From assembly GCA_018970605.1 (NCBI GenBank), contig JAGWWA010000002.1, forward strand, positions 272 through 64,271: a DNA stretch of 64,000 nt. Direction: 5' to 3'. The notes under the pieces were generated by a model. It had not been told where the DNA came from. It made no database searches and saw only the letters and a list, made by a program, of their open reading frames with translations. Shown here in pieces: positions 1 through 64,000 of this stretch (positions are counted from its first letter, which is position 1; each line of letters begins with the position of its first letter). Position numbers and translations under genes: made by a program. Source of the stretch: Planctomycetota bacterium (GTDB taxonomy: Bacteria > Planctomycetota > Planctomycetia > Pirellulales > UBA1268).

Positions 1-1
1 T

Positions 2-397
2 CAGCACCAGCTCTACACTCAGATCGAACTGACCGGCCGCGGCGTGGTCTACAACGCGCCCGTGGACGTCCAACTCACCGACCACGACATCGTTCAGCCC
101 GATCTCGTCGTTGTGCTCACCTCCCGCATGCAGATGATCACGCCCACCAAGATCAAGGGCGTGCCCGACCTCCTCGTCGAGATCCTCTCGCCCTCGACCG
201 CGTCCAACGATGCCACGCTCAAGAAGCAGCTCTACGAACGGGTCGGCGTAGCGGAATACTGGATCGTGGACCCCGACAACCACACGGTTGAGCAACTCGT
301 GCTCACCGATGGGCGGTACGAGCGGCGGCCCGACGCTGGATGCGTCCCGCTGTCGATCCTCGAGGGAGTGGCCGTCCGGCTCGCGGACGTCTGGTGA
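2..397 (+). CDS. Uma2 (DUF820) family putative restriction endonuclease, 5'-truncated by the window edge
   Basis: The frame is open from position 2. Motifs VQPDLVVV, PDLLVEILSPST and KKQLYERVGVAEYWIVDP are typical of the Uma2 family. Confidence 0.85.
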   Translation, partial: QHQLYTQIELTGRGVVYNAPVDVQLTDHDIVQPDLVVVLTSRMQMITPTKIKGVPDLLVEILSPSTASNDATLKKQLYERVGVAEYWIVDPDNHTVEQLVLTDGRYERRPDAGCVPLSILEGVAVRLADVW

Positions 398-511
398 GCC
401 GCGAAACGGATCGCGATGCTGGTGAAGCTCTGCCGCAGGATGCCGTCCTGCGGCGCCGTCGGCCTTGGACTGGGCTTCCGGGCTCGGCCCAGCCGCGGCT
501 ACCCTCTTGGC

Positions 512-1105
512 ATGGACTCACCGCGTTCCGTGCCTCTGCACGCCCCTGACAAGCCCGCCGCGACCCCCGTCGCCAAAGGCGTCGAGCGGGTGGTCGGATT
601 CGACCCCGGGCTGAATGTCACGGGGTACGGCGTCGTCGAATGCCACGGGGCCACCGTCCGCCTCGTCGAAGCCGGTACCGTGAAATCGCGGGGCGAAACG
701 CTGGAAGAGCGGCTCTTCACGATCCACGCGGGCGTCTGCGAGGTGATCGAGGCGTGCAAGCCCACCGCGATGGCGATCGAGCAGGTGTTCTCCCACGCCA
801 AGTTTCCGAAGACGGCGATCCTGCTCGGCCACGCCCGGGGGGTGATCTGCCTGGCGGGCGTTCAGGCGGGGCTCGCCGTGCACCACTACCTGCCCAACCG
901 CGTGAAGAGCACGCTCTGCGGCTCGGGCCACGCCGGCAAGGAGCAGATGCAGGCAGCCGTGCAGCGGGAACTCGGCCTCGCGACCAGGCCCGAACCGGCC
1001 GACGCCGCCGACGCGTTGGGCGTCGCCCTGGCTGACTACCATCTCCGCCTCCGTCCACTGTTCTTCGGCACCGGCGTCGTCCGCATCAGGAGCAGTCGGG
1101 CCTGA
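512..1105 (+). CDS. ruvC: Crossover junction endodeoxyribonuclease RuvC
   Basis: Motifs GFDPGLNVTGYG, AIEQVF, LGHARGV and DAADALGVA. Lies upstream of ruvA. ATG at 512 chosen as start. Confidence 0.93.
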   Translation: MDSPRSVPLHAPDKPAATPVAKGVERVVGFDPGLNVTGYGVVECHGATVRLVEAGTVKSRGETLEERLFTIHAGVCEVIEACKPTAMAIEQVFSHAKFPKTAILLGHARGVICLAGVQAGLAVHHYLPNRVKSTLCGSGHAGKEQMQAAVQRELGLATRPEPADAADALGVALADYHLRLRPLFFGTGVVRIRSSRA

Positions 1106-1121
1106 CGCCCGAACCCTTCCC

Positions 1122-1763
1122 ATGATCACCAAGATCTCCGGCACCCTCGACCGCATCGACCACTCGTCCAACTGCATCGAGTTGGCCGTGGGCCCGGTGG
1201 TCCACGAGGTGCTCGTCACGGAGCTCGTCCGCCGCAGTCTGCAGACGAAGCTCGGCCAGAGCGTCACGCTCCACACCATGGAGTTTCTGGAAGGCACCCC
1301 GGGCCGCGGCAACCTCGTGCCCCGGCTGGTCGGCTTCCTCTCCGAAGTGGAGCGAGAGTTTTTCGACCTGATCTGCGAGGTGGACGGCGTGGGGGTCCGA
1401 AAGGCCCTCCGCGCGATCATCCGACCGGTGGGCGAGATCGCGACGGCGATCGACGAGCAGGACGCCAAGGCCCTCGCCACGCTCCCCGGCATCGGCGCCG
1501 CCACGGCCGAACGGATGATCGCCAAGCTCCGCCGCCGGATGCCGAAGTTCGCCCTGCTGATCGCCCGGGAGGCGCCGGGCGAAGGAGGCATGGCGAAGGC
1601 CGACGACGTGTTCGGTGAGACCTTCGAAGTGCTCCGGTCGCTGGGCCATTCCGATTCCGACGCGCGTCGGCTCGTCGATGCCCTGCGGGCCGACAAGAAG
1701 AAGCCGAAGGATGTCCAGGAAGCCCTCGAGGCGATCTATCGCCAGCTCCACAAGCCGCGGTAA
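1122..1763 (+). CDS. ruvA: Holliday junction branch migration protein RuvA
   Basis: MITKISG start, HhH motifs VDGVGVRKAL and LPGIGAATAERMI. Sits between ruvC and ruvB. Confidence 0.95.
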   Translation: MITKISGTLDRIDHSSNCIELAVGPVVHEVLVTELVRRSLQTKLGQSVTLHTMEFLEGTPGRGNLVPRLVGFLSEVEREFFDLICEVDGVGVRKALRAIIRPVGEIATAIDEQDAKALATLPGIGAATAERMIAKLRRRMPKFALLIAREAPGEGGMAKADDVFGETFEVLRSLGHSDSDARRLVDALRADKKKPKDVQEALEAIYRQLHKPR

Positions 1764-1793
1764 GCGGCAGCGACGACCCCACGCGGCGTCAAG

Positions 1794-2160
1794 AAGCCCC
1801 GAGCGGCAGCGAGGGGATCCACGTCCGTCATGCCAGCCAGGAACGTCCCACTGCCACGCCCGTCCCACTGCCACGCCCGTCCCCTCGCTGGCGCTCGGGG
1901 CTTTTTGTTTCTGCCAATGCAACCAGCTCGGGGCTGCCCGTGCCCGGGAGCCGGCGTTGCTGACGAGCGAAGCCATGGATGGCGGAGCGAAGTCAGCATC
2001 GAGCGAGCGCAGGGCAGGATGCCCGTAGCGAGCGTCCGGCGACGGGCATGGGCAGCCCCGAGCGGCGGGGCGGAGTCGGCCGTGCCCCCATCGCTCACGC
2101 GATTGCGCTTCCTGAGTTCGGAGCGAGCGTCCGGCGGCGGGCATGGGCGGCCCCGAGCGG
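1794..2160 (+). repeat. Intergenic repeat mosaic 1: module E inverted pair (1794-1817/1880-1903) enclosing a 17-bp tandem duplication, module C (1926-2063), module A (2083-2116), partial C end (2126-2160)
   Basis: aagccccgagcggcagcgagggga pairs with tcccctcgctggcgctcggggctt. The unit cgtcccactgccacgcc occurs twice at 1844-1877. The C stem is gctcggggctgcccgtgccc/gggcatgggcagccccgagc. Confidence 0.9.
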
Positions 2161-2237
2161 CGCGCCACGGGAAGGCCGCGGCTCGTCAACTTTCACGTAC
2201 CGGCCGGGATCGGCTACCCTGTGAACCGGTGAACAGC

Positions 2238-3263
2238 ATGGAATCCTTCCGCCAGCCCAGCATTCAGGCTCCCGCCGCCGACGACGCCCCGCCGGAGGAC
2301 CGCGCGCTGCGGCCCCAGCGGATGGACGAGATGATCGGCCAACGAGCCGTGCACGAGCGGCTGATGATCGCCATCGATGCGGCGCGGAAGCGGGGCGAGA
2401 CGCTCGGCCACATCCTCCTCGACGGGCCGCCCGGCCTCGGCAAGACGACGTTCGCCACCTGCATCCCGCGGGAACTCGGCACCACCCTCCAGATCGCCAG
2501 CGGTGCCGCCCTCGCGGCGCCGAAGGATCTGCTGCCCTACCTCACCAATGCCGCCGAGGGCTCGGTGCTGTTCATCGACGAGATCCATCGGCTGCCGATC
2601 GCGGTGGAGGAGTTTCTGTATCCGGCGATGGAGGATTTTCGGATCGACATCACGCTCGGCGACGGCGTGGCGGCCCGGACGATCAACATGCCGCTGCGGC
2701 CGTTCACGCTGGTGGGAGCCACCACGCGGGCCGGCCTGATCTCGGCCCCGCTCCGCGACCGGTTCGTGATCCGCGAGCACCTCGACTACTACTCCGTCCC
2801 GGAACTCGCCGCGATCGTCCACCGCTCGGCCGGCAAACTCTCGATGCCGATGGACGATGAGACGGCCGACGAGATCGCCCACCGCAGCCGCGGCACTCCC
2901 CGGCTGGCCAACAACCGGCTGCGATGGATCCGCGACTTCTCCACGAGCAGGGCCGACAGCCAGATGAGCGTGGGGATCGCCCGCACGGCCCTGGAGATGC
3001 AGGGAATCGACGAACTCGGGCTCGATGGCTTCGACCGCAAGTATCTGGAGACGATCCAGCGTGTGTTCGCCGGCGGTCCGGTGGGGATCGAGGCCATCGC
3101 CCACACCATGAGCACCGCCTCCGACACGCTGGAGGATGACGTTGAGCCCTACCTGCTCCGCTGCGAACTGATCGTCCGCACGCCCCGGGGCCGGCGGCTC
3201 ACATCCAAGGGAGATGAACACCTCGGCGCCCCGCCGAAGGCCGGCCAGGGGAAGCTCTTTTGA
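2238..3263 (+). CDS. ruvB: Holliday junction DNA helicase RuvB
   Basis: LRPQRMDEMIGQ, Walker A GPPGLGKTT, LFIDEIHRL, GATTRAG and RGTPRLAN. The ORF-track extension back to 1830 runs through repeat DNA. Confidence 0.97.
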   Translation: MESFRQPSIQAPAADDAPPEDRALRPQRMDEMIGQRAVHERLMIAIDAARKRGETLGHILLDGPPGLGKTTFATCIPRELGTTLQIASGAALAAPKDLLPYLTNAAEGSVLFIDEIHRLPIAVEEFLYPAMEDFRIDITLGDGVAARTINMPLRPFTLVGATTRAGLISAPLRDRFVIREHLDYYSVPELAAIVHRSAGKLSMPMDDETADEIAHRSRGTPRLANNRLRWIRDFSTSRADSQMSVGIARTALEMQGIDELGLDGFDRKYLETIQRVFAGGPVGIEAIAHTMSTASDTLEDDVEPYLLRCELIVRTPRGRRLTSKGDEHLGAPPKAGQGKLF

Positions 3264-3282
3264 TGGGTTTTTCCGAGGCGGA

Positions 3283-3312
3283 TTGACCTTTCCCCGGCTT
3301 CGCGGCTACTCT
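3283..3312 (+). promoter_or_regulatory. Putative sigma70 promoter for the rpmF-fab operon
   Basis: TTGACC (3283-3288), 18-nt spacer, TACTCT (3307-3312), about 50 nt upstream of rpmF. Confidence 0.4.
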
Positions 3313-3360
3313 CTGGGGCTCTCGCGATCCCGTTCAGGCGATTCCAGTTCAGGTGATTCC

Positions 3361-3546
3361 ATGGCCGTCCCGAAGCGACGTCAGTCGAACCAGAAGACCC
3401 GCTCCCGCCGGGCCCACGATTTTCTCACGCCCCGCCAGTTGACGTTTTGCTCGACGTGCGGCAAGGCCGTGCCGACCCACCGGGTCTGCGGCACCTGCGG
3501 CTCCTACATGGGCAAGACGGTCATCAAGACCGGCGACGACGCCTGA
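3361..3546 (+). CDS. rpmF: 50S ribosomal protein L32
   Basis: MAVPKRRQS start with Zn-ribbon CSTC...HRVCGTCGSY. Confidence 0.95.
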   Translation: MAVPKRRQSNQKTRSRRAHDFLTPRQLTFCSTCGKAVPTHRVCGTCGSYMGKTVIKTGDDA

Positions 3547-3566
3547 CCCACTCCGTACCCCACCAG

Positions 3567-4511
3567 GTGACCCCCGTGGGCGACGCGACCAACGCCGGCG
3601 AGTCTGCCACGCCCGCGATCGTCTTTCCGGGTCAGGGTGCGCAGTCGGTCGGCATGGCCGGTGACTGGGTCGAGGCCTGCCCAAAGGCGGCTGAACTCTT
3701 CGCCCGCGCCTCGGCGATCCTCGGCTACGACCTGCTCGCCGTCTGCCGGAGCGGCCCCGCCGACCGGCTCAACACCACGGCCGTCAGCCAGCCGGCAATC
3801 CTCGTGACGAGCCTCGCCGCCCTCGAGGTGCTCCGCGGCCGCGAAGGCCACCCGCTCGACGCCGCACGGATCGCCGCCGGCCTCTCGCTCGGGGAATACA
3901 CCGCCCTGGTCTTTGCTGGAGCGGTCGGCTTCGACGACGCCGTGCGGCTCGTGGACGTTCGCGGTCGGGCGATGCAGGAGTGCGCCGAGCAGCGGCCCGG
4001 CGCGATGCTCGCCGTGCTCGGCGTCGACCGCGACAAACTCCTGGCCCTGTGCGACGAGTGCCGCGGAGGCGACGTGCTCGAGGTGGCGAACGTGCTCTGC
4101 CCCGGCAACATCGTCGCCTCCGGCTCGAAGGACGCCTGCGGACGGCTCGAGGCTGCCGCCATGGCCGCCGGGGCCATGAAGTGCGTGCCGCTCGAAGTGG
4201 CCGGCGCCTTCCACACCGCGCTCATGCAGCCTGCGGTCGAGCGGCTCACGGCCGCCCTGGCGGCGGCGGAGTTCCGGCCCCCGCGCATCCCCGTCGTCAG
4301 CAACGTCGATGCCAAGCCGCACACCGATCCGGCCGAAATCAAGGCCCTGCTGGCGCGGCAGGTCGTCGGTGTTGTCGAATGGAACGCTTCCATGGCATAC
4401 ATCCTCTCGACCGGGGTACGGTCGATCTGGGAAGTCGGTCCCGGACGCGTGCTCCGCGGACTGATGAAGCGGATCGACCGAAGCGTCGCCTGTGCGGGCG
4501 TGTTTGACTGA
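3567..4511 (+). CDS. fabD: Malonyl-CoA:ACP transacylase
   Basis: FPGQGAQ, SQPAI, GLSLGEY (catalytic Ser), GAFHT and EVGPGRVL. The GTG start is approximate. Confidence 0.93.
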   Translation: MTPVGDATNAGESATPAIVFPGQGAQSVGMAGDWVEACPKAAELFARASAILGYDLLAVCRSGPADRLNTTAVSQPAILVTSLAALEVLRGREGHPLDAARIAAGLSLGEYTALVFAGAVGFDDAVRLVDVRGRAMQECAEQRPGAMLAVLGVDRDKLLALCDECRGGDVLEVANVLCPGNIVASGSKDACGRLEAAAMAAGAMKCVPLEVAGAFHTALMQPAVERLTAALAAAEFRPPRIPVVSNVDAKPHTDPAEIKALLARQVVGVVEWNASMAYILSTGVRSIWEVGPGRVLRGLMKRIDRSVACAGVFD

Positions 4512-4570
4512 CCGAGCCCGGACGGCCGGCCACCTGTTGCTGTTTCCCGTGTTCCCAGGAGATTGAGGTC

Positions 4571-5353
4571 ATGGCTGACGAGTCTGCGCCGACGGGCCCC
4601 AAGCGGTTGAACGTGGACCTGAGCGGCCAGGTGGCCCTCGTCACCGGCGCCTCACAGGGCCTCGGGCGTGCCATCGCCGAAGCACTTGCCGCGGCCGGTG
4701 CCACCGTCGCCCTCGCCGCCCGCTCGGCCGACAAACTCTCCCAGGTGGCCGCGGGTATCCGCGCGGCGGGCGGCAAGGCCGAAGAGGTTCCCTGCGACGT
4801 TGCGAAGGCCGAAGAGGCCCAGCGCGTCGTCGAGGCCGTCGTGGAGAAGTGCGGCCGGCTCGACATCCTCGTCAACAATGCGGGCGTGACCCGCGACACG
4901 CTCCTCCCGCGGATGAGCGACGAGGAGTGGGACACCGTCCTCGACACGAATCTCCGCGGGCCGTTCCTGTTCATGCGGGCGGCCAGCCGGCCGATGATGC
5001 AGCAGCGGTATGGCCGGATCGTAAACGTGGCGAGCGTGTCGGGCCTGATCGGCAATCCCGGACAGGCCAACTACTCCGCGTCGAAGGCGGGGCTCGTGGG
5101 CCTCACCAAGACGGTCGCCAAGGAACTCGCCGGCCGGAAGATCACCGTGAATGCGGTGGCTCCCGGCTTCATCGCAAGCGACATGACGGCGGCCCTCGGC
5201 CCCGCACTGCTCGATGAGGTGAAGAAGCGGGTGCCGGCCAAGCGGCTCGGCGAGGCCTGGGAGATCGCGGAGGCGGTGCTGTTCCTGGCGGCGCCCTCGA
5301 GTGGCTACATCACGGCCCAAACCCTTGTCGTTGATGGCGGCATGATCGGCTGA
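4571..5353 (+). CDS. fabG: 3-oxoacyl-ACP reductase
   Basis: TGASQGLG, NNAGVTRD, GNPGQANYSASKAG (YxxxK) and VAPGFI. Confidence 0.96.
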   Translation: MADESAPTGPKRLNVDLSGQVALVTGASQGLGRAIAEALAAAGATVALAARSADKLSQVAAGIRAAGGKAEEVPCDVAKAEEAQRVVEAVVEKCGRLDILVNNAGVTRDTLLPRMSDEEWDTVLDTNLRGPFLFMRAASRPMMQQRYGRIVNVASVSGLIGNPGQANYSASKAGLVGLTKTVAKELAGRKITVNAVAPGFIASDMTAALGPALLDEVKKRVPAKRLGEAWEIAEAVLFLAAPSSGYITAQTLVVDGGMIG

Positions 5354-5405
5354 GATAGCGGATTCGAGGCAGGTCTCGAAGTCTGCTCCCGCTCCCGCCT
5401 CCGAA

Positions 5406-5601
5406 TGCCCCCATCGCTCACGCGATTGGGCTTCCTGAGGTCGATCGCAGGAAGCGTAACGCCGTCAGGCGTACGGCCGCCGCGCGCACGACGGAGCCGG
5501 CGCGAGGAGCCCTCATCGCTCACGCGATTGGGCTTCCTGAGGCCCGATCAGCGCACCACCGCCGGCACGCCCCCATCGCTGACGCGATTGGGCTTCCTGA
5601 G
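5406..5601 (+). repeat. Repeat mosaic 2: three module A copies (5406-5439, 5508-5541, 5568-5601) with a module B-like hairpin at about 5452-5477
   Basis: cccatcgc(tcac/tgac)gcgattgggcttcctgagg occurs three times. The hairpin acgcc-gtca-ggcgt lies in the first spacer. Confidence 0.92.
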
Positions 5602-5798
5602 GTCTGACCGGCACGGAGACGCCACGATCGCCCGGGTTTTCCCGGGCTGGACACTGGCGGTCGGGAACGGGTATATCTTCCCCGACAACCCAGGCAAGGT
5701 GCGCAGCCTCGGAGGGCTGCCGCCGATCCCGTCAGACCGCCCCGCCCCGCTCGCCGCCCAACCGCGGCCGGCAGCCGGGCTCCAGGAGGATTCACAAG

Positions 5799-6035
5799 GT
5801 GGCTTCAGTTCAAGAGCGTGTGATCGACATCGTGGCGTCGCAACTTGGCGTGAGCAAGGAACAGATCACGCCCGAGACGTCATTCATCAAGGATCTGGGT
5901 GCCGACTCGCTCGATACCGTCGAGCTGGTGATGGAACTCGAGGAAGAGTTCGAGATCAACATTCCGGACGATGCGGCCGAAAAGATTCAGACGGTCGGCC
6001 AGGCGGTGGAGTTCATCGAAAAGAACCAGTCGTGA
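5799..6035 (+). CDS. acpP: Acyl carrier protein
   Basis: [23 protein letters not shown] aggagg upstream of the GTG start. Confidence 0.97.
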
Positions 6036-6072
6036 TCGGCTGATCGCGAAGCACGGACGGCGGAGCGACGGT

Positions 6073-7311
6073 ATGAAGCGACGGGCGGTTGTAACCGGCG
6101 TGGGAGTCGTCACCTCCCTGGGCCGGAAGGTTGACGTGTTCTGGGATCGGATTGTGCGCGGCGAGAGCGGCGTCGGCCCGATCACCCTGTTCGACGTCTC
6201 AGGCTATCGCGTGCAGTTCGGCGGCCAGGTGCACTGGGAGCCGGAGAACGAGGACATCTCGTCCGCGAAGGACCTGAAGCGGCTCGATCGCTTCACGCAG
6301 TTCGCGATCGGTGCCGCCAAGGATGCGGCCACCGACTCCGGAATCGACTTCTCGAAGGAGGAGCCCTATCGCTGCGGCGTGGTGATCGGCTCCGGCATCG
6401 GCGGCCTCTGGGAGTTCGAGACCCAGGAGGAGCGGATGCTCCACAAGGGCATCGACAAGGTGTCGCCGTTCACCATCCCGAAGCTGATGGTCAACTCGGC
6501 CAGCGGCCACGTTTCCGCCCTCTACGGGGCCAAGGGACCCAACTTCGCGGTCGCCACGGCCTGTGCCAGCGCAGCCAACTCGATCGGCAGCGCGTTGCGG
6601 GCGATCCAATACGGCGACGCCGACGTGATGATCACCGGGGCGAGCGAGGCCGCGCTCACCCCGATCGGCCTCGCGGGCTTCCAGAACATGCGGGCCCTGT
6701 CTTTCCGCGGCGATGCGCCGCAGCAGGCGAGCCGGCCGTTCGACGTCGATCGCGACGGCTTCGTGCTCGCCGAGGGAGCCGGCGTCATCGTGGTCGAGGA
6801 ACTCGAGCACGCCCGCCGACGCGGCGCCCGGATCTACGCGGAGCTCAAGGGCTACGGTGCCAGCGGCGACGCCGGCCACATCACCCAGCCCGACGAGGAG
6901 GGCCGCGGTGGTGCGCACGCGATGATGCTGGCGTTGCAGGACGCGGGCATCGGTCCGGAGGCCGTCCAGTACATCAACGCCCACGGCACCAGCACGCCGC
7001 TCGGCGACGTGGCCGAGACGAAGGCCGTGAAGCGGGTGTTCGGCGGGCATGCCAAGCGGCTGGCGATCTCCAGCACCAAGAGCAATCTCGGCCACACGCT
7101 GGGGGCCAGCGGCGGCATCGAAGCCGTCATCTGCTCCCTGACGATCGACCGCGGTGTGATCACCCCCACGATCAACCTCGACACACCCGACCCCGAGTGC
7201 GATCTCGACTACGTGCCGAAGGTGGCCCGCGAGGCGAAGGTCGACGTCGCCATGAGCAACTCGTTCGGATTCGGCGGCCACAACGCGAGCCTGGTGTTCG
7301 CCCGCCTCTGA
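6073..7311 (+). CDS. fabF: Beta-ketoacyl-ACP synthase II
   Basis: Intact Cys-His-His triad (TACAS, NAHGTST, KSNLGH) and C-terminal SNSFGFGGHNA. Confidence 0.96.
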   Translation: MKRRAVVTGVGVVTSLGRKVDVFWDRIVRGESGVGPITLFDVSGYRVQFGGQVHWEPENEDISSAKDLKRLDRFTQFAIGAAKDAATDSGIDFSKEEPYRCGVVIGSGIGGLWEFETQEERMLHKGIDKVSPFTIPKLMVNSASGHVSALYGAKGPNFAVATACASAANSIGSALRAIQYGDADVMITGASEAALTPIGLAGFQNMRALSFRGDAPQQASRPFDVDRDGFVLAEGAGVIVVEELEHARRRGARIYAELKGYGASGDAGHITQPDEEGRGGAHAMMLALQDAGIGPEAVQYINAHGTSTPLGDVAETKAVKRVFGGHAKRLAISSTKSNLGHTLGASGGIEAVICSLTIDRGVITPTINLDTPDPECDLDYVPKVAREAKVDVAMSNSFGFGGHNASLVFARL

Positions 7312-7350
7312 GCGGAGCGCACCGGCTCCGGACCGCGGGAGGCATCGGAC

Positions 7351-8331
7351 ATGGATCGGTCGCCGCGCGGCATGCTGCTGGTGGGAGGCGCCCTTGTCGC
7401 GGGCTTGCTCCCGCTGCCGGCGATCGGGCAGATTCCGGCCACGGCCGGCCAGGTCTGGAAGACGTACGACATCGCGGCCTACGTCGCGCAAGCCGGCGAG
7501 GGAAGCCAGCGGCACGTGGTCGACTGGATCCTGCAGGACACCGGCTACCCTGCCTGGCACGGCGACACGCCGGCATCGCTCTCCGCCGACACCCAGACGC
7601 TCTCCTGCTTTCACGGACCCGAGATGCAGGCGAAGGTGGAGGAGATCGTGGCCAGATTCGTGGACGACGCGGCCACGCCGCACCGGTTCAGCGTCCGGGT
7701 GCTGGGACTCGACGGGCCCGGCTGGCGGGCCGAGGCCCGGCCCGCGCTCGTCGCCATCCCGGCTGCCACGCCGGGCGTGCAAGCCTGGATCGCCCCGCGC
7801 GAAACAGCCGCCGCCGTCCTCGCCCGGTTGCGGTCGCGATCCGACTGCCACGAACTGCCCACCGGCCCCGTGCTCGCCGCCAACGGCCTCCCCGCCACGC
7901 TCTCCGGAGGACGCAAGCAACCCTACGTTCAAGACATCGCCCCACGGCCCGACGTCTGGCCCGGCTGGCAGATGCAGTCGTCCACCTGCGACGAGGGACT
8001 CGCGATCGACATCCAGCCGCTGCTCACCCGCGACCGGACCGCAGTGGAGGCGGTCGTCCGCTGCCGGATCGACCAGCTCGAACGGCTGGCCCAGGTATCG
8101 CTGGCCTCTCCCGTGAACCAACAGCGGGTGCAGGTGGAGGTGCCACAGGTGGCGGCCGTGAGGGTGGGAGAGCGGTTCCGCTGGCCCGCCAACCAGACGC
8201 TGTTCATCGGGCTCGGGTTGGTGCCGTGGCCCGTGCCCGCGCAGAATGTGACGGCCGTGTCGCTGTTGACCGACGACAAGCGGTGCGACGTGGTGATCGT
8301 GGTCGAGCCCAGGCTCGGCGGCGGACCGTGA
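7351..8331 (+). CDS. Exported hypothetical protein, possibly secretin-like
   Basis: N-terminal hydrophobic signal. C-terminal segments GLAIDIQPLL, VPQV...PANQTLFIG and VVIVVEPR resemble secretin beta-barrel motifs by eye. Confidence 0.65.
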   Translation: MDRSPRGMLLVGGALVAGLLPLPAIGQIPATAGQVWKTYDIAAYVAQAGEGSQRHVVDWILQDTGYPAWHGDTPASLSADTQTLSCFHGPEMQAKVEEIVARFVDDAATPHRFSVRVLGLDGPGWRAEARPALVAIPAATPGVQAWIAPRETAAAVLARLRSRSDCHELPTGPVLAANGLPATLSGGRKQPYVQDIAPRPDVWPGWQMQSSTCDEGLAIDIQPLLTRDRTAVEAVVRCRIDQLERLAQVSLASPVNQQRVQVEVPQVAAVRVGERFRWPANQTLFIGLGLVPWPVPAQNVTAVSLLTDDKRCDVVIVVEPRLGGGP

Positions 8332-8387
8332 CCATGACCGACGACAGACCGAGGCCCGTCGGGGCCGGAACTCGACAGGATGCGTGC

Positions 8388-9707
8388 ATGAACGGAGCGG
8401 TGGAACGAAGGGTGGTGATCACGGGACTGGGAATCGTCTGCCCGCTCGGGCTCTCGCTCGACGAGTTTTGGACGGGGCTCGTCGAGGGCCGCAGCGGGAT
8501 CGGCCCGCTCGACGCCTTCGACAGCCGCGGCATCCCGCTCCATCATGCCGCCCAGGCCCGCGCATTCACCGGTGAGATCGACAACTTCGGCCCGCTCGAC
8601 GGCGAGAAGAAGAAGGCGATCCGCAAGGGCTGCAAGGTGATGTGCCGCGAGAGCCAGATGGCCGTGGCCGCGGCCCAGCGGGCCCTTCACGACTGCGGGG
8701 ACGCCGCCACACACCACCCGCCCGAGCGTTTTGGCTGCGTGTTCGGGTCCGACTACATGCTCACGATGCCGGAGGATTTCACATCGGGCGTCGCGGCGTG
8801 CCGGGCCGCCGACGGCGGATTCGACTTCCAGCGCTGGGGCACCGAAGGGATGGCGAAGATCACGCCGCTGTGGCTGCTGAAGTATCTTCCCAACATGCCG
8901 GCGAGCCACATCGCCATCTACAACGACCTGCGGGGGCCGAGCAACTCGCTGACGCTCCGCGAGGCCAGCGGCCACCTCGCCGTGGGCGAGGCCGCCGTCA
9001 CGATCAAGCGCGGCGCCGCCGACATCATGGTCGCGGGCGCGACCGGCACCCGCGTGCACCCGATGAAGACCGTCCATGCGATCCAGAGCGAGCAGGTGGC
9101 GATGGGCGACGACGATCCCGCCGCCTGGAGCCGCCCCTTCGACAAGCACCGTCGCGGGATGGTGCTCGGCGAGGGGGCTGCGGTGCTGGTGCTGGAGGAG
9201 TTGTCGCATGCCCGTGGCCGCGGCGCCACGATCTACGGCGAGGTCGTCGGCCATGCCGCGAGGTGCTCGACCGACCGGGCGGCGGTGGGCCGCCGACGGC
9301 ACTCCATCGCGCTGGCCATGGGCCGCGCGCTGGAGATGGCGGGCGTCGGCCCGGCCGACCTCGGGCACGTGCACGCGCATGGCGCGAGCACGGTGACCGG
9401 CGACCGCGAGGAGGCCGAGGGGATCCGCGACGTGCTGGGCGCGGCGGCCCGCACGGTGCCCACGGTGGCGGCCAAGAGCCACTTCGGCAACCTCGGCGGC
9501 GGCAGCGGCCTGGCGGAGTGCGTGGCGAGCATCCTGGCGCTCAGGCACGGGGAACTCTTCCCGCTCCTCAACCACCAGACCGACGACGAGGCCTGCGGCA
9601 TCCGGCCGGCGCGGCGGGGCGATCCTGCCGGCGAGGTCTTCGTCTCCACGTCCGTCACACCCCAGGGGCAGTCGGGGTCGGTGGTCATCCGATCGTGGCG
9701 GGCCTAG
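8388..9707 (+). CDS. FabF-like ketosynthase homolog lacking the catalytic Cys (Glu-His-Asn at the triad positions)
   Basis: RRVVITGLG, SRPFD and LGEGAAVLVLEEL give the KS fold. GPSNSLTLREAS aligns to GPNFAVATACAS of fabF, and KSHFGN to KSNLGH. Alternative start at 8334. Confidence 0.9.
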   Translation: MNGAVERRVVITGLGIVCPLGLSLDEFWTGLVEGRSGIGPLDAFDSRGIPLHHAAQARAFTGEIDNFGPLDGEKKKAIRKGCKVMCRESQMAVAAAQRALHDCGDAATHHPPERFGCVFGSDYMLTMPEDFTSGVAACRAADGGFDFQRWGTEGMAKITPLWLLKYLPNMPASHIAIYNDLRGPSNSLTLREASGHLAVGEAAVTIKRGAADIMVAGATGTRVHPMKTVHAIQSEQVAMGDDDPAAWSRPFDKHRRGMVLGEGAAVLVLEELSHARGRGATIYGEVVGHAARCSTDRAAVGRRRHSIALAMGRALEMAGVGPADLGHVHAHGASTVTGDREEAEGIRDVLGAAARTVPTVAAKSHFGNLGGGSGLAECVASILALRHGELFPLLNHQTDDEACGIRPARRGDPAGEVFVSTSVTPQGQSGSVVIRSWRA

Positions 9708-9733
9708 CGAGTCGCGGGCCAGACCGCCGCTCC

Positions 9734-9762
9734 TTGACAGACCCCCGCAAACGGCTTAATTT
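9734..9762 (+). promoter_or_regulatory. Putative sigma70 promoter of the nusA-infB-rbfA operon
   Basis: Consensus TTGACA (9734-9739), 17-nt spacer, TAATTT (9757-9762), in an AT-richer intergenic patch. Confidence 0.6.
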
Positions 9763-9917
9763 TCACGGGTTGCTCCTCGTGAGGATGGCTGCTGGTTCGC
9801 GGATACGCTTCCAAATGCCCGGCGCATGAACGCATGCGGGGTATTTCGGCGCCCATGTCGTGATATGGCGTCGGCCGTGCCGGCACCGCCATCTCACGGT
9901 TGGCATCCGAGAACCAC

Positions 9918-11219
9918 ATGAAGCCCGAAGAAATCCTCCGCATTGTCGACGCGATCCATCGCGACAAGAACATCGACAAGGAGATCGTGTTCCAGGCGAT
10001 CGAGGCCGCCCTGGTCACTGCGCTGTCGCGTCAGTACGGCGAGACGTCGGTCGTCACGGTCGACATCGACCGCGAGAGCGGCAAGGTGACCGGCACGCAC
10101 GACGGCCAGCCGCTCGACACCGCGGAACTCTCCGGCCGCATCGGCGCCCAGACCGCCAAGCAGGTGATCATCCAGAAGATCCGCGAGGCGGAGCGGGACG
10201 CCATCCACGACGAGTTCGAGGAGCAGGTGGGCCAGATGGTGTCCGGCGTCGTGACCCGCTTCGAAGGCGCCACCGCCACCGTCCAGGTCGGCACCCAGGA
10301 GGCGATCCTGCCGCGGAGCGAGCAGATTCCGGGGGAGTCGTACCATCCCAATGAGCGGATCCGGGGCACGATCTTCGAGGTCCGGAAGGTCGGCAGCCGC
10401 GTGAAGATCATCCTGTCGCGGATCCGCCCGCAGCTCGTGCAGCGGCTCTTCGAGCAGGAGATCCCGGAGATCGCCGACGGCGTGATCGAGATCCGGGCGA
10501 TCGCCCGCGAGCCCGGCTACCGCAGCAAGGTCGCCGTGATCAGTTCCGACAACCGGATCGACTGCGTGGGCGCCTGCGTCGGCGTCCGCGGCAACCGCAT
10601 CAAGAACATCGTCGAGGAACTCGGCGGCGAACGGATCGACATCGTCCGCTGGAACGACGACCTCCAGGTGCTCGTCCCCAACGCCCTGCAACCGGCCGAG
10701 GTGGACGAGGTGATCCTCTGCCAGATGCTCGGCCGCGGGATCGTGCTGGTCCGCGAGGACCAGCTCTCGCTCGCGATCGGCCGTCGCGGCCAGAACGTGC
10801 GGCTGGCCAGCAAGCTCTGCGGCTGGGACATCGAGATCATGACCCGCGAGGAGCTCGACCAGCAGATCGAGCGGGCGATCGCCGGCTTCTCGTCGATCGA
10901 GGGTCTCGACGAGTCGGTTGCCGAACGGCTCGTGGGCGAGGGCTTCCTCTCCTACGACGACCTCTCGGTGATCGAGCCCGACGATCTCATGGAAATGGGC
11001 GGCTTGACCGCCGAGCAGGTGGACGCGATCGTTGCGGAGGCCGAAGAGCGTGCCAGTCAGGTCGAGGCCGCGGCCGCGGACGAGCGGCGAAAGCAGCGGG
11101 AATCGGATCGGATCGCGAAGGCCACGGCCGACGCCGATGCGGCCGACGCGCTGGCGGCCCAGCAGGTGACGGAGTCGGGGGTGGCGACGCCCGCCCCGGA
11201 ATCCGTGCCCGAGTCGTGA
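9918..11219 (+). CDS. nusA: Transcription termination/antitermination factor NusA
   Basis: [33 protein letters not shown] and [17 protein letters not shown]. Confidence 0.97.
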
Positions 11220-11276
11220 TGGTTGGAATCGGGCGTATGAAGGGGATCGGCGAGAGGCGTTGCGAGAGAGGGTCGA

Positions 11277-13907
11277 GTGGCTGTCCGAATCTACACGCTG
11301 GCGAAAGAACTCAAGCTCGACAGCAAGGAGCTCGTCGACCTGTGCACGCGCGCCGGCATCCAGGACAAGGGCTCGGCGCTCGCGAGCATGACCGACGAGG
11401 AGGTGGCGAAGCTCAAGGAGTTCATCGCCGCCAAGTCGAAGCCGCCTGAGCGGCCCGCCGCCGCGCCCGTGCGGCCCGGCGTCCCGGCTCCGTCGAAGCC
11501 AGCCGCCACCGGCAGCACGCTCAAGCGCGAGGACTACATCGCCCCGACGGGCGTGGCCAAGGGCAAGCCGCCCGAGGTCGCGTCGCCGAAGCCCGCCGCC
11601 ACCACCGAGGCCAAGCCCCGTCCGACCGTCCGACCGGGTGGCGACGGGCCCAAGCCCGTGCCGCGGCCGGCGTTCAAGCTCGCCCCCGTCCCGGCGGCTG
11701 GTCGCGCGCCGATCACGCCTCGGCCCTCTTCGCAGGAGCCGGTGGCCCAGAAGCCCGACGTCAAGCTTCCGCTCGACGCGATCCGCAGTGCGAAGGCCGG
11801 CGGCGCCAAGCCGCTTGCCGACCACATGCGGAAGCACGAGCAGCAGCGTGCCGCCGACGCGACGCGGCAGCGGACCAGCGGCCTGCTGCGTGGAGGCGCC
11901 GGAACGCCGACCGCCGTACCGCCGCCGATGGCTCCCGGCGTTCGGCCGCGGCGGACGCCCTCGAAGGGGGGCGACGGCAAGGACGACTCGCTCGGCGGTC
12001 GCGAACAGCGGCAGCTCAGCCGCAAGAAGATCAGCGACGGCCGCGGGATGGGTGACGACGATTTCTCGTCGCGTCGCCGCCGCGGCTCCCGCCCCCGGAA
12101 GAGCGGCGCCTCGACCGCCGCCCCGCGAAAGACCAACGCCTCGATCCAGGTGCCGTGCAACGTGCGGGCCTTCTCGGAGGCGATCGGACTCTCGGCGAGC
12201 GAGGTGCTCAAGAAGCTGCTCTCGTTCGGTCTTGGCCAGATGCCGAGCATGTCCACGGTACTCGACCGCGACACGGTGGAACTGCTGGCGGCCGAACTCG
12301 GCGTGCAGCTCGACCTCAAGACGGCGGAGGACCTGGAAAAGGACCTGCTCGCCGGCTTCGACGCCGCCGACGAGGATCCCTCGCTCCGGCAGCCGCGGGC
12401 TCCGGTCGTCACGTTCCTCGGACACGTCGACCACGGCAAGACGTCGCTGCTCGACAAGATTCTGGGCATCGACGTGGCCGCCCGCGAGAGCGGCGGCATC
12501 ACGCAGCACATCCGTGCCTACACCGTCGACCGCAACGACAAGTCGATCACGTTCGTCGACACCCCGGGTCACGAAGCCTTCACGCAGATGCGGGCTCGCG
12601 GTGCCAACGTCACCGACTGCGCCGTGATCGTGGTCGCGGCAGACGACGGCGTGATGCCACAAACGGAAGAGGCGATCAGCCACGCCAAGGCGGCCGGCGT
12701 GCCGATCGTGGCCTGCATCAACAAGATCGACCTTCCCGGCGCCGACGTGCAGCGGGTCTACCAGCAGCTGGCCGCCGCCGAACTCCTGCCGACGGAATGG
12801 GGCGGCGAGACGGAAGTCGTGAAGACGAGCGCCGTGACGGGCGAGGGCGTCGACTCGCTGCTCGACACGCTGCTGACGATCGCCGAACTCCACGACCTGC
12901 GGGCCAATCCCGACCGCATGGCCGCCGGCGTCTGCCTCGATGCCTCGATCCACGAGGGCCGGGGCGTCGTGGCCTGCCTGCTCGTCCAGAAGGGCACGCT
13001 CAATGTCGGCGACCCGCTCGTCTGCGGCGAGGCCACCGGCCACGTGAAGTCGATGTTCGACACGCTCACGCGTCGAAAGGTGACGGAGGCGGGCCCTGCC
13101 CGGCCGGTGTTCGTGACCGGGCTCGACGTGCCCCCTGGCGCCGGCGACCGCTTCCAGGAGGTGGAGTCGATCGCCCTGGCACGCGAAGTGGCCCTGAAGC
13201 GTGCCGACATCCGCCGTCAATCGCATCTCTCGAGCGCCCCGGTCCACGTCACGCTGGAAAACCTCGCCGACCGGCTCGGTGCCGACAAGGCGCCCACGCT
13301 CAACCTCATCCTCCGCGCCGACGTCCGCGGATCGATCGAGGCGATCCTCAAGGAACTCCAGAAGCTCGACCATCCCGAGGTCAAGATCCGGGTGCTCCAG
13401 GCGACCGTCGGCGGCGTGACCGAGGCCGACGTGCAGCTTGCCGACGCCTCGGACGCGGTGATCATCGCCTTCAACGTGGTCCCCGACGAACGGGCCCGTT
13501 CACTGGCGGAAGACAAGGGCGTGCAGGTCCGCCGCTACGACATCATCTACCAGGTGACCGACGACCTGAAGAAGGCGCTCGAGGGCATGCTCGCCCCGGA
13601 GAAGAGGGAAAACGAACTCGGCCGCGCCGTGGTTCAGCGGACCTTCTCGATCAGCCGCCTTGGTGTCATCGCCGGCTGCCGCGTGATCGCGGGGGTCATC
13701 GCCCGCAACGCCCGCCTGCGAGTGATCCGCGACAACCGCGTGATCGGCGACTACGGGATCGAGTCGCTCAAGCGGGAGAAGGACGACGCCCGCGAGGTGC
13801 GTGACGGCCTGGAGTGCGGCATCAAGGTGGCCGGCTTCAACGACTTGAAGGAGGGCGACATCTTCGAGTGCTATCGCGTCGAGGAAGTCGCGCGGACGCT
13901 GTCGTGA
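11277..13907 (+). CDS. infB: Translation initiation factor IF-2
   Basis: [37 protein letters not shown] and NKID. Confidence 0.98.
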
Positions 13908-14308
13908 GCACCCGACGACTGTTGAAGGCGGCCGAGGCGGTTCGGGAGGTGGTCAGCATGGCCATCCTCACGGAGGTCCGCGACCCGCGGGTCAAGGACG
14001 TCACGGTGACCGGCGTCGAGATGGCTCCCGACATGCGGTCGGCGATCGTGCATGTTTCGATCATGGGTGGCCCGGCGAAGGAGAAGCTCGCGCTCCAGGG
14101 TCTCGCCCGATCGGCAGGCTTCCTGCAATCGCGGATCGCCGACCGGATCGAAACCCGCTACACGCCGAAGCTCCGCTTTGAACTCGACGGCGGCATCAAG
14201 AAATCGATCGAAATCGCCCGCATGCTCCACGAGGTCCTTCCGCCGACCCCGACGGACGACGACACCGAACCATCCTCCCCTTCCGTGGCCTCCCAGGACG
14301 ACGCATGA
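13904..14308 (+). CDS. rbfA: 30S ribosome-binding factor RbfA
   Basis: EVRDPRV, VTGVEMAPDMRSA and RYTPKLRF. Its GTG overlaps the infB stop (GTGA). Confidence 0.93.
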   Translation: MSTRRLLKAAEAVREVVSMAILTEVRDPRVKDVTVTGVEMAPDMRSAIVHVSIMGGPAKEKLALQGLARSAGFLQSRIADRIETRYTPKLRFELDGGIKKSIEIARMLHEVLPPTPTDDDTEPSSPSVASQDDA

Positions 14309-15660
14309 CCGCCCCGAAGAAGCCCGCCGGCAAAAAGCCGGCCCACGCCCCGAAGAAGCCCATCGCCAAAGCGGCCGCCAAGCCGGCCGCCAAACCAGGA
14401 TCAAAGCCCGCACCGACGAAGGCGTCCCCTCCCGTCAAGGCATCGGGCAAGTCGGCCCCGGCGAAGGCCGGGGGGCCGGCGAAGGCCGGGGGGCCGGCGA
14501 AGGCCGGGGGGCCGGCGAAGGCCGTGGGTCCCGCGAAGGCCGCGGCCGCCGCGAAACCCGTCGTACCCGCGAAGGTCGAACCACCGAAACTGCCGCCCGA
14601 GAAGGTGCCGCCGCGGGCCCAGTTGATTCCGAAACTTCACAAGGCGCTCAAAGCCGCCTACAAGCCGGTGCCGTTCGACACCGCCCGGCCGCTGCTCGAC
14701 CAGGTGCTCGTGGCCTGCTGCCTCGAGAACGCCCCCTACGACGTGGCCGAGAAGGCCTGTGCACGGCTGCGTGAGTCGGCCTTCGACCTCAACGAGATCC
14801 GCGTGACCACCGTCGCGGAACTCGCCGAGTTCCTCCACGACCTGCCCGACCCGGCCCATGCCGCCCTCTCGCTCCGCCGCGTGCTGCAGAGCGTGTTCGA
14901 ATCGACCTACAACTTCTCGCTCGACCACGCCAAGAAGCACTCCCTGGCCCACGGCCTCAAGGTGCTCGAGGGCATGCACGGCGTGCCGCCGTTCGTCGTG
15001 GCACACGTCGTCTCGACGGCGCTCGACGGACACATGATTCCGCTCGACAAGGGGGCGATCGCGGCGCTCTACGTGTGCGGGCTGACGACGCGGGCGGAGT
15101 ACGACTCCGGCAAGGTGCCCGGCCTGGAACGGATCATCGGCAAGAAGTCCGGGGTGGAGTTCAGTTCGCTGCTCCACCAGTTCGGCATCGAGGTGCTCAC
15201 CAACCTCCACGGCAACACCGTGCGGAAGGTGATGCAGGCGGTGAACCCGGCGGCCCTCAAGGACCGCATGCCGAAGCGGGGCGACCCGCTCCCGACCCCT
15301 ACACCACCGCCGCCCGCCACCGACAAGGAGAGCCTCAAGGCCGCCGAAGCCGCCCGAAACGCGGCCGAGGAGCACCGCCCGGCCGGCCCTCAGGCAGCGG
15401 CCCGCCCCGTGGGGAAGACGCCAATGCCCCCCGCCGGGTCGGGACCCAAGAAGCCGGGCGACGGCAAGTCGGGGCCGAAGCCGTTCGTGGTGAAGCCGAA
15501 CGTCGGCAAACCGCTGACGATCAAGCCGCAGATGGCTCCGCCGCCGGAGCCCGCGAAGCCGGCGCCGGCCGCCAAGAAGCCGACGAAGCCCGCCGCCAAG
15601 CAACCCGACGCGAAGGGAGACCGTCATTCGGCCGACCTGAGCAAGCGGAAGCCCCGGTGA
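14305..15660 (+). CDS. Hypothetical protein with Lys/Ala/Pro-rich (histone H1-like) termini and a degenerate endonuclease III/HhH-like core
   Basis: PAKA repeats at the N-terminus and a KKP-rich C-terminus. Core reads LLDQVLVACCLEN..DLNEIRVTTVAEL..GHMIPLD. ATGA overlap with rbfA. Confidence 0.7.
   Translation: MTAPKKPAGKKPAHAPKKPIAKAAAKPAAKPGSKPAPTKASPPVKASGKSAPAKAGGPAKAGGPAKAGGPAKAVGPAKAAAAAKPVVPAKVEPPKLPPEKVPPRAQLIPKLHKALKAAYKPVPFDTARPLLDQVLVACCLENAPYDVAEKACARLRESAFDLNEIRVTTVAELAEFLHDLPDPAHAALSLRRVLQSVFESTYNFSLDHAKKHSLAHGLKVLEGMHGVPPFVVAHVVSTALDGHMIPLDKGAIAALYVCGLTTRAEYDSGKVPGLERIIGKKSGVEFSSLLHQFGIEVLTNLHGNTVRKVMQAVNPAALKDRMPKRGDPLPTPTPPPPATDKESLKAAEAARNAAEEHRPAGPQAAARPVGKTPMPPAGSGPKKPGDGKSGPKPFVVKPNVGKPLTIKPQMAPPPEPAKPAPAAKKPTKPAAKQPDAKGDRHSADLSKRKPR
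14458..14541 (+). repeat. In-frame 18-bp tandem repeat encoding PAKAGG
   Basis: ccggcgaaggccgggggg three times, followed by degenerate copies. Confidence 0.85.
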
Positions 15661-15703
15661 CGGAAGGCCGACGACAGCAGCGCATCGCGAGGGAGAAACA
15701 CGC

Positions 15704-16453
15704 GTGGCCGGACATTCCCACTGGGCGAACATCGCCCGCAAGAAGTCGCTGATCGACGCCAAGCGGGGCAAGCTCTGGAGCAAGCTCGCCAAGGCGATCA
15801 TCGTGGCCGCCAAGCACGGCGGCGCCGACCCGGATGCCAACCTCCGGCTGCGGTACGCGATCGACGCGGCCAAGGCCGTGAGCATGCCCAAGGACAACAT
15901 TCAGCGGGCGATCAAGACGGGCACGGGCGAACTCAAGGGGGGCGATCTCGAGGAGTCGCTCTACGAGGGCTATGGCGCCGGCGGCGTGGCGGTGCTCTGC
16001 GAGATCCTCACCGACAACAAGAACCGCACGGCCCCCGAGATCCGCAAGATCTTCGAGATGTGCGGCGGCAAACTCGGCGGCACTGGTTGCGTGGCCTACC
16101 TCTTCGAGCGCAAGGGCCTGGTGCGGCTGCCGCAGGCGGGCTGCGACGAGGACCAACTCATGGAAGTCGCCCTCGAGGCGGGGGCCGACGACGTGAAGCT
16201 CTCGGGCGACCGCTGGGAGGTGACCTGCGACCCGACGGCGATGGCGGCGGTGATCGACGCCCTTGGCAAGGCCGGCCTCGGGGTGGAGTCGAACGAAATC
16301 GTGCGGATCCCGACCAACACGGTGGACGTGGATGACGTCGAGACCGCCCGCAAGGTGCTGGCGCTGATGGAGCGTCTGGACGACCACGACGACGTCCAGA
16401 GCGTGTCGGCCAACTTCAGCATCCCCGACGAAGCCATGGCCCAGCTGGGCTGA
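15704..16453 (+). CDS. yebC: YebC/PmpR family regulator
   Basis: MAGHSHWANI, MPKDNIQRAI, YEGYGAGGVA, TDNKNRT and DDVQSV. Confidence 0.96.
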   Translation: MAGHSHWANIARKKSLIDAKRGKLWSKLAKAIIVAAKHGGADPDANLRLRYAIDAAKAVSMPKDNIQRAIKTGTGELKGGDLEESLYEGYGAGGVAVLCEILTDNKNRTAPEIRKIFEMCGGKLGGTGCVAYLFERKGLVRLPQAGCDEDQLMEVALEAGADDVKLSGDRWEVTCDPTAMAAVIDALGKAGLGVESNEIVRIPTNTVDVDDVETARKVLALMERLDDHDDVQSVSANFSIPDEAMAQLG

Positions 16454-16467
16454 GGGCCACGTATTTC

Positions 16468-16535
16468 GTAGAACGGGTTTCCAACCTGTTTTTGAATCGT
16501 TCGCCGATTCGGCACAGATTGAAAACGTGTGCTAC
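16468..16535. repeat. Module D: GTAG-tagged REP doublet (REPIN-like) between convergent genes
   Basis: GTAG-aacgggtt-tcc-aacctgtt ... gcacagatt-gaa-aacgtgtg-CTAC, with an inner gaatcg/cgattc hairpin. Confidence 0.75.
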
Positions 16536-16576
16536 GAGGGCAGGGGCAGCCACATCACGATCGACGGCTGTAGGCC

Positions 16577-18124
16577 CTACGGCGCCGCCGCGGCCGCGGC
16601 GGGCTTCGGCTCGGCCGCAGAATTCTCCGGCTCGGAATGCTCGACCTGCGGCCAGTATTCGTCGAAATCGAACTGCGGGCTGTTGTCGAGGTCGTGGCAC
16701 TCGAGGCAGTTGTTCACCGCTTTCTGCTTGCCCTCCGGCGTGGCGAGCGTGAGCACGAGTTCCTGGCGAAGCCGCTCCCGCTCGGCCTCGCTCGCCCGCA
16801 CATCACCCCGCTCGACCGCCGTGTGCGCCGCCGCGGGCCCGTGACAGTTCTCGCAGCCTTGGTGCGCCAGCTGCGGCGTCGTCTTCATGCCGGCGAAACC
16901 TCCCTCGAACGGCTCAAACCGCTGCGGCGCCCAGCCCGTCACGTGGCACGACAGGCATTCCGGATCGCCGTCGCGCCGGGGCTTCTGCTCCTCGAGCGTG
17001 GTCAGCGCCGTCGCATGCGGCGTGTCCTTCCAGACGTCGTAGGCCTCCTGATGGCACTCCGCACAGGCCTCGCTGCCGGCGAACCGCCGCCCGGACGGAT
17101 GCCGGATCGGCACGAGGCCAAGCCCGTCGAGCCCGAGCGTCTCCAGTTTCTGCTGGTAGGTGCCGAGCAGGTCGATCATGTCCTTCGACTCTCCCCAGCG
17201 GGCATCCAACGGCACCCGCTGTGTGCGAACCGGCTTGTCCTCGTCGGAAAAGTAGCCGATCACCACCGCGAACATCCCCTTGTGGCCGAGTTCCACGAGC
17301 TTCGCCCCGCCTGGCAGAGGCGGCAGTTCCAGCGGCGGCTCGTCGGCTCCGCCGGCCGTGACCACGATGTCGAACTGCGGATGCTTCGCCGCCAGGGCCT
17401 TCGTCTCCTCCGGAGTCGCGAAGGCGAGCAGCACCTGGTGGTCGCAACCCTCCTGTGCGAGTTCAGCCGCCACCTTCGCGAGCGACTCGCCAGCGGGCGC
17501 GAACTCGACGTCGGCATTCTTGATCCGCGCCAGTTCCTGGTCGCCAAGCACGCTGGTGATGCCGATCTTCAACCCGCCCGCCTCAACCACGCGAAACCTC
17601 GGAGTGATTCCCGCGTCGAGGCCGAGCAGGCCGACGTTGGCGCTCACGAACGGCGTCGGCTGGTCGCCCACCGCGGCCACGCCGGCCACCAGTTCCTCGG
17701 CCGGCAGCCGCAGGTCACCGGGCCCAAACCCGACGGCCGCGTATTTCATCGCCCGCAGGCCGTCCACGATCGACTGAAACTTCGCCTCCGTCTGCCGGCC
17801 AAACCGCTTCACTTGATTGCCCACGTCGACGGCCACGAGCGGCCAGCCGGCCTCTTCGATCGCGCGGAGGAAGTTCTGCCGCCGACTCAGTCCGCCTTTC
17901 TGGTTTTCCTTGCCGGTGCATCCGCAGGGCTCGATGTAGCCGTCGAGTTCACCGGTGATCACGAGCACGGCCTGCGGGGCCGGCCAGTCGGTGAAGATCG
18001 GCCCGTTCCGCTCCTGAAACGTGGCCATGATCTCCTTGGAGACGTCGGCACCCCGCTCCGGCACCGCGGCGATGCACGCGAGAGCGACGCAGAAGACCAG
18101 GATCACCGGAACGAATTTGTTCAT
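16577..18124 (-). CDS. Secreted multiheme c-type cytochrome (4 CxxCH, c554-like) with an N-terminal 5'-nucleotidase/metallophosphatase-like domain
   Basis: Signal peptide, GYIEPCGC and GGLSRR motifs, then CAECH, CLSCH, CENCH and CLECH. Confidence 0.85.
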   Translation of the reverse strand: MNKFVPVILVFCVALACIAAVPERGADVSKEIMATFQERNGPIFTDWPAPQAVLVITGELDGYIEPCGCTGKENQKGGLSRRQNFLRAIEEAGWPLVAVDVGNQVKRFGRQTEAKFQSIVDGLRAMKYAAVGFGPGDLRLPAEELVAGVAAVGDQPTPFVSANVGLLGLDAGITPRFRVVEAGGLKIGITSVLGDQELARIKNADVEFAPAGESLAKVAAELAQEGCDHQVLLAFATPEETKALAAKHPQFDIVVTAGGADEPPLELPPLPGGAKLVELGHKGMFAVVIGYFSDEDKPVRTQRVPLDARWGESKDMIDLLGTYQQKLETLGLDGLGLVPIRHPSGRRFAGSEACAECHQEAYDVWKDTPHATALTTLEEQKPRRDGDPECLSCHVTGWAPQRFEPFEGGFAGMKTTPQLAHQGCENCHGPAAAHTAVERGDVRASEAERERLRQELVLTLATPEGKQKAVNNCLECHDLDNSPQFDFDEYWPQVEHSEPENSAAEPKPAAAAAAP

Positions 18125-18131
18125 GGATGGC

Positions 18132-19322
18132 TCAGGGGCCGACCGCCACGCACACGGGAATCGTGAATTCGGGCGAGTCGGGGTGGCCGGTGGCGAGCAC
18201 GATCCGGCCCGCCGGCCCCTGCTGCGAGCAGAGGTGGTTGACCGCCCGGCTGCCCGGCGGAATCACGATATCGATCGGTATCCGCACCGCACCGCCGGTG
18301 CCGATCGGGCTGCCGTCGCCGACCGTCACCTGCAGCGACTCGGGCACCACCTCGCGGACAACCGGCCGCACGCTGTCGCGATGCGGCCCCTTCGCCGTGA
18401 GAAACACCCTCGTGCGCAGGCCCGTCTTGCCGGAGACCGTCCCCAGCAGCAGGGCCTGACGGGAGGAATCCCATCCGGGGCCAGCCATGACAAGATCACC
18501 CCCGACCGTTCCCTCCAGCGGAATCTCGGCCACGAGGGGTTCGGGCATCGTGAACGACACCCGGACCGTTCGCTTGAGCGGACCGATCGGCAGACCCGGT
18601 TTCAGATCGACCGTCAGCCGAAACCCGCCGGTCGCTCCCGTCTCACCAGCGACCTCCTCAGCCGACAGCGGCGCCGTGGCAAGCGACACAAACTGGGCGA
18701 TCTTCGCGTCATCGAGGGCCACCTCGGTCACCTCGGGAGATTCCGTCCCGTACGTATAGACGTCGGTGGTCACCCGCTCGCCGGAGGACGCCGACACCCG
18801 CGGCACCGCGAGCAGATCGGGAACTGCCTTCCACGTTGGGACGACCGTGCCCTCCACGGTGAAGACCACCTCCGGCCGCCGTGGATCGTCGGTGAGGATC
18901 GTGGCCTGCTGACGGAACGGACCTCCCGGCGGTTTTGCCTTCCACTGCACGCGGATCTTCGTCTCGCCGCCGGGCAGCACCACTCGCGTGCCATCCGCCG
19001 AGCCACCTTCGTTGGCCTCGAAGTCGCTGACGGTGCAGGTGCAACTCGTCGTGCCCTTGCGGAGCGTGAGGGGGCCGTCGCCCCCATTGCGGACGACGAA
19101 CTCATGGGAACCACTTCCACCCGTGCCGAGCGTACCGAACGCGTGCCGCACCTCGGTCGTCTCGGCCCGAGGTGCCGGACCAGACACCGCCGACGACACG
19201 CGCAGGTCGCCCACCGTCCATGGAGTCGCGCGCTGCAGAAACGCACCTCCGGCTCCGACCGCCACGCCTGCCACGGCGGCCACGGCGGCCACCCACCACG
19301 CGTTGAGTTTCTCCACGGTCAT
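18132..19322 (-). CDS. DUF1573 domain-containing membrane-anchored protein
   Basis: N-terminal TM segment, then HAFG..HEFVVRNGGDGPLTL..TSCTCT and ILTDDPRRP. Confidence 0.8.
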   Translation of the reverse strand: MTVEKLNAWWVAAVAAVAGVAVGAGGAFLQRATPWTVGDLRVSSAVSGPAPRAETTEVRHAFGTLGTGGSGSHEFVVRNGGDGPLTLRKGTTSCTCTVSDFEANEGGSADGTRVVLPGGETKIRVQWKAKPPGGPFRQQATILTDDPRRPEVVFTVEGTVVPTWKAVPDLLAVPRVSASSGERVTTDVYTYGTESPEVTEVALDDAKIAQFVSLATAPLSAEEVAGETGATGGFRLTVDLKPGLPIGPLKRTVRVSFTMPEPLVAEIPLEGTVGGDLVMAGPGWDSSRQALLLGTVSGKTGLRTRVFLTAKGPHRDSVRPVVREVVPESLQVTVGDGSPIGTGGAVRIPIDIVIPPGSRAVNHLCSQQGPAGRIVLATGHPDSPEFTIPVCVAVGP

Positions 19323-19446
19323 TGGCCGGCCACGTGATGCGCCATGTCCATCGTGCGGCCACCCTCCGGCCGACACTCCAAGATTTGCATTCTAGCCACC
19401 GGTCCGAACTCGTCCTTGCGGAGGAACCGCCAAGGCGGGCCAGAAA

Positions 19447-19669
19447 GGCACACAGGTTGAAAACCTGCGCTACGAGAGGCAGCGAGGGGCTGCCCGTGCC
19501 CGGGAGCAGGCGTTGCTGACAAGCGCAGCCAGGATGGCGGAGCGCAGTCAGCATCGAGCGAGCGAAGGGCCGGAGCCCGCAGCGAGCGTCCGGCGACGGG
19601 CATGGGCAGTCCCGAGCTATGCGGCGGTGCCAGCAGGCCCCCATCGCTTCCGCGATTGGGCTTCCTGAG
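19447..19669 (+). repeat. Repeat mosaic 3: D (19447-19473), C (19481-19617), A (19637-19669)
   Basis: cacaggttgaaaacctgcgctac, a full C module, then cccatcgcttccgcgattgggcttcctgag. Confidence 0.9.
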
Positions 19670-19691
19670 TCCATCGCCGATGGCGAGAGAA

Positions 19692-21197
19692 TCAGTACGA
19701 GCGCGCAAGCACGCTCCGGCGACTGACCGGCTTACCGGTGACCACGCAAGTGCCTGGTTCGTCGTCGCCGTCCATCGGAATGCACCGTACCGTCACCTTC
19801 AGCGGATCGAAGGCCGCGGCCACCGCCGGGTCGTCGGCGACGTGCACATGGGCAAAACCGCCCTTGCCGGCCGCCCCCTCCCCTGCCCCGAAGAAGTCGT
19901 GCACGGCCGCGGCCGAGTCGAGACGCACCGACCGCTCCGCGCGAAACGCCTTCGCGCGGTCGAAGAGACCCTGCTGGATCTCGGCGAGGAGCGCCGCGGC
20001 CTTGGCTGGAAACTCCGCCAGCGGCACCGACTCTCGATCCTTCGGCCCGCGGTCGCGGCGGGTCACGCTCACCGCCCCGGCCGCCAGATCGCGTGGTCCG
20101 ATCTCGACGCGAATCGGAACCCCCTGCTTCACGTGCTGCCAGACCTTGTCGCCACCCCGCATGTCGCGGGCGTCGATCTTCACGCGGATCGGTTCGTCGC
20201 CGAACCGGCAGGCGGCGAGCTCGGCCTGCAGCGTCCGACAGGCCTCCATCACTGTCGCCTTCTCCTCGTCGGTGCGGTGGATCGGCAGGAGCACGACCTG
20301 GTGCGGCGCGATCCGCGGCGGCAGCACGAGCCCGTCGTCGTCGGAATGGGTCATGATCACGGCCCCGATCAGCCGCGTGGACACACCCCACGACGTCGTC
20401 CAGCAAAACTCCTCCGCCCCGCTCGTGCCCGCAAACTTGATGTTCTGCGCCTTGGCGAAGTTCTGACCGAGAAAGTGCGACGTGCCGGCCTGCAGGGCCT
20501 TGCCGTCCTGCATCATGGCCTCGATGGAATACGTGTCGACGGCGCCGGGAAACCGCTCGGCCGCCGGCTTCGGCCCCTTCACCACCGGCATCGCCAGGTC
20601 GCGCTCCGCGAACGTGGCGTATACCTCCAGCATCCGGAGCGTCTCCTCGACCGCCTCCGCGCTCGTGGCGTGGGCCGTGTGCCCCTCCTGCCAGAGAAAC
20701 TCCGCCGTCCGCAGAAACAACCGCGGCCGCATCTCCCAGCGGACGACGTTGGCCCACTGATTGATCAGCACCGGCAGATCGCGCCACGACTGGATCCACT
20801 TGGCGTACATCGCGCCGATGATCGTCTCGCTGGTGGGCCGCACGACGAGCGGCTCCTCGAGCTTTCCGGTGGGGATCAGCTTGCCGTCGGGGCCGAGTTC
20901 GAGGCGGTGGTGCGTGACCACCGCGCACTCCTTGGCAAAGCCCTCGACATGCTTCGCTTCCTGCTCGAGGTAGGACAGCGGAATGAAAAGCGGGAAGTAG
21001 GCGTTCTGATGGCCCGTCTCCTTGAACATCCGGTCGAGGATCGTCTGCATCCGCTCCCACACGGCGTAGCCGTGGGGCTTGATCACCATGCAGCCGCGGA
21101 CGGGCGACTGCTCCGCGAGGTCGGCGGCCCGCACGACCTGCTGATACCACTCGGGATAGTCCTGAGCCCGCGTGGGGCTGATGGCGGTCTGGGCCAT
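19692..21197 (-). CDS. proS: Proline--tRNA ligase (archaeal/eukaryote-like type, no INS editing domain)
   Basis: DYPEWYQQVV, VRGCMVIKP, RPTSETI, FLRTAEFLWQEGHT, LQAGTSH and C-terminal ARSY. Confidence 0.97.
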   Translation of the reverse strand: MAQTAISPTRAQDYPEWYQQVVRAADLAEQSPVRGCMVIKPHGYAVWERMQTILDRMFKETGHQNAYFPLFIPLSYLEQEAKHVEGFAKECAVVTHHRLELGPDGKLIPTGKLEEPLVVRPTSETIIGAMYAKWIQSWRDLPVLINQWANVVRWEMRPRLFLRTAEFLWQEGHTAHATSAEAVEETLRMLEVYATFAERDLAMPVVKGPKPAAERFPGAVDTYSIEAMMQDGKALQAGTSHFLGQNFAKAQNIKFAGTSGAEEFCWTTSWGVSTRLIGAVIMTHSDDDGLVLPPRIAPHQVVLLPIHRTDEEKATVMEACRTLQAELAACRFGDEPIRVKIDARDMRGGDKVWQHVKQGVPIRVEIGPRDLAAGAVSVTRRDRGPKDRESVPLAEFPAKAAALLAEIQQGLFDRAKAFRAERSVRLDSAAAVHDFFGAGEGAAGKGGFAHVHVADDPAVAAAFDPLKVTVRCIPMDGDDEPGTCVVTGKPVSRRSVLARSY

Positions 21198-21302
21198 GGG
21201 TCGCTCCGTCGATCGATGTGAGAAAAGGCTCGTTGCCGGATGGGGCCGGGATTGTAGTCGCTGCTTGTGAAGGCGGGGAAACCCGCCGTAGACTCTGCGG
21301 CA

Positions 21303-22268
21303 ATGCCACGCCGCCTGATCACCGAACTGCCACAACAGACCCAGCTCGATCAGACCTTCCTCGCGACGCACAAGCAGCTGCGGCCGAACCGCAACGGGCA
21401 GCTCTATCTCCAGGTGGAACTCGCCGACAAGAGCGGCACGATCACGGGGCGGCTCTGGAACGCCTCCGACGACGACTACGGGGCCTTCGAGGACGGCGAC
21501 TATGTCCGCGTCGAGGGGCACACGCAGCTCTACTCGGGCTCGATGCAAGTCATCATCACGGCGATCGAGCGGGCCGATCCGCGGACGGTGGACGAGAGCG
21601 AGTTCCAGGTCCTCTCCACCAACGACTTCGTCCGCCTGGAGGCCGAGCTCGGCACGATCCTGGGAACCATTCGATCGGTGCCGCTCAAGACGCTCGTGGA
21701 CGAGATCCTCGCCGACAAAGCCCTGATGGACGCCTTCAAGCGGACACCCGCCGGCGTGAAGCACCACCATGCCTACGCCGGCGGCCTGCTCGATCACGTC
21801 GTCAATCTCCTGCGGCTCGCCGACCGGGTGGCCCCCCTCTATCCGGCGCTCGACCGCGATCTGCTGCTCGTGGGAGTGCTCGTGCACGACATCGGCAAGG
21901 TCCGCGAACTGGAGAGCCTGCAAGGCTTCTCCTACACCGACGAGGGGCAACTCCTCGGCCACGTGCTGCTGGGCCTCGAAATCGTGGACGCGAAGATCCG
22001 TGCGATCGAGGCCCGCACCGGCCAGCGGTTTTCCATCGAGGCAGCCGTGCGTGTGAAGCACATGATCGCCAGCCACCACGGCCAGTACGAGTATGGCTCG
22101 CCGAAACTGCCGATGACGCTCGAGGCGGTGGCCCTCCACCATCTCGACCACCTCGACGCCAAGATGGCCGGCACGATCCAGCTGCTCCAGAACGAAGCCA
22201 CCGCGGAGGATGGCTGGACGCAGTACCAGCAGAGTCAGGGCCGCAAGTTCTTCCGCGGCCGCGGCTGA
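21303..22268 (+). CDS. YhaM/Cbf1-family OB-fold + HD domain 3'-5' exoribonuclease
   Basis: LADKSGTI OB fold, HHHAYAGGLLDH, HDIGK, SHHG..YGSP and HHLDHLDAK. Confidence 0.9.
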   Translation: MPRRLITELPQQTQLDQTFLATHKQLRPNRNGQLYLQVELADKSGTITGRLWNASDDDYGAFEDGDYVRVEGHTQLYSGSMQVIITAIERADPRTVDESEFQVLSTNDFVRLEAELGTILGTIRSVPLKTLVDEILADKALMDAFKRTPAGVKHHHAYAGGLLDHVVNLLRLADRVAPLYPALDRDLLLVGVLVHDIGKVRELESLQGFSYTDEGQLLGHVLLGLEIVDAKIRAIEARTGQRFSIEAAVRVKHMIASHHGQYEYGSPKLPMTLEAVALHHLDHLDAKMAGTIQLLQNEATAEDGWTQYQQSQGRKFFRGRG

Positions 22269-22305
22269 CGGCTCGCGGCTGCAAGCACGATCAGCGAGGA
22301 GGGCA

Positions 22306-22582
22306 TGCCCCATCGCTTCCGCGAGTGGGCTTCCTGGATGCGTCACGAGTGGTGAGCGAGGGGCTGTCCATGCCCGGGAGCCGGGCTGTGGGAGCAAGCG
22401 AACCCAGGATGGCGAAGCGCAGCGGACACGCAGAGAGCCGAGGCCTGGAGGGCCGAGGCGAACGTCCGGCGACGGGCGTGGGCAGCCCCGAGCGGCACGG
22501 CGACCATGCCCCCATCGCTTCCGCGATTGGGCTTCCTGATTCTCGGCATGCCCCCATCGCTTACGCGATTGGGCTTCCTGAG
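22306..22582 (+). repeat. Repeat mosaic 4: A (22306-22337), C (22355-22493), A, A (22507-22539, 22549-22582)
   Basis: Direct sequence comparison. The last two A copies have a 42-bp period. Confidence 0.9.
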
Positions 22583-22586
22583 CGCG

Positions 22587-24707
22587 TCACCGCCGCCAGA
22601 TCGTCGGCACGGGGGCGAGATCCTCGACGGGCGGCGGCTGGCGTGGGCCTGCCCTCGCGGGATCGAAGGGTTCGAAGCCGAGCTTCCGCGCCGGTGAGTC
22701 AACCGCCAGCGTGAAGTCGCCTGTGGCCGGATCACGAAAGATCGGATCGGCCACGATCGAGCCTGCGTCGTGCCCGGCCTGCTGCCACGCTGCCAGGTCG
22801 CCGCCGCCGGGAAACGCGACCGGTCCCGACGCATTCCAGTAGCAGTTGTCGTGGAGCTCGATCCGCTGCGACCAGTCGCCGTGCATCAGCGGGGCTGCCG
22901 AATCCCACCAGACGATGTTCCTGGAGAACGTGAAACTGGTGTGATCCTCGACCCTCGTTCTCTGGAGCTGCCAGTCGCGGGCCGCGGCGAACACGTTGTT
23001 CTCGATCCGGTTGTCGCGGCCGTAGTGCTGATGAAAGCCGCCGGACGATGTGCGGAAGACGAGGTTGTCGCGCATCGCGATGCCCGTCGAACCCTCGTCG
23101 GCGTAGAGTCCCCAGCCGCCGTAGGCGTGGCTCGTCACGTCGTGGATCACGTTGCCCTCCACCACGGTCCCTGGCGACACGCCAAGCGTGTACACGCCTC
23201 CCATGTCGGAGAGCACGCCGTGGCCGATCTCGTGGATCCGGTTGAAGGCGATTCGGTTGTGGTGCGCGCGGCTCTCGGCATAGCCCCACGTCCAACCAAC
23301 CGACACGCCTGTGTAGGTGAGGTCATGGATGTCGCAGTGCTCGACCGTGCAGTGGGAGGCGTGCCCGATCCACACGCCCACGGCGGCCGAGTGGATTCGG
23401 CCGCCGTGGCGGATCGCGGTGTCACGCACGGCAATCCGCTCGACCGCCGCCGACTGCGGGCCGGTGTCTCCCCACGACCCGGGGCCGCCGCCCGCGCCGA
23501 TCAGTACGCCGCCGCCGCCGAGGTCGGCGAGGTCGCACCCCTCCACCGCGCAGTCGGAGCATCCTTCGCCAAACCCGAAGGCATAGCGGCCGATGTGCCG
23601 CACGCGGCAGTCCACGAAGGCCACGTGCCGGGCCGCTCTCGCCGAGATCGCGGCCCCAACGTTGATCTCCGCCTGCGGAAACGACTGGCCGTCCGGCGGG
23701 AGCGTCCAGTTGCCGTGGGCGAACGTGAGCCCCTCGAACCGCACGTGTTCCAACGGACGGCCGTCGGCTGGATCTCCCTGCAGCAGCATCAGTCGGTCGA
23801 GCCGTGGCGCGATCACCTCGACCGTCCCGGGCAGTTCGCCCGGCCGGGGGCAGTAGGTGAGGATCCCGTCCATCCGGTCGAGATACCAGGAGCCGGGCTC
23901 GCCGAGGGCCTCGCGGACGTTCTCGACGAGAAAGCGGCTCCCCTTGGCGAACTCGCCCCATTCGCCCGGAGCCTGCGTGCGACCGGTGAAGGTGACGGCG
24001 CTGCCAGCCCCGAGTGGCTCGCCCGCAGGGCCGGCGATCGGTCCCACGCCGGCGATCCGCATGCGCGACATCGCCCACCGGTGCACCGCCACCACCTCCA
24101 CGTCGCCGATGTTGATCCAATCGGTGCGGAGGTCTTCGCCGTCGAACGCAAACCGGTCGTGCCCCTTGCCGAGCGACGCGGGCGTGGGCTCGACCGAGCC
24201 CGCGATCCTGTGCCAGCCGGCCGCGGGCAGCACGGGCCGAAACCGCCGCTGACCGTTCACGAACACCTGCGAGAAGGTCCACTCGCCGAGTGGCACCGTC
24301 GGCAACCGGGCCATCCAGTGTCCGCTGCCGTCGTCGGCCGGCTCCCAGGCATGGATCACACGGCCGCCACTGATCACCGGCCTCGCCCCGGCCGCAGCCC
24401 GGACGATCGTAGGCGACCGCTCAGTCCCGGAATCCTCGGGCTGAAGCACGAGCGTATCGGCCAGTTCGTGTCGCCCCGGGCCAACCTCGATCAGCACCGG
24501 CCGGTCGAGGTCGCCCTGCCGGCTCCGCAGGTCGCGAACCAGATCGAACGCCCGCCGCAGCGAGGCGACGGGACGGCCGGGCAGCCCGTCGGCGGCATCG
24601 TGCCCATCCACGGCCACGAGCACGTCGGCTCCCGACGCGACCCGCATCACCGCCGTCGCCAGCACGAGACCCCGGACGAGCGATCGACGACGAGGCGGCG
24701 CGATCAC
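22587..24707 (-). CDS. Secreted right-handed parallel beta-helix protein (GH141-like glycoside hydrolase candidate)
   Basis: Signal peptide, RPVISGG, YTGVSVGWTWGY, SDMGGVYTLG and GWGLYADEGS beta-helix repeats. Confidence 0.8.
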   Translation of the reverse strand: MIAPPRRRSLVRGLVLATAVMRVASGADVLVAVDGHDAADGLPGRPVASLRRAFDLVRDLRSRQGDLDRPVLIEVGPGRHELADTLVLQPEDSGTERSPTIVRAAAGARPVISGGRVIHAWEPADDGSGHWMARLPTVPLGEWTFSQVFVNGQRRFRPVLPAAGWHRIAGSVEPTPASLGKGHDRFAFDGEDLRTDWINIGDVEVVAVHRWAMSRMRIAGVGPIAGPAGEPLGAGSAVTFTGRTQAPGEWGEFAKGSRFLVENVREALGEPGSWYLDRMDGILTYCPRPGELPGTVEVIAPRLDRLMLLQGDPADGRPLEHVRFEGLTFAHGNWTLPPDGQSFPQAEINVGAAISARAARHVAFVDCRVRHIGRYAFGFGEGCSDCAVEGCDLADLGGGGVLIGAGGGPGSWGDTGPQSAAVERIAVRDTAIRHGGRIHSAAVGVWIGHASHCTVEHCDIHDLTYTGVSVGWTWGYAESRAHHNRIAFNRIHEIGHGVLSDMGGVYTLGVSPGTVVEGNVIHDVTSHAYGGWGLYADEGSTGIAMRDNLVFRTSSGGFHQHYGRDNRIENNVFAAARDWQLQRTRVEDHTSFTFSRNIVWWDSAAPLMHGDWSQRIELHDNCYWNASGPVAFPGGGDLAAWQQAGHDAGSIVADPIFRDPATGDFTLAVDSPARKLGFEPFDPARAGPRQPPPVEDLAPVPTIWRR

Positions 24708-25231
24708 AGGCCCGCCGACCCGGTCGTCTCCTTCTGGCGCTGCTCCTTCTTGGCGGGAAACTCCACCACGACGAGCTTCTTCGCCTCGGGATCGAACGCG
24801 TATTCCTGGTAGTAGGGCAGCATCGGCAGCGAAACCTCGTCGGGCGTGCCCGGGGCGATGATCTTGGCCATGAACTCCTTGTGCGTGGCGGGAACCTTGT
24901 TGTGCTCCGCCTGGTAGAGCTTCATCTTCTGTTCCACGGCGAGGCCGCCGATCGTGGCCACGCTGTGGCGATAGGCCTGCGAGTAGGCGCCGAGGCCGCC
25001 CTCCTCTGCCTCCGCGGCGTTGTCGACCACCACGCCTCCCTGCGCCTTCGCCTCGGCGAGGTCGAGGACGTTCTGCGTCGTCTTGCCGACGGTCTTTCGC
25101 GTCTGGATGGGCGCCGTCTGGACGGCGTTCGGACGTGACGACGCCTCGGGCGTCGGCGCCGGGTCATCACAACCGACGACCAACGCGGTGAACGGAACGA
25201 ACAACACGACCCGCCAGCCTCGAGTGCTCAT
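24704..25231 (-). CDS. Hypothetical lipoprotein
   Basis: Lipobox-like LVVGC after a hydrophobic stretch. 4-bp overlap with the downstream beta-helix gene. Confidence 0.7.
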   Translation of the reverse strand: MSTRGWRVVLFVPFTALVVGCDDPAPTPEASSRPNAVQTAPIQTRKTVGKTTQNVLDLAEAKAQGGVVVDNAAEAEEGGLGAYSQAYRHSVATIGGLAVEQKMKLYQAEHNKVPATHKEFMAKIIAPGTPDEVSLPMLPYYQEYAFDPEAKKLVVVEFPAKKEQRQKETTGSAGL

Positions 25232-25404
25232 GGAAGCTCCTGCCTGAAACGCGACCACGCCGGAAATCAGGGCGGCACCGCCCTCGCGGCCTCATCGTAG
25301 ACGATCGGCCGCCTCGCATGGGCGATCCCCCACATCCGGCTGTAGAATCCTGGTGCCGGATGGTGCCGGCACATCCGCGACGTGCCGACCGCAGGATCCT
25401 TGCC

Positions 25405-27519
25405 ATGCCGCGAAAACGCGACGGCCACGACCGACCGCGTTCCCGTTCCTCCTCGCCGGATCGCGGCCGCGGCGATGGCGTCGTGGGGATGTTCCGCCGG
25501 GCCGCCGCCGGCTACGGCTTCGTGCGGCCGTTGGAGGCTGCCGCGGGCGACCGGTCGAGCGACATCCACATCCCCGTGGTGTCAGCCCTCGATGCCGTCT
25601 CGGGTGACACCGTCCGCGTGCGGATCTCCAAGGCTCGCGACGCGGGCCGGCCGGGGCTCGCCGGCGAGATCGTGGAGATCGTGAAGCGACGGACCACGCG
25701 GTTCGTCGGCTCCTACTTCGAGGCAGCAGGCCAGGGCTGGGTGCAGGTCGATGGCACGGTGCTCCCCAGGGCGATCTCGGTCGGCGATCCCGGCGCGAAA
25801 GGCGTACACCCCAAAGACAAGGTCGTCGTCGAGATGGTGCGATTTCCCACGCACCTTCGCGACGGTGAGGGCGTGGTGGTGGAGGTGCTCGGCAAGGCGG
25901 GCGACGTCGGCGTCGACACGCAGACGGTGATCCACGAGTTCGGCCTGCCGGGCCCATTCCCCGACGAGGTGCTCGACGACGCGCGAGTCCAGGCCGACCG
26001 GTTCGACGAGTCGATTCCCGCCGGCCGCCGCGACCTGACCGACCGCGTGATCGTGACGATCGACCCGGTCGATGCCCGGGACTTCGACGACGCGATCTCG
26101 CTGGAGCGGGTGGAGCGGGGTCACTGGCTGCTCGGGGTGCACATCGCCGATGTCTCGTACTTCGTCCGCGAAGGGTCGCCGCTCGACCAGGAAGCGCGGA
26201 ACCGCGGCACGAGCGTCTATCTGCCCGACCGCGTGATCCCGATGATCCCCGAGGTCGTCTCCAACAACCTGGCGAGCCTGCAGCCCGGCAAGGTCCGCTA
26301 CGCGCGGACCTGCTGGATCGAGTTCTCGCCGGACGGGATTCCGGTGCATGCGGCGGTGGAGTCGACCGCGATCAAGAGCCGGCGGCGGTTCACGTACGAG
26401 GAGGTCGACGTGTTTCTCGGCGACCCCGACACTCCGGCCGTCGAGATGACGGCCGAGGTGCGGGCATTGCTCGGGAGGATGCGCGACCTCGCCCGAATCC
26501 TCAGGTCACGGCGCATGGGCCACGGGGCCCTCCAGCTCGAGATGCCGGAGGTGAAGATCGATCTGGACCGCGACGGTCGGGTGTCGGGGGCCCACGTCGT
26601 GGAAAACACCGAGAGCCACCAGATCATCGAGGAGTTCATGCTCGCCGCCAACGAGGCGGTGGCCGAGGCGCTCAAGGCGGCCGAAGCACCCTTCCTGCGG
26701 CGCATCCACCCTGCGCCCGATCCGCGAAAGCTTCGACAGCTCACGGAGTTCGTCTCCGAACTCGGCTTCGAGGTCGATTCGCTCGAGAGCCGCTTCGAGC
26801 TGCAGCGACTCCTCGACATGGCCCGCGGCAAGCCGGAGGAGCACGCAGTCCACTACGCCGTCCTCCGCAGCCTCACCCGCGCCGCCTACGGCCCCCAGGA
26901 CGATGGCCACTACGCCCTCGCCAGCGACTGCTACTGCCACTTCACCTCGCCGATCCGCCGCTACCCCGACCTCACAGTCCACCGGGCGCTGGAGGCAGTT
27001 GCCGGCGGCCGCCGCCCGCCCGCAGACGGCCTCGTCCAGCTCGGCGGCGACTGCTCCGACCTCGAACGGCGGGCCGAGACGGCGGAACGCGAGCTCGTGA
27101 AGCTCAAGCTGCTCAACTTTCTGAAGTCGCGGGTGGGCGAAGAGATGGACGCCGTGGTGACCGGCGTCGAGCCGTTCGGCTTGTTCGTGCAGGGGCTCGC
27201 GCTGCCCGCCGAGGGCCTCGTACCGCTCGACACGCTCCCCGACGACGCCTACCGCTACGACCGCGCCAGCCACACGCTCTCCGGCCGCCGCCCGGGCCAG
27301 ACCTTTCGGCTCGGCGACCGCGTCCGGGTGGCGGTGGCCCGCGTCGATACCGACCGCCGCGAGCTCAACTTCCGGCTCGTCGGCCGCGGCCGCCGGCCAA
27401 AGGCTGGCATCCGCGACCGCCGCGAGCTCCCGCGCGGCAAGGGCCGCGGTGGCAAGGGCCCTGGCAAGCCGAAGCGGACACCGAAAGGCAAGCCGTCGAA
27501 ACGCCGCCGGGGGCGGTGA
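25405..27519 (+). CDS. rnr: Ribonuclease R
   Basis: TIDPVDARDFDDA, HIADVS, RGTSVYLP, IEEFML, HFTSPIRRYPDL, S1 domain and basic tail. Confidence 0.95.
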   Translation: MPRKRDGHDRPRSRSSSPDRGRGDGVVGMFRRAAAGYGFVRPLEAAAGDRSSDIHIPVVSALDAVSGDTVRVRISKARDAGRPGLAGEIVEIVKRRTTRFVGSYFEAAGQGWVQVDGTVLPRAISVGDPGAKGVHPKDKVVVEMVRFPTHLRDGEGVVVEVLGKAGDVGVDTQTVIHEFGLPGPFPDEVLDDARVQADRFDESIPAGRRDLTDRVIVTIDPVDARDFDDAISLERVERGHWLLGVHIADVSYFVREGSPLDQEARNRGTSVYLPDRVIPMIPEVVSNNLASLQPGKVRYARTCWIEFSPDGIPVHAAVESTAIKSRRRFTYEEVDVFLGDPDTPAVEMTAEVRALLGRMRDLARILRSRRMGHGALQLEMPEVKIDLDRDGRVSGAHVVENTESHQIIEEFMLAANEAVAEALKAAEAPFLRRIHPAPDPRKLRQLTEFVSELGFEVDSLESRFELQRLLDMARGKPEEHAVHYAVLRSLTRAAYGPQDDGHYALASDCYCHFTSPIRRYPDLTVHRALEAVAGGRRPPADGLVQLGGDCSDLERRAETAERELVKLKLLNFLKSRVGEEMDAVVTGVEPFGLFVQGLALPAEGLVPLDTLPDDAYRYDRASHTLSGRRPGQTFRLGDRVRVAVARVDTDRRELNFRLVGRGRRPKAGIRDRRELPRGKGRGGKGPGKPKRTPKGKPSKRRRGR

Positions 27520-27621
27520 GGCTTGTGTCGTGTCGGGGTGTGCGTGGATGACCCGACCGCGCCGCACCCCGTCCTGCCTGAATCTCTGGTGGAAGACTGA
27601 GAACGGAAGGCAGCCCAGAAA

Positions 27622-27918
27622 GGCACACAGGTTGACAACCGATGCGACCAGCGGCGAGCGAGGGGCTGCCCGTGCCCGGGAGCCGGCGTTGCTGACGAGC
27701 GGAGCCATGGATGGCGGAGCGATGTCAGCATCGAGCGAGTGAAGGCCAGGAAGGCCGCAGCGAGCGTCCGGCGACGGGCATGGGCAGCCCTGAGCGGGAG
27801 GTGTCCGAGGCAGGCACACGGGTAGACAACCGATGCGACCAGCGGCGCACCGCCAGCACGACCGGGGCCGCGATGTGGTTCCACCCGCTATCCCCTCGCT
27901 GGCGCTCGGGGCTTCCTG
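27622..27918 (+). repeat. Repeat mosaic 5: 35-bp direct repeats (D variant, 27622-27656 and 27813-27847) flanking C (27657-27795), plus an E half (27891-27918)
   Basis: ggcacac(a/g)ggt(t/a)gacaaccgatgcgaccagcggcg occurs twice, and tcccctcgctggcgctcggggcttcctg follows. Confidence 0.9.
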
Positions 27919-28001
27919 GGCGGTGGATGGGCGGCCCAAGGGTCTCGGAGCCTGCGGCTTGTACACTGTCGCTCCCCTTCCTCGCAGCAAAGGACTCGCT
28001 C

Positions 28002-29165
28002 GTGTCAACGACGCCGCTTCGCACCCCCCTGGCCCCCTGGCACGAGTCGCATGGCGGACGCATGGTCGACTTCGCCGGGTGGTGGATGCCGGTGCAGTAC
28101 TCGTCGATCGTCGAGGAGCACCTCGCCACGCGGCAGGCGATCGGGATGTTCGACGTCTCGCACATGGGCCGGCTCGCGATCGAGGGTCCGTCCGCCCATG
28201 GCTGGCTTGAATCGCTGCTGACCCGCCGCGTGGCCGACATCGCGGTAGGCCAGGCCCGCTACACGCTGGTGACGAGCGACGAGGGCCCGTCGGGCGTGAC
28301 GATCCTCGACGACGCCCTCGTGACCCGAGAGACCGACGCGCCCGATGGCACACCCCGGTTCGCGATGGTGGTCAACGCGAGCAATCGCGACCGCGTCGTG
28401 GCGTGGCTGCGATCCCGGCTGCCGGCGGCGGGCCTGTCGTTCGCCGACCGGACGGCCGACACGGCGATGATCGCCGTGCAGGGGCCGCTGGCCGTGGCCA
28501 CGGTATGCGTGCTCTGCGGCGACGACGACGCGGGCCGGATCTCGGGGCTGGGGAACTACCGAGCCACGCGTGCCTTCGTGGCCGGCCAGCCGGCGGCGGT
28601 GAGCCGCACCGGCTACACGGGCGAGGATGGCGTGGAGGTGGTCGTGCAGGCGGCCGTGGCGGAGGACGTCTGGCAGGCGATCCACGACGCCGGCGCGCCA
28701 CGCGGACTCAAGCCCTGCGGTCTCGGCGCCCGCGACACGCTCCGGCTCGAGGCCGGCATGCCGCTCTACGGCCACGAACTCGTGGCGTCAAGCGACCCCT
28801 TTGCGATCGGCCTCGGCCTGGCCGTGAACCTGGAGAATGCAGCGGGCGGGCCGCGGCAGTTTCCCGGCCGCGATGCCCTCGCTCGGATGAAGGCGGCGGA
28901 GCCGTCCCGCGTCCGCGTTGGCCTGGCCTTCGAGTCGAAGCGGGCCGCTCGCGAGGGGAGCCCGGTGATGGCGGCGGGCCGCGAAGTCGGCAGCGTCAGC
29001 AGCGGAAGCCTCGCACCGTCGCTCGGCCACGCCGTGGCAATGGCGCTCCTCGATCGTGACGTGGCCACCGTCGGAACCACCACCGACGTCCTCGTCCGCG
29101 ACGTGCCACAGGCGGCCAGGGTCGTGCCGCTCCCGTTTTACAGGCGGCCCTCGCCACGCGGCTGA
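28002..29165 (+). CDS. gcvT: Glycine cleavage system aminomethyltransferase T
   Basis: LRTPL, MVDFAGWWMPVQY, FDVSHMG, SRTGYTGEDG and GARDTLRLEAG. Confidence 0.96.
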   Translation: MSTTPLRTPLAPWHESHGGRMVDFAGWWMPVQYSSIVEEHLATRQAIGMFDVSHMGRLAIEGPSAHGWLESLLTRRVADIAVGQARYTLVTSDEGPSGVTILDDALVTRETDAPDGTPRFAMVVNASNRDRVVAWLRSRLPAAGLSFADRTADTAMIAVQGPLAVATVCVLCGDDDAGRISGLGNYRATRAFVAGQPAAVSRTGYTGEDGVEVVVQAAVAEDVWQAIHDAGAPRGLKPCGLGARDTLRLEAGMPLYGHELVASSDPFAIGLGLAVNLENAAGGPRQFPGRDALARMKAAEPSRVRVGLAFESKRAAREGSPVMAAGREVGSVSSGSLAPSLGHAVAMALLDRDVATVGTTTDVLVRDVPQAARVVPLPFYRRPSPRG

Positions 29166-29225
29166 CCGCATCCGCTATCCTTCACCAGTCGGCAGCAAGT
29201 CGATCGACCCGAGGAGTGACTATCC

Positions 29226-29600
29226 ATGGCCGAGATGAAGTTTGCGAAGTCCCACGAATGGGTCCGCCCGGAGGCTGGTGGCCTGGCCACGGTCGGAATC
29301 TCGAAGTACGCCGTCGAGGCACTGACCGACCTGGTCTTCATGCAGCTACCCCCGGTGGGCAAAAAGGTGAAGGCGGGCGAGTCGCTCGGCGAGATCGAGA
29401 GCGTGAAGGCGGTGAGCGACATCTACGCACCTATCTCTGGCGAGATCGTCGAGGTCAACGCGGCACTTCCCGGCCAGCTCGACACGCTCGGCGCCGATCC
29501 CTACGGCGCCGGCTGGATCGTCCGTATCAAGCCCGACGACCCTGCTGAAATGGCCGGTCTGATGGATCAGGCGGCGTACGACGCGACCGTCAAGTCGTGA
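29226..29600 (+). CDS. gcvH: Glycine cleavage system H protein
   Basis: SHEWV, ESVKAVSDIYAP (lipoyl Lys) and DPYGAGW. Confidence 0.97.
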   Translation: MAEMKFAKSHEWVRPEAGGLATVGISKYAVEALTDLVFMQLPPVGKKVKAGESLGEIESVKAVSDIYAPISGEIVEVNAALPGQLDTLGADPYGAGWIVRIKPDDPAEMAGLMDQAAYDATVKS

Positions 29601-30388
29601 CGGCCGGCGTCCTGCCCGTCTGGTGGGACGATGCCGCCGACGGGCCGACCAACATGGCGGCCGACGAGCTCCTCGCCGAAGAGGCCGAGCGCCGCGGCGG
29701 CCTCGTGATCCGCCTGTATGCGTGGTCCGAGCCGACCGTGTCGCTCGGCGCCTTCCAACCGATTGCCGAGGCGGAGGCATCCGCCGCGATCGCGGGGCTG
29801 CCGATCGTCCGCCGGCCGAGCGGCGGCGGCGCGCTGGTGCACGGCACCGACCTGACCTACGCGGCGGCGGTGCCGAGATCGCATCCCTGGGGCGGCAGTC
29901 CCCAGGCGCTCTACGATGCCATGCATGGAGCGATGGTGGCGGTGCTCGGGATGCTCGGCTTCGACGCCCGTCTCCACCTGCCGTCGACCAACGATCCGCC
30001 CGGCGATGCCCTGCTCTGCTTCGCCCGCCGGTCTCCCGGCGACGTCGTTGTCTGCCGTCCGGGAAGGTCGGCCATGCCGACCGACCCCAAGGTGATGGGC
30101 AGCGCGCAGCGGAGGCTTGGCACGACGGTCTTGCAGCACGGAAGCCTGCTGCTCACCACCTGCCCGGCGGTGACCGCCGAGGCTCGCCACGATGGCCTGG
30201 CGGAACTCGCCGGCAAGGCCCCGGAGTGGACGGCGAAGTCACTGGCAGATCGATGGACGGCTCTCGTCGCCGAGCCCCTCGGAATCGTAAGGGAGTTTCA
30301 ACCGCAGGCGTTCGCGGCCGGGCGCGGGCAGGAGATTGCATCGCGCGCGGGCCGGTTCCGTGACCGACGATGGACGGCCCGCCGCTAA
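29597..30388 (+). CDS. Lipoate-protein ligase A / LipM-like octanoyltransferase
   Basis: NMAADE, RLYAW, VRRPSGGGA, KVMGSAQ and LQHGS. Overlaps the gcvH stop. Confidence 0.88.
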   Translation: MTAGVLPVWWDDAADGPTNMAADELLAEEAERRGGLVIRLYAWSEPTVSLGAFQPIAEAEASAAIAGLPIVRRPSGGGALVHGTDLTYAAAVPRSHPWGGSPQALYDAMHGAMVAVLGMLGFDARLHLPSTNDPPGDALLCFARRSPGDVVVCRPGRSAMPTDPKVMGSAQRRLGTTVLQHGSLLLTTCPAVTAEARHDGLAELAGKAPEWTAKSLADRWTALVAEPLGIVREFQPQAFAAGRGQEIASRAGRFRDRRWTARR

Positions 30389-30503
30389 GCAGGGCCGGAG
30401 GCTGGCCTGCATGGGTCGGCAGTTGGTATGATAGGTGCGTCTGAACCCGCCCACGGGCTTCGCCCCCCGATCGCCGGTGCGTTTCCCTCCCTCCGGGCCC
30501 ACC

Positions 30504-31184
30504 ATGATCGTCAAAATGATCGTCGCGTCCGGCAAGAGTGCCGGCCGATCCATCGCCATCAAGCGCAACAAACTTCTGATCGGCCGAGCCGAACAGTGCG
30601 ACGTTCGGCCCCTGAGCGAAGAGGTGAGCCGGAGGCACTGCGCGATCACCGTCGGGCCGACGGAAATCTGGGTCGAGGATCTCGGCAGCCGCAACGGAAC
30701 GTTCGTCAACGGCACGAAAATCACCGAGCGGACGAAGATCGTGGACGGAGACATCGTCCGTGTGGCTTCGCTCGAGCTGAAGGTTTCATGCACGGCCCCC
30801 GCACCGCAGGCGGGCGGGTCCGAGGACGACGTTTCGCGGTGGCTGATGGCCGACGATCAGCCCGCCGGGATGTCGGACACGACGAGGTCGCTGACGCCCG
30901 CGGAAGACGAGTCGGCCGACGGCAGTTCGAGCAGCATCCACACCGTGGCCCCGAACCAGACATCCACGGGTTCGACGATCGGCGGTTCCTTCGTTTCCGG
31001 GATCGATGCCGTCCCCAAGGACGAATCCGGGTCCGGCTCGAGCCGCTCGGCACTGGAAGCCCTCAAGGCCGCCAGCAACTCGAAGCCGAGCGGACTCCCG
31101 CAGGGTGCCGCAAAGAAGGCAGCCGCCGACTCGTCGCGCGATGCGGCCGCCGAGGCCCTCAAGAAGTTTTTCGACCGGAAGTGA
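30504..31184 (+). CDS. FHA domain protein with a Ser/Thr-rich disordered tail
   Basis: IGR, VSRRHC and [15 protein letters not shown] motifs. Confidence 0.92.
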
Positions 31185-31344
31185 GGGTCGTGCGGGTCGT
31201 GCGGCCCGTGGACCTTACCCGACCCGGTTTCTTTCGCGGACCGGCACCGCTTCGCCAACCGTCATCGGTCATGCTTCCGGCAGACCTTCGCAGCGATCCC
31301 GCAGCGTCGGTCCTCGGCCGGTCCTCGTCATCAGGAGCCCACGC

Positions 31345-31605
31345 ATGTCCGCCACCGCCACCACCCAGTCGCCCGGCATCGCCGCCCGCCGCCATCGCGT
31401 CGCGGAGAGCCAGCAGCCTGCCCGTCATGCACGTCGTCGCATGATCGACCCCACCACCTGCGAGCGCGACTACGGCGCTGACGAGATTGAGTTCATGCAG
31501 GCTCTCGACCGTTACAAGCGGACCAGCGGCCGGATGTTCCCGACCTGCAGCGAAGTTCTCCAAGTGCTGCGATCGCTCGGCTACGAACGGGTCGCCGCGG
31601 GCTGA
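31345..31605 (+). CDS. Small hypothetical protein ([10 protein letters not shown] family, planctomycete-type)
   Basis: RBS aggag. Sequence [40 protein letters not shown] resembles a family I recall from planctomycetes (not verified). Confidence 0.75.
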
Positions 31606-31998
31606 GACGGGGCATACGCGGCCCCGAGCGGTGCGGAGCCAGCATGCCCCCATCGCTTACGCGATTGGGCTTCCTGAGTCCCGGCATGCCCCCATCGCTC
31701 ACGCGATTGGGCTTCCTGACCAGGAAGCGAGGGGATGCCCGTGCCCTCGAGCGGGCTGTGGGAGCAAGCGAAGCCACGATGGCGAAGCGCAGCGGACACG
31801 CAGTGAGCCGAGGCCGGGAGGGCCGAGGCGAACGTCCAGCGAGACGGCATGGGCGGCCCCGAGCGGTGCGGAGCCAGCATGCCCCCATCGCTTACGCGAT
31901 TGGGCTTCCTGAGTCCCGGCGTGCCCCCATCGCTTACGCGATTGGGCTTCCTGAGTCCCGGCGTGCCCCCATCGCTTACGCGATTTGGCTTCCTGATG
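31606..31998 (+). repeat. Repeat mosaic 6: partial C end, A, A (31645, 31687), C (31726-31864), A, A, A (31880, 31922, 31964)
   Basis: Five A copies with a 42-bp period and linker tcccggc(a/g). The lead-in gccccgagcggtgcggagccagca is duplicated. Confidence 0.93.
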
Positions 31999-32170
31999 CA
32001 GGGAGCGAGAGGCCCCGAGCCCGTGAGCATCGACCGGGCAAGACAGGCGGTTCGGGCGGGCTTGCTCCGGCAGGGCCCGTCCCTCTAGGTTCCCGCCCCC
32101 GCACGCCGGCGGGAACCGGAGTCTCCCGTTGCACCTGCCCGTCCGCTCCCCCCGCTCGCCCGCGCTGTCG

Positions 32171-32908
32171 ATGCGCTGCCGCATGGCCGGCATGCTGCTC
32201 GCCGCCGCCTGCGCCGGCTGCGGCGGGATGGCGAAGACCGACAACGCGGAGGGCGTGAAGCTCTACCAGCAGGGCAACTACCTCGGCGCAGTCAACTCGT
32301 TTCAGCAGGCGCTCGCGAAGCAGCCCGGCAACCCCGACACGTTCTACAACCTCGGCGCCACCTACCACCAGCAGGCGAAACTCTTCGGCCGGGAGGCCGA
32401 CCAGCAGACGGCCGAGCAGTACTACCACCTCTGCCTGGCACGAAACCCGAGTCACGAGGCCTGCCAGCGGGCGCTCGCCGTGCTCCTCGTGGAAGAGAAG
32501 CGGAACGACGAGGCGGTGACGCAGCTCAACGCCTGGGCCCAGAGCCAGCCGACCAATCCCGCCCCGCACATCGAGTTGGCCCGGCTCGCCCAGGAGCACG
32601 GTAATGTCCAAGAGGCGGAAAACCAACTGATCGATGCCCTCGCGATCGATCCCAACAACACCCGAGCCCTCGTCGCCCTCGGCAGCCTGCGGGAGTCGGC
32701 GGGCGACCCGGCGCAGGCTCTGGCCAACTACAGCCGGGCGCTGGCCGCCGATCCCCAACAGCCGGCTGTCGCCGCGAAGATGGCGAGCCTCCAAGCCTCG
32801 CAGGCCGCCGCCTACCGCACCGCGGCGCTGCCGCCACCACCACCCCCCATGCCCGTCGCTCCTCTCCAGGCACCGCTCCAGGCACCGCCGGGGAACGCGG
32901 GCCGTTGA
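32171..32908 (+). CDS. Tetratricopeptide repeat lipoprotein
   Basis: Lipobox-like ACAGC. TPR patterns (YNLGATY, ALAIDPNN) and a Pro-rich tail. Confidence 0.82.
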   Translation: MRCRMAGMLLAAACAGCGGMAKTDNAEGVKLYQQGNYLGAVNSFQQALAKQPGNPDTFYNLGATYHQQAKLFGREADQQTAEQYYHLCLARNPSHEACQRALAVLLVEEKRNDEAVTQLNAWAQSQPTNPAPHIELARLAQEHGNVQEAENQLIDALAIDPNNTRALVALGSLRESAGDPAQALANYSRALAADPQQPAVAAKMASLQASQAAAYRTAALPPPPPPMPVAPLQAPLQAPPGNAGR

Positions 32909-32968
32909 CCCTCCGCGCGGCGACTCCTATTCTGCCCCGTGAATCCACAGGATTTTCGGGTGCCCGCC

Positions 32969-34066
32969 ATGACGGATCGCGTCTTCAACTTCTCCCCCGG
33001 ACCGGCCGTCTTGCCGGTCGAGGTGCTCGAGCAGGCCCGCGACGAGATGCTCTCCCTGCCGGGAGTGGGCATGTCGGTCCTGGAGATCAGCCATCGCAGC
33101 CCCGCCTTCGACCGCATCCTCGAGGACACCCTCGCCGGCCTGAAGCGGCTGCTGGGCATCGGTGACTCCCACGAGGTGATCTTCCTGCAGGGCGGAGCCA
33201 GCCTGCAGTTCTCGATGGTGCCGATGAACCTCCTCCGCGGCCAATCCGCCTCGGCCGACTACGTGATCACCGGCACCTGGGGTGCGACGGGGGCCAAGGA
33301 AGCGCGGCGTGAGGGCAAGGTGCACGTCGCCTGGGACGGCGCCGCCACCAACCACGATCGGCTGCCGACCGACCGCGAGATCGCGCTGTCGCCGCAGCCC
33401 GCCTACGTCCACATCACGAGCAACGAGACGATCCAGGGCGTGCAGTGGAAGCACGATCCCGACTTCGGTCCCGCGCCGCTGGTCTGCGACTGCTCCAGCG
33501 ACTTCCTCTCGCGGCCGATCGACGTCTCCCGCTACGGCCTGATCTACGCCTGCGCCCAGAAGAACGCGGGCATCGCCGGCGTGACCACCGTGATCATCCG
33601 CAAGGATCTCCTCGAGCGGTCGCGGGACGACCTGCCGACCATGCTCGACTACCGCACCTTCGTGAAGAACGGATCGCGGCCCAACACGCCGCCCGTGTTC
33701 GCGATCTACATCCTCGATCTGGTCTGCCGGTGGATCAGCGGCCGGATGGGCGGCCTGCAGGGCATGGCGAGGCACAACGCGGCGAAGGCCAAACTGCTGT
33801 ACGACACGCTCGACCAGTCGGGCGGCTTCTACGCCGGCCACGCCCGCCCCGAATGCCGTTCCGACATGAACGTCACCTTCCGGCTGCCCGACGAGGCGAC
33901 CGAGAAGGCCTTCGTGTCCGGAGCGGTGAAGCGCGGCCTGATGGATCTCAAGGGCCACCGTTCCGTCGGCGGCATCCGGGCGAGCATCTACAACGCGATG
34001 CCGGTTGCCGGCGTCGAGGCTCTTCGCGACTTCATGACGGATTTCCAGCGCGAGCACCAGGACTGA
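32969..34066 (+). CDS. serC: Phosphoserine aminotransferase
   Basis: FNFSPGPA, EISHRS, FLQGGAS, AQKN (PLP Lys), NTPP and GHRSVGGIRASIYNA. Confidence 0.97.
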   Translation: MTDRVFNFSPGPAVLPVEVLEQARDEMLSLPGVGMSVLEISHRSPAFDRILEDTLAGLKRLLGIGDSHEVIFLQGGASLQFSMVPMNLLRGQSASADYVITGTWGATGAKEARREGKVHVAWDGAATNHDRLPTDREIALSPQPAYVHITSNETIQGVQWKHDPDFGPAPLVCDCSSDFLSRPIDVSRYGLIYACAQKNAGIAGVTTVIIRKDLLERSRDDLPTMLDYRTFVKNGSRPNTPPVFAIYILDLVCRWISGRMGGLQGMARHNAAKAKLLYDTLDQSGGFYAGHARPECRSDMNVTFRLPDEATEKAFVSGAVKRGLMDLKGHRSVGGIRASIYNAMPVAGVEALRDFMTDFQREHQD

Positions 34067-34109
34067 CCCCTCCCACCCCCGCCTCCCGCAGCCCCTTGGA
34101 CCGCCGCCC

Positions 34110-35768
34110 ATGCCCTCGATCATCGTGCTCGACACGCTCAGCCCCGACGGCCTCGCCCTGCTCGACGCGGCCAAGCCGCATGGCATCACCTACGAGGTGA
34201 AGACCGGCCTCTCGGGCGACGCCCTCCGCGAGGCGCTCGCCCAGCACGACGGGGCGATCTGCCGCAGCGGCGTGAAGATCACCGCCGACGCCCTGGCGGG
34301 CAACCACCGGCTCCGGGCGATCGTGCGGGCCGGCGTGGGCACCGACAACATCGACAAGGAAGCGGCGACGCGGCTCGGGATCGTGGTCATGAACACGCCC
34401 GCCGGCAACACGCTCAGCACGGCGGAACACGCCTTCGCCCTGATGCTCGGCCTGTCGCGAAACGTGGCTGCCGCCGACGCCAGCCTGCGGGCCCACAAGT
34501 GGGACCGCAACAAGTTCATGGGCGTGCAACTCGCCGGCAAGACGCTGGGCATCGTGGGTCTCGGGCGCATCGGTCAGGCAGTGGCGGAGCGGGCGCGGGC
34601 GTTCGACATGCGGGTGCTCGGCTACGATCCGTTCCTCTCGCCCGACCGCGCGGCCGAACTCGGCATCGAACTGGTCGACAGCGTCCGTGGCATGCTCCCC
34701 GAGGTCGACTATCTCACCGTGCACACGCCGCTCACCGACGAGACCCGCCACCTCGTCGGCATGAAGGAACTCGACATCCTCAAGCCGGGAATCCGCCTGC
34801 TCAACTGCGCCCGCGGCGGCATCTACGACGAGGCCGCCCTCGCCGAAGGACTCAAGCGGGGCGTGATCGGCGGTGTGGCACTCGACGTCTTCGAGAAGGA
34901 GCCGTGCACCGACAGCCCGCTGTTCGGCATGCCGGGCGTCCTCGTGACGCCGCACCTCGGCGCCAGCACCGAGGAAGCCCAGTCGCAGGTGGCCGTCGAG
35001 GGCGTCGGCCTGCTGGTCGATTTCCTGACCACCGGCTCCGTCCGCCACGCCGTCAACTCGTCGGCGATCGATCCTGCCGCCCTGGAGGGCGTCCGCGGCT
35101 TCCTCGACCTCGCCTGGCGGCTCGGGCTGCTGCTCTCGCAACTCGATTCGGGTGCCCCGCGGTCGTGCTCGATCGCCTACCGCGGCGAGATCGCCTCGCG
35201 CAACACGCGGCTGGTCACCGCCGCCTTCGCCGCCGGCCTCCTCGAGGGTTCGATCGAGGACGTGAACATCGTCAACGCCGAGATGCTGCTCCGGGAGCGG
35301 GGCATCGAGCTCGTGGAGCAGAGCCGCACCGATCCGGGCGCGTTCAGTTCGGTGGTGGCGGTCGATCTCGTCGGCGGCGACCACGTGCACCGCGCGGCAG
35401 GCACGCTGTTCGGCCACTCCATGCCCCGAATCGTGCAGCTCGAGGGCCATCGGCTCGAGGCCTACCTCGACGGGATCCTGCTCGTGTTCACGCATCAGGA
35501 CGTGCCCGGCATCATCGGCCGCGTCGGCACGGCGTTCGGCCAGTCGGGCGTCAACATCGCCCAGATGACGGTGGGCCGATCCACGCCGGGCGGCGATGCG
35601 ATCGGGGTGCTGAACCTCGATCACGAGCCGTCGCCTGAATCGGTCGCCGCCGTGGCGGCCTGCCCGGGCGTGAAGTCCGCGCGAGTCGTCAAGCTGCCGG
35701 CTGCGGGTCAACTCCCCGCGTGGCTGGCCGCCTCGTCGGCGTCGTCACGTGGCACGCGGCGGGCGTGA
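34110..35768 (+). CDS. serA: D-3-phosphoglycerate dehydrogenase (with ASB and ACT domains)
   Basis: RAGVGTDNID, GLGRIG, NCARGG, TPHLGAST and C-terminal ACT DVPGIIG..NIA. Confidence 0.96.
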   Translation: MPSIIVLDTLSPDGLALLDAAKPHGITYEVKTGLSGDALREALAQHDGAICRSGVKITADALAGNHRLRAIVRAGVGTDNIDKEAATRLGIVVMNTPAGNTLSTAEHAFALMLGLSRNVAAADASLRAHKWDRNKFMGVQLAGKTLGIVGLGRIGQAVAERARAFDMRVLGYDPFLSPDRAAELGIELVDSVRGMLPEVDYLTVHTPLTDETRHLVGMKELDILKPGIRLLNCARGGIYDEAALAEGLKRGVIGGVALDVFEKEPCTDSPLFGMPGVLVTPHLGASTEEAQSQVAVEGVGLLVDFLTTGSVRHAVNSSAIDPAALEGVRGFLDLAWRLGLLLSQLDSGAPRSCSIAYRGEIASRNTRLVTAAFAAGLLEGSIEDVNIVNAEMLLRERGIELVEQSRTDPGAFSSVVAVDLVGGDHVHRAAGTLFGHSMPRIVQLEGHRLEAYLDGILLVFTHQDVPGIIGRVGTAFGQSGVNIAQMTVGRSTPGGDAIGVLNLDHEPSPESVAAVAACPGVKSARVVKLPAAGQLPAWLAASSASSRGTRRA

Positions 35769-35974
35769 TCCAGGCCCCGCGGAGCGAGCCCACGTGAGGC
35801 TCGTGCGGCCCCCAAGAACGCAACGTCGCGCGGTGCCGCGGCCGAGGCCTGACGACGTTCGGCGTCCAGCCGAAGGCATGCCGAAATGCATGCCGACGGT
35901 TTGACGGCCTCATGAGACCGCCCCACAATGCAGGGGTGAGCGTTTTTGGATCCTCCCACCCGCTTTGTCGCCCC

Positions 35975-38900
35975 ATGCGCACGGCTCACAGGGCTCTCGG
36001 CCTGCTCCTCGTCGCCCTGATCGGCATGCCGCAGGCGTCCGGCGAATCGGTGAGCGAGCGATCCACTCGGGCCCTGCTCGAAGGGCTCGAGGATCGCCAG
36101 ATGCCCGACGTGATGCTCTGGGTGGTGGAGCGGGCCGCTGCCGACCCGTCGATCTCCGAGGACTTCAAGGCCGAACTGCCGTTTCGTCGTGCCGAGGCGC
36201 TCGTGGGCGTCAGCCGTACGGAGGGCGACGCCGCGAAGCGCGGTGCGTATCTCGACGACGCCGAGAAATCGCTCGATGCGTTTCTGGCGAACTCCCCTAC
36301 CGGCGACCTGGCGATCACCGCCTACACGCAGAAGGGCACCCTGCTGATCGATCGAGGGCAAAAGAAGCTCGAACAGGCAAAACGCCCCGGCCAGGACGCT
36401 GCCGGGCTTTCCGCCGAGGCGACGGCCTTTTTCGACGCCGCCATCAGATCGCTCAAGGGCACCGTGACGCCCGACCAGAAGGAGATCGCGACTGTCACCA
36501 ATGCCGAGGATGCGATCATTCAGTCGCTTCGAGAGGTCGATGCGGAGATCGCTGCGCTCAAGCCGACGGACACCCCGCGGAAGAAGCCGGCCGCCAGACG
36601 GCCGGCGGACCAGCAGAAGACGCTGGATCGCCTCGAAGAGTCGCAGAAGAAGTATCAGGGGCAACTGCTCGCCACGCGAATCCTCGTGGGCGCCGCGCTG
36701 TTCGAGAAATCCAAGGCCGCCCCGTCCGGATCGAAGGAGGCGGCGGCGGCGCTCACGGAATCCACGGATCTCTTCAAGGGCATCGCGGAGAAGTACGCCG
36801 CATCGGCGCCCACGGCGGCAACCTATGCCCGGTATTACTGGGGCCGCAACCTGGCGGCGAGTGGCAAGCACGCGGCCGCCGCGGACATCCTCGCCCCCGT
36901 CGTCGCGATCGACGACAAGTCTCCGGTGGCGGTCGGCCTCAGGGCGAAGGCGGCCAACACGAGCCTCGAGTGCTGGCTGGCCATGGTGGCCGCCGAGAAG
37001 GATCCGGCACGGGCCCGCGGAGTCCTCGAGCGGGTCGATGACAGCCTGCGCCGGTTCGTGCTCACGCCGGCCGAAAAACTTCCCGGCCGCAGCCTCGACG
37101 CGGAGTGGCTCGCGCTCAAGTACCGCGCGGCTGCGGCCCTCGCCGCCCTTGCCGAGAGGGTCGATGCGAAGGAACGGCAGGCGCGGGGGTTGCTGCAGCG
37201 AGACGCCCGCAAGCTCGCCATCGAGGTGGCCATGGCGAACAAGGACTTCGCCAAGGAGGCGCGTGAACTCGCCGGAAAACTCGGCAAGGAACTGCCCGAC
37301 GGCGAAGATGACAAGGACGTGGCGGCGATCGTGGCCGACGCCCGTGTTTCCTACGCGGCCTTTCAGGAGAAGCAGGCCGAGGCGAAGCAGCTCCAGGCGA
37401 CCGGCAAGGCAGCCGAGGCGTCCGCGAAACTCGCCGAGTCGGCCACCGACCGCGATGCGGCGACGACGCTGTTCGAACGGGCCGTTGCGGTCGGCGACGC
37501 CGACCCGAAGGCCGACGTGACGGCGGTCAACACGGCGCGGTCGATGCTCGCCTTCCTGTACTACGACGCCAAGCGGTATGCCGACGCCGCGACCGTCGGC
37601 ACGCTTCTGCTGGAACGGTATCCCAACTCGTATGGCAGCAAGCAGGCCGCCAGGGTGGCGCTTGCCAGCCTGCAGCATCTGGCACTCCAGCCCGACCCCG
37701 CGGCCGCCGCCCAGGCCAAACAGAACCTGATGGCCGTCGCCACCAGCATGGGCCGAACCTGGCCGGCTGAGCCCGAAGGGGCCGACGCCTACTCCGTGCT
37801 CCTCAACGCCGCGATCGAAGCGCACGCCCCGGCGACGATCGAGGAACTGCTGGCCGCATGCCCGACGGCTTCGCCGCGGCGGGCGGAGTTTGCGATGCGG
37901 GCGGGAACGGCCCTGCGACGCGAAGCCCAGGATGCCCGCAAACGCGAGCCCGACGCCCGCCCCTCCGATGCAGACATCGAGCGCTGGAACGCAGCGGCGC
38001 ACGCGGCCATCGACGAGGGCCTTGCCTCGCTCGAAGGCGCGACGACGCTGCCGCCCGGACCCGCTGCGAAGGTCGCGGTGTCGGCCGCGCTCGCCCGCGT
38101 GCAGATGGCCCTCGAGGATGGCGACCGCACCACGGCCGGCCGGCTCCTCGAGCACCCGGTGTTCGGACCCTGGACCGCCGTGACCTCGGGTGATCCGACC
38201 CTTTCCCAGGGGCACCTCGCGGAGGGCGCGCTGACGGTGGCCTTGCGGCACTTCATCGAAACGGAACAGCTCGACAAGGCCCAGAAGGCGATGGACGCGC
38301 TCGAGACGGCCGCCGGCCTCGGCGCGGAGGCCTCCGCCAAACTCACGGCCATGTACCTGGCGATGGGCCGTGACCTCCAGGGGCAGCTTGAAGCCCTTGG
38401 AAGCGGCCCCGAGGCAGGCAGCCCCCAGGTTCGCGAACGGGCGACGAGGATTCTCCAGGGGTTTGAAAAGTTTCTCGACGGGGTCGCCACGCGCGATGCG
38501 AAGGTCTCCTCGCAGGTGTGGGTGGCGACCACGTACCTGACGCTCGGGTCGGGCAGGGGCACGGGATCGATCGTGTCACGGTCCAAGGCGGAGCAGTATC
38601 TCGACCGCGCCGCGGAGGCCTATGCCAGGCTGCTTGCCCGCAAGGACGACCCCCAGGCTTCGGAAAAGGAACGTGCGGAGGCTGCCGCCTTCGAGCCGTC
38701 GATCCGCCTCAAGATGGCGAGCATCTACAAGGACCGTGGCCGGTGGGACGATGCGCAGCAGCAGCTCGACTGGATCCTCGCCGACCAGAAGCGGCAGAAC
38801 TCGCTCGAGATCCAGGTTCAGGCCGCGGAACTGCTCGAGGCTGCCGGCAGGGCGGCCGGCGAATCTGGAGACACCGCGAAGGCAGACGCTTTGCTGCGCG

Positions 38901-39289
38901 AGGCGGCTGTCGGCCGCAGTTCGGCACCCGCGGTGATCTGGGGCTGGGGCGGCATCGCCAACAAACTGTCGCGACAGGCGTTCGCCGGCTCCGACGAGAA
39001 GTCGCTGAAGGCCCGTGAGATGTTCTTCAAGGCCCGGCTGCACGTCGCGGAGACTCTGCTGGCCAGGGCGCGGCTGAACGGCCAGGCGCCCGACCGCACC
39101 AAGAGACTCGACACGGCGAAGACCTCGATCGTCATGACGCGAAAGCTCTACCCGGATCTTGGAGGGGAGACCCTCCGGCAGCGATTCGAGCAGGTCCTGA
39201 AGGAAATCCAGAAGGATCAGGGCGCCGCCCATCCGGGCGGATTCACCCAACTCGACGAGGAGGCGGCGGCCGCCGCCGCGACCCCATGA
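35975..39289 (+). CDS. Large secreted alpha-helical/TPR-like protein
   Basis: About 1100 aa, signal peptide, Ala-rich helical repeats. ATGA overlap with the next gene. Confidence 0.75.
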   Translation: MRTAHRALGLLLVALIGMPQASGESVSERSTRALLEGLEDRQMPDVMLWVVERAAADPSISEDFKAELPFRRAEALVGVSRTEGDAAKRGAYLDDAEKSLDAFLANSPTGDLAITAYTQKGTLLIDRGQKKLEQAKRPGQDAAGLSAEATAFFDAAIRSLKGTVTPDQKEIATVTNAEDAIIQSLREVDAEIAALKPTDTPRKKPAARRPADQQKTLDRLEESQKKYQGQLLATRILVGAALFEKSKAAPSGSKEAAAALTESTDLFKGIAEKYAASAPTAATYARYYWGRNLAASGKHAAAADILAPVVAIDDKSPVAVGLRAKAANTSLECWLAMVAAEKDPARARGVLERVDDSLRRFVLTPAEKLPGRSLDAEWLALKYRAAAALAALAERVDAKERQARGLLQRDARKLAIEVAMANKDFAKEARELAGKLGKELPDGEDDKDVAAIVADARVSYAAFQEKQAEAKQLQATGKAAEASAKLAESATDRDAATTLFERAVAVGDADPKADVTAVNTARSMLAFLYYDAKRYADAATVGTLLLERYPNSYGSKQAARVALASLQHLALQPDPAAAAQAKQNLMAVATSMGRTWPAEPEGADAYSVLLNAAIEAHAPATIEELLAACPTASPRRAEFAMRAGTALRREAQDARKREPDARPSDADIERWNAAAHAAIDEGLASLEGATTLPPGPAAKVAVSAALARVQMALEDGDRTTAGRLLEHPVFGPWTAVTSGDPTLSQGHLAEGALTVALRHFIETEQLDKAQKAMDALETAAGLGAEASAKLTAMYLAMGRDLQGQLEALGSGPEAGSPQVRERATRILQGFEKFLDGVATRDAKVSSQVWVATTYLTLGSGRGTGSIVSRSKAEQYLDRAAEAYARLLARKDDPQASEKERAEAAAFEPSIRLKMASIYKDRGRWDDAQQQLDWILADQKRQNSLEIQVQAAELLEAAGRAAGESGDTAKADALLREAAVGRSSAPAVIWGWGGIANKLSRQAFAGSDEKSLKAREMFFKARLHVAETLLARARLNGQAPDRTKRLDTAKTSIVMTRKLYPDLGGETLRQRFEQVLKEIQKDQGAAHPGGFTQLDEEAAAAAATP

Positions 39290-40443
39290 ACGGGCCATAC
39301 CGCTGCCAGACCACGGCCGCCCGTCGCCAGGGCTCGATCCGCGATCGCACCCCCTGGCGCTTTCTCCTCCGGCCGCTGGCCGCAGCCGTCGTGGTGGCTG
39401 GTGGCCAGGTGAGCGGCTGGGCCGTGGAGCAGGCCTTCGACCGGGTGCGACTGATGAATGGCACCGAGCTGCGGGGCGAGATCATCGACGCCTCGCCCAA
39501 CTCGCTCGACCTGCAAACGCACAAGGACGACGGCGACGTCACGACCACGAAGGTGCCGATCGAGACGATCCGGGAAGTCCGCTTCGCCGGCGAGCCCGAC
39601 GGGCTTCAGATCGCCCGTGGGCTTCTGACCCGCAAGGACGCGGCGGCCGCCCTGGAGGAACTCGGGAAGATCACGTCGGACGACCTGGAGACCGCCGACG
39701 CGAGAGTCAGGGCGGAACTCGCGTACGTGCGGTCGGCGGCGACGGCCCGCAAGGCACTCGCCGCCGGCGAGAATCTGGCGGCGGGCGAGAAGGCCGTTTC
39801 CGAGTTTCTCTCGAAGCAGCCCCGGTCGCTTCACTTCTACGCCATGCAGGAGTTGCTCGGCGATCTGCTGGCGACGCAGGGCAAACAGTCGGAGGCCGCG
39901 GCGGCGTACGGAGCGCTCGACACTGGCCCCCCGGCGATCGCCGTCCGGGCGGCGACCCTCAAGGCCGACCTGCTCTTTCTCCAAGGCAAGTACGCGGAAG
40001 CCCAGCAGGAGTACGAGTCGGCCGCGAAGTCCGCTTCCCTTATCGGCAGCCTGAGCGGCGAGCGGTCCGCCTGGCAGGCTGATCTCGGTCGAGCCCGTTG
40101 CCTCACGCGACAGGGCAAGCCCGGCGAGGCCATCACCGTCGTCACGAACCTGCTCACAGCCACCGACCGCGACGGCGCGTCGCTCGCAAAGGCCTACAAC
40201 GTGCTTGGCAATGCGCAACGGGCCGCGTCCGGCGACACACGCGATGCGCTGATCTCGTTCCTGACGGTCGATCTGGTCCACCACGACGAACCGGACGACC
40301 ATGCGGAGGCACTCTTCAATCTCGTCGAACTCTGGGAAAAGGCCAATCATCCCGAGCGAGCGAGGGAGGCCCGTCAGGCTCTTGAAACCACCTACCCCGC
40401 CAGCCCGTGGACGAAAAAACTCACCCCTGCCAAGGCGTCATGA
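39286..40443 (+). CDS. TPR-containing exported protein
   Basis: DRVRLMNGTELRG N-terminal beta domain, then TPRs (AYNVLGNA, AEALFNL, YPASPW). Confidence 0.78.
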   Translation: MNGPYRCQTTAARRQGSIRDRTPWRFLLRPLAAAVVVAGGQVSGWAVEQAFDRVRLMNGTELRGEIIDASPNSLDLQTHKDDGDVTTTKVPIETIREVRFAGEPDGLQIARGLLTRKDAAAALEELGKITSDDLETADARVRAELAYVRSAATARKALAAGENLAAGEKAVSEFLSKQPRSLHFYAMQELLGDLLATQGKQSEAAAAYGALDTGPPAIAVRAATLKADLLFLQGKYAEAQQEYESAAKSASLIGSLSGERSAWQADLGRARCLTRQGKPGEAITVVTNLLTATDRDGASLAKAYNVLGNAQRAASGDTRDALISFLTVDLVHHDEPDDHAEALFNLVELWEKANHPERAREARQALETTYPASPWTKKLTPAKAS

Positions 40444-40541
40444 TCATGCCGCCAACAGCCCTTCCTGCGGCGGCGGGGGCGCGGGTACGCTGATCGTTGG
40501 ATTGGAGTCGATCCAGGCCAGATCTTTTCGAGGAGATGATC

Positions 40542-41381
40542 ATGCTCGTGGGTTCGTGCGAACGTCGGCGGGACGGATTCCTGTCACGGCTGGCCGGGGT
40601 GGTCTCCGGATGCGTGTCCCGCGTGCTCGTCGCCGCCTGCCTCGCGGCGGCGTGGGCTCCCGTGGCAACCTGTCTGTCACCGGCCGTCGCCATGGCTCAG
40701 GACGAGGAGGTCGCCGTCGATGACGCGGTGGACGGCGAACCCGAGGGCAAGAGCTACCTGGCATTCCTGGTCGAGGCGCTGGGCATCAAGTACGTCATCA
40801 TCTTCCTCCTGCTCTCGTTCGCGCTGGTGGCGCTTCTCGTGATGTGCTTCATGCAGTTCCGGAAGTCCGTGCTGCTGCCGCAGGCCCTCAGCGAGCAGTT
40901 CGAACAGCACCTGGAGAACAAGGAGTTTCAGCAGGCCTACGAACTCGCGAAGAACGACGACTCCTACCTCGGAAGGGTGCTCGCCGCCGGCATGGGCAAG
41001 TTGCAGTCCGGCTACCCGGCCGCGGTCGAGGCGATGCAGGCGGCCGAAAGCGAGCAGGCGATGAGCCTGGAGCACAAGATCAGCTACGTCTCGCTGGTGG
41101 GGGCCCTGGCCCCGATGTTCGGGCTGCTCGGGACGGTCGATGGGATGGTGGCCGCCTTCATGCTCATCGCCCAACGCGACACGGCCCCCAAGCCGTCGGA
41201 ACTCGCCGTCGGCATCTCGCAGGCTCTGGTGACGACCCTGATCGGGCTCTGGCTGGCGATTCCCGCCATCGCCTGCTACGGCATGTTCAAGAACTGGCTG
41301 CAGCGGTTCAACATGGACGTGGACGACGAGGCGATGCGGCTGATGGCCCGGTTCCAGAACATGGGCAAGAAGGCCGGCTGA
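40542..41381 (+). CDS. MotA/TolQ/ExbB proton channel protein
   Basis: APMFGLLGTVDGM and GISQALVTTLIGL..AIPA. RBS aggag at 40531. Confidence 0.93.
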   Translation: MLVGSCERRRDGFLSRLAGVVSGCVSRVLVAACLAAAWAPVATCLSPAVAMAQDEEVAVDDAVDGEPEGKSYLAFLVEALGIKYVIIFLLLSFALVALLVMCFMQFRKSVLLPQALSEQFEQHLENKEFQQAYELAKNDDSYLGRVLAAGMGKLQSGYPAAVEAMQAAESEQAMSLEHKISYVSLVGALAPMFGLLGTVDGMVAAFMLIAQRDTAPKPSELAVGISQALVTTLIGLWLAIPAIACYGMFKNWLQRFNMDVDDEAMRLMARFQNMGKKAG

Positions 41382-41417
41382 CGCCGCGCGGTTCGCCGCA
41401 CCAAGGGCCTTCTCCGC

Positions 41418-41861
41418 ATGGCACGCAAACAGAGCGATGGACCGTCGAAAACCGACATCGACATGACGCCGATGATCGACATGACGTTCCAGCTGATCAC
41501 GTTCTTCGTGTTCACGCTCAACTTTTCGACCGCCGTGCAGGACGATCGGGTGCAGCTGCCGATGAGCCAGCTCGCCAAGCCGGCCGAAGGGCCTTCGGTC
41601 GATCCGATCACGCTGCAGCTGATGAGCGACGGGCGTGTGATCTATGCGGGGGAACCGGTGTCGCTCCAGGAAATTGGCGGCTACCTCGAGAATGAGAAGC
41701 GGGTGATGATCGCCTCGAACAAGGAGCCGAGGTCGGCCACCGTGATCGTCCGGGCCGACGGCCGCTCCAAGACGGGCGACGTGCAGGAGCTGATCAAGGC
41801 CTGCCAGGAGAAGGGGTTCGAGAGGTTTGTGCTGCGGGCACAGTACGACGAGAGCAAATGA
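41418..41861 (+). CDS. ExbD/TolR family protein
   Basis: DMTPMIDMTFQLITFF and IVRAD. Confidence 0.92.
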   Translation: MARKQSDGPSKTDIDMTPMIDMTFQLITFFVFTLNFSTAVQDDRVQLPMSQLAKPAEGPSVDPITLQLMSDGRVIYAGEPVSLQEIGGYLENEKRVMIASNKEPRSATVIVRADGRSKTGDVQELIKACQEKGFERFVLRAQYDESK

Positions 41862-41873
41862 TCGGAGCCTGAC

Positions 41874-42350
41874 GTGGTCGCAAAGCGGGAAGCCCTCTCC
41901 GACAGGATCTCCATCGACATGACGCCGATGATCGACGTCGTGTTCCAGCTGATCACGTTCTTCATGCTCACGCTGAGGACCGTGATCACCGAGGGCGACT
42001 TCGACATCCGCATGCCGCTCGGCGCCAGCGTTGGAGCCGCCTCGGAGGATCAACTCCCGCCGGTCCGCGTGAGGATGACCGCCGGCCCCGGAGGCGAACG
42101 CACCAGCCTGACGATGAACGGCCAGCCGATCGGCGACTTCGATGAGTTGCGGCGGCGGATTGTCGACCTCGTCGGCGCCGGCCCCGGCTCGAGCGCCGAC
42201 AAAACCGAGGTGGAACTCGATTGCGACCCCGACCTCAGCTACGACAACGTGATCCGGGCGGTGACCGCCGTCTCGGGGCAGGTCCAGCCCGACGGCACGG
42301 TGGTGGAACTGATCAAGAAGATCAAGTTCGCGCCGCCGAAAAAGAAGTAG
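41874..42350 (+). CDS. ExbD/TolR family protein (second copy)
   Basis: DMTPMIDVVFQLITFF. Confidence 0.9.
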   Translation: MVAKREALSDRISIDMTPMIDVVFQLITFFMLTLRTVITEGDFDIRMPLGASVGAASEDQLPPVRVRMTAGPGGERTSLTMNGQPIGDFDELRRRIVDLVGAGPGSSADKTEVELDCDPDLSYDNVIRAVTAVSGQVQPDGTVVELIKKIKFAPPKKK

Positions 42351-42510
42351 CAGGCTCATCCACGTGTTGTGTGGACAGCCGGTAACTTGCGGGCTGGAAA
42401 AGTTCATAACCCGATCGTGCCTGCCCTCGACCGGGCTATTGAAGCAATCGCAGCCACGACCAATCCGCCTGCGGCGGATCGGTGCCCGGCGAAGTGCAGG
42501 CAGCATCGTG

Positions 42511-42671
42511 TGAGCGAAACCCAGGATGGCCGCAGCGAACGTCCGGCGACAAGGCACGGGCGGACTCTCGCTCGCCCTCAGTAGCACAGGTTGTCAACCT
42601 GTGCCGAGATCACGGCTGAAGCGCTCCACGCCGCGATGCGCCACATGTGCAGGTTGACAACCTGCACCTAC
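42511..42671. repeat. Partial module C (42511-42578) and GTAG-tagged REP doublet D (42581-42671)
   Basis: GTAGcacaggttgtcaacctgtgc ... gtgcaggttgacaacctgcacCTAC. Confidence 0.85.
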
Positions 42672-43630
42672 TTCCGCGGGTGGAACTTCTCGTGCACCGC
42701 CCGGAGGCGGCCGGCATCGACGTGCGTGTACCGCTGCGTCGTGGCGATGCTGGCGTGCCCGAGCATCTCCTGAACGTGCCGGAGGTCGACGCCTCCCGCC
42801 ACGAGATGCGTGGCGAAACTGTGCCGCAGCGTGTGGGGGCCGATGTCACTCGGCACGCCGGCGTTGTCGGCATGCAGTCGCACGATCTCCCAGATTCGCA
42901 TCCGCGACAGTCGGTTGCCACGAGTGGAAAGCACCGCCCAGGAGGGCATTCCAGTGGCTCGCGCGGCAAACGCCTGCCGGGGGCCGTCGAGCCAGGCCCG
43001 GACGGCGGCGATCGCCCGCCGGCCGAGCGGCACCACCCGCTCTTTGTTTCCCTTGCCGCGGCACGTGCAGAAGCTCTCCGCGAGATGCACGTCGCCGAGG
43101 CGAAGCGTGGAGACCTCGGAGGCACGGCAGCCCGTGGCGTAGAGCAACTCCAGCAGCGCCCGGTCGCGGCAGGCCCGGGGCGACCCGCCCTCGGGGCTCT
43201 CCAGCAACCGATCCACCTGGGCCGGCGAGAGCGTGCCCGGGATCACGTCGTCCCGCTTCGCGGCGGTGATCAGCTCCGCGGGACTCTCGGTGATGACGCC
43301 CTCGAGTTGCAGGAATGCGTAGAAGGTCTTGAGCGTCGCCGCCTGCCGGGCGATGCTCGCCCGCGCCAGGCCCTTCTTCGCGAGGGCCGCGAAGTAGTCG
43401 CCCAGGTCGCGCACGGTGAGGGTCGCCGGGGGCCGGCCGGCCAGCCACGCGGTGAAGTCACGGAGGTCGCGGCGGTAGGCAGACTGCGTGTTGGCGGCGA
43501 GCGCCCGCTCGTGACGGACGTAGTCGAGAAACCGCTCGACGAGGATCGAGGCCGCCGCCCCCGTCTCCGCCGCGACCACCTGGTCGAGCACGATCTTCCG
43601 CGTCCGCCGTGGCTTTTGTGAGTCACTCAT
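42668..43630 (-). CDS. xerD: Site-specific tyrosine recombinase XerD (XerC/D family)
   Basis: NTQSAYRRDL, RDRALLELLYATGCR, GKGNKER, PHTLRHSFATHL and LGHASIATTQRY. XerD versus XerC is not certain. Confidence 0.85.
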   Translation of the reverse strand: MSDSQKPRRTRKIVLDQVVAAETGAAASILVERFLDYVRHERALAANTQSAYRRDLRDFTAWLAGRPPATLTVRDLGDYFAALAKKGLARASIARQAATLKTFYAFLQLEGVITESPAELITAAKRDDVIPGTLSPAQVDRLLESPEGGSPRACRDRALLELLYATGCRASEVSTLRLGDVHLAESFCTCRGKGNKERVVPLGRRAIAAVRAWLDGPRQAFAARATGMPSWAVLSTRGNRLSRMRIWEIVRLHADNAGVPSDIGPHTLRHSFATHLVAGGVDLRHVQEMLGHASIATTQRYTHVDAGRLRAVHEKFHPRK

Positions 43631-43682
43631 GTACGCCGGCGGCAACCTCCACGCCCACCCCAGGGCTCACGGCCTCCTGATC

Positions 43683-43812
43683 CGTCCAAGCCCAACGCCG
43701 TGAGGCGTGGGGCGAACCGCCACCGGACGCGGCGTTCAGCGTGGTATGCCCGCGGCCTTCCGGCTGGTCGGCTTCCACACGCACCATCCAAGCCCAACGC
43801 CGCGAGGCCGTG
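43683..43812 (+). repeat. Module B repeat (full copy plus a second hairpin)
   Basis: ccaagcccaacgcc-gtga-ggcgtggggcgaaccgccacc..., with a second ccaagcccaacgccgcgaggc at about 43788. Matches 55830-55896 (-) and 60229-60300 (+). Confidence 0.8.
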
Positions 43813-43847
43813 TCCGGCGCGGATGCGGGCTTGGCGCCGCAGCCCGC

Positions 43848-47546
<3,699 letters not shown>

Positions 47547-47765
47547 CGACGATCCGGGTCTGGAAAGAGGGTAGAACGGCGGAAACTCTGCCGATTGACG
47601 GCATCGCCGCATCATAGGCGACCCGGGGAACAGGGCATACTGCACCGCCTGGAGGACGCGATTGGCTCGCCCCGATGGTGCTGGCTGGGCAGGGGCCATC
47701 CCGCTCGCCACCGGCGGTTCAAGGCGTGAGTCCGCCCACGACGATGCTGCGGCGAGAGGACGTCC

Positions 47766-48089
47766 ATGAAGGTGCTTGCCCGCATTCCCGCGCTCGACGC
47801 CGCGGCGATCACGATCGCCGGCGACACCGAGGCGCCCGCCGGCGAGCGCGGAGATTCGCCCGGAGCCGCTCCAGGGCCGCAGCTGGCCACGGTGGAGTTG
47901 CGGCCGCGGGTCCGCACGCGGCGCCCACGAAGCCGGTTTCCCTCGGTCTCGGTCGCCGCCCTGGCCCTCCTGGCCGCCGTGGCCTGGTCGCTCGCGTCGT
48001 GGAACGACGCCCACCGCGCAGAGCGGAGCCGCGTGGAGCGGCTCGCGCGGATGCAGCCTGTCGCGGCGCCGGAGACGATCTCCCGATGA
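47766..48089 (+). CDS. Small single-TM hypothetical protein
   Basis: RBS gagga, one hydrophobic helix, ATGA overlap with the next gene. Confidence 0.6.
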
Positions 48090-48697
48090 CGCTGGACTTT
48101 CTCGACGCCGCCTTCGTCGATCGTTGGCAGACGTCGCTGGCTCCCGCCGTCGGCGCCCCGCCCGACATTGCGCGGGCCGAGTCACCGGTCGTCATCCCGA
48201 CAACCCCGCCGGAAATCGCGACGGCCGACCCGCCGGCAGCCGCCGATTTCGTGGGGCGACTGATGGCTGCGGCTCGAGCGGAATGGGAAGCCCTCGCCGA
48301 CGAGGCGATCGCCGCCCGCGGCCGGGGCCGCCGCGCGATCGCGATCGTGGCGTGCGAGCGTGCCGCCGGCTGCTCGACGCTCTGCACCGGTCTCGTCCGC
48401 GCGCTCCGCGATCGAGGCCGGGATGCGGTCGGGGTCGCGGCGGTCGCCATCCCGTCCGCGGACACGCCGCACGACAAACGGATCGTGATCGTCGATGGGG
48501 GCGTCTGGTTTCCACCGGGACGGATCAATCGGCAGCGGCTGCTCGTGGTGTCGAGCGGATGCGATGCGGCGATTCTCGTCGTCCGCTCCGGATCCCGTCC
48601 GCCCGCCTGCTGGTCCACCTGCCTGGAGGCGATCGGCGTGGAACCGCTCGGCGAGGTCGTCTCGTTCGTTCCCACCTCCACCGGACCCCTGCCATGA
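48086..48697 (+). CDS. Hypothetical protein with a degenerate ParA/CpsD-like P-loop
   Basis: [23 protein letters not shown] and [13 protein letters not shown] overlaps at both ends. Confidence 0.6.
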
Positions 48698-49359
48698 CGC
48701 CCGCCCTCCGACCGACATCGTCCGTCACACCGTCGCAGCAGGCTGCAGCCGCCAAGATCGCCGCGGCGATCGACCGGCCCGGAGGCGTGGCGCTCCTCTG
48801 CGGACCGCAGGGCGTGGGCAAGACCACCGTGCTGGCGGCGGTGGCCGCGGGCGAGCAGCGCCGCGGCCGCACCGTGGAATGCCGCGACCTCCTCGACTGG
48901 CTCCGGTCAGCCGCGCCGTGGCCGGGTGACCTGCCCGACGTCGTCGTCGCTGACGCCGCCCATCGGGCCGCCGATGGCGACCTCGCGAGGATGCTGGCTG
49001 CCTGCCGGCACCGCGCCTCGCCGGCCTGTCTCGTCCTCGCCGGCGAGGGACGTCTGCTCACCCTCGTCTCCCGCGACACGGCCGTCGAGCGGGCCATCCA
49101 TCTGCGGGCGAGCCTGCGGCCTCTCTCGCCTGACGAGTCGAGCCTGATCGTCGTGCCCATGCTCACGGCTGCGGGCATCAACGCCACCACCGCCGAGGGA
49201 CTCGTGGACGTGATCCATGAGATCGGCGGAGGCATCCCGGCCGCGATGCTCAGGCTCGCCGACCTGGCCACTGTCGTGGCCACCTCGCGTCCTGACCGAT
49301 CGCTCGACCACCGCGACATCGAAGCGATCCACCGCCGGCTCTCGCCGCTCGCAGCATGA
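48694..49359 (+). CDS. ExeA/GspA-like AAA ATPase (degenerate)
   Basis: Walker A GPQGVGKT, Walker B-like VVVADAAH, LVLAG, LRPLSPDE and GGIP. Confidence 0.7.
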   Translation: MTPALRPTSSVTPSQQAAAAKIAAAIDRPGGVALLCGPQGVGKTTVLAAVAAGEQRRGRTVECRDLLDWLRSAAPWPGDLPDVVVADAAHRAADGDLARMLAACRHRASPACLVLAGEGRLLTLVSRDTAVERAIHLRASLRPLSPDESSLIVVPMLTAAGINATTAEGLVDVIHEIGGGIPAAMLRLADLATVVATSRPDRSLDHRDIEAIHRRLSPLAA

Positions 49360-49483
49360 CGCCCCTCATGCGCGTCGCAGTTGATCGTGAGGCGTTCACG
49401 AGGCTCAGGGCTATCCGTGCCCGTCGCGGCCCCTCGCTGCGGGCTCCGGCCCTCCGATACGCGAGGATCAAGTGCAACATCCC

Positions 49484-50683
49484 TCAGTGCTCGGCGCAGG
49501 CCTCAGCGCGGGCGCGGGCCAGCAGGGCGGAGACGGAGTCTTTGGTCGGCGGCCGGGCAGACCGGTCTGGCGCGAACGCGTCCACCTCGATCGTAGGCCG
49601 ACGGCCTTCCACGAGATCGGCGATCAGCACGGCCGTGCCCGTCGACTGGTGGAGCCCGGCCCGGAAGTGGCCGGCCGCGACGAACGCGTTGCCGCAGGCC
49701 GGGGCGCGGCCGATCGTGGGCAGGCCATCGGCCGTGCCGGGCCGCAGCCCGGCCCACGATCGCTCCGGTGCCGAGCCGCCGAGATCGCCGAGCAGGTCTC
49801 GGGCGAACGCCACGAGCCGGGCGATCGTCGCCTCGTCGGTCGAGGCGTCGAACCCGGCGTCCTCGAGCGTGGATCCGGCCAGCAGGGTGCCATCCTCGCG
49901 GGGCACGAGATAGTCGAGCCCGCGATTGACCACCCGCACGAGCCGCGGCTCCGTCATCCGAAGCTGCACGATCTGGCCGCGAATCGGCCGCGTCTCGATC
50001 GACACGCCGAGCGACTCTGCCAGCGCCCCCGACCACGCCCCGGCCGCGAGGACGTACGCCCCGGCGCGCATCGTCTCGGACCTTCCCGCCACGTCGGCCA
50101 CCACCCGCTCCACGCGGCCCTCGCGGACCAGGATCTCGCGCACGGTCACGCCGTGGCTGATGGTCACCCCGCGCCGTTCGCACGACCGCTCGAGCGCGTC
50201 GAGATGCCGCGGCGGCCGGATCTGCGTCTCGTCGGCCAGCCCGTAGCCGCCCAGCACGGCCGACTGCCGGACGCCCGGGGCGAGCGCCGGCTCACAGGCC
50301 GTCACGTCCGCGGCATCGAGCCAGTCGCACGCCACGCCCCGCGCCCGCCATGCTGCCGCGTCAGCCTGAAGCCGAGATCGGCCCGCATCATCCCGGTAGA
50401 CGTGCAGACCGCCGCAGACCCGAAGACCCGTATCGATGCCGGTCTCCTCGAGAAGCTCCCGCGCCCAGTCGCGATGGAGCCGATCGCTCCAGGCGGTGAG
50501 CCGCTCGATGGGCGTTGCATCGGCACGCTCCGGCGCCGGCGGAAAGATGCCGGCCGCGGCCCAGGAGGCGGTGTCGCGCCACGGTTCGCGGACGAGCACC
50601 CGGACCGCATGTCCGCGGCCCGCGAGTTCGCGGGCGATCGACAGGCCGACAATGCCGCCACCGATGATGCAACAGTCGGTCAT
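49484..50683 (-). CDS. thiO: Glycine oxidase ThiO / FAD-dependent D-amino acid oxidase family
   Basis: GGGIVG, ASWAAAG, RPIRGQI, WAGLRP and GHFRAG. Confidence 0.82.
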   Translation of the reverse strand: MTDCCIIGGGIVGLSIARELAGRGHAVRVLVREPWRDTASWAAAGIFPPAPERADATPIERLTAWSDRLHRDWARELLEETGIDTGLRVCGGLHVYRDDAGRSRLQADAAAWRARGVACDWLDAADVTACEPALAPGVRQSAVLGGYGLADETQIRPPRHLDALERSCERRGVTISHGVTVREILVREGRVERVVADVAGRSETMRAGAYVLAAGAWSGALAESLGVSIETRPIRGQIVQLRMTEPRLVRVVNRGLDYLVPREDGTLLAGSTLEDAGFDASTDEATIARLVAFARDLLGDLGGSAPERSWAGLRPGTADGLPTIGRAPACGNAFVAAGHFRAGLHQSTGTAVLIADLVEGRRPTIEVDAFAPDRSARPPTKDSVSALLARARAEACAEH

Positions 50684-50699
50684 GCTGGGAGGTGGGGTG

Positions 50700-51686
50700 T
50701 CAGGCGTTGGTGGGAACGGCGGGGCTGTCGGCGATGTTCACCCACACGTGGACGTGGGGCGAACCGCGGAAGTGCCAGACGAAGGCGGGACCCTCCAGCC
50801 GCCAGTTGTCCCACACGCCGTCGTTGCCAATGTCGTCGTCGCGGTAGAAGGCGAGGCGGCAGCGGTCGAGGCCGCCCTGGGCGGTGAGGCAGCCGCGCAC
50901 CTCGTCGCGATCGACGGTGCGGTAGGGCTCGAGCAACACGCCGAGCACGCGTTCGAGCTCCGCCCGCTGGTCGGGCGAAAGTTCCGATACGGGCATGCCG
51001 AGTGGCTCCTGGCCGCTGCGGCGGAAGGCGATCGCGTTTTCAGGCGGCGTCTTCGCCACCATCGCCAGATCCCGCTGGCGTCCGTCGAGCATCGCGAACA
51101 CCCCGTTCGCGGCGACGGCTTGCGGCCAGAAGACGTTGCCCTCGTGATCCTTCGCCTCCGTGCCGCCGCCGGTGTCGTGGCCGTAGAAGATCGGGCCGCC
51201 GAAGGCGACGTGCTCGGCAGAATCACCATCGCAGCGGAGAGTCATGTGTCGGCCGGTGAGCAGGAACTGAAACGTCCCGCTGCCAGGTTCGCCGATGAGC
51301 GCGACCGACTGGCCGTGCCCGAAGCCACCGGTGTCGTCCTCGAGCTGGCGGTCGAAGCGGGCATGCCAGTCGGGGTGGATCAGCCGCTCGAAGATCTCGC
51401 GAACGAGCTGCTGCTGCTCCTTCGAGAAGAAGTCTCCCTTCACCGCGGGTGTGGTGGCGTTCCAGTTGTTGCCCACCCTCGTCCGCAGGAGCCCGAATCT
51501 CGGATGGACGTAGTCCCAGGGAACACAGATCTTCGATCGCTGGTCGGGCGAGAGCGAAGCATGCAGCCGGCCGGCGACCGTCTCGGCCGAATCCGTGGTC
51601 GTGTGTTCCGCTGCCGAAACGAACGGATTGCGAAGAAGCGCAGCGGCAGCCGAGGTTCGCAGCAGGTCTCGTCGCGACAGTCGCAT
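50700..51686 (-). CDS. Tat-exported DUF3500 family protein
   Basis: SRRDLL Tat motif, LLTGRHMT, FGGPIFYG and WRLEGPAFVWHFRGSPHVH. Confidence 0.75.
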   Translation of the reverse strand: MRLSRRDLLRTSAAAALLRNPFVSAAEHTTTDSAETVAGRLHASLSPDQRSKICVPWDYVHPRFGLLRTRVGNNWNATTPAVKGDFFSKEQQQLVREIFERLIHPDWHARFDRQLEDDTGGFGHGQSVALIGEPGSGTFQFLLTGRHMTLRCDGDSAEHVAFGGPIFYGHDTGGGTEAKDHEGNVFWPQAVAANGVFAMLDGRQRDLAMVAKTPPENAIAFRRSGQEPLGMPVSELSPDQRAELERVLGVLLEPYRTVDRDEVRGCLTAQGGLDRCRLAFYRDDDIGNDGVWDNWRLEGPAFVWHFRGSPHVHVWVNIADSPAVPTNA

Positions 51687-51798
51687 CGTCGAGTTCGCCC
51701 CATGGGCCGACACGATTCCAGGCGATTCAGCCTACGACACCCGCACGATGCGTGCCACACGGCTGCGAGCCGCGGGATGATCCTTCGAACGACCGTCA

Positions 51799-52089
51799 TC
51801 CCCTCGCTGCCGCTCGGGGCTTTCTGGAGGCAGCCAAGGATCGAGAGAGACGGAGCCGGCGTGCCCCCATCGCTCACGCGATTGGGCTTCCTGAACGGCG
51901 AGCGAGGGGCTGCCCATGCCCGGGAGCCGGCGTTGCTGACCAGCGCAGCCAGGATGGCGAAGCGCAGGCAGCATCGAGTGAGCGGAGGGCAGGATGCCCG
52001 TAGCGAACGTCCGGCGACGGAGCGTGGGCAGCACCGAGCGGCGTGGCGAAGTCAACGTGCCCCCATCGCTCACGCGATTGGGCTTCCTG
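51799..52089 (+). repeat. Repeat mosaic 7: E half (51799-51826), A (51862-51894), C (51901-52039), A (52058-52089)
   Basis: Direct sequence comparison with the other loci. Confidence 0.9.
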
Positions 52090-52106
52090 GCACGTGAACG
52101 TTCGGC

Positions 52107-52958
52107 TCACGGACGCCGCTGGCATGCAGGGCAGAAAAACGTCGCCCGCTGCGTCTGCACAATTCGCACGATCGCAGTCCCACAGGCGGTGCACGGCTCG
52201 CCCTCACGGCCATACACGCGATGCCGCTTCTGGAACCGACCCACGCGGTTGTCGGCCGTACGGTAGGTCTCGTCGCCGATGCTCGAGCCCTCGTGCCGCA
52301 CCGCGTCTGCGAGCACCCGGCGAGCCTGCTCCGCGATGCGATCCCACTGAGGCTGCTTCAGCCGGCGGCAGCGACTCCGCGGATCGATGCCGGCGCGGAA
52401 GAGGATCTCCGCGGCGTAGATGTTGCCGATGCCCGCCACGGCCCGCTGGTCGAGGAGCGCCACCTTCACGGCCCGCCGCGAGTCGCCAAGACGCGCCGCA
52501 AGATCCTCTCCGGTGACGACGAGGCCATCGGGGCCGTGCTTGTGCGGACCGCAGGCCCGCTCGAGCCCCGCGTCATCAAAGAGCCGGATCGTCCCCAGGC
52601 CGCGGCGATCCCAGAACGTCAACCTGCCGGAGCCTCGGCCCGCGAACTCGACCACCATGCGGACGTGCTCCACCGTCGGCGGATCGACGACGAGCATCAG
52701 GCCTGTCATCCGCGGCTCGAAGGCCAGCCACCGCCGCTCGTCGCCTGCCCCGGGGGCGAGTTCGATCACGATCCGCTTGCCGCGACGGTGGACGCCGGCG
52801 ACGGTCCGGCCCGTCAGCCGCCGCGCGAGCGTTGCGACGCCCGGCTCGATCGAGATCGGCCGCACGCGGCTTCTGGGAAACGTGGCGCCGGCGATGCGTC
52901 GGCCGGCGATTCCCGCGATCCCGCGCCGCATCGTCTCGACTTCCGGCAGTTCGGGCAT
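52107..52958 (-). CDS. mutM: Formamidopyrimidine-DNA glycosylase
   Basis: MPELPEVE, RRGK, LLDQ..AGIGNIYAAE and Zn finger CTAC..CPACQ. Confidence 0.95.
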   Translation of the reverse strand: MPELPEVETMRRGIAGIAGRRIAGATFPRSRVRPISIEPGVATLARRLTGRTVAGVHRRGKRIVIELAPGAGDERRWLAFEPRMTGLMLVVDPPTVEHVRMVVEFAGRGSGRLTFWDRRGLGTIRLFDDAGLERACGPHKHGPDGLVVTGEDLAARLGDSRRAVKVALLDQRAVAGIGNIYAAEILFRAGIDPRSRCRRLKQPQWDRIAEQARRVLADAVRHEGSSIGDETYRTADNRVGRFQKRHRVYGREGEPCTACGTAIVRIVQTQRATFFCPACQRRP

Positions 52959-53081
52959 CGCTCGTGCGGCAAGACGGGGCGCGGATGGTGAGGGGCCGGG
53001 AGCAGGCTACAATCGCGGTGAATCGCCGAGCAACCGGCCGCCTGGCCGGCCCCGCCCCACGGCCGTCGCAGGAATCCCGCC

Positions 53082-54320
53082 ATGGCATCCACACCCGTCG
53101 TCTCCCCGATGCTCTCCGGCGTGCCCGACGCCTACGGTCGCTTCGGCAAGTTCGGCGGTCGCTACGTGCCGGAAACGCTCTCGGCCGCGCTCGACCAGCT
53201 GGAGCGGGCCTACGCCGAGGCTGTGGCCGATCCGGCATTTTCAGGCGAACTCGACGGCTTGCTCTCAGCGTTCGTGGGCCGCCCCACGCCCCTGCTCTTC
53301 GCCAAGCGGCTCACGAAACTCGCCGGCGGCGCCCAGATCTGGCTCAAGCGGGAGGATCTCTCGCACACCGGCGCCCACAAGATCAACAACACGCTCGGCC
53401 AGGGATTGCTGGCGATCCGGATGGGCAAGCGGCGGATCATCGCCGAAACGGGCGCCGGCCAGCACGGCGTGGCCACGGCGACCGCCTGCGCCCGGTTCGG
53501 CCTCGAGTGCGTCGTCTACATGGGCTCGGAAGACGTCCGTCGGCAGGCTCCCAATGTCCGCAACATGCGGCTGATGGGGGCGGAGGTCCGGCCCGTCGAG
53601 ACCGGCTCCCGGACCCTCCGCGACGCGATCAACGACGCGATGCGCGACTGGATGGGCTCGGTGGAGACCACCCACTACATCATCGGCTCGGTCGTCGGCC
53701 CGCACCCCTTTCCGCGGATCGTCCGCGACTTCCAGTCGGTCATCGGTCGCGAGACGATCGAGATGAGCCGGCGGCAGTTCGGCCGGCTGCCCGACGCGGT
53801 GGTCGCATGCGTGGGCGGTGGCAGCAACGCCGCGGGCATGTTCTATCCGTTCGTTGACCATCCCGAGGTTCGCCTCGTGGGCGTCGAGGCGGGCGGTCGT
53901 TCGGGGACCGCCGGCGACCATGCAGCGAGCCTCTCGTACGGCAGCCCTGGCATCCTCCACGGCTCGCTCTCCTACGTGCTCCAGGATCAGGACGGCCAGA
54001 CCGCCGACGTTCATTCCGTGTCGGCCGGCCTCGACTATCCGGGCGTCGGCCCCGAGCACAGCTACTGGCACGACATGGGACGAGTCGAATACACGAGCGT
54101 CACCGATCTCGAGGCGCTCGACGCCTTCGACATGGTGGCACGCCACGAGGGCATCCTGCCGGCACTCGAAACGTCGCACGCGCTCGCCTGGGCCGCCCGC
54201 GAGGCGGCGAAGCGGTCGCCCGATGAGATCATCGTCGTCTGCCTGTCGGGCCGCGGCGACAAGGATGCCGCCGAGATCGCCCGCCTCCGCGGCCTCACCG
54301 CCGACGGCGGCACGGCCTGA
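53082..54320 (+). CDS. trpB: Tryptophan synthase beta chain
   Basis: [25 protein letters not shown] and [11 protein letters not shown]. Confidence 0.98.
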
Positions 54321-54338
54321 CACCCCCCGGTGAACCAC

Positions 54339-55169
54339 ATGACCGCGACGACTGCTGCCGCTCCGCCGATCGCCAAACTCCAGGCGATGTTCGCCGCCAA
54401 TCGGGCCGCCGGCCGAAAGGCGCTGGCGCCATTCGTGACCGCCGGCGACCCCGACGCCGACACGACGGTGGCCGTGCTGGAGACACTCGACAAGGCGGGG
54501 GCGTCGCTCTGCGAACTCGGCGTGCCCTACAGCGACCCGATCGCCGACGGCCCGGTGATCCAGGCCTCCTACACGCGGGCGTTGGGCAAGGGGCTCACGC
54601 TCGCCGGTGTCTTCGATGCAGCCCAGCGGGCTTCCGCGACCTGCACGATGCCGATCCTCGCGATGGCGAGTTATTCGCTGATCTTTCGCCGTGGCATCGA
54701 CCGCTTCGTGGCCGACGCCGTGACCGCGGGCCTCGCCGGCTTCGTCGTGCCCGATCTGCCGCTGGAGGAGTCCGACGATCTCGATGCTGCCTGCCGCAAG
54801 GCCGGGCTCGCGCTCGTTCGGCTCGTCACGCCCACGACCCCGCCGGACCGGGCCGAGGCGATCGCGAGAAAGTCCACCGGCTTTCTCTACTGCGTGTCGG
54901 TGGCGGGGGTGACCGGTGCCCGGACCGAACTTCCGCCGGGTCTCGTGGACCGGGTGAAGTGGCTGAAGACCAAGACCGACGTACCCATCCTGGTTGGCTT
55001 CGGGATCTCCGGCCCTGAGCAGGTGCGGGCCGTGGCGGCCGTCGCCGACGGCGTGATCGTGGGCTCGGCCCTCGTCCGCAGGATCGCGGAGGCAGCCGAC
55101 CAGCCGCGAAGCCAGATGCTCGCGGATGTGGCGGCGTACACGGCCTCCCTCACGGCCGCCTGCGGCTGA
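54339..55169 (+). CDS. trpA: Tryptophan synthase alpha chain
   Basis: TAGDP, ELGVPYSDPIADGPVIQ, VGFGIS and DGVIVGSA. Confidence 0.97.
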   Translation: MTATTAAAPPIAKLQAMFAANRAAGRKALAPFVTAGDPDADTTVAVLETLDKAGASLCELGVPYSDPIADGPVIQASYTRALGKGLTLAGVFDAAQRASATCTMPILAMASYSLIFRRGIDRFVADAVTAGLAGFVVPDLPLEESDDLDAACRKAGLALVRLVTPTTPPDRAEAIARKSTGFLYCVSVAGVTGARTELPPGLVDRVKWLKTKTDVPILVGFGISGPEQVRAVAAVADGVIVGSALVRRIAEAADQPRSQMLADVAAYTASLTAACG

Positions 55170-55313
55170 CGGCTACCCGCCCGGAACGGTCGGACGTCGG
55201 CACGCCGCGGCATGGGCGGAGGAACCGGATTCGTCTGGCCCGGCCGGGGAACGAAAGCCTATAACGTGCCGTAGAACCAGTGGCTGGCGTGCCCCCGTGC
55301 GTGCGAGCTTGCC

Positions 55314-55811
55314 ATGTTTTCAGCCCGCGATCCGTCCGACATCGACCGCTTCTTCCGAGGCCTGACAGAGTACGCGTTTCACACGCGGCTCGGGGTGGTC
55401 GATCCGCCGCTCGTCGATTACGTGTCGCTGCTCCTCGTGCGGTTTCTCCGCATCGACACGGCAGCGGCGAAGACCGCCGCGCCGCCGGTCACCGACGTCG
55501 TGTCGCTTTTCGTGGAGGCCGCGGGCCATCCGGAGCCCGACGAGGCCCGTGAGGAATACCGCCACATCGGCGACGTCACGCTCTTCTGGAGCGGCCTCTA
55601 TCCTGAGGCACTCCGGCGCATCGAGGCCCCGAGCCGCGTCGATCGGTTGGCCGCCTACCGCTCGACGGGCAAGCGGGCCTATCGGCTTGCGGCCACGCTC
55701 GAGCCGATTGATGCCGACGAAGAGCGACGGCTGCTGGAACGGCTTTCCGACGACTACGACCTCTGCGTCGAGGGCCTCGCCGAGGTGCGGCGCATCTGGG
55801 GTGAGGGCTGA
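55314..55811 (+). CDS. Hypothetical protein
   Basis: Coding-like composition. Motifs YRHIGDVTLFWSGLYPE and GKRAY. Confidence 0.75.
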   Translation: MFSARDPSDIDRFFRGLTEYAFHTRLGVVDPPLVDYVSLLLVRFLRIDTAAAKTAAPPVTDVVSLFVEAAGHPEPDEAREEYRHIGDVTLFWSGLYPEALRRIEAPSRVDRLAAYRSTGKRAYRLAATLEPIDADEERRLLERLSDDYDLCVEGLAEVRRIWGEG

Positions 55812-55829
55812 TTCGGGGCACACGTGAAC

Positions 55830-55896
55830 CGGCGTCCCGCGCTGAACCTGGCGTCTGGTGGCGGTTCACCCCACGCCTTACGGCGTCGGGCTTGGA
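55830..55896 (-). repeat. Module B repeat between convergent genes
   Basis: The reverse complement ggtccaagcccgacgccgtaaggcgtggggtgaaccgccaccagacg matches 43683. Confidence 0.8.
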
Positions 55897-55945
55897 CCAC
55901 CGACGGGCAGCCCCGAGCCTCGGGCACGGGTATTCCGAGCGCGGC

Positions 55946-56848
55946 CTACGACCGTCCCATCACCTGCGCCGGCCACGGTGGCTCGAAACCGACCGACTCC
56001 ACGCCGACACCCGCCTGCACGAGCGCCGCAACCACCTCACCGAGCGACGCCCTCGCGGGATCGAGCTGAAACGCGACCCGATCGGATTCTTCGCAGTCGC
56101 ACGCTCCGAGAAGACCCCGGATCACGGCCGCCGCCCGAGGCGCCGCTCCACGGCAGACCACGGCATACCGCCACGTCCGCCCGGCGGCGAAGGCGGCCGG
56201 ATTTGCCTGTCCTGAGGCGATCAGTCGCCCCTCGGCAAGTACGGCGAGGTGCGTGAAGCACGCCGGCACGTCGGCGTCGTCGATGGCCGCGAGCACCGTC
56301 CTGTCGATGAGGTGCGCATCGGCAATCAGCCGGGCCACGTCCCGCCGCTCGAAGGCGTCGAGGCCGCCAAACGGATCGTCGAGCAGGAGCACCTGCGGGT
56401 CATGGAGGAGCGCCCGGGCCACGAGGATTCGCTTGCGATGGCCTGCGGGCAGGTCGTCGAGCAGAGCCGACCGCTCGCGGTCGAGCCCCGCCATCGCCAG
56501 CGCGCGATCGACGGCCATCCGCAGACCTTCCCCCTGAAGTCCGGCGGCTGCGGCAAACACCTCCAGAAACTCGCCGGCCCGCAGTCCAGGCCATTCCGGC
56601 AGCCTGTCGGGCACGTAGCCCACACGGCGCCGCACCTGCTCGGCCTCCCGGCCGACGGCGTGCCCATCGACGAGGATGGCGCCGGCGTGCAGCGGCAGCA
56701 CGGTGGCCACTGCGGCGAGCAGCGAACTCTTGCCGGATCCCGTCCGGCCCACCACCGCCAGCGCCTCGCCCGGTGCCACGGCGAGCGAGAGCGACTCGAC
56801 GACCACGCGGCCCGACCGCTCGACCGTAGCGCGTTCGCAGCGGATCAT
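55946..56848 (-). CDS. ABC transporter ATP-binding protein (degenerate signature motif)
   Basis: Walker A GRTGSGKS, signature LPAGHRKR, Walker B LLLDDP. Confidence 0.85.
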   Translation of the reverse strand: MIRCERATVERSGRVVVESLSLAVAPGEALAVVGRTGSGKSSLLAAVATVLPLHAGAILVDGHAVGREAEQVRRRVGYVPDRLPEWPGLRAGEFLEVFAAAAGLQGEGLRMAVDRALAMAGLDRERSALLDDLPAGHRKRILVARALLHDPQVLLLDDPFGGLDAFERRDVARLIADAHLIDRTVLAAIDDADVPACFTHLAVLAEGRLIASGQANPAAFAAGRTWRYAVVCRGAAPRAAAVIRGLLGACDCEESDRVAFQLDPARASLGEVVAALVQAGVGVESVGFEPPWPAQVMGRS

Positions 56849-56862
56849 CGGCCCCTCGTCGT

Positions 56863-58404
56863 TCAGGCCCGAGAACCGGCCGCCAGCCGCTCGTTGGTCA
56901 TCTCGATGGAGACGAGCAACCCCTTCGCCTTGTTGAGCGTCTCCTCGAACTCCTTCTCGGGAACGCTGTCGGCCACCACGCCGGCCCCCGACTGCACGGA
57001 GGCCCGACCGCCGGCGACCACGACCGTCCGCAACGCGATGCAGGTGTCCATCGAGCCATTGAAATCGACGTAGCCGACGGCGCCCGCGTACGGCCCGCGG
57101 CGGACGGGCTCGAGCTCGTCGATGATCTCCATGGCACGGATCTTCGGGGCTCCGGACACCGTCCCCGCGGGGAGGCAGGCGCGAAGCGCGTCGAACGCGG
57201 AGAGCCCCTCGGCGAGCCTGCCGGTGACGTTGCTCGTGATGTGCATCACGTGGCTGTACCGTTCGATCACCATCACGTCGGAGAGTTCCACGGAGCCGAT
57301 CGCCGCCACGCGGCCGACGTCGTTCCGCCCCAGATCGATGAGCATCACGTGCTCGGCCCGCTCCTTGGGATCGGCGAGCAGTTCCGCGGCCAATGCACGG
57401 TCTTCGTCGGGTGTGGCCCCCCGCCGCCGCGTCCCCGCCAGCGGCCGCACGGTCACGGCGCCATCGATGCACCGCACCATGATCTCGGGCGAACTGCCCA
57501 CGAGCGTGCACGACGGCGACCGCAGGTAGAACATGAACGGGCTCGGGTTCACCACGCGGAGCGTGCGGTAGAGCTCGAGGGGCGACGCCGCAAACGGCAT
57601 GTCGATCCGCCGGCTGAGCACCACCTGAAAGATGTCTCCGGCCCGGATGTACTCGATCGACCTCTCGACGGCCGCAAGAAACGCCTCGCGGCCGAAGGCC
57701 GACCGCGCCGTGCCGTCAGTCAGGCAGGCGGGCTCCCGCTTCGAGCCGATGTCGGCCGGCGGCGGCCAGGCGTGCGGGGCGGAGAGCGTGGCGATGGTTT
57801 CGTCGATCCGGCGGCAGGCGGCGGCATAGCCGCGGTCGAGCCCGGTGTCGTCGTCCTCGTTCACCTCGGCCAGCACGACGACGTCGATCGCCTTGGTGAC
57901 GTTGTCGAAGACCACCATGCGGTCGTAGAACCCGAACGACAGGTCAGGCAGGCCGCGGTCATCGGGGGGGGCATCTGGCAGCTGCTCCACGTAGCGAACG
58001 GTGTCGTAGCCGGCATAACCGACGACGCCGCTGGTGAACGGCGGCAGCTCCGGCAGCCGCGCGACCCGGAACGGCGTCATCCTCCGCTCGAGTTCCGCGA
58101 GTGGATCCGGGCACTGCAGCGTTTCCGCGCCCTCCTTGCCCGACACCGTCACCTCGGAGCCCCAGGCCTCGAGGCGGAGAAACGGATCAGCCGCCAGGAA
58201 GCTGTACCGGCCCACCTTCTCGCCGCCGACGACGCTTTCGAAGAGGCAGGCGGCCTCGCCGGCATCGAGCTTGGCGAAGGCCGACAAAGGCGTCAGGCCG
58301 TCGGCAAACAGCCGCCGGTAGACGGGCACGAGGCGGCGGCCCGCGGCGGGCGCAAGGCCCCGCGCCAGTTCTCCAAAACGCGACCTGTCCGGCAGGTGGG
58401 GCAT
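56863..58404 (-). CDS. trpE: Anthranilate synthase component I
   Basis: FESVVGGEKVGRYSF, GDIFQVVLS, NPSPFM, PLAGT, KERAEHVMLIDLGRND and PAGTVSGAPK. Confidence 0.96.
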   Translation of the reverse strand: MPHLPDRSRFGELARGLAPAAGRRLVPVYRRLFADGLTPLSAFAKLDAGEAACLFESVVGGEKVGRYSFLAADPFLRLEAWGSEVTVSGKEGAETLQCPDPLAELERRMTPFRVARLPELPPFTSGVVGYAGYDTVRYVEQLPDAPPDDRGLPDLSFGFYDRMVVFDNVTKAIDVVVLAEVNEDDDTGLDRGYAAACRRIDETIATLSAPHAWPPPADIGSKREPACLTDGTARSAFGREAFLAAVERSIEYIRAGDIFQVVLSRRIDMPFAASPLELYRTLRVVNPSPFMFYLRSPSCTLVGSSPEIMVRCIDGAVTVRPLAGTRRRGATPDEDRALAAELLADPKERAEHVMLIDLGRNDVGRVAAIGSVELSDVMVIERYSHVMHITSNVTGRLAEGLSAFDALRACLPAGTVSGAPKIRAMEIIDELEPVRRGPYAGAVGYVDFNGSMDTCIALRTVVVAGGRASVQSGAGVVADSVPEKEFEETLNKAKGLLVSIEMTNERLAAGSRA

Positions 58405-58549
58405 GGGCGGGCAGTCGGGCGACGCGGGCAACGGCTCGGGGAAGAGCCTACCCCCGGATCCGCCGACCAACAACACGCCGCCCGACAGACCGAGGGCGAC
58501 CGTGAGCCCGCGACCCGCTATGATTCGAGGTGTTGTCGAGGAGCGGTCG

Positions 58550-59134
58550 ATGCAGTGCCAACAGTGCGATAAGCAGGCGGTCTTCCACATCACCGAGTTG
58601 GAGACGGGCGAGGTGCGCGAACTCCACCTCTGCGAGGACCACGCGCGCGTCTACCTCAACCAGTCGGAGGCGGCACAGGAGGGGGAGGAGAAACCGGCCG
58701 GTGGACTGTCGGGCCCGCTGACGGTCGGCCAGACCGCCGACGAACTCGCGCTCCTCGACAAGAAGGCCTGCCCGATGTGCGGCATCACCTTCTTCGAATT
58801 CCGCAACCAGGGGCGACTCGGATGCCCCCACGACTATGTCCACTTCGAGAAGGAACTCGAGCCATTGATCGCCAACATTCACGGTGGCACGCAGCACACC
58901 GGCCGCCGGCCGGAGCGGCCCGCGATGGCGGGTGGCGACGCGCTGCCGGAGGGCACCGACGATCTCACACGCGTGATCGGGCTCCGCCGGAGCATGCAGG
59001 AGGCGATCTCCTGCGAAGCCTACGAACGGGCCCGCGAGGATCGCGACGCGGTGCGGAGCATCGAGGAACGGTGGCTGACGGGGCCGCAGACCGGGGCAGG
59101 GCCAACGAACGAAGGCGGACGGGGCGACCGATGA
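58550..59134 (+). CDS. mcsA: Protein-arginine kinase activator McsA (UVR domain)
   Basis: CQQC, LCEDH, CPMC, GRLGCPHDY and C-terminal UVR EAYERA..RD. ATGA overlap with mcsB. Confidence 0.92.
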   Translation: MQCQQCDKQAVFHITELETGEVRELHLCEDHARVYLNQSEAAQEGEEKPAGGLSGPLTVGQTADELALLDKKACPMCGITFFEFRNQGRLGCPHDYVHFEKELEPLIANIHGGTQHTGRRPERPAMAGGDALPEGTDDLTRVIGLRRSMQEAISCEAYERAREDRDAVRSIEERWLTGPQTGAGPTNEGGRGDR

Positions 59135-60195
59135 AACTTGACACCCTCGCCGAGGACGTCGGCGAATGGCTCCGGGGCACGGGTCCGGAATCGGACATCG
59201 TGATGAGCAGCCGCGTGCGGCTCGCCCGGAACGTGGCCCACTATCCGTTCGTGAGCCGCCTGTCGGACCAGGATCGCGGTGACGTCGAGCGGTTCCTCCG
59301 CGAGCGGATCACCGCCTCTTCGGCCGGCAGCCAACTCGAGTACATCGACGTCGGCCGGCTGGAGGAGGTCGACCGACAGTTCCTCGTGGAGCGGCAGTTG
59401 ATCAGCCGCGAACACGCCGAGGCCCAGGGGGCTCGCGGCGTGGCGATCGACGGCCGCGAGCAGGTGAGCCTGATGATCAACGAGGAGGACCACCTCCGGA
59501 TCCAGTGCATGCACAGCGGCCTCGACCTGCGGGGGGCCTGGGAGCAGATCAGGGCGGTCGACGACCAGATCGGCCGGGTCGTGCCCTACGCCTTCCACCC
59601 GCGATGGGGCTACCTCACCGCCTGCCCCACCAACGTGGGCACCGGCATCCGGGTGAGCGTGATGCTGCACCTCCCGGCCCTGGTCATCACACGGCAGATC
59701 GACAAGGTCTTCCGGAGCCTGCACAAGATCTCCCTGGCGGTCCGCGGCCTCTACGGCGAGGGCTCCCAGGCGATGGGCGACTTCTACCAGATCTCCAACC
59801 AGACCACGCTCGGCAAGACCGAGGAGGAACTGATCGAGCAGGTCGGCGACGTGGTGCCGGTGCTGATCGACTACGAGCGGCGGGCCCGCGAGTTTCTGGT
59901 GCGGGAAACCCAGCAGAACGTCCACGATCAGGTGAGCCGCGCGTACGGCATCCTCCGGACAGCCCAGACGATCACCGCCGAGGAGACGATGCAGCTCCTC
60001 TCCCGAGTCCGCATGGGGGTCCTGCTCGGGCTGATCGGCGACGTGAAGATCGCCGACATCAACTCGCTTCTCGTCCGTACGCAGCCGGCCCACTTGCAGA
60101 AGATCCGCGGCGTCGAGCTCGACACGAAGGACCGCAACATCGAGCGAGCCCGCTACCTTCGCCGCCATTTCGAAGGCGGCCCACCGCAGAACTGA
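59131..60195 (+). CDS. mcsB: Protein arginine kinase McsB
   Basis: SSRVRLARN, INEEDHLR, CPTNVGTG, RGLYGEGS and QISNQ. Confidence 0.95.
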   Translation: MKLDTLAEDVGEWLRGTGPESDIVMSSRVRLARNVAHYPFVSRLSDQDRGDVERFLRERITASSAGSQLEYIDVGRLEEVDRQFLVERQLISREHAEAQGARGVAIDGREQVSLMINEEDHLRIQCMHSGLDLRGAWEQIRAVDDQIGRVVPYAFHPRWGYLTACPTNVGTGIRVSVMLHLPALVITRQIDKVFRSLHKISLAVRGLYGEGSQAMGDFYQISNQTTLGKTEEELIEQVGDVVPVLIDYERRAREFLVRETQQNVHDQVSRAYGILRTAQTITAEETMQLLSRVRMGVLLGLIGDVKIADINSLLVRTQPAHLQKIRGVELDTKDRNIERARYLRRHFEGGPPQN

Positions 60196-60228
60196 CAAGG
60201 GGCCGTCAAGAGCCTCGCGCGGTCGACG

Positions 60229-60726
60229 TCCGAGCCCAACGCCGCGAGGCGTGGGGCGAGCCACCACACAATGCGGCGTCCAGCGTGGTTTGCCCGAGGC
60301 CTCGTGCGGTTCCCACGTGATCCTCGCGCGTTTCTGCACGGAACCCTCAAAGCCCGGAGCGGAAGCGACGGGAACGGCTCCGCGGATCGGCACGCATCGC
60401 TCGCGGCCGCCACGCGTGATCCCCTCGCTCCCGCTCGGGGCTTCCTGGCGGAGCGACACCGCCGCAGGAACGCCTCAGGATCACGTGCCAGTCGTAGAGG
60501 CCCCGACGGCATCGGGTCTTCAGGGCCTTCGCAAGGGAATGGCGGTGAGGGGCAGCCCATGCCCCGAGAGCCGGCGTTGCTGGCCAGCGTAGGCAGGATG
60601 CCGGAGCGCAGCCAGCATCGAGCGAGTGGAGGGCAGGATGCCCGCATCGAGCGTCCGGCGATGGGGCGTGGGCTGCCCCTCACCGGCGCCGGCGGCACGA
60701 GCAGGTTGGAAACCGTCTGTTCTGCG
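60229..60726 (+). repeat. Repeat mosaic 8: B (60229-60300), E pair (60350-60448), C (60544-60684), D-like (about 60698-60726)
   Basis: The C terminal stem is ggtgaggggcagcccatgcccc/ggggcgtgggctgcccctcacc. The other modules were identified by comparison. Confidence 0.88.
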
Positions 60727-60745
60727 GGGGATTGCTCGTCGGCCG

Positions 60746-61258
60746 TCAGCCTGTCGCGAGCTTCCGTCGCAGCGCCGCCACGACCGGCTGCGGCACGAAC
60801 TTCAGCAGCGCCTCGTCGTCGGCCAGCGGCGTGATCTGCTTGAGCAGCGACGACGAGATGTGCGAGTAGGCGGCGTCGGCCATCAGGAATACCGTCTCGA
60901 CCGACGGGTCGAGCTTGCGGTTGGCCAGCGTCATCGTGAACTCGGCCTCGATGTCGGTCAGCGACCGCACGCCGCGGAGCAGCACGCGGGCCCCCTGCTC
61001 CCGCACAAAGGCCACGGAAAGGCCGCTGAACAACTCCACGCGGACGTTGCCAAACCCGGCCACGGCAGCCTTCACCAGATCGACCCGCTCCTCGAGGGAG
61101 AACAGCGGGTGCTTGTCCGGATTGATGCCCACCCCGACCACGATCGTCCCGAAGATCCTGCTGGCCCGGCCGATCACGTCGAGATGGCCCAGCGTGATCG
61201 GGTCAAAAGACCCGGTGTAGACGGCGACGGTACGGGGCTCGGGGGTCGCGGGTGTCAT
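60746..61258 (-). CDS. coaD: Phosphopantetheine adenylyltransferase
   Basis: YTGSFDPITLGHLD, RGVR and HISSS. Confidence 0.97.
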   Translation of the reverse strand: MTPATPEPRTVAVYTGSFDPITLGHLDVIGRASRIFGTIVVGVGINPDKHPLFSLEERVDLVKAAVAGFGNVRVELFSGLSVAFVREQGARVLLRGVRSLTDIEAEFTMTLANRKLDPSVETVFLMADAAYSHISSSLLKQITPLADDEALLKFVPQPVVAALRRKLATG

Positions 61259-61342
61259 GGTGGAAGCGTCGAGGGTATGGTATGGAATTGCCGGCTCGCT
61301 TGAAACCGTCGCCTTCCCAGGAGCGCTCCCCGCGCGTCGATC

Positions 61343-61519
61343 GTGCTCTCCCTCGCAGGCCTGATTCTTTCCGGTATCGTCGTGATTCTCTTCGTGGCCG
61401 ACCTGGCGGCCGCGTTCCCGTTTCAGCGGGTGAGCGTGGCCGCCGACATCGGCTTCATCCTTGCCGGCCTGTTGGTCGCCTACCTGAGCTGGTCGATCAA
61501 CACCCGCGCGAAGGCCTGA
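61343..61519 (+). CDS. Small 2-TM membrane protein (58 aa), absent from the ORF track
   Basis: GTG start, MLSLAGLILSGIVVILFVADLAAAFPFQRVSVAADIGFILAGLLVAYLSWSINTRAKA*. Fills the intergenic gap and ends 12 bp from a convergent gene. Confidence 0.7.
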   Translation: MLSLAGLILSGIVVILFVADLAAAFPFQRVSVAADIGFILAGLLVAYLSWSINTRAKA

Positions 61520-61531
61520 TTCGCGACGTCG

Positions 61532-62251
61532 TCACGCCGCCCGGAGCACGGAGCGGCCCACGGCCTCGCGATCGCCGCCGGAGATCAGCCGGGGCAGCGC
61601 GGACAGCGGCACCACCGTCGCGGTGCCGCCAAACCGGCGTTGCCCCGCCCAGGAGATCCAGCGTTCCAGTCGTGGTGCCAGGGAAGCCGCACCGTTGTTG
61701 CCTGCCGACACGCCATCCGTGCGGAGCACGTGCAGCCCGCCCGGCACGAGTCGCGGCATGCCGCCCAACCCGAGCCAGCCGGCAAGGCCCGCCGGCCGCG
61801 CGGAAGTGACCACCACCTCCCACAGACCCCACACCGGGTTGCGACAGTTCCAGCCCTTCGGGGCGGGTCGTCGGTTGCCGCGGGATTCTTCCTCGAACGC
61901 GGCGACCACCGCCACGCCGATCCCCTCCTCCACGAGCACGCCACGGTTCGCCGCCGGTGTCGGCCCCCGGAGCACCACCGCCGCCAGATCGGGCATCAGG
62001 TCACGACCGCGGAGCAGGAGTTCGCGGAGCCGCGACCGCGAGCCGCAGGCCGCCGGCGGGATGTCGAGCGCGAGGTCGAGCCCGTGAACCTGCCCCGCAA
62101 CGTCGGCGAGCGTGTCGATGCCGACAGCCCAGGTCACGGGCACGGCGACGCCGCGAACGGCGTCGAGCCACGGCCGGGAACGCCCCGTGATGGCCTGCCG
62201 CGGCGCGGTTGCACACAAGACCACCGTGGCTGGTTGTTTCCGCCCCATCAT
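61532..62251 (-). CDS. Hypothetical protein, possibly a degenerate polysaccharide deacetylase-like fold
   Basis: VPVTWAV, GLWEV and GLHVL segments. The function call is weak. Confidence 0.55.
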   Translation of the reverse strand: MMGRKQPATVVLCATAPRQAITGRSRPWLDAVRGVAVPVTWAVGIDTLADVAGQVHGLDLALDIPPAACGSRSRLRELLLRGRDLMPDLAAVVLRGPTPAANRGVLVEEGIGVAVVAAFEEESRGNRRPAPKGWNCRNPVWGLWEVVVTSARPAGLAGWLGLGGMPRLVPGGLHVLRTDGVSAGNNGAASLAPRLERWISWAGQRRFGGTATVVPLSALPRLISGGDREAVGRSVLRAA

Positions 62252-62366
62252 CGACTCGCCCCCTCTTCGGCGGTTTCATCCGAGCGCATCGGCGGCGCTT
62301 CGGCGAACCCGGCAGGCGTTCTATCGACGCCCCGGCCATGGCCACTCAAGGCCCATCCGGTGGCGT

Positions 62367-63923
62367 TCAGCCGCGGGATGTCGGGGGGAGTTTGGCGGTC
62401 TCCACCGACTCTGCCGGCGGGCGAAGCCCTGCCGCCTCATGGCGGACGATCGCGTCCACCAGGCCGGTCGCCGTGGCGTCGGCTGCCTCGGCATCAGGCC
62501 GCAGACCATGCCGGGCCAGGGCGGCGGACGTCAGCGGACTGATCGTGGCGATCCTCCACGACCGGAGCCGCGGGCCCAGCAGCCGTACCGCCGCGTCGGC
62601 GATCGACGGGCTCGTGAGCGTCAACCACGTCACGGGGGCCGCGTCGAGGCCGGCGAGCGTGTCGGGGTCGAGGGACTCGAGCGCCACGCTCTCGTAGGCC
62701 ACGGCTTCCTCGACGTGGTGTCCGCACGACTCGAGTTCGTGTCGCAGCACGTCGCGCCCCCGGTCGGCCCGCACGAGCAAGTGACGACCACGCACGGTCC
62801 GACCGGCGAGCGCCGCGGCGAGCCCCTCCGACGAGAACCTGTCCGGAACGAGATCGCAGCGGTAGCCGGCAGCCTCCAGCTGCCGCCGGGTGGCCGGACC
62901 GATCGCCGCCAGCCGGGCGGTGCCCAGCGCACGGCCGTCGAGGCCGAGGGCGGCGAGCCGCCTCGTGAAGCCGCGAACGCCGTTCGCGCTGGCGAACACG
63001 ATCCAGTCGTATGTGTCGGCGCGGCCGAGCGCGTCATCGAGCTGCTGCCACGACGGCGGATCAGCGATGCGAACGAGGGGCACGTTGATGCACTCGCCCC
63101 CCGCCCCCCGCACGGCGGCGGCGATCTCGCCCTCCTGTCCGGCCGGCCGCGTGGCGAGCACGAGCTGGCCGCGGAGCGGTCCAGATGCCGGCGGGACGGC
63201 GGCCCCCACCACCACCACGGCCGGCGATCGCCAGCCCTGGGTCGCGAAGTCGCCGGCGCAGTCACCGAGCGTGCTCCCACCGATCCGCTGGTCGGGCCAC
63301 GAGCACCTGCTGACGATCGTCACCGGGGTGTCGGCTGACAAACCCGCCCCCAGCAGCTCACGAGACCAGCGGGCCACCTGCTCCACGCCCATGTAGACGG
63401 CAAGCGTGCCAGGCAGCCCCGCCAGCGACCGGAAATCGATGCCGTCCGGCTTGCCGTCGGCCTCGCGTCCGGTGACGAGCGTGACACTCGAGGCCGAGTC
63501 GCGGCTGGTGAGCGGCACACCCGCAGCCGCGGCCGCTGCCAGCGCGGCCGTGATGCCCGGCACGAACTCCACCGCGACGCCGGCCTGCCGCAACGGCTCG
63601 AGTTCCTCCGTGAGCCGGGCGAACACGGTCGGGTCTCCCCCTTTGAGCCGCACGACCGCGCGGCCCTCGAGCGCCAGGCGGGCGAGGAGCCTGCCCGTCG
63701 CCGTGCCCGGACTGGGCCGCTGGTCCAGTTCCCGATCGACCCGGATCCGCTCCGCCGTGGGATTGACCTCGTCGAGCACAAGGTCGGGCACGAGCGAATC
63801 GTGCACGATGACGTCGGCGGCCCGCAGACGATCCACGGCCCGGAGCGTGAGCAGATCGGCCGCGCCGGGGCCGGCTCCCACGAAGACGACTCGGCCGGGC
63901 AACTGGGACGTGGGGGATGGCAT
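62367..63923 (-). CDS. cobA: Fused uroporphyrinogen-III C-methyltransferase / uroporphyrinogen-III synthase (CobA-HemD)
   Basis: VGAGPG, RLKGGDP and VPGITAA, then the HemD part TRP, WIVFASANGV, AIGPAT and TSPS. Confidence 0.93.
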   Translation of the reverse strand: MPSPTSQLPGRVVFVGAGPGAADLLTLRAVDRLRAADVIVHDSLVPDLVLDEVNPTAERIRVDRELDQRPSPGTATGRLLARLALEGRAVVRLKGGDPTVFARLTEELEPLRQAGVAVEFVPGITAALAAAAAAGVPLTSRDSASSVTLVTGREADGKPDGIDFRSLAGLPGTLAVYMGVEQVARWSRELLGAGLSADTPVTIVSRCSWPDQRIGGSTLGDCAGDFATQGWRSPAVVVVGAAVPPASGPLRGQLVLATRPAGQEGEIAAAVRGAGGECINVPLVRIADPPSWQQLDDALGRADTYDWIVFASANGVRGFTRRLAALGLDGRALGTARLAAIGPATRRQLEAAGYRCDLVPDRFSSEGLAAALAGRTVRGRHLLVRADRGRDVLRHELESCGHHVEEAVAYESVALESLDPDTLAGLDAAPVTWLTLTSPSIADAAVRLLGPRLRSWRIATISPLTSAALARHGLRPDAEAADATATGLVDAIVRHEAAGLRPPAESVETAKLPPTSRG

Positions 63924-64000
63924 GGCGATGATCGAGTTCCGCGGCCGGAGGGACCGGCGTTTGGTGTTCCCGCGGACCTCACTACACTCGGTGACGACTT

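Follow-up and report, generated by a model that had tools for sequence, protein, structure and literature searches.

The window, by which we mean the whole 64,000-nt stretch of DNA analysed here, carries repeated copies of Module C, a non-coding unit of ~138-139 nt that folds into a Y shape and is present in ~140 intergenic copies in the host bacterium. All seven full copies reported in the earlier note were found on the + strand at the coordinates it gave, and the long basal stem bearing two arms that it described was recovered in the fold of each. The copies, their remnants and examples of the neighbouring REPs are as follows (positions in the window).

1926..2063, + strand: full copy between the ruvA-like and ruvB genes, with a D-type REP after it; Watson-Crick pairs take the place of the terminal GA/GA loop
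2095..2158, + strand: 3' fragment, the remnant of a tandem unit, after the D-type REP (found by HMM)
19481..19617, + strand: full copy between the minus-strand DUF1573 and proS genes, with a GTAG-type REP upstream and a D REP downstream
22355..22493, + strand: full copy of the GGA/GGA arm-1 subtype in the convergent gap after an HD-domain yhaM-like gene, with a D REP on either side
27657..27795, + strand: full copy in the gap between rnr and gcvT, located within a 36-nt direct repeat of GTAG-type REP
27890..27918, - strand: R-type REP (example), the same type that flanks the Y1 (HUH) transposase gene L007
31606..31628, + strand: short 3'-end remnant preceding a D-REP array (found by sequence inspection)
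31726..31864, + strand: full copy in the D-REP array, with a 90-nt direct repeat on both sides; the arm-1 tip is ACGAT instead of GGA
42413..42571, + strand: worn near-full copy (found by HMM)
51901..52039, + strand: full copy flanked by the minus-strand genes DUF3500 and mutM
52058..52089, - strand: D-type REP hairpin, one example of the 14 D-type copies in the window
60544..60684, + strand: full copy in a convergent gap, with a joint change in both halves of the basal stem

Because both of its neighbouring genes lie on the minus strand, the 19481..19617 copy is antisense to DUF1573 and proS. The copy at 42511, previously listed as partial, belongs to the worn near-full copy at 42413..42571, in which a hairpin is inserted in the arm-1 loop. 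The partial copy at 31606 is visible in the sequence, but it comprises merely ~27 nt of the 3' end and was missed by the HMM.

Distribution of Module C copies

Searches of the 2.86-Mb host genome with the HMM yield 178 matches, 138 of them full length, and none when the genome is reversed. No full-length copy (0/138) lies inside a gene. The copies are old, with a mean identity of 78% and a single pair that is at least 98% identical.

All of 36 congeners carry Module C, and it is seen again in Eremiobacterota, Krumholzibacteriia and one gammaproteobacterium. BLAST searches of other families of the host's order gave 0/24 with Module C, and a model search of other genomes of the host's phylum, with 21 candidates scored per genome, identified it in 1 of 150. 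A pattern search recovered it in 2 of 400 genomes, and no match was found in viral contigs, plasmids or phages.

At orthologous sites, copies are gained, lost and flipped, and their interiors are exchanged. For example, the mutM site in congeners can be empty, filled either way round or occupied by another repeat: among 30 genomes, 3 carry a copy in the same orientation, 8 carry one in the opposite orientation, 14 are without a copy and 5 are uninformative. The five opposite-orientation copies with clear skew are on the G-rich strand, which at this site holds worn copies bearing internal deletions or insertions. Similarly, the rnr-gcvT gap, which holds the 27657 copy in the host, is without a copy in genome G023. 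No precise empty site was found, and in four conspecific DNA runs the contigs break at copies, with no clean empty-site joint seen.

The Y fold and its probable relation to TwoAYGGAY

When compared with 200 shuffles, the + strand folds of the seven full copies have z-scores of -4.2 to -10.4, and those of the - strand range from +0.05 to -7.8. The strand carrying the GGA tips (GGA strand) forms the more stable fold in 125 of 126 copies with RNA parameters and in 126 of 126 with DNA parameters; the energy difference between strands is small (5 of about 46 kcal/mol, DNA parameters). The Y fold, which sits on the GGA strand, is supported by covariation, in that five column pairs are significant at E ≤ 0.05 under a tree-based null, every one of them inside the predicted helices. 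Changes on both sides are observed at 31 of 49 pairs among host genome copies and at 44 of 49 across lineages, the latter in an alignment fitted to the model. These findings bear out the earlier proposal that structure is conserved over sequence. The specific changes on which that proposal drew are present in the sequence, namely the ctg/cag swap in the 60544 copy, the inner change from gctgac/gtcagc to gctggc/gccagc, and the listed arm tips. However, part of the 'compensatory' change probably results from one arm having been copied from the other, so that selection cannot be concluded from covariation alone.

The copies had been sorted into two subtypes, but at least six arm-1 subtypes and six arm-2 subtypes were counted. 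The GCGNAGC sequence, thought to enrich the junctions as mini-hairpins, is indeed found in 123 of the 126 copies aligned, but the global fold places it in GNA/GNA internal loops within the arms and not in junction mini-hairpins. The sequence of the basal stem differs wholly from lineage to lineage. Flanking sequences are poorly conserved, none of 24 positions exceeding 0.58 bits, and among these positions there is no conserved 5' tetranucleotide at the foot of Module C.

Module C probably represents a branch with long arms within the TwoAYGGAY RNA motif family (Rfam RF01731; PMC2864571), because the junction layout agrees and the models score reciprocally. The element is therefore not 'undescribed', as had been suggested, though RF01731 misses it at threshold. 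With a model built from Module C (R1), same-strand scores of 22-44 bits are obtained at 18 of 28 RF01731 loci; the opposite strand alone reaches at most 27 bits. At its gathering cut-off of 43 bits, RF01731 gives no match in the window, and its best score in the genome (21.4 bits) falls on no copy. Relaxing the threshold to E ≤ 10 yields no RF01731 match on copies from the host or other lineages, and Rfam searches at the gathering cut-off and at E ≤ 10 return chance matches only.

In both elements, one basal stem bears two hairpins in succession, and the junction runs from arm 1 through a single A to arm 2, which is closed by G-C, and then to two unpaired bases. They share AGGAU/AUGGAU and ACGAY tips, with true RF01731 members also varying to ACGAY, and in both the copy number is high and variable. 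REP arrays occupy a fixed downstream place in each case, and divergent doublets, which have been described together with downstream REP arrays for TwoAYGGAY (10.64898/2026.09.22.753630), are common among the Eremiobacterota copies of Module C. In contrast, Module C in the host genome prefers tandem units (11 pairs) over divergent pairs (2). Module C also differs in having an arm 1 about twice as long, GA/GA and GNA/GNA internal loops in both arms, and, as judged by eye, none of the upstream 5-6-mer arrays or the 3' extension seen around TwoAYGGAY, whose extended form in Pseudomonadota comprises extra hairpins, a 3' pseudoknot and a 5' short-repeat array. Planctomycetes are absent from the main text of preprint 10.64898/2026.09.22.753630, and Module C extends the reach of the family to lineages overlooked by the RF01731 model.

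Orientation of Module C and of its REP neighbours

The orientation of Module C is independent of transcription. Of the 122 copies for which both neighbours are available, 59 are in convergent gaps, 4 are in divergent gaps, and those in tandem gaps are divided between 29 sense and 30 antisense. Orientation instead tracks GC skew (~70%), which is a new observation for this element; the terms 'replichore', 'leading strand' and 'lagging' are absent from the main text of preprint 10.64898/2026.09.22.753630. The GGA strand is the C-rich strand at 90 of 129 loci (contig-flip p = 1e-4), and at 85 of 125 when skew is computed only from genes >3 kb away (p = 3.5e-4). The same preference is evident in convergent gaps, which have no transcription direction (37/44), in loci identified with the same HMM in other genomes (45/66), and in 12 of 14 single copies from two Eremiobacterota genomes. 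An extension of this bias to true RF01731 members was rejected, with 7 of the 17 scored (from 20 regions) following the preference and thus no bias, which constitutes a further difference from Module C.

Leading and lagging strands were assigned from GC skew. The word GGGNAGGG, which we take to be KOPS, ranks joint first on the G-rich strand among 30 words of the same composition. As leading-strand markers, ribosomal-protein genes gave motif matches that were mostly false and a weak skew.

Because Module C is oriented without regard to transcription but mostly uniformly with respect to inferred replication, spread as ssDNA is likely and an RNA gene is unlikely. The lack of transcribed-strand preference in 59 tandem gaps, together with the GC-skew preference in two phyla, points to a DNA-level process. 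Between the structured ncRNA and the mobile ssDNA element that the earlier note had offered as alternatives, the DNA-level mobile repeat is the better-supported branch. No mobilising enzyme was found.

A REP in near-fixed orientation is present within 120 nt of 90 of the 138 copies, and D, R or A REPs are absent from this interval for 48 of 138; a D REP is downstream of 48 of 138 copies. The numbers of REP tags on the strand opposite to GGA versus the same strand are 53:0 for D, 15:2 for R and 32:6 for GTAG-type REPs. In contrast, REPs >400 nt from Module C show no strand bias (21:13, 45:50 and 11:18, respectively). We infer the leading strand to be the G-rich one, which would make the REP-tag strand the template of the lagging strand, and it is from this template that the neighbouring REPs would be read.

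In SBW25, tandem GI-GIII REP arrays, which sit downstream of TwoAYGGAY (10.64898/2026.09.22.753630), have an orientation set by the chromosome half. Module C resembles the REP, BIME and REPIN elements with RAYT (TnpA-REP) and class 3 TnpA-Y1 (PMC3333891, PMC3116915, PMC6006769, PMC3733652) in that it is intergenic, high in copy number and enriched in convergent gaps, forms mosaics and tandem arrays, and lacks target duplication. It differs in being a 139-nt branched structure rather than a 20-40-nt hairpin with a 5' tetranucleotide foot, in having its fold and the REP tags on opposite strands, and, compared with REP/RAYT systems, in not being enriched around Y1 genes.

A proposed route of spread and its alternatives

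We judge the chances to be even that Module C is a long-armed TwoAYGGAY branch that spreads as ssDNA at the replication fork, carried as cargo of a REP mosaic, and is not a dedicated RNA gene. A Y1/HUH (RAYT-type) enzyme supplied in trans would cut and rejoin DNA at the REPs and take Module C along, and the subtypes would arise through recombination between copies and arm-to-arm copying. The HUH enzyme would not be the reader of the fold, as the REP tags lie on the other strand. The fold is likely maintained by a protein bound to the junction and the two tips, for which the best-named candidate is CsrA acting on read-through transcripts.

TnpA-REP cleaves at a distance and recombines BIMEs, and capture of flanking DNA has been proposed (PMC3333891). 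Members of the IS200/IS605 family such as IS608 and ISDra2, which act on the lagging-strand template (PMC5027513), are likewise strand-specific, make no target duplication and have an orientation linked to that template. However, Module C has no transposase gene or distinct left and right ends, no guide/target tetranucleotide was found for it, and its bias is only ~70%.

L007, the sole Y1 (HUH) transposase gene of the genome, is flanked by the R REP, whose two arms correspond in swapped order to the element's two ends. In the genomes and loci searched, no enzyme was found to be tied to Module C. The idea that copies flank a RAYT or GIY-YIG gene was rejected, as just 4 model matches were obtained in 59 Y1/GIY-YIG loci; the Y1 loci gave 1 match in 29, with none near the cut-off in L007. 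The Y1 transposase was found in only 25 of 46 congeners and not in genomes G088, G460, G461 and G462. DUF559 was found in 1 of 5 genomes.

An unlikely alternative is that copies spread without strand preference, by gene conversion, tandem duplication or some enzyme, and that the skew bias results from deletion, with the stronger fold being deleted more often when the lagging-strand template carries it. In keeping with this model, the GGA strand, which is almost always the more stable, is kept off the inferred lagging template, the bias is just ~70%, and the worn copies at the mutM site with internal deletions or insertions are on the G-rich strand. Duplication and recombination are also seen, in the 11 tandem pairs and in 188 of 357 column pairs in the four-gamete test. 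However, the two strands differ little in folding energy, RF01731 members whose stems are about as long exhibit no bias, and the fixed orientation of adjacent REPs is left unaccounted for.

It is similarly doubtful that CsrA/RsmA sponge function is what retains and multiplies the copies, with the RNA of the GGA strand presenting two loops to a CsrA dimer. Such a role has been proposed for TwoAYGGAY (PMC4333381; 10.64898/2026.09.22.753630, Discussion), and RF01731 is assigned to Rfam clan CL00106. Every carrier checked has CsrA: csrA is present in 46 of 46 congeners, mostly in 3-5 copies, in genomes G069, G088 and G459-G463, and in 11 of 11 element-positive Eremiobacterota genomes versus 69 of 121 overall, with kin among these not being independent. 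Like the CsrB, RsmY and RsmZ sRNAs (PMC4005645, PMC4333381), Module C has GGA hairpin tips and a host with csrA, but it offers two tips only, often non-consensus, in ~140 dispersed copies. Although A(N)GGA is present in arm 1 of 108 of 126 host copies, it occurs in arm 2 of 61 and in both arms of only 51, and in both loops of 12 of 28 Eremiobacterota copies; ACGAU tips recur. Moreover, closure of the predicted tips leaves a triloop, and the high-affinity CsrA site is an ANGGAX hexaloop (PMC4005645). Orientation in tandem gaps is random with respect to transcription (29:30), and sponge function predicts no skew bias. A promoter and terminator scan at the 51901 site, the one site scanned, gave no match.

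Very improbable is a MITE of a DDE transposase (e.g., IS1182-like, with the target hairpin duplicated) or an element copied by reverse transcriptase: Module C has inverted-repeat ends and long direct repeats bracket 14 of 107 isolated copies (4.8 expected), but these repeats are always REP copies and never unique flanks, short target duplications of at least 5 nt number 0 of 102 (1.9 expected), the basal stem is wholly unlike between lineages, the only DDE family searched, DUF772 (IS1182), turned up in 1 of 5 genomes, where it is a broken fragment lying 1.4 kb away from a copy, and RVT_1 is found in 0 of 5.

TwoAYGGAY has been a catalogued RNA without an assigned function since 2010, and Module C bears on the question of CsrA sponge versus mobile DNA. 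Extending the proposal of ssDNA spread at the fork, we entertain, as a long shot, a fork-polarised module that REP-guided ssDNA transposition on the lagging-strand template would have seeded in at least four phyla and that would drop CsrA-binding sites into transcript 3' ends. If true, a folded CsrA-binding site would be present in dozens of transcript 3' ends per genome, joining mobility and regulation, a link that has been raised for TwoAYGGAY in preprint 10.64898/2026.09.22.753630. The bias of Module C singles out a strand, a class of candidate enzyme and substrates that can be assayed.

Fold and sequence variation of module C

Module C, an intergenic repeat of ~139 nt that folds into a Y, is a real and strongly structured element. 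All seven full copies described in the earlier note were recovered at their positions in the window (mean column identity of 84% in the alignment), and a profile HMM refined on the source genome (assembly of 2.86 Mb, 76% complete) yields 178 matches, 138 of them full length, against none in the reversed genome. A few insert variants aside, 116 of the 138 full-length copies measure 137-140 nt or 141 nt. A second hairpin sits precisely within the arm-1 loop of at least seven copies, namely the worn copy at 42413-42571 and source-genome copies of 165-166 nt, and the loops of three loci (L116, L155, L168) hold other REP-like hairpins as inserts. The worn copy is adjoined by a tyrosine recombinase gene (42668-43630, minus strand; XerC/D-like, with Phage_integrase and SAM domains) that probably has a chromosomal housekeeping role.

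On the plus strand, each of the seven window copies is predicted to fold into two arms that meet a long basal stem at a three-way junction (z from -4.2 to -10.4), and folding is poorer on the minus strand. The structural alignment comprises 126 copies with a mean identity of 78% (127 of the 138 were ≤146 nt, and one rearranged copy was left out). Five column pairs covary at E≤0.05 under a tree-based substitution shuffle, and all five lie within predicted helices. Among 47 chosen copies, pairing is retained in 91.7% of cells and both sides vary in 31 of 49 pairs; this pairing with double changes was matched by 0 of 500 shuffles, and slid controls pair in 32-43%. These findings support the earlier proposal that structure is kept while sequence varies. 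Furthermore, G-U outnumbers A-C across 31 pairs (99 versus 22), which fixes the folded strand, hereafter the GGA strand after its arm tips.

Watson-Crick pairs replace G.A positions, and vice versa, with arm length unchanged. At the terminal GA/GA loop, 55 copies are open, 19 are closed from the left and 10 from the right. This pattern looks like copying of one arm from the other, and therefore part of the covariation is likely mutational in origin. Where two subtypes had been claimed, at least six were found for each arm; all four combinations occur in 188 of 357 arm-1 by arm-2 column pairs.

Probable kinship with TwoAYGGAY and taxonomic range

An Rfam search with module C returned nothing at threshold nor at E≤10. 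The two GGA tips gave TwoAYGGAY (RF01731) as a lead. The RF01731 consensus shares the layout of module C: a basal stem leads into arm 1, one A separates this from arm 2, which a G-C pair closes, and two unpaired bases precede the closing stem. R1, the structure model built from module C, matches 18 of 28 true RF01731 loci at the same place and strand (22-44 bits, E≤0.01; 30 loci were returned, two of which overlapped others). Because R1 scores up to 27 bits on the opposite strand of these loci, part of its signal reflects plain structure. True members also exhibit ACGAY tips and divergent doublets. On layout and R1 matches, we read module C not as the undescribed element suggested earlier but as a distant, long-armed TwoAYGGAY branch, below the Rfam cut-off for membership. 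This tested link is new here, as are the strand bias and the occurrence across phyla reported below.

Shorter hairpins tipped with GCCATGGATGGC, separate from module C and sometimes in tandem, occur in the source genome, G000 (L001-L006; contigs C76, C102, C28, C82 and C54). The best RF01731 matches in this genome (17-21 bits) are such hairpins, which may constitute a second, short TwoAYGGAY-like family.

By BLAST, all 36 of the congeners searched proved rich in copies, and 24 other families of the same order gave no match. A model search found one carrier among 150 other genomes of the phylum, and a junction-pattern search matched 2 of 400 genomes (backwards control, 0). A scan of species genomes gave at least 122 loci, among them Eremiobacterota, Krumholzibacteriia and one gammaproteobacterium, with R1 scores of 50-80 bits for the loci listed. 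Basal stems of distant lineages share no sequence with the G000 copies, yet pairing is kept in 44 of 49 pairs in an alignment fitted to the model. Eremiobacterota copies frequently form divergent doublets, some enclosing a passenger gene, and these resemble doublets reported for TwoAYGGAY in one preprint (10.64898/2026.09.22.753630).

In one genome (G538), a divergent element pair encloses a single small gene at L261:900-1900 and at L260:850-1800; the former reads by eye like a D-aminoacyl-tRNA deacylase, and gene capture or inversion is possible. Records titled 'Candidatus Kuenenia' (L113, L115, L121 and others; L131) hold many copies matching this genus's HMM and are probably mislabelled bins.

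Gene context, REPs and strand bias

By our own gene calls, no copy lies inside a gene, and 16 lie at contig edges. The 122 copies with both neighbours occupy 59 convergent, 4 divergent, 29 tandem-sense and 30 tandem-antisense gaps (background: 186 of 987 gaps of ≥100 nt are convergent). The even tandem counts indicate that the GGA strand has no preference on transcripts.

A REP hairpin of the D, R or GTAG type lies within 120 nt of 90 of the 138 copies and is nearly always read from the opposite strand (D 53:0, R 15:2, GTAG-type 32:6). The 5' foot of the D and R types is assigned by analogy, the canonical GTAG being present in the third type only. The arms of the R REP match the two ends of module C in swapped order, and REPs of this type flank the one Y1 (HUH) transposase gene in the genome:

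L007:594-1440 (G000, contig C85): Y1_Tnp gene, the only one in the genome, ~157 aa, 24.6 bits

This gene lies between inverted R-type pairs, a REPtron-like layout. There are ~300 R REPs genome-wide; D-type REPs number 14 in the window (e.g. 5390-5604, 31629-32000) and 165 in the genome, frequently as 42-nt tandem arrays. A 70-76-nt palindromic family, the P type (43683-43758, 55831-55897, 60227-60302; 72 genome-wide), has a strand bias of 7 G-rich versus 22 C-rich at |z|>3 that is weaker under another pattern. An 18-nt tandem repeat (14440-14565, 5 copies) lies within a coding region.

Skew at four-fold sites behaves as replication would predict (the two strands correlate at r=-0.55 over 114 contigs). 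Of 129 loci, 90 have the GGA strand on the C-rich strand (p=1e-4, whole-contig flips), and the bias persists when genes within 3 kb of copies are excluded (p=3.5e-4, contig flips). The corresponding counts are 37/44 in convergent gaps, 30/47 in tandem gaps (p=0.08) and 45/66 at loci of other genomes. In two genomes of Eremiobacterota, 12 of 14 single copies follow the bias, several of the loci sharing a contig (20 regions minus six doublet loci and one lacking a model match). The bias is absent from true RF01731 members (7/17) and from REPs distant from module C. The G-rich strand is usually the leading strand and is probably so here, a reading that a ranking of KOPS-like words backs.

Turnover and mode of spread

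Among 30 loci at the mutM site (copy 51901..52039), 3 hold a copy in the same orientation, 8 in the opposite one (5 full, 3 worn), 14 lack a copy (2 of these hold another repeat) and 5 are uninformative. Five opposite-orientation copies with clear skew have the GGA strand on the G-rich strand, counter to the bias. In congener G004, the same REP flanks surround a different interior. At the yhaM 3' end (copy 22355..22493), 5 of 30 loci share the orientation, source genome counted, and one is opposite; the rnr-gcvT gap (copy 27657..27795) is empty in G023. No short target duplication was found around copies, and the long direct repeats flanking them are REP copies. In G033 and G590 (L426, L428, L376, L379), a different palindromic repeat follows mutM and yhaM, sites of module C in other congeners.

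We favour REP-guided single-strand spread, in which module C would be carried as cargo, at roughly even odds. This preference draws on several sources: IS200/IS605 elements use the lagging-strand template for both excision and insertion (PMC5027513; PMC6006769); TnpA-REP cuts distant from REPs and recombines BIMEs, with capture of neighbouring DNA proposed (PMC3333891); and tandem REP arrays of SBW25 are oriented by chromosome half (PMC3116915) and come after TwoAYGGAY (10.64898/2026.09.22.753630). Related literature includes PMC4333381, PMC2864571, PMC3733652, PMC3337134, PMC2718517, PMC4005645 and 10.1101/2020.02.04.933952. Against REP-guided spread, Y1 genes occur in only 25 of 46 congeners and are absent from four distant carriers of module C. 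The earlier expectation of a RAYT or GIY-YIG gene flanked by copies fared poorly, as 59 Y1/GIY-YIG loci contain only 4 matches. Such spread also does not explain why the strand opposite the REP tags retains its fold.

Differential loss of module C could yield the same strand bias, and we judge it unlikely as the cause. It is similarly doubtful that module C acts as a CsrA sponge: csrA is present in every carrier checked, but such a role would be partial at best, because no more than 51 of 126 copies have A(N)GGA at both tips. Most congeners (G001-G036, G582-G590) encode 3-5 csrA paralogues.

Follow-up and report, generated by a model that had tools for sequence, protein, structure and literature searches.

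A dispersed planctomycete hairpin repeat with an unlisted GAAG tag is a likely target of a class 3 REP-associated transposase

Repeat A and its Neighbors

The window analyzed here is a 64,000-nucleotide stretch of contig JAGWWA010000002.1 (positions 272 to 64,271) from a Planctomycetota bacterium of the order Pirellulales (GCA_018970605.1). It carries 15 copies of a short hairpin, repeat A, which were re-located in a single orientation, as originally predicted, with starts offset by 1–2 nt. The minus-strand loops are GTGA in six copies, GTAA in five, GGAA in three and GTCA in one, the four loops originally described. The copies and the repeats that accompany them are as follows.

1930..2064, plus strand: ~140-nt repeat G adjoining A, opposite to the tagged strand of A
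2085..2114, minus strand: REP A copy, loop GTGA, one stem mismatch
5408..5437, minus strand: REP A copy, loop GTGA
5448..5475, plus strand: REP C, the partner hairpin facing opposite to A, loop GTCA, stem CGTAACGCC/GGCGTACG, foot CAGGAAG
5510..5539, minus strand: REP A copy, loop GTGA
5570..5599, minus strand: REP A copy, loop GTCA
19478..19617, plus strand: repeat G adjoining A
19638..19667, minus strand: REP A copy, loop GGAA
22307..22336, minus strand: REP A copy, loop GGAA
22351..22494, plus strand: repeat G, A copy on each side
22509..22538, minus strand: REP A copy, loop GGAA
22551..22580, minus strand: REP A copy, loop GTAA, 42-nt tandem unit
31647..31676, minus strand: REP A copy, loop GTAA
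31689..31718, minus strand: REP A copy, loop GTGA
31723..31865, plus strand: repeat G among A copies
31882..31911, minus strand: REP A copy, loop GTAA
31924..31953, minus strand: REP A copy, loop GTAA
31966..31995, minus strand: REP A copy, loop GTAA, one stem mismatch
51864..51893, minus strand: REP A copy, loop GTGA
51897..52040, plus strand: repeat G, A copy on each side
52060..52089, minus strand: REP A copy, loop GTGA

The 15 copies fall into six clusters, for which a shared orientation by chance has p = 0.03. The minus-strand assignment holds for the window but not for the genome, where 56 forward and 103 reverse matches were counted on the contigs. At ≤3 mismatches the genome contains 183 copies of repeat A, and a base-shuffled genome yielded 0 at ≤5 mismatches. 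The family totals about 185 members (186 counted, 185 of them outside predicted genes and 1 inside) and forms a hairpin (z between −2.6 and −3.3). Its sister hairpin C carries the same tag and runs in the opposite direction in 111 of 111 A–C neighbors of this genome, as it does in relatives (22/22 in G030, 47/47 in G004, 7/7 in G034, and 70/70 in G026). A and C therefore display the pairing of a REP with an inverted REP that characterizes BIMEs and REPINs; 67 of the 116 repeat A clusters occur without C.

The Cognate Y1 Transposase Gene

The cognate RAYT sought by the original prediction was recovered as a 3′ fragment in this genome and as a complete gene in relatives, while the full gene of this genome was not recovered. 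Contig C149 opens with a 43-residue transposase C-terminus (YVRECQ) whose coding sequence stops 3 nt short of an A copy; at this contig edge, A and C both adjoin the 3′ terminus of the Y1 gene. Because the cognate gene is a fragment in an assembly that is 76% complete, its HUH motif and intactness in this genome are out of view. The complete gene, flanked by A and C, is present in four relatives (G030, G026, G088, and G034), and these genes form one clade (97/92; 0 of 500 shuffles). Six metagenome contigs, representing about three distinct sequences, matched the C-terminal pattern, and all six have a complete gene preceded by C and followed by A; the closest metagenome genes are identical to the fragment at 85–96 of 135 nt. 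The gene was not found in G004, in which the orthologous contig begins within the array.

Judged by its motifs and sequence similarity, the A/C-flanked protein is a class 3 TnpA_Y1 of Quentin et al., 2018 (PMC6006769). It contains QHVH, WTRGGS, and YVRECQ, in agreement with the class 3 key motifs HVH, W[TA], and YV[VI]xEQ (Y---Q), and the glutamine stands at Y+5 as in the class 3 consensus, while positions 3–5 differ (PMC6006769). Residues Y160, V161, and Q165 are invariant in 27 of 27 aligned sequences, and the Y---NP motif of canonical GTAG REP proteins is absent. A profile comparison reached the gene flanked by the exact planctomycete class 3 REPs listed in Table S1 of PMC6006769 with an E-value of 2.5e-38, and the product of that gene matches the A/C-flanked protein at 35% identity over 153 aa (E 5e-28). 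The best fold matches of a G030 protein model (pLDDT 81) were the transposases of ISDra2, E. coli TnpA_REP (4er8), and IS608; a PDB sequence search with the alignment returned only a weak IS200 match (E 0.069). It has been proposed that class 3 Y1 proteins stand midway between IS200 transposases and RAYTs. The literature searched yielded no biochemical study of them.

IS605 right-end hairpins are preceded by a GAAG-like guide. This likeness, the IS200-like Y---Q motif of class 3 proteins, and the presence of ISDra2 and IS608 among the best fold matches would suit an account in which the hairpins mark the ends of non-autonomous elements of the IS200/IS605 type, with an IS transposase moving them and GAAG serving as the IS guide. 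Such ends are one-strand hairpins with fixed cleavage tetranucleotides, a multicopy tnpA, and often tnpB, a combination that this 76%-complete genome does not present, and the account is extremely improbable. Conservation of repeat A stops within 2 nt past the stem, and no tetranucleotide is fixed at the end; A and C lie on opposite strands, which IS ends do not; there is one gene per repeat family rather than a multicopy gene; and a search of the incomplete genome for TnpB (PF07282) found none. A paralogue on contig C85 scores 28 bits against the IS200 NCBIfam cut-off of 55 and 24 bits against the NF047646 cut-off of 80, and the NF047646 search of this genome found no member. A Y1 transposase gene flanked by repeats at low copy is the arrangement of a REPtron.

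Foot, Stem, and Loop Rules

The unpaired segment that had been described as strongly conserved is indeed so, but in repeat A it comprises 5′ CAGGAAG and not GAAG alone. Conservation of the tag, on which the original prediction was staked, extends genome-wide, with each GAAG position kept in 169–182 of 183 copies. The idea of a REP family with GAAG in place of GTAG stands insofar as the foot is a purine foot other than GTAG and is linked to a Y1 transposase, but GAAG is not the invariant. The GT[AG]G foot of canonical GTAG REPs (subclasses 2.2, 2.4, 2.5, 2.7, and 2.8) is not the foot of this family, GTAG occurring at the foot position in 1 of 177 repeat A copies. The feet seen are GAAG, CAAG, AAAG, TAAG, CTAG, CGAG, and CCAG, to which AG alone is common. 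NNAG is thus a new foot consensus, shared by 35 distinct flanking stems, of which GAAG is one variant. A script recovered an AG-footed repeat for only 10 of the 31 more remote homologues, and an AG foot is missing from 34 of 91 groups of repeated hairpins, although 5 of these 34 are AG-footed hairpins read one pair longer.

Among the 35 distinct AG-footed stems beside such genes, 32 have GNNA loops only, 30 of these with a C-G closing pair, and relatives show compensated stem changes (CCCA/TGGG, CCGCA/TGCGG, and CCTCA/TGAGG). Most copies of three families contain the core GCGNNAGC (A, 170/186; B, 229/236; C2, 27/30), while the C1, D, and E families have CC-GNNA-GG in its place. Tetraloops of the form d(cGNNAg) were reportedly described by Nakano in 2002. 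The first G and last A of the loop, said never to change, are constant in the 15 window copies but altered in 5 and 4 of the 183 genomic copies, respectively, and they are no more conserved than stem bases. Tabulated genome-wide, the loops are not random: 174 of 183 are GNNA (177 of the 186 counted in all).

A function mainly as RNA, in which the repeat would be a GNRA-capped terminator or mRNA stabilizer at gene ends, would suit the 158 of 183 repeat A loops that are GNRA and the over-representation of convergent gene pairs as repeat A sites (44/93 vs. 227/1326). This explanation is very unlikely. In co-directional gaps the tagged strand is sense in 20 cases and antisense in 25 (p = 0.55), no U-run lies 3′ of the stem, an Rfam scan of the window gave no match, and in sister families of this genome 121 of 697 GNNA loops have C or T at position 3, outside the GNRA rule and in keeping with the predicted GNNA. 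A secondary effect at the RNA level may nevertheless exist.

Loop variation in repeat A is narrow, since 142 of 183 loops are GTGA or GTAA, as would follow if the repeats were REPtron-derived but now inert, with loops inherited from two or three founders and array size changing by slippage or recombination alone. In addition, most sites are common to G004 (91.6% identical), with unit number the only difference, microhomology at tandem unit borders is variable (1–43 nt), and the cognate gene of this genome is incomplete in the assembly. However, descent within A cannot account for the loop rule, because GNNA caps 32 of 35 unrelated stems. Exact consensus arms in 122 of 197 copies, the absence of A in 3 of 42 orthologous comparisons, with another REP family at one site, and the intact genes of relatives also oppose inert descent, which is left as an unlikely history.

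Proposed Mechanism

The observations very probably reflect a REP system: A stands opposite C in BIME-like arrays flanking a class 3 Y1 (HUH) gene whose product likely binds the folded, tagged single-stranded DNA, with AG-guided nicking predicted nearby. We infer both the activity as single-stranded DNA and the guide role of the tag. The tagged strand would fold into the GAAG foot, 4 bp, a bulged A, 4 bp, and a C(GNNA)G cap, and the enzyme, by likeness to E. coli TnpA_REP, would recognize this strand only. In a Marinomonas TnpA_REP, A3G4 selects CT (PMC8266576 section 20), and the same rule would place cleavage at CT. Nicking and strand transfer would then spread A/C units, and slippage may add local tandem expansion. 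The arrays gave this CT prediction no support: CT lies at the start of 3 of 15 tandem A units and at the end of 0 of 15, and no CT junction is evident at the sole clean empty site, a 130-bp difference between C131 and G004.

Orientation Relative to Replication

In this genome, 83 of 116 clusters and 48 of 63 contigs have the tagged strand of A on the G/T-rich strand, presumed to be the lagging template; the leading strand was assigned from codon-position skew rather than from an origin. Relatives were sampled in part, as 50, 40, 20, and 20 stretches of ≤20 kb each, picked around A copies. The corresponding counts were 46/76 clusters in G030, 15/23 in G034, and 19/42 in G026, and the pooled bias of these three independent relatives (80/141) is not significant (p = 0.13); in G004 it is 33/51, with most sites common to this genome. 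Repeat G is polarized in the same direction as A in 94 of its 133 clusters in this genome and in 45 of 67 in the three independent relatives. Genes have no strand bias in this genome (49.8%), A orientation has no link to the local majority gene strand (50 vs. 43), and adjacent A clusters on a contig are not concordant in orientation (23 vs. 19).

It is conceivable, though doubtful, that class 3 REP arrays are polarized single-strand mobile units laid down at the replication fork, with a minimal code of an AG foot and a C-closed GNNA mini-hairpin resisting SSB. If this is right, the genome would provide evidence that REPs spread in step with the fork, through an enzyme class that has been proposed to link IS200 transposases with domesticated RAYTs. 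The asymmetric A/C pair makes orientation relative to replication countable, as symmetric REPINs do not. As a repeat family, A is ordinary, but with its flanked gene it supplies a clean candidate enzyme–substrate pair for class 3 Y1 proteins. It sharpens the class 3 consensus to an NNAG foot, a C-first stem, and a GNNA cap, and leads to direct predictions of strand specificity, CT cleavage, and reliance on the sheared G·A cap.

Comparison with Known Systems

As likely targets of a class 3 REP-associated transposase, the A repeats belong to an established type of bacterial repeat, with an unlisted tag, GAAG. The family is absent from the 18 class 3 rows of Table S1 of PMC6006769, and the string "gaag" does not appear in the main text of PMC3733652, but non-GTAG feet and GTNA loops are already in print for class 3 REPs in section 27 and Table S1 of PMC6006769. 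Class 3 REPtrons (PMC6006769) share with the present system the protein motifs HVH, W[TS], and YV..[E]Q, a planctomycete host, a bulged stem, GTNA loops, a foot ending in AG, and genomic copies in the hundreds. Their REPs have a CnGA(G) foot, whereas the foot here is CAGGAAG/NAAG, and the feet listed in Table S1 (CCGAG, CAGAG, and CACGAG) have only the final AG in common with that of A. Since CAGGAAG lacks the CnGA feature, A is filed as a variant of class 3 REPs. A and C are also two different hairpins in strict inversion, unlike the near-identical inverted copies of the class 3 loci retrieved.

The imperfect intergenic hairpin with an unpaired 5′ foot resembles E. coli REP/BIME (subclass 2.2; PMC3333891, PMC8266576; PDB 4er8), the two inversely oriented REP types in tandem repetition resemble the y/z2 BIME-2, and, like E. 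coli TnpA_REP, the gene is single and flanked by the repeats. Unlike E. coli REP, the repeat has no GTAG and a shorter stem (8 bp), the GNNA loop is conserved where the E. coli loop has a non-specific role only (PMC3333891, PMC8266576), and the protein has Y---Q instead of Y---NP. With the ends of IS200/IS605 elements (IS608, ISDra2) the system shares the Y1 HUH fold, a hairpin with a 5′ guide tetranucleotide, and a possible preference for the lagging-strand template; unlike them, it has no IS architecture or fixed ends, and its gene is single-copy, with repeats dispersed without it. Finally, the core shared by A, B, and C2 corresponds to the DNA mini-hairpin GCGNNAGC, d(cGNNAg), a structural motif rather than a genetic element, which PMC13037366 describes as unusually stable.

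Copies, Loops and Conservation of Family A

All 15 copies of the GAAG-tagged hairpin, family A, were recovered at their predicted places in the window and in a single orientation. A free-loop search of the host genome (G000; 2.86 Mb, 164 contigs, 76% complete) found 183 copies at ≤3 mismatches, and a base-shuffled genome gave none at ≤5. Loops fell within GNNA in 174 of these 183, namely GTGA (77), GTAA (65), GTCA (15), GGAA (13) and other GNNA sequences (4). The original prediction that the first G and last A of the loop never change holds for the 15 copies in the window; genome-wide, these bases are changed in five and four of 183. As they deviate like stem bases, family A by itself shows no selection on the loop. 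Conservation among the G000 copies starts at CAGGAAG, a stretch that includes the tag, as predicted, spans the stem and ends at GGGGGC, with none beyond.

With genes called by a self-trained model, 185 of 186 A copies in G000 were intergenic, and the family was enriched in gaps between convergent genes (44/93 vs. 227/1326, p = 1e-10); its tagged strand, i.e., that reading foot, stem and loop, had no sense preference (20 sense, 25 antisense). Comparison with a genome 91.6% identical (G004; 42 overlapping comparisons of orthologous sites, 21 in each direction) revealed mostly common A sites with changed unit numbers, the repeat being missing in three of the 42, including one clean 130-bp indel and one site carrying family B instead. 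Family A was present in 10 of 36 same-genus genomes and in 0 of 24 from other families and, among the genomes searched, is confined to the genus.

Sister Families and a Shared Foot and Loop Signal

Sister families with a like foot and loop comprise B (303 copies in G000), C (127), D (68) and E (41). Sister-family loops were GNNA in 697 of 725, and 121 of those 697 have a pyrimidine (C or T) as third base. Family F (116 copies) carries the canonical GTAG foot with loops that are not GNNA and resembles the subclass 2.7 rows of Table S1 (PMC6006769); a search of G000 found no transposase matching it.

Further features of the window
1806, 1890, 27901, 51809, 60362, 60430 (loop centres): REP family B
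43701, 43759, 55879, 60245 (loop centres): REP families D and E, foot CAAG/AAAG
16521, 19459, 42593 (loop centres): family F, loops TTC/TCC
1930-2064, 19478-19617, 22351-22494, 27653-27796, 31723-31865, 51897-52040, 60547-60679, all + strand: repeat G (~140 nt)
14305-15660, + strand: ORF with Ala/Lys/Pro-rich 18-nt tandem repeats at 14440-14565, of histone-like low complexity

The B stem has tandem G.A mismatches and loops GGGA/GCCA/GCGA/GGAA/GGCA, and B pairs are inverted in 156 of 161. No D/E transposase was found in the G000 assembly (76% complete); D-flanked transposase genes exist in G004, G010, G067 and G086. The G000 contigs also carry about 30 copies of a ~165-nt repeat, which starts CTAGAGCGCGTCTGAG and by eye shows no relation to the hairpin families.

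Repeated hairpins were sought within 450 nt of 29 transposase loci of the genus and of 31 more distant ones; the latter came from a set of 46, from which 15 were dropped because they duplicated genus loci or matched only partially or weakly. An AG-ending foot occurred in 57 of 91 repeated hairpin groups, at 27/29 genus and 10/31 distant loci; feet were GAAG (26), CAAG (20), AAAG (14), TAAG (3), CTAG (2), CGAG (2), ACAG (1) and CCAG (1). GNNA was the only loop type in 32 of 35 distinct stems, all 32 starting with C and 30 closing C-G, and the three exceptions were a register-shifted GCGA, CTTG and TGCG; hairpins were oriented by foot, not loop, and related sequences are not independent in these counts. 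At the level of sequence, the counts identify NNAG, a C-first stem and GNNA as the common signal, with GAAG one variant, and this signal is what is added beyond published class 3 of the TnpA_Y1 transposases.

The one clear loop exception, at a locus of genome G068 (L033), is G-CTTG-C, which fits d(gCNNGc), a further class of stable tetraloops in DNA that the title of Nakano 2002 names. Loops of the GNNA class contain a sheared G.A pair and are likewise stable in DNA (PMC10085684), and the GCGNNAGC hairpin, present in 170 of 186 A copies, is described as much more stable when made of DNA than of RNA and as poorly suited as a substrate for SSB (PMC13037366). For CT cleavage by a Marinomonas enzyme, A3 and G4 were the only GTAG positions under strong selection (Corneloup et al., 2021, PMC8266576), and by analogy CT cleavage would be predicted for family A. 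Among 15 tandem A units, CT stood at the start of three and at the end of none, and the clean 130-bp indel against G004 lacks an evident CT junction.

Orientation and Replication Polarity

Neighbouring repeats in G000 obey strict rules, A-A pairs being co-oriented (35/35) and A-C and D-E pairs opposed (111/111 and 19/19). A-C opposition recurred in the fetched stretches of four relatives (22/22, 47/47, 7/7, 70/70), and A-A pairs were opposed in 2 of 12 cases in G026. The window is atypical in holding a single C copy, and five of six of its A clusters adjoin repeat G. This repeat (141-145 copies in G000) has inverted arms at its termini, GGA triloops and tandem GA steps. It always lies opposite A's tagged strand in G000, and its orientation to A is fixed in five genomes (56/56, 28/28, 21/21, 6/6, 3/3); no transposase belonging to it was identified in this analysis.

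Codon-position skew, on which genes of the two strands agree (r = 0.73, 55 of 64 contigs), marks the G/T-rich strand, which we take to be the leading strand and lagging-strand template. A's tagged strand lay on it in 83 of 116 G000 clusters (p = 4e-6), regardless of whether C or G lay close by, and the window's contig agrees (Z -6.3); B and F had no such bias in G000. Support from relatives was weak (G030 46/76, G034 15/23, G026 19/42; pooled 80/141, p = 0.13). Repeat G was biased in 94 of 133 clusters in G000 and 45 of 67 in these relatives (p = 0.007). In repeat G, however, it is the opposite strand that looks structured, which makes differential loss no less plausible an explanation than insertion directed by the fork. 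Among the results listed by a literature search, none was an earlier report of REP strand bias.

The Probable Cognate Transposase

A Pfam Y1_Tnp search of G000 yielded one complete gene (L001, C85:804-1295); flanked by family B, it encodes a second class-3 transposase of this genome. Another Y1 gene, detected by tblastn, runs off the start of contig C149, leaving 43 residues that end YVRECQDSSRYE; 3 nt past the stop come A, C and A repeats. Its nearest protein is that of G030 (25/38 residues). Of 68 genomes in the genus, 27 encode transposase homologues, and named relatives of the transposase point to a planctomycetotal host. A-type and C-type hairpins border the genes of the query G030 and of its three best non-self matches (G026, G088, G034), which group in one clade (97/92; 0/500 shuffles). 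In G088 and G034 the A version is one base pair longer, the pair being compensated. In each of the six metagenome contigs matching the C-terminal pattern (about three distinct sequences), a complete gene is preceded by C and followed by A. The C149 fragment and these complete genes in four relatives and six contigs supply the probable cognate transposase sought by the original prediction.

For the G030 protein, an AlphaFold model (pLDDT 81) gave matches to the transposases of ISDra2 and IS608 and to E. coli TnpA_REP (E = 1.4e-4 to 3e-4). At four loci (L172, L175-L177) the transposase ORF enters an inverted A copy, its stop TGA being formed by the tag's complement. One class-3 gene (L194, G224) has an in-frame TAA near its start, and four REPs still flank it.

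Relationship to Class 3 and Other Known Systems

Class 3 comprises 14 proteins, mainly from Planctomycetes, Acidobacteria and Proteobacteria, with a Y---Q motif and flanking atypical hairpins with a CnGA foot, proposed as a possible intermediate of IS200 and REP transposases (Quentin et al., 2018, PMC6006769). Among its 18 rows in Table S1, feet include CCGAG, CAGAG and CACGAG, and the loops are GTAA, GTGA, GTCA and GTTA; the authors gave two or three of these rows a different fold (PMC6006769). Among 401 genomes of the host's taxonomic class, 22 matched the listed planctomycete class-3 REP, and five of five tested carriers hold a homologue of the transposase alignment. One homologue, flanked by exact Table S1 planctomycete REPs, has NHVH, WT and YVINEQ motifs and shares 35% identity with its G030 counterpart across 153 residues. 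On these results the A/C-flanked enzyme is class 3, and REPs that combine GTNA loops with a foot other than GTAG were already on record in the published rows.

Literature searches found no published description of a GAAG-foot family; "gaag" is absent from the main text of PMC3733652 and "planctomyc" from the passages covered of bioRxiv 10.1101/119735, and the figures and supplements of both may bear on the point. The original prediction, of REP repeats whose foot is GAAG and whose cap is a GNNA loop of the DNA type, stands. The A/C arrangement matches that of E. coli BIME-2, in which two REP types in inverse orientation are tandemly repeated (PMC3333891). Judged by sequence, family A belongs among the described class-3 REPtrons (REP repeats plus cognate TnpA_Y1 gene), whose activity is predicted; the proposed catalogue comparison places it in a known class, with a foot that differs from the published CnGA.

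Follow-up and report, generated by a model that had tools for sequence, protein, structure and literature searches.

Co-oriented repeat modules in an uncultured planctomycete genus ignore gene direction and mostly follow GC skew

Why should intergenic repeats all point one way when the genes around them do not? The question is raised by a stretch of 64,000 nt from Planctomycetota bacterium (UBA1268; GCA_018970605.1, contig JAGWWA010000002.1, positions 272 to 64,271, forward strand), here called the window. A preliminary description had reported every copy of two modules, A and C, in a single orientation. Both modules are structured and mobile between species, and they measure 42 nt (A) and 141 nt (C). 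The partner of A, A', consists of CAGGAAGC and a hairpin. The hairpins of A and A' look inverse to each other, giving two hairpin types in opposite orientation, and GGGCTT 3' of the hairpin (AAGCCC 5' on the other strand) is common to modules A, A', D and E.

The window was searched with the core of module A, GCGATTGGGCTTCCTG, and with profiles of A and C. With up to 3 mismatches allowed, the core matched 17 times, compared to 0.98 expected from shuffles, and 15 of these were A copies on the + strand with 0-1 mismatch. The two other matches, at 34971 (- strand, 2 mismatches) and 59601 (+ strand, 3 mismatches), lie inside coding ORFs, are unrecognised by the A profile and were rejected as A copies. 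Profile searches returned 15 A copies, 7 full-length C copies and 2 partial ones (2116-2161 and 42420-42571), all on the + strand. The uniform orientation was thereby confirmed, as was the lack of a true reverse copy, the lone - core match being the rejected one at 34971. The same-strand rule is limited to A, A' and C. Module D faces both ways in the window, with one copy on - (1790-1818) and four on +, and the palindromic module B matched both strands.

In our own clustering the A and C copies fall into nine loci (Table 1) rather than the eight first counted, and co-orientation extends across all of them. The flanking genes were called with our own ORF caller and Pfam. Four spacers are +/+, three -/- and two convergent, so the described mixture of flanks was recovered, except that the spacer listed as convergent between yhaM and a beta-helix gene is -/- in our calls. 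Agreement of 9/9 loci has a probability of about 0.004 for independent coin-flips and of about 0.05 under the genome-wide polarity of about 0.72 reported below. The two E-type modules in Table 1 belong to the same family as hairpins bracketing another Y1 clade in relatives.

Table 1. Repeat modules of the window, with flanking genes, positions and strand
Feature	Flanking genes	Position	Strand	Modules
Locus 1	ruvA-like/ruvB, +/+	1790..2161	+	D inverted pair (1790-1818 -, 1879-1907 +), C 1923-2067, A 2080-2119, partial C 2116-2161
Locus 2	fabG/acpP-fabF, +/+	5403..5603	+	A 5403-5442, A' (CAGGAAGC + hairpin) 5448-5474, A 5504-5543, A 5563-5603
Locus 3	DUF1573/proS, -/-	19451..19672	+	B hairpin 19451-19474, C 19478-19622, A 19631-19672
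Locus 4	proS/beta-helix protein, -/-	22303..22584	+	A 22303-22340, C 22352-22498, A 22504-22541, A 22544-22584
Locus 5	RNase R/gcvT, +/+	27626..27918	+	B-like 27626-27649, C 27654-27798, D 27890-27918
Locus 6	FHA protein/TPR protein, +/+	31640..31999	+	A 31640-31681, A 31682-31719, C 31723-31869, A 31875-31916, A 31917-31958, A 31959-31999
Locus 7	ExbD/tyrosine integrase, convergent	42420..42608	+	partial C 42420-42571, palindromic B 42580-42608
Locus 8	DUF3500/mutM, -/-	51798..52090	+	D 51798-51826, A 51857-51895, C 51898-52044, A 52053-52090
Locus 9	mcsB/coaD, convergent	60419..60683	+	D 60419-60447, C 60542-60683
E-type module		43683..43758	-	AAGCCC + hairpin on + reading; hairpin + GGGCTT on -
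E-type module, second copy		60227-60302		

The genome as a whole holds 186 A copies, 261 D copies and 207 A/C loci, 204 of which are internally co-oriented. Of these 204 loci just 1 falls within a called gene, an extragenic location like that of REP systems. Orientation was found to be independent of transcription direction, as had been proposed: loci in co-directional spacers divide into 42 sense and 43 antisense ones, and within these spacers the element tracks skew and not gene sense (24:10 vs 12:27).

GC skew was corrected for transcription, and 162 loci of this genome were scored. The + form lies on the C-rich strand in 118/162 loci, and in 109/153 when the window's contig is left out; neither value was reached in any of 20000 contig-flip permutations. 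The polarity was alike across convergent (45:16), co-directional (51:22) and divergent (8:3) spacers. Since the elements are G-rich on the + form, any incompleteness of masking would work against the sign that was found. C-containing loci followed skew in 90/121 cases (82/113 without the window's contig) and A-only arrays in 28/41. The polarity is solid for C-containing loci and doubtful for A-only arrays. D showed no polarity in this genome (30:25 for singletons, 78:75 for all copies), and E was weakly opposite (25:43). The window is an extreme sample of a genome-wide polarity of about 72:28: of the 5 contigs that carry at least 5 loci, only its own is fully uniform.

GC skew probably marks replication direction in the genus; all genus genomes examined were drafts, and the skew gives the sign of a contig, not a mapped origin or terminus. 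No skew switch was found at dnaA in these drafts, and no contig spans one. The G-rich strand is usually the leading strand, and the C-rich strand is then not the lagging-strand template. No independent marker of the leading strand was found, and genes showed no preference for either strand as defined by skew (484:494 and 517:581), an observation that weighs against the explanation proposed below. The earlier claim that orientation follows replication thus gains from the skew correlation in two genomes, but not in its strict form, given the ratio of about 72:28 and agreement in only 62/101 adjacent pairs.

The second of these genomes is that of another species (G074), in which C copies were polar in 75/106 cases on 17 contigs (2.06 Mb), or 80/111 when contig C22 was included. 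The contig-flip P value was 5e-5 (1/20000), and 13/14 non-tied contigs agreed in sign; contig C2 was near even (9:10). Contig C3 of genome G071 gave 5:2. In a third genome (G042, 5 contigs) A-only arrays followed skew in 5/15 cases and all loci together gave 11:12. The sign of C polarity was the same in all genomes tested for C, and a query holding C was found in 24/24 genus genomes searched. Syntenic flanks in this genome were found for 22 G074 loci, and 17 of these sites are empty here; among the 5 spacers that hold a locus in both species, 3 differ in orientation. Of 204 copies, 202 have their nearest relative within their own genome. Because sites are mostly unshared and nearest relatives almost always lie within a genome, the two genomes are nearly independent samples. 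The repeats were amplified within each species.

Y1 transposase genes were found in the genus. On contig C85 of this genome a protein matches PF01797 (Y1_Tnp) by a small margin (24.9 bits in the genome search and 24.5 in the protein scan, cut-off 23). A sequence-only PDB search with this protein was weak (E 0.29). Its fold model (pLDDT 83.3) gave structural matches with E values of 1e-4 to 3e-3 and TM up to 0.67, and the top 28 ranks were all ISDra2, IS608, IS200, TnpA-REP or other Y1-type transposase chains. H93-V-H95 and Y154...Q159 (HUH and Y-x4-Q) are invariant in 16 homologues. The protein remained below the cut-offs of the NCBIfam profiles for RAYT/TnpA-REP (NF047646, 23.7 bits vs 80) and IS200/IS605 TnpA (NF033573, 28.2 bits vs 55).

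The C85 gene is bracketed on both sides by D pairs, and a second, partial Y1 gene on contig C149 of this genome is followed by A-A'-A. In 4 relatives the Y1 gene has A' and A on its two sides: at Y1 loci L018, L019 and L029 A'/A stand on both sides of the gene, and at L020 A' stands upstream and A downstream. These four A-flanked genes form one clade (support 93/89), and Y1 clades match hairpin families. Y1 HUH transposase genes bracketed by A/A' or D hairpins therefore exist in the genus, and a Y1 gene with dispersed hairpin copies on both sides has the flanking arrangement of a REPtron. C copies were found beside 0/29 Y1 loci. No Y1 gene was detected by protein search or Pfam family in the G074 draft, where C is abundant, and none in the drafts of G020 and G016, both 97% complete. 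The abundance of C, the robustly polar module, in genomes without a detectable Y1 gene speaks against a Y1 explanation. The suggestion of HUH-type transposition is accordingly borne out in part, by Y1 genes with A, A' and D hairpins, and lacks a link for C. The expectation that Y1-linked modules share the polarity failed for D (none) and E (weakly opposite), and A-only arrays were inconsistent (28/41 vs 5/15).

The arrangement resembles the REP/BIME/REPIN-RAYT REPtrons of Proteobacteria, with high-copy extragenic hairpins in mosaic or tandem arrays and a single-copy Y1 HUH gene bracketed by cognate hairpins, its clades matching the hairpin families. A and A' are inverse types, like y and z REPs, and D forms inverted doublets, like REPINs. 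Unlike REPtrons, the modules have no 5' GTAG/GTGG foot (GT[AG]G) and carry a hairpin with GGGCTT instead, the Y1 protein scores below the RAYT cut-off, and the arrays are strictly co-oriented with a three-armed C of 141 nt that has no REPtron counterpart. Replication-skew polarity is a further difference; for gene-less REP/BIME-type repeats, which far outnumber IS200/IS605 insertion sequences, the literature surveyed gave only a remark, in the accessible text of one paper, that tandem REP arrays of P. fluorescens SBW25 hint at a replication polarity (PMC3116915).

Similarities to IS200/IS605 elements (IS608, ISDra2) were also observed. The fold is Y1 HUH, with ISDra2 and IS608 TnpA as top structural matches. 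On the gene's sense strand A' is left-end-like (conserved 5' stretch and hairpin) and A right-end-like (hairpin and conserved 3' stretch), no target duplication was detected, and orientation is probably biased relative to replication. The available portions of two papers describe Y1 transposition of IS200/IS605 as using the lagging-strand template, which gives an orientation bias (PMC3971601; PMC3333891). Here, by contrast, the ends form an 8-nt inverted repeat (CAGGAAGC...GCTTCCTG) and both strands therefore look alike, gene-less copies number in the hundreds, the bias is less strong and the IS200 profile score is low. If the G-rich strand is leading and the Y1 sense strand active, the direction of the bias is, by the usual skew rule, opposite to that of IS200 genes and IS608; this too stands against the Y1 explanation. 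By description, the system is close to the 'class 3' TnpA_Y1 of Quentin et al. 2018, which in the accessible text are found mainly in Planctomycetes, Acidobacteria and Proteobacteria and have a Y...Q motif and atypical flanking hairpins in up to hundreds of copies (bioRxiv 10.1101/279083). The 5' foot CnGA given there is not clearly recognisable here.

A, A' and C are best read as co-oriented modules of a REP/BIME-like mosaic system, with an orientation that ignores transcription, agrees with GC skew at about 72 of 100 loci and is likely set at replication forks, with Y1 (HUH) enzymes as predicted agents. We give this reading a probability of roughly 0.45. Single-stranded copies would be inserted (or excised) at forks, leading to polarity, and Y1 transposases like the A/A'-flanked ones may carry this out. 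Younger copies (64:21) and older copies (60:25) were equally polar by a crude age proxy, which fits insertion bias better than progressive loss, and the polarity thus probably arises at insertion. C would then be moved by a Y1 enzyme; an HUH cause of its polarity is plausible but unproven. Flanking direct repeats did not exceed the shuffled level, that is, no target-site duplication was seen. No fixed short insertion target was recognised. Filled and empty sites were too diverged to fix the junctions. No long element bounded by C arms was found in this genome.

Orientation-dependent survival is the closest competitor, though a clearly less probable one. Insertion would be random, and copies with the stable hairpin strand (forward for C) on the lagging-strand template would be lost more often, via slippage, SbcCD-type cleavage or enzymatic excision, so that the opposite orientation becomes enriched among the survivors. 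C lies at gene ends and forms an imperfect, rod-like palindrome of about 140 nt with three arms, in form similar to ERIC/IRU and other long structured intergenic repeats. Its forward strand is more stable than the complement in 126/126 copies with DNA parameters and 124/126 with RNA parameters. In most cases this stable strand is the C-rich one, which by the usual skew rule is not the lagging-strand template. Survival needs no transposase and fits the genomes without Y1. A precedent is found in the E. coli RRS repeats, which disturb replication when their structured strand is in the lagging-strand template, according to the accessible text of PMC11194060; like C, these have one structured strand and a non-random orientation relative to the fork, but they are 2 fixed copies, compared to more than 100 mobile copies of C. 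However, polarity was no stronger in the older copies, and the spread to new sites within each species is left without account. In A and D it is the reverse strand that folds better, even though A shares the orientation of C. This disagreement of strand stability between modules also weighs against the proposed fork insertion.

An improbable alternative gives C a function as a polar element of the chromosome, beyond that of a selfish repeat: a strand-asymmetric, folded 141-nt rod read directionally at the fork by a replication, repair or segregation machine (Chi, KOPS or RRS-like), its orientation kept by selection across the genus. C could in that case be a high-copy counterpart of the gap-triggering or topology elements of the E. 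coli RRS type. One strand of C keeps its fold between species through compensatory changes in the arms, and both the presence of C in all 24 genomes and the constant sign of its polarity agree with such a role. A skew of 72% is also in the range of Chi in E. coli. Chi/KOPS-type motifs are strongly strand-skewed and read by RecBCD/AddAB or FtsK, but they measure about 8 nt, far shorter than the structured, mobile modules of 42 and 141 nt, and we know of no protein partner of C. Site turnover is fast (17/22 not shared), orientation differs in 3/5 shared spacers and 28% of copies are reversed. The replication-linked, DNA-level system put forward earlier is thus partly supported, whereas a strict architecture signal is not, the polarity being too leaky.

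A role at the RNA level, as terminators, mRNA stabilisers or small RNAs on flanking transcripts, is very improbable. The hairpins are strong, and convergent spacers are enriched (69/167 classified loci vs 278/1535 gene junctions) and divergent ones depleted (13/167 vs 278/1535), but insertion tolerance predicts this 3'-end enrichment too. Sense and antisense loci are balanced and no T-run follows the hairpins in the window, so that they do not look like intrinsic terminators, and no Rfam family reached threshold in the window. Chance or local duplication, with no genome-wide rule, is just as hard to sustain: adjacent loci often disagree and some large samples are near 50:50 (contig C2 of G074, the G042 loci), but contig flips reached the observed polarity in 0/20000 cases here even without the window's contig and 1/20000 in G074, and agreement between loci did not decay with distance.

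The polarity and the Y1 link of these repeats are new here. In practice the gain is modest: these repeats break up the assemblies of the genomes that carry them, and contigs could be oriented with the help of their polarity. In an uncultured planctomycete genus, a structured repeat family is thus given a quantified and replicated polarity of about 72%, and its neighbouring hairpin modules are linked with a divergent Y1 group whose hairpins resemble left and right ends. The repeats provide a natural system for asking whether such sequences spread via single-stranded DNA at replication forks, and also a means of telling insertion bias apart from orientation-dependent loss.

The repeat mosaic of the window was searched with whole-module profiles, and fifteen copies of module A together with seven full and two partial copies of module C were found, all on the + strand. 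The uniform orientation reported in the preliminary description was borne out, with the number of loci (clusters of modules) rising from eight to nine. Four of the spacers holding these loci lie between +/+ genes, three between -/- genes and two between convergent genes, the flanking genes having been checked with Pfam; the proS/beta-helix spacer, earlier taken as convergent, is of the -/- type. Module A measures about 42 nt and consists of a short hairpin (CCCATCGC-TyAC-GCGATTGGG) followed by CTTCCTGAG. Fifteen + strand matches to its core were found, none with more than one mismatch, the shuffled expectation being about one match at three mismatches. The sole - strand match to the core and one match with three mismatches both fall in coding ORFs, and neither is recognised by the whole-module profile. 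Module C is about 141 nt long, with a closing stem of about 15 bp (GGGGCTGCCCGTGCCC ... GGGCATGGGCAGCCCC) and hairpins inside. The loci also contain further modules, namely A', B, D and E; both orientations were seen in the window for modules D and B. An Rfam search of the window gave no family at the gathering score. The arms at the outer ends of C (GCGAGGGG ... CCCCGAGC), for which tandem G.A or Watson-Crick variants occur, are the two D-hairpin arms with their order exchanged. This hints at, and does not prove, a recognition helix that C and D may have in common. A head-to-tail junction of two C units would regenerate a D-like hairpin.

Other features of the window were recorded. Five 18-nt tandem repeats (GCCGGCGAAGGCCGGGGG-like) lie within an ORF, and the protein would therefore bear a repeated hexapeptide. 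A tyrosine recombinase gene (Phage_integrase and SAM-like N domain, XerC/D-like) has an E module on one side and the partial C/B locus on the other. Two neighbouring ExbD-type genes, which are tandem paralogues, are connected by a direct repeat of 63 nt (90% identity).

Repeat modules and other features, with their positions in the window
Feature	Position	Description
Module A'	5448-5474	CAGGAAGC and hairpin
Module B		palindromic hairpin
Module D		hairpin and GGGGCTTCCTG
Module E	43683-43758 and 60227-60302	
Outermost arms of C	1923-1935 and 2050-2067	compared with D hairpin
D hairpin	27890-27918	compared with C arms
A-core match, - strand	34971	
A-core match, three mismatches	59601	
18-nt tandem repeats	14440-14565	ORF 14305-15660
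63-nt direct repeat	41456-41518 and 41912-41974	
Tyrosine recombinase gene	42668-43645	
fabG-acpP spacer	5354-5650	

The source assembly is a draft of 2.86 Mb in 164 contigs, with a completeness of 76%, and the window is on contig C134. Genome-wide, 186 copies of A and 174 of C were counted by profile, forming 207 loci, and all modules faced the same way in 204 of these. The 121 copies of A', in 55 loci, were oriented like the neighbouring A/C locus in every one of 45 cases, and the mosaic is therefore strictly oriented within loci. Genes were called with our own codon-usage caller, which covered 79% of the genome and gave over-extended starts and reliable strands. The 204 uniform loci were classified as convergent (69), co-directional in sense (42) or antisense (43), divergent (13), at a contig edge (36) or inside a gene (1). 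Gene junctions as a whole number 979 co-directional, 278 convergent and 278 divergent; against this baseline the elements favour the 3' ends of genes and avoid promoter regions, and their sense is independent of the genes. Locus orientation likewise showed no relation to the strand that carries most genes of a contig (77:77). The earlier proposal that orientation follows replication and not transcription thus stands in part: orientation is unrelated to gene sense and correlates with GC skew, but neighbouring loci on the same contig agree in only 62 of 101 pairs. Among the five contigs with at least five loci, orientation was uniform only on the contig of the window.

The + form lay on the C-rich strand in 124 of 170 loci when raw skew was used with repeats masked, in 119 of 183 with third-position skew corrected for transcription, and in 118 of 162 with corrected whole-gene skew (109 of 153 without the window's contig). 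None of 20000 trials of random contig flips was as extreme as the observed polarity. Concordance between loci showed no fall-off with distance, and the observed pair concordance of 0.61 equals the 0.61 expected at a polarity of 0.73. Polarity was similar across convergent, co-directional and divergent spacers, and in co-directional spacers the orientation of the element tracks skew rather than gene sense. Of C-containing loci 90 of 121 were polar, and of A-only loci 28 of 41. No polarity was seen for D (78 polar to 75 counter-polar) or B (37:33), and E was weakly opposite (25:43).

A query with C and A found matches in 24 of 24 same-genus genomes and in none of 16 genomes belonging to the order's other families; all same-genus genomes looked at are drafts. 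The sample of one relative, G074, comprised 2.1 Mb in contigs of up to 265 kb, along the entire length of which the sign of the skew is constant. There, 75 of 106 C copies were polar (80 of 111 with contig C22 included), with a concordant sign on 13 of 14 non-tied contigs (contig-flip P = 5e-5). Of 22 G074 loci with syntenic flanks in the source genome, 17 are empty there, and at the five occupied in both genomes the orientation is opposite in three. Copies of C cluster by genome, 202 of 204 having their closest relative within their own genome, and both arms of the C stem carry compensatory changes between the two species. On these three grounds G074 can be regarded as an approximately independent sample. 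Contig C3 of a further genome, G071, gave 5:2. A list of orientations for G071 from pattern matching alone was discarded as noisy (43 matches against 25 for a control pattern), and a pattern from the palindromic arm was discarded as not orientation-specific. Five contigs of G042 (C9, C11, C45, C67 and C86; 143 kb), picked for many A hits, gave 11:12 over all loci, comprising 6:2 for C-containing and 5:10 for A-only loci with one mixed locus excluded. Raw GC skew is negative on all five contigs of this small sample, chosen by hit number, and its A-only arrays are mostly opposed to the polarity of C. There is good support for polarity in C, and polarity of A on its own is uncertain.

The genus carries Y1 genes, coding for HUH transposases of the IS200/RAYT-like type. 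The gene on contig C85 encodes 163 aa with a Pfam Y1_Tnp match just above cut-off; in NCBIfam the protein scored below the thresholds of both the IS200 and the RAYT family. The HUH and Y-x4-Q motifs show no variation among 16 homologues, and the predicted fold of the Y1 protein (pLDDT 83) matches the structures of ISDra2, IS608, IS200 and TnpA-REP. A PDB search from the Y1 profile, by sequence only, was weak (E 0.29). Homologues were found in 25 of 60 other same-genus genomes, mostly at contig ends. Inverted D pairs lie on both sides of the C85 gene, and each Y1 clade has its own pair of bracketing hairpin families, all of which terminate in GGGCTT. In four relatives the order is A' - gene - A, with further A'-A units beyond, and the proteins of these four A'/A-flanked genes form one clade (93/89). 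Contig C149 of the source genome starts with the final 41 codons of an A-type Y1 gene, followed by A-A'-A. Every Y1 gene is preceded by a similar AT-rich near-palindrome, TGTAC.-N4-.GTACAC or loosely CTGT-N8-ACA (positions 775-800 of extracted locus L006; L009-L032), which looks like a putative common operator and which we take to resemble an SOS/LexA-type box. On the Y1 sense strand the layout is like the ends of IS200/IS605 elements, A' being a conserved 5' stretch plus hairpin and A a hairpin plus conserved 3' stretch. Here, however, the 8 outermost nucleotides form inverted repeats; the two strands therefore look alike, and the layout does not reveal the active strand. The REPtron concept also fits Y1 genes with bracketing hairpins. 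As outlined in the available part of Quentin et al., a 'class 3' Y1 group in Planctomycetes has atypical high-copy hairpins, a description that fits the A- and D-type Y1 genes of the genus.

Module C was next to Y1 in none of 29 Y1 loci, and no autonomous long element bounded by C arms was found in the source genome. In G074, G020 and G016 (97% complete) C is present and no Y1 gene was detected; drafts easily lose repeat-flanked genes, so this is no proof of absence. In Logan contigs of four DNA runs, which break at repeats, no clean empty site was seen for window positions 18500-33000, and contig joints there connect different repeat copies. The 24 public runs listed included no RNA data set. 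The fabG-acpP spacer (L148-L152) holds an A/A' array in the source genome and G004 and a B-C unit in G010, and is empty (29-51 nt) in G016 and G023. It is a recurrent landing site at which modules turn over; its filled and empty forms are too diverged for exact junctions to be resolved.

The dnaA gene was located on contigs C55 of the source genome, C22 of G074 and C3 of G071, and no skew switch was found on these contigs, skew being negative over all 249 kb of the last. On that contig, between 150 and 205 kb (L157-L160), C copies go from five + to two - near dnaA (180.5 kb), too few to interpret. Genes showed no excess on the G-rich strand in the source genome (484:494) or G074 (517:581). It seems that the genus lacks the usual leading-strand gene bias, or that skew is no marker of the leading strand. 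If the G-rich strand is assumed to be leading, the majority orientation would place the Y1 sense strand on the lagging strand, the reverse of the IS200 bias given in the accessible text of PMC3971601, where orientation bias is documented for IS families. Modules disagree on which strand folds more stably, and folding therefore does not fix the active strand. As far as the available excerpts go, BIMEs may use the lagging-strand template in one model (PMC3333891), and tandem REP arrays of P. fluorescens change from forward to reverse between the two sides of the genome (PMC3116915).

The likeliest cause of the polarity, to which we give a probability of roughly 45%, would be that single-stranded copies are inserted or excised strand-specifically at replication forks. 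This is favoured by the richness of the genus in Y1 systems and by the spread of copies within each species. It is also favoured by the lack of detectable target-site duplications at C, where flanking direct repeats were not above the shuffled level, and by copy age, with which polarity did not differ, older copies being not more polar. The main rival, orientation-dependent loss of copies, is rather unlikely; in every copy of C the forward strand is more stable than the reverse one and, by the usual skew rule, avoids the lagging-strand template, as such loss would have it. A strict signal of chromosome architecture is improbable, since 28% of copies are reversed and insertion sites turn over. 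The counts establish that polarity in these repeats is a DNA-level property, independent of transcription and tied to whatever causes GC skew.
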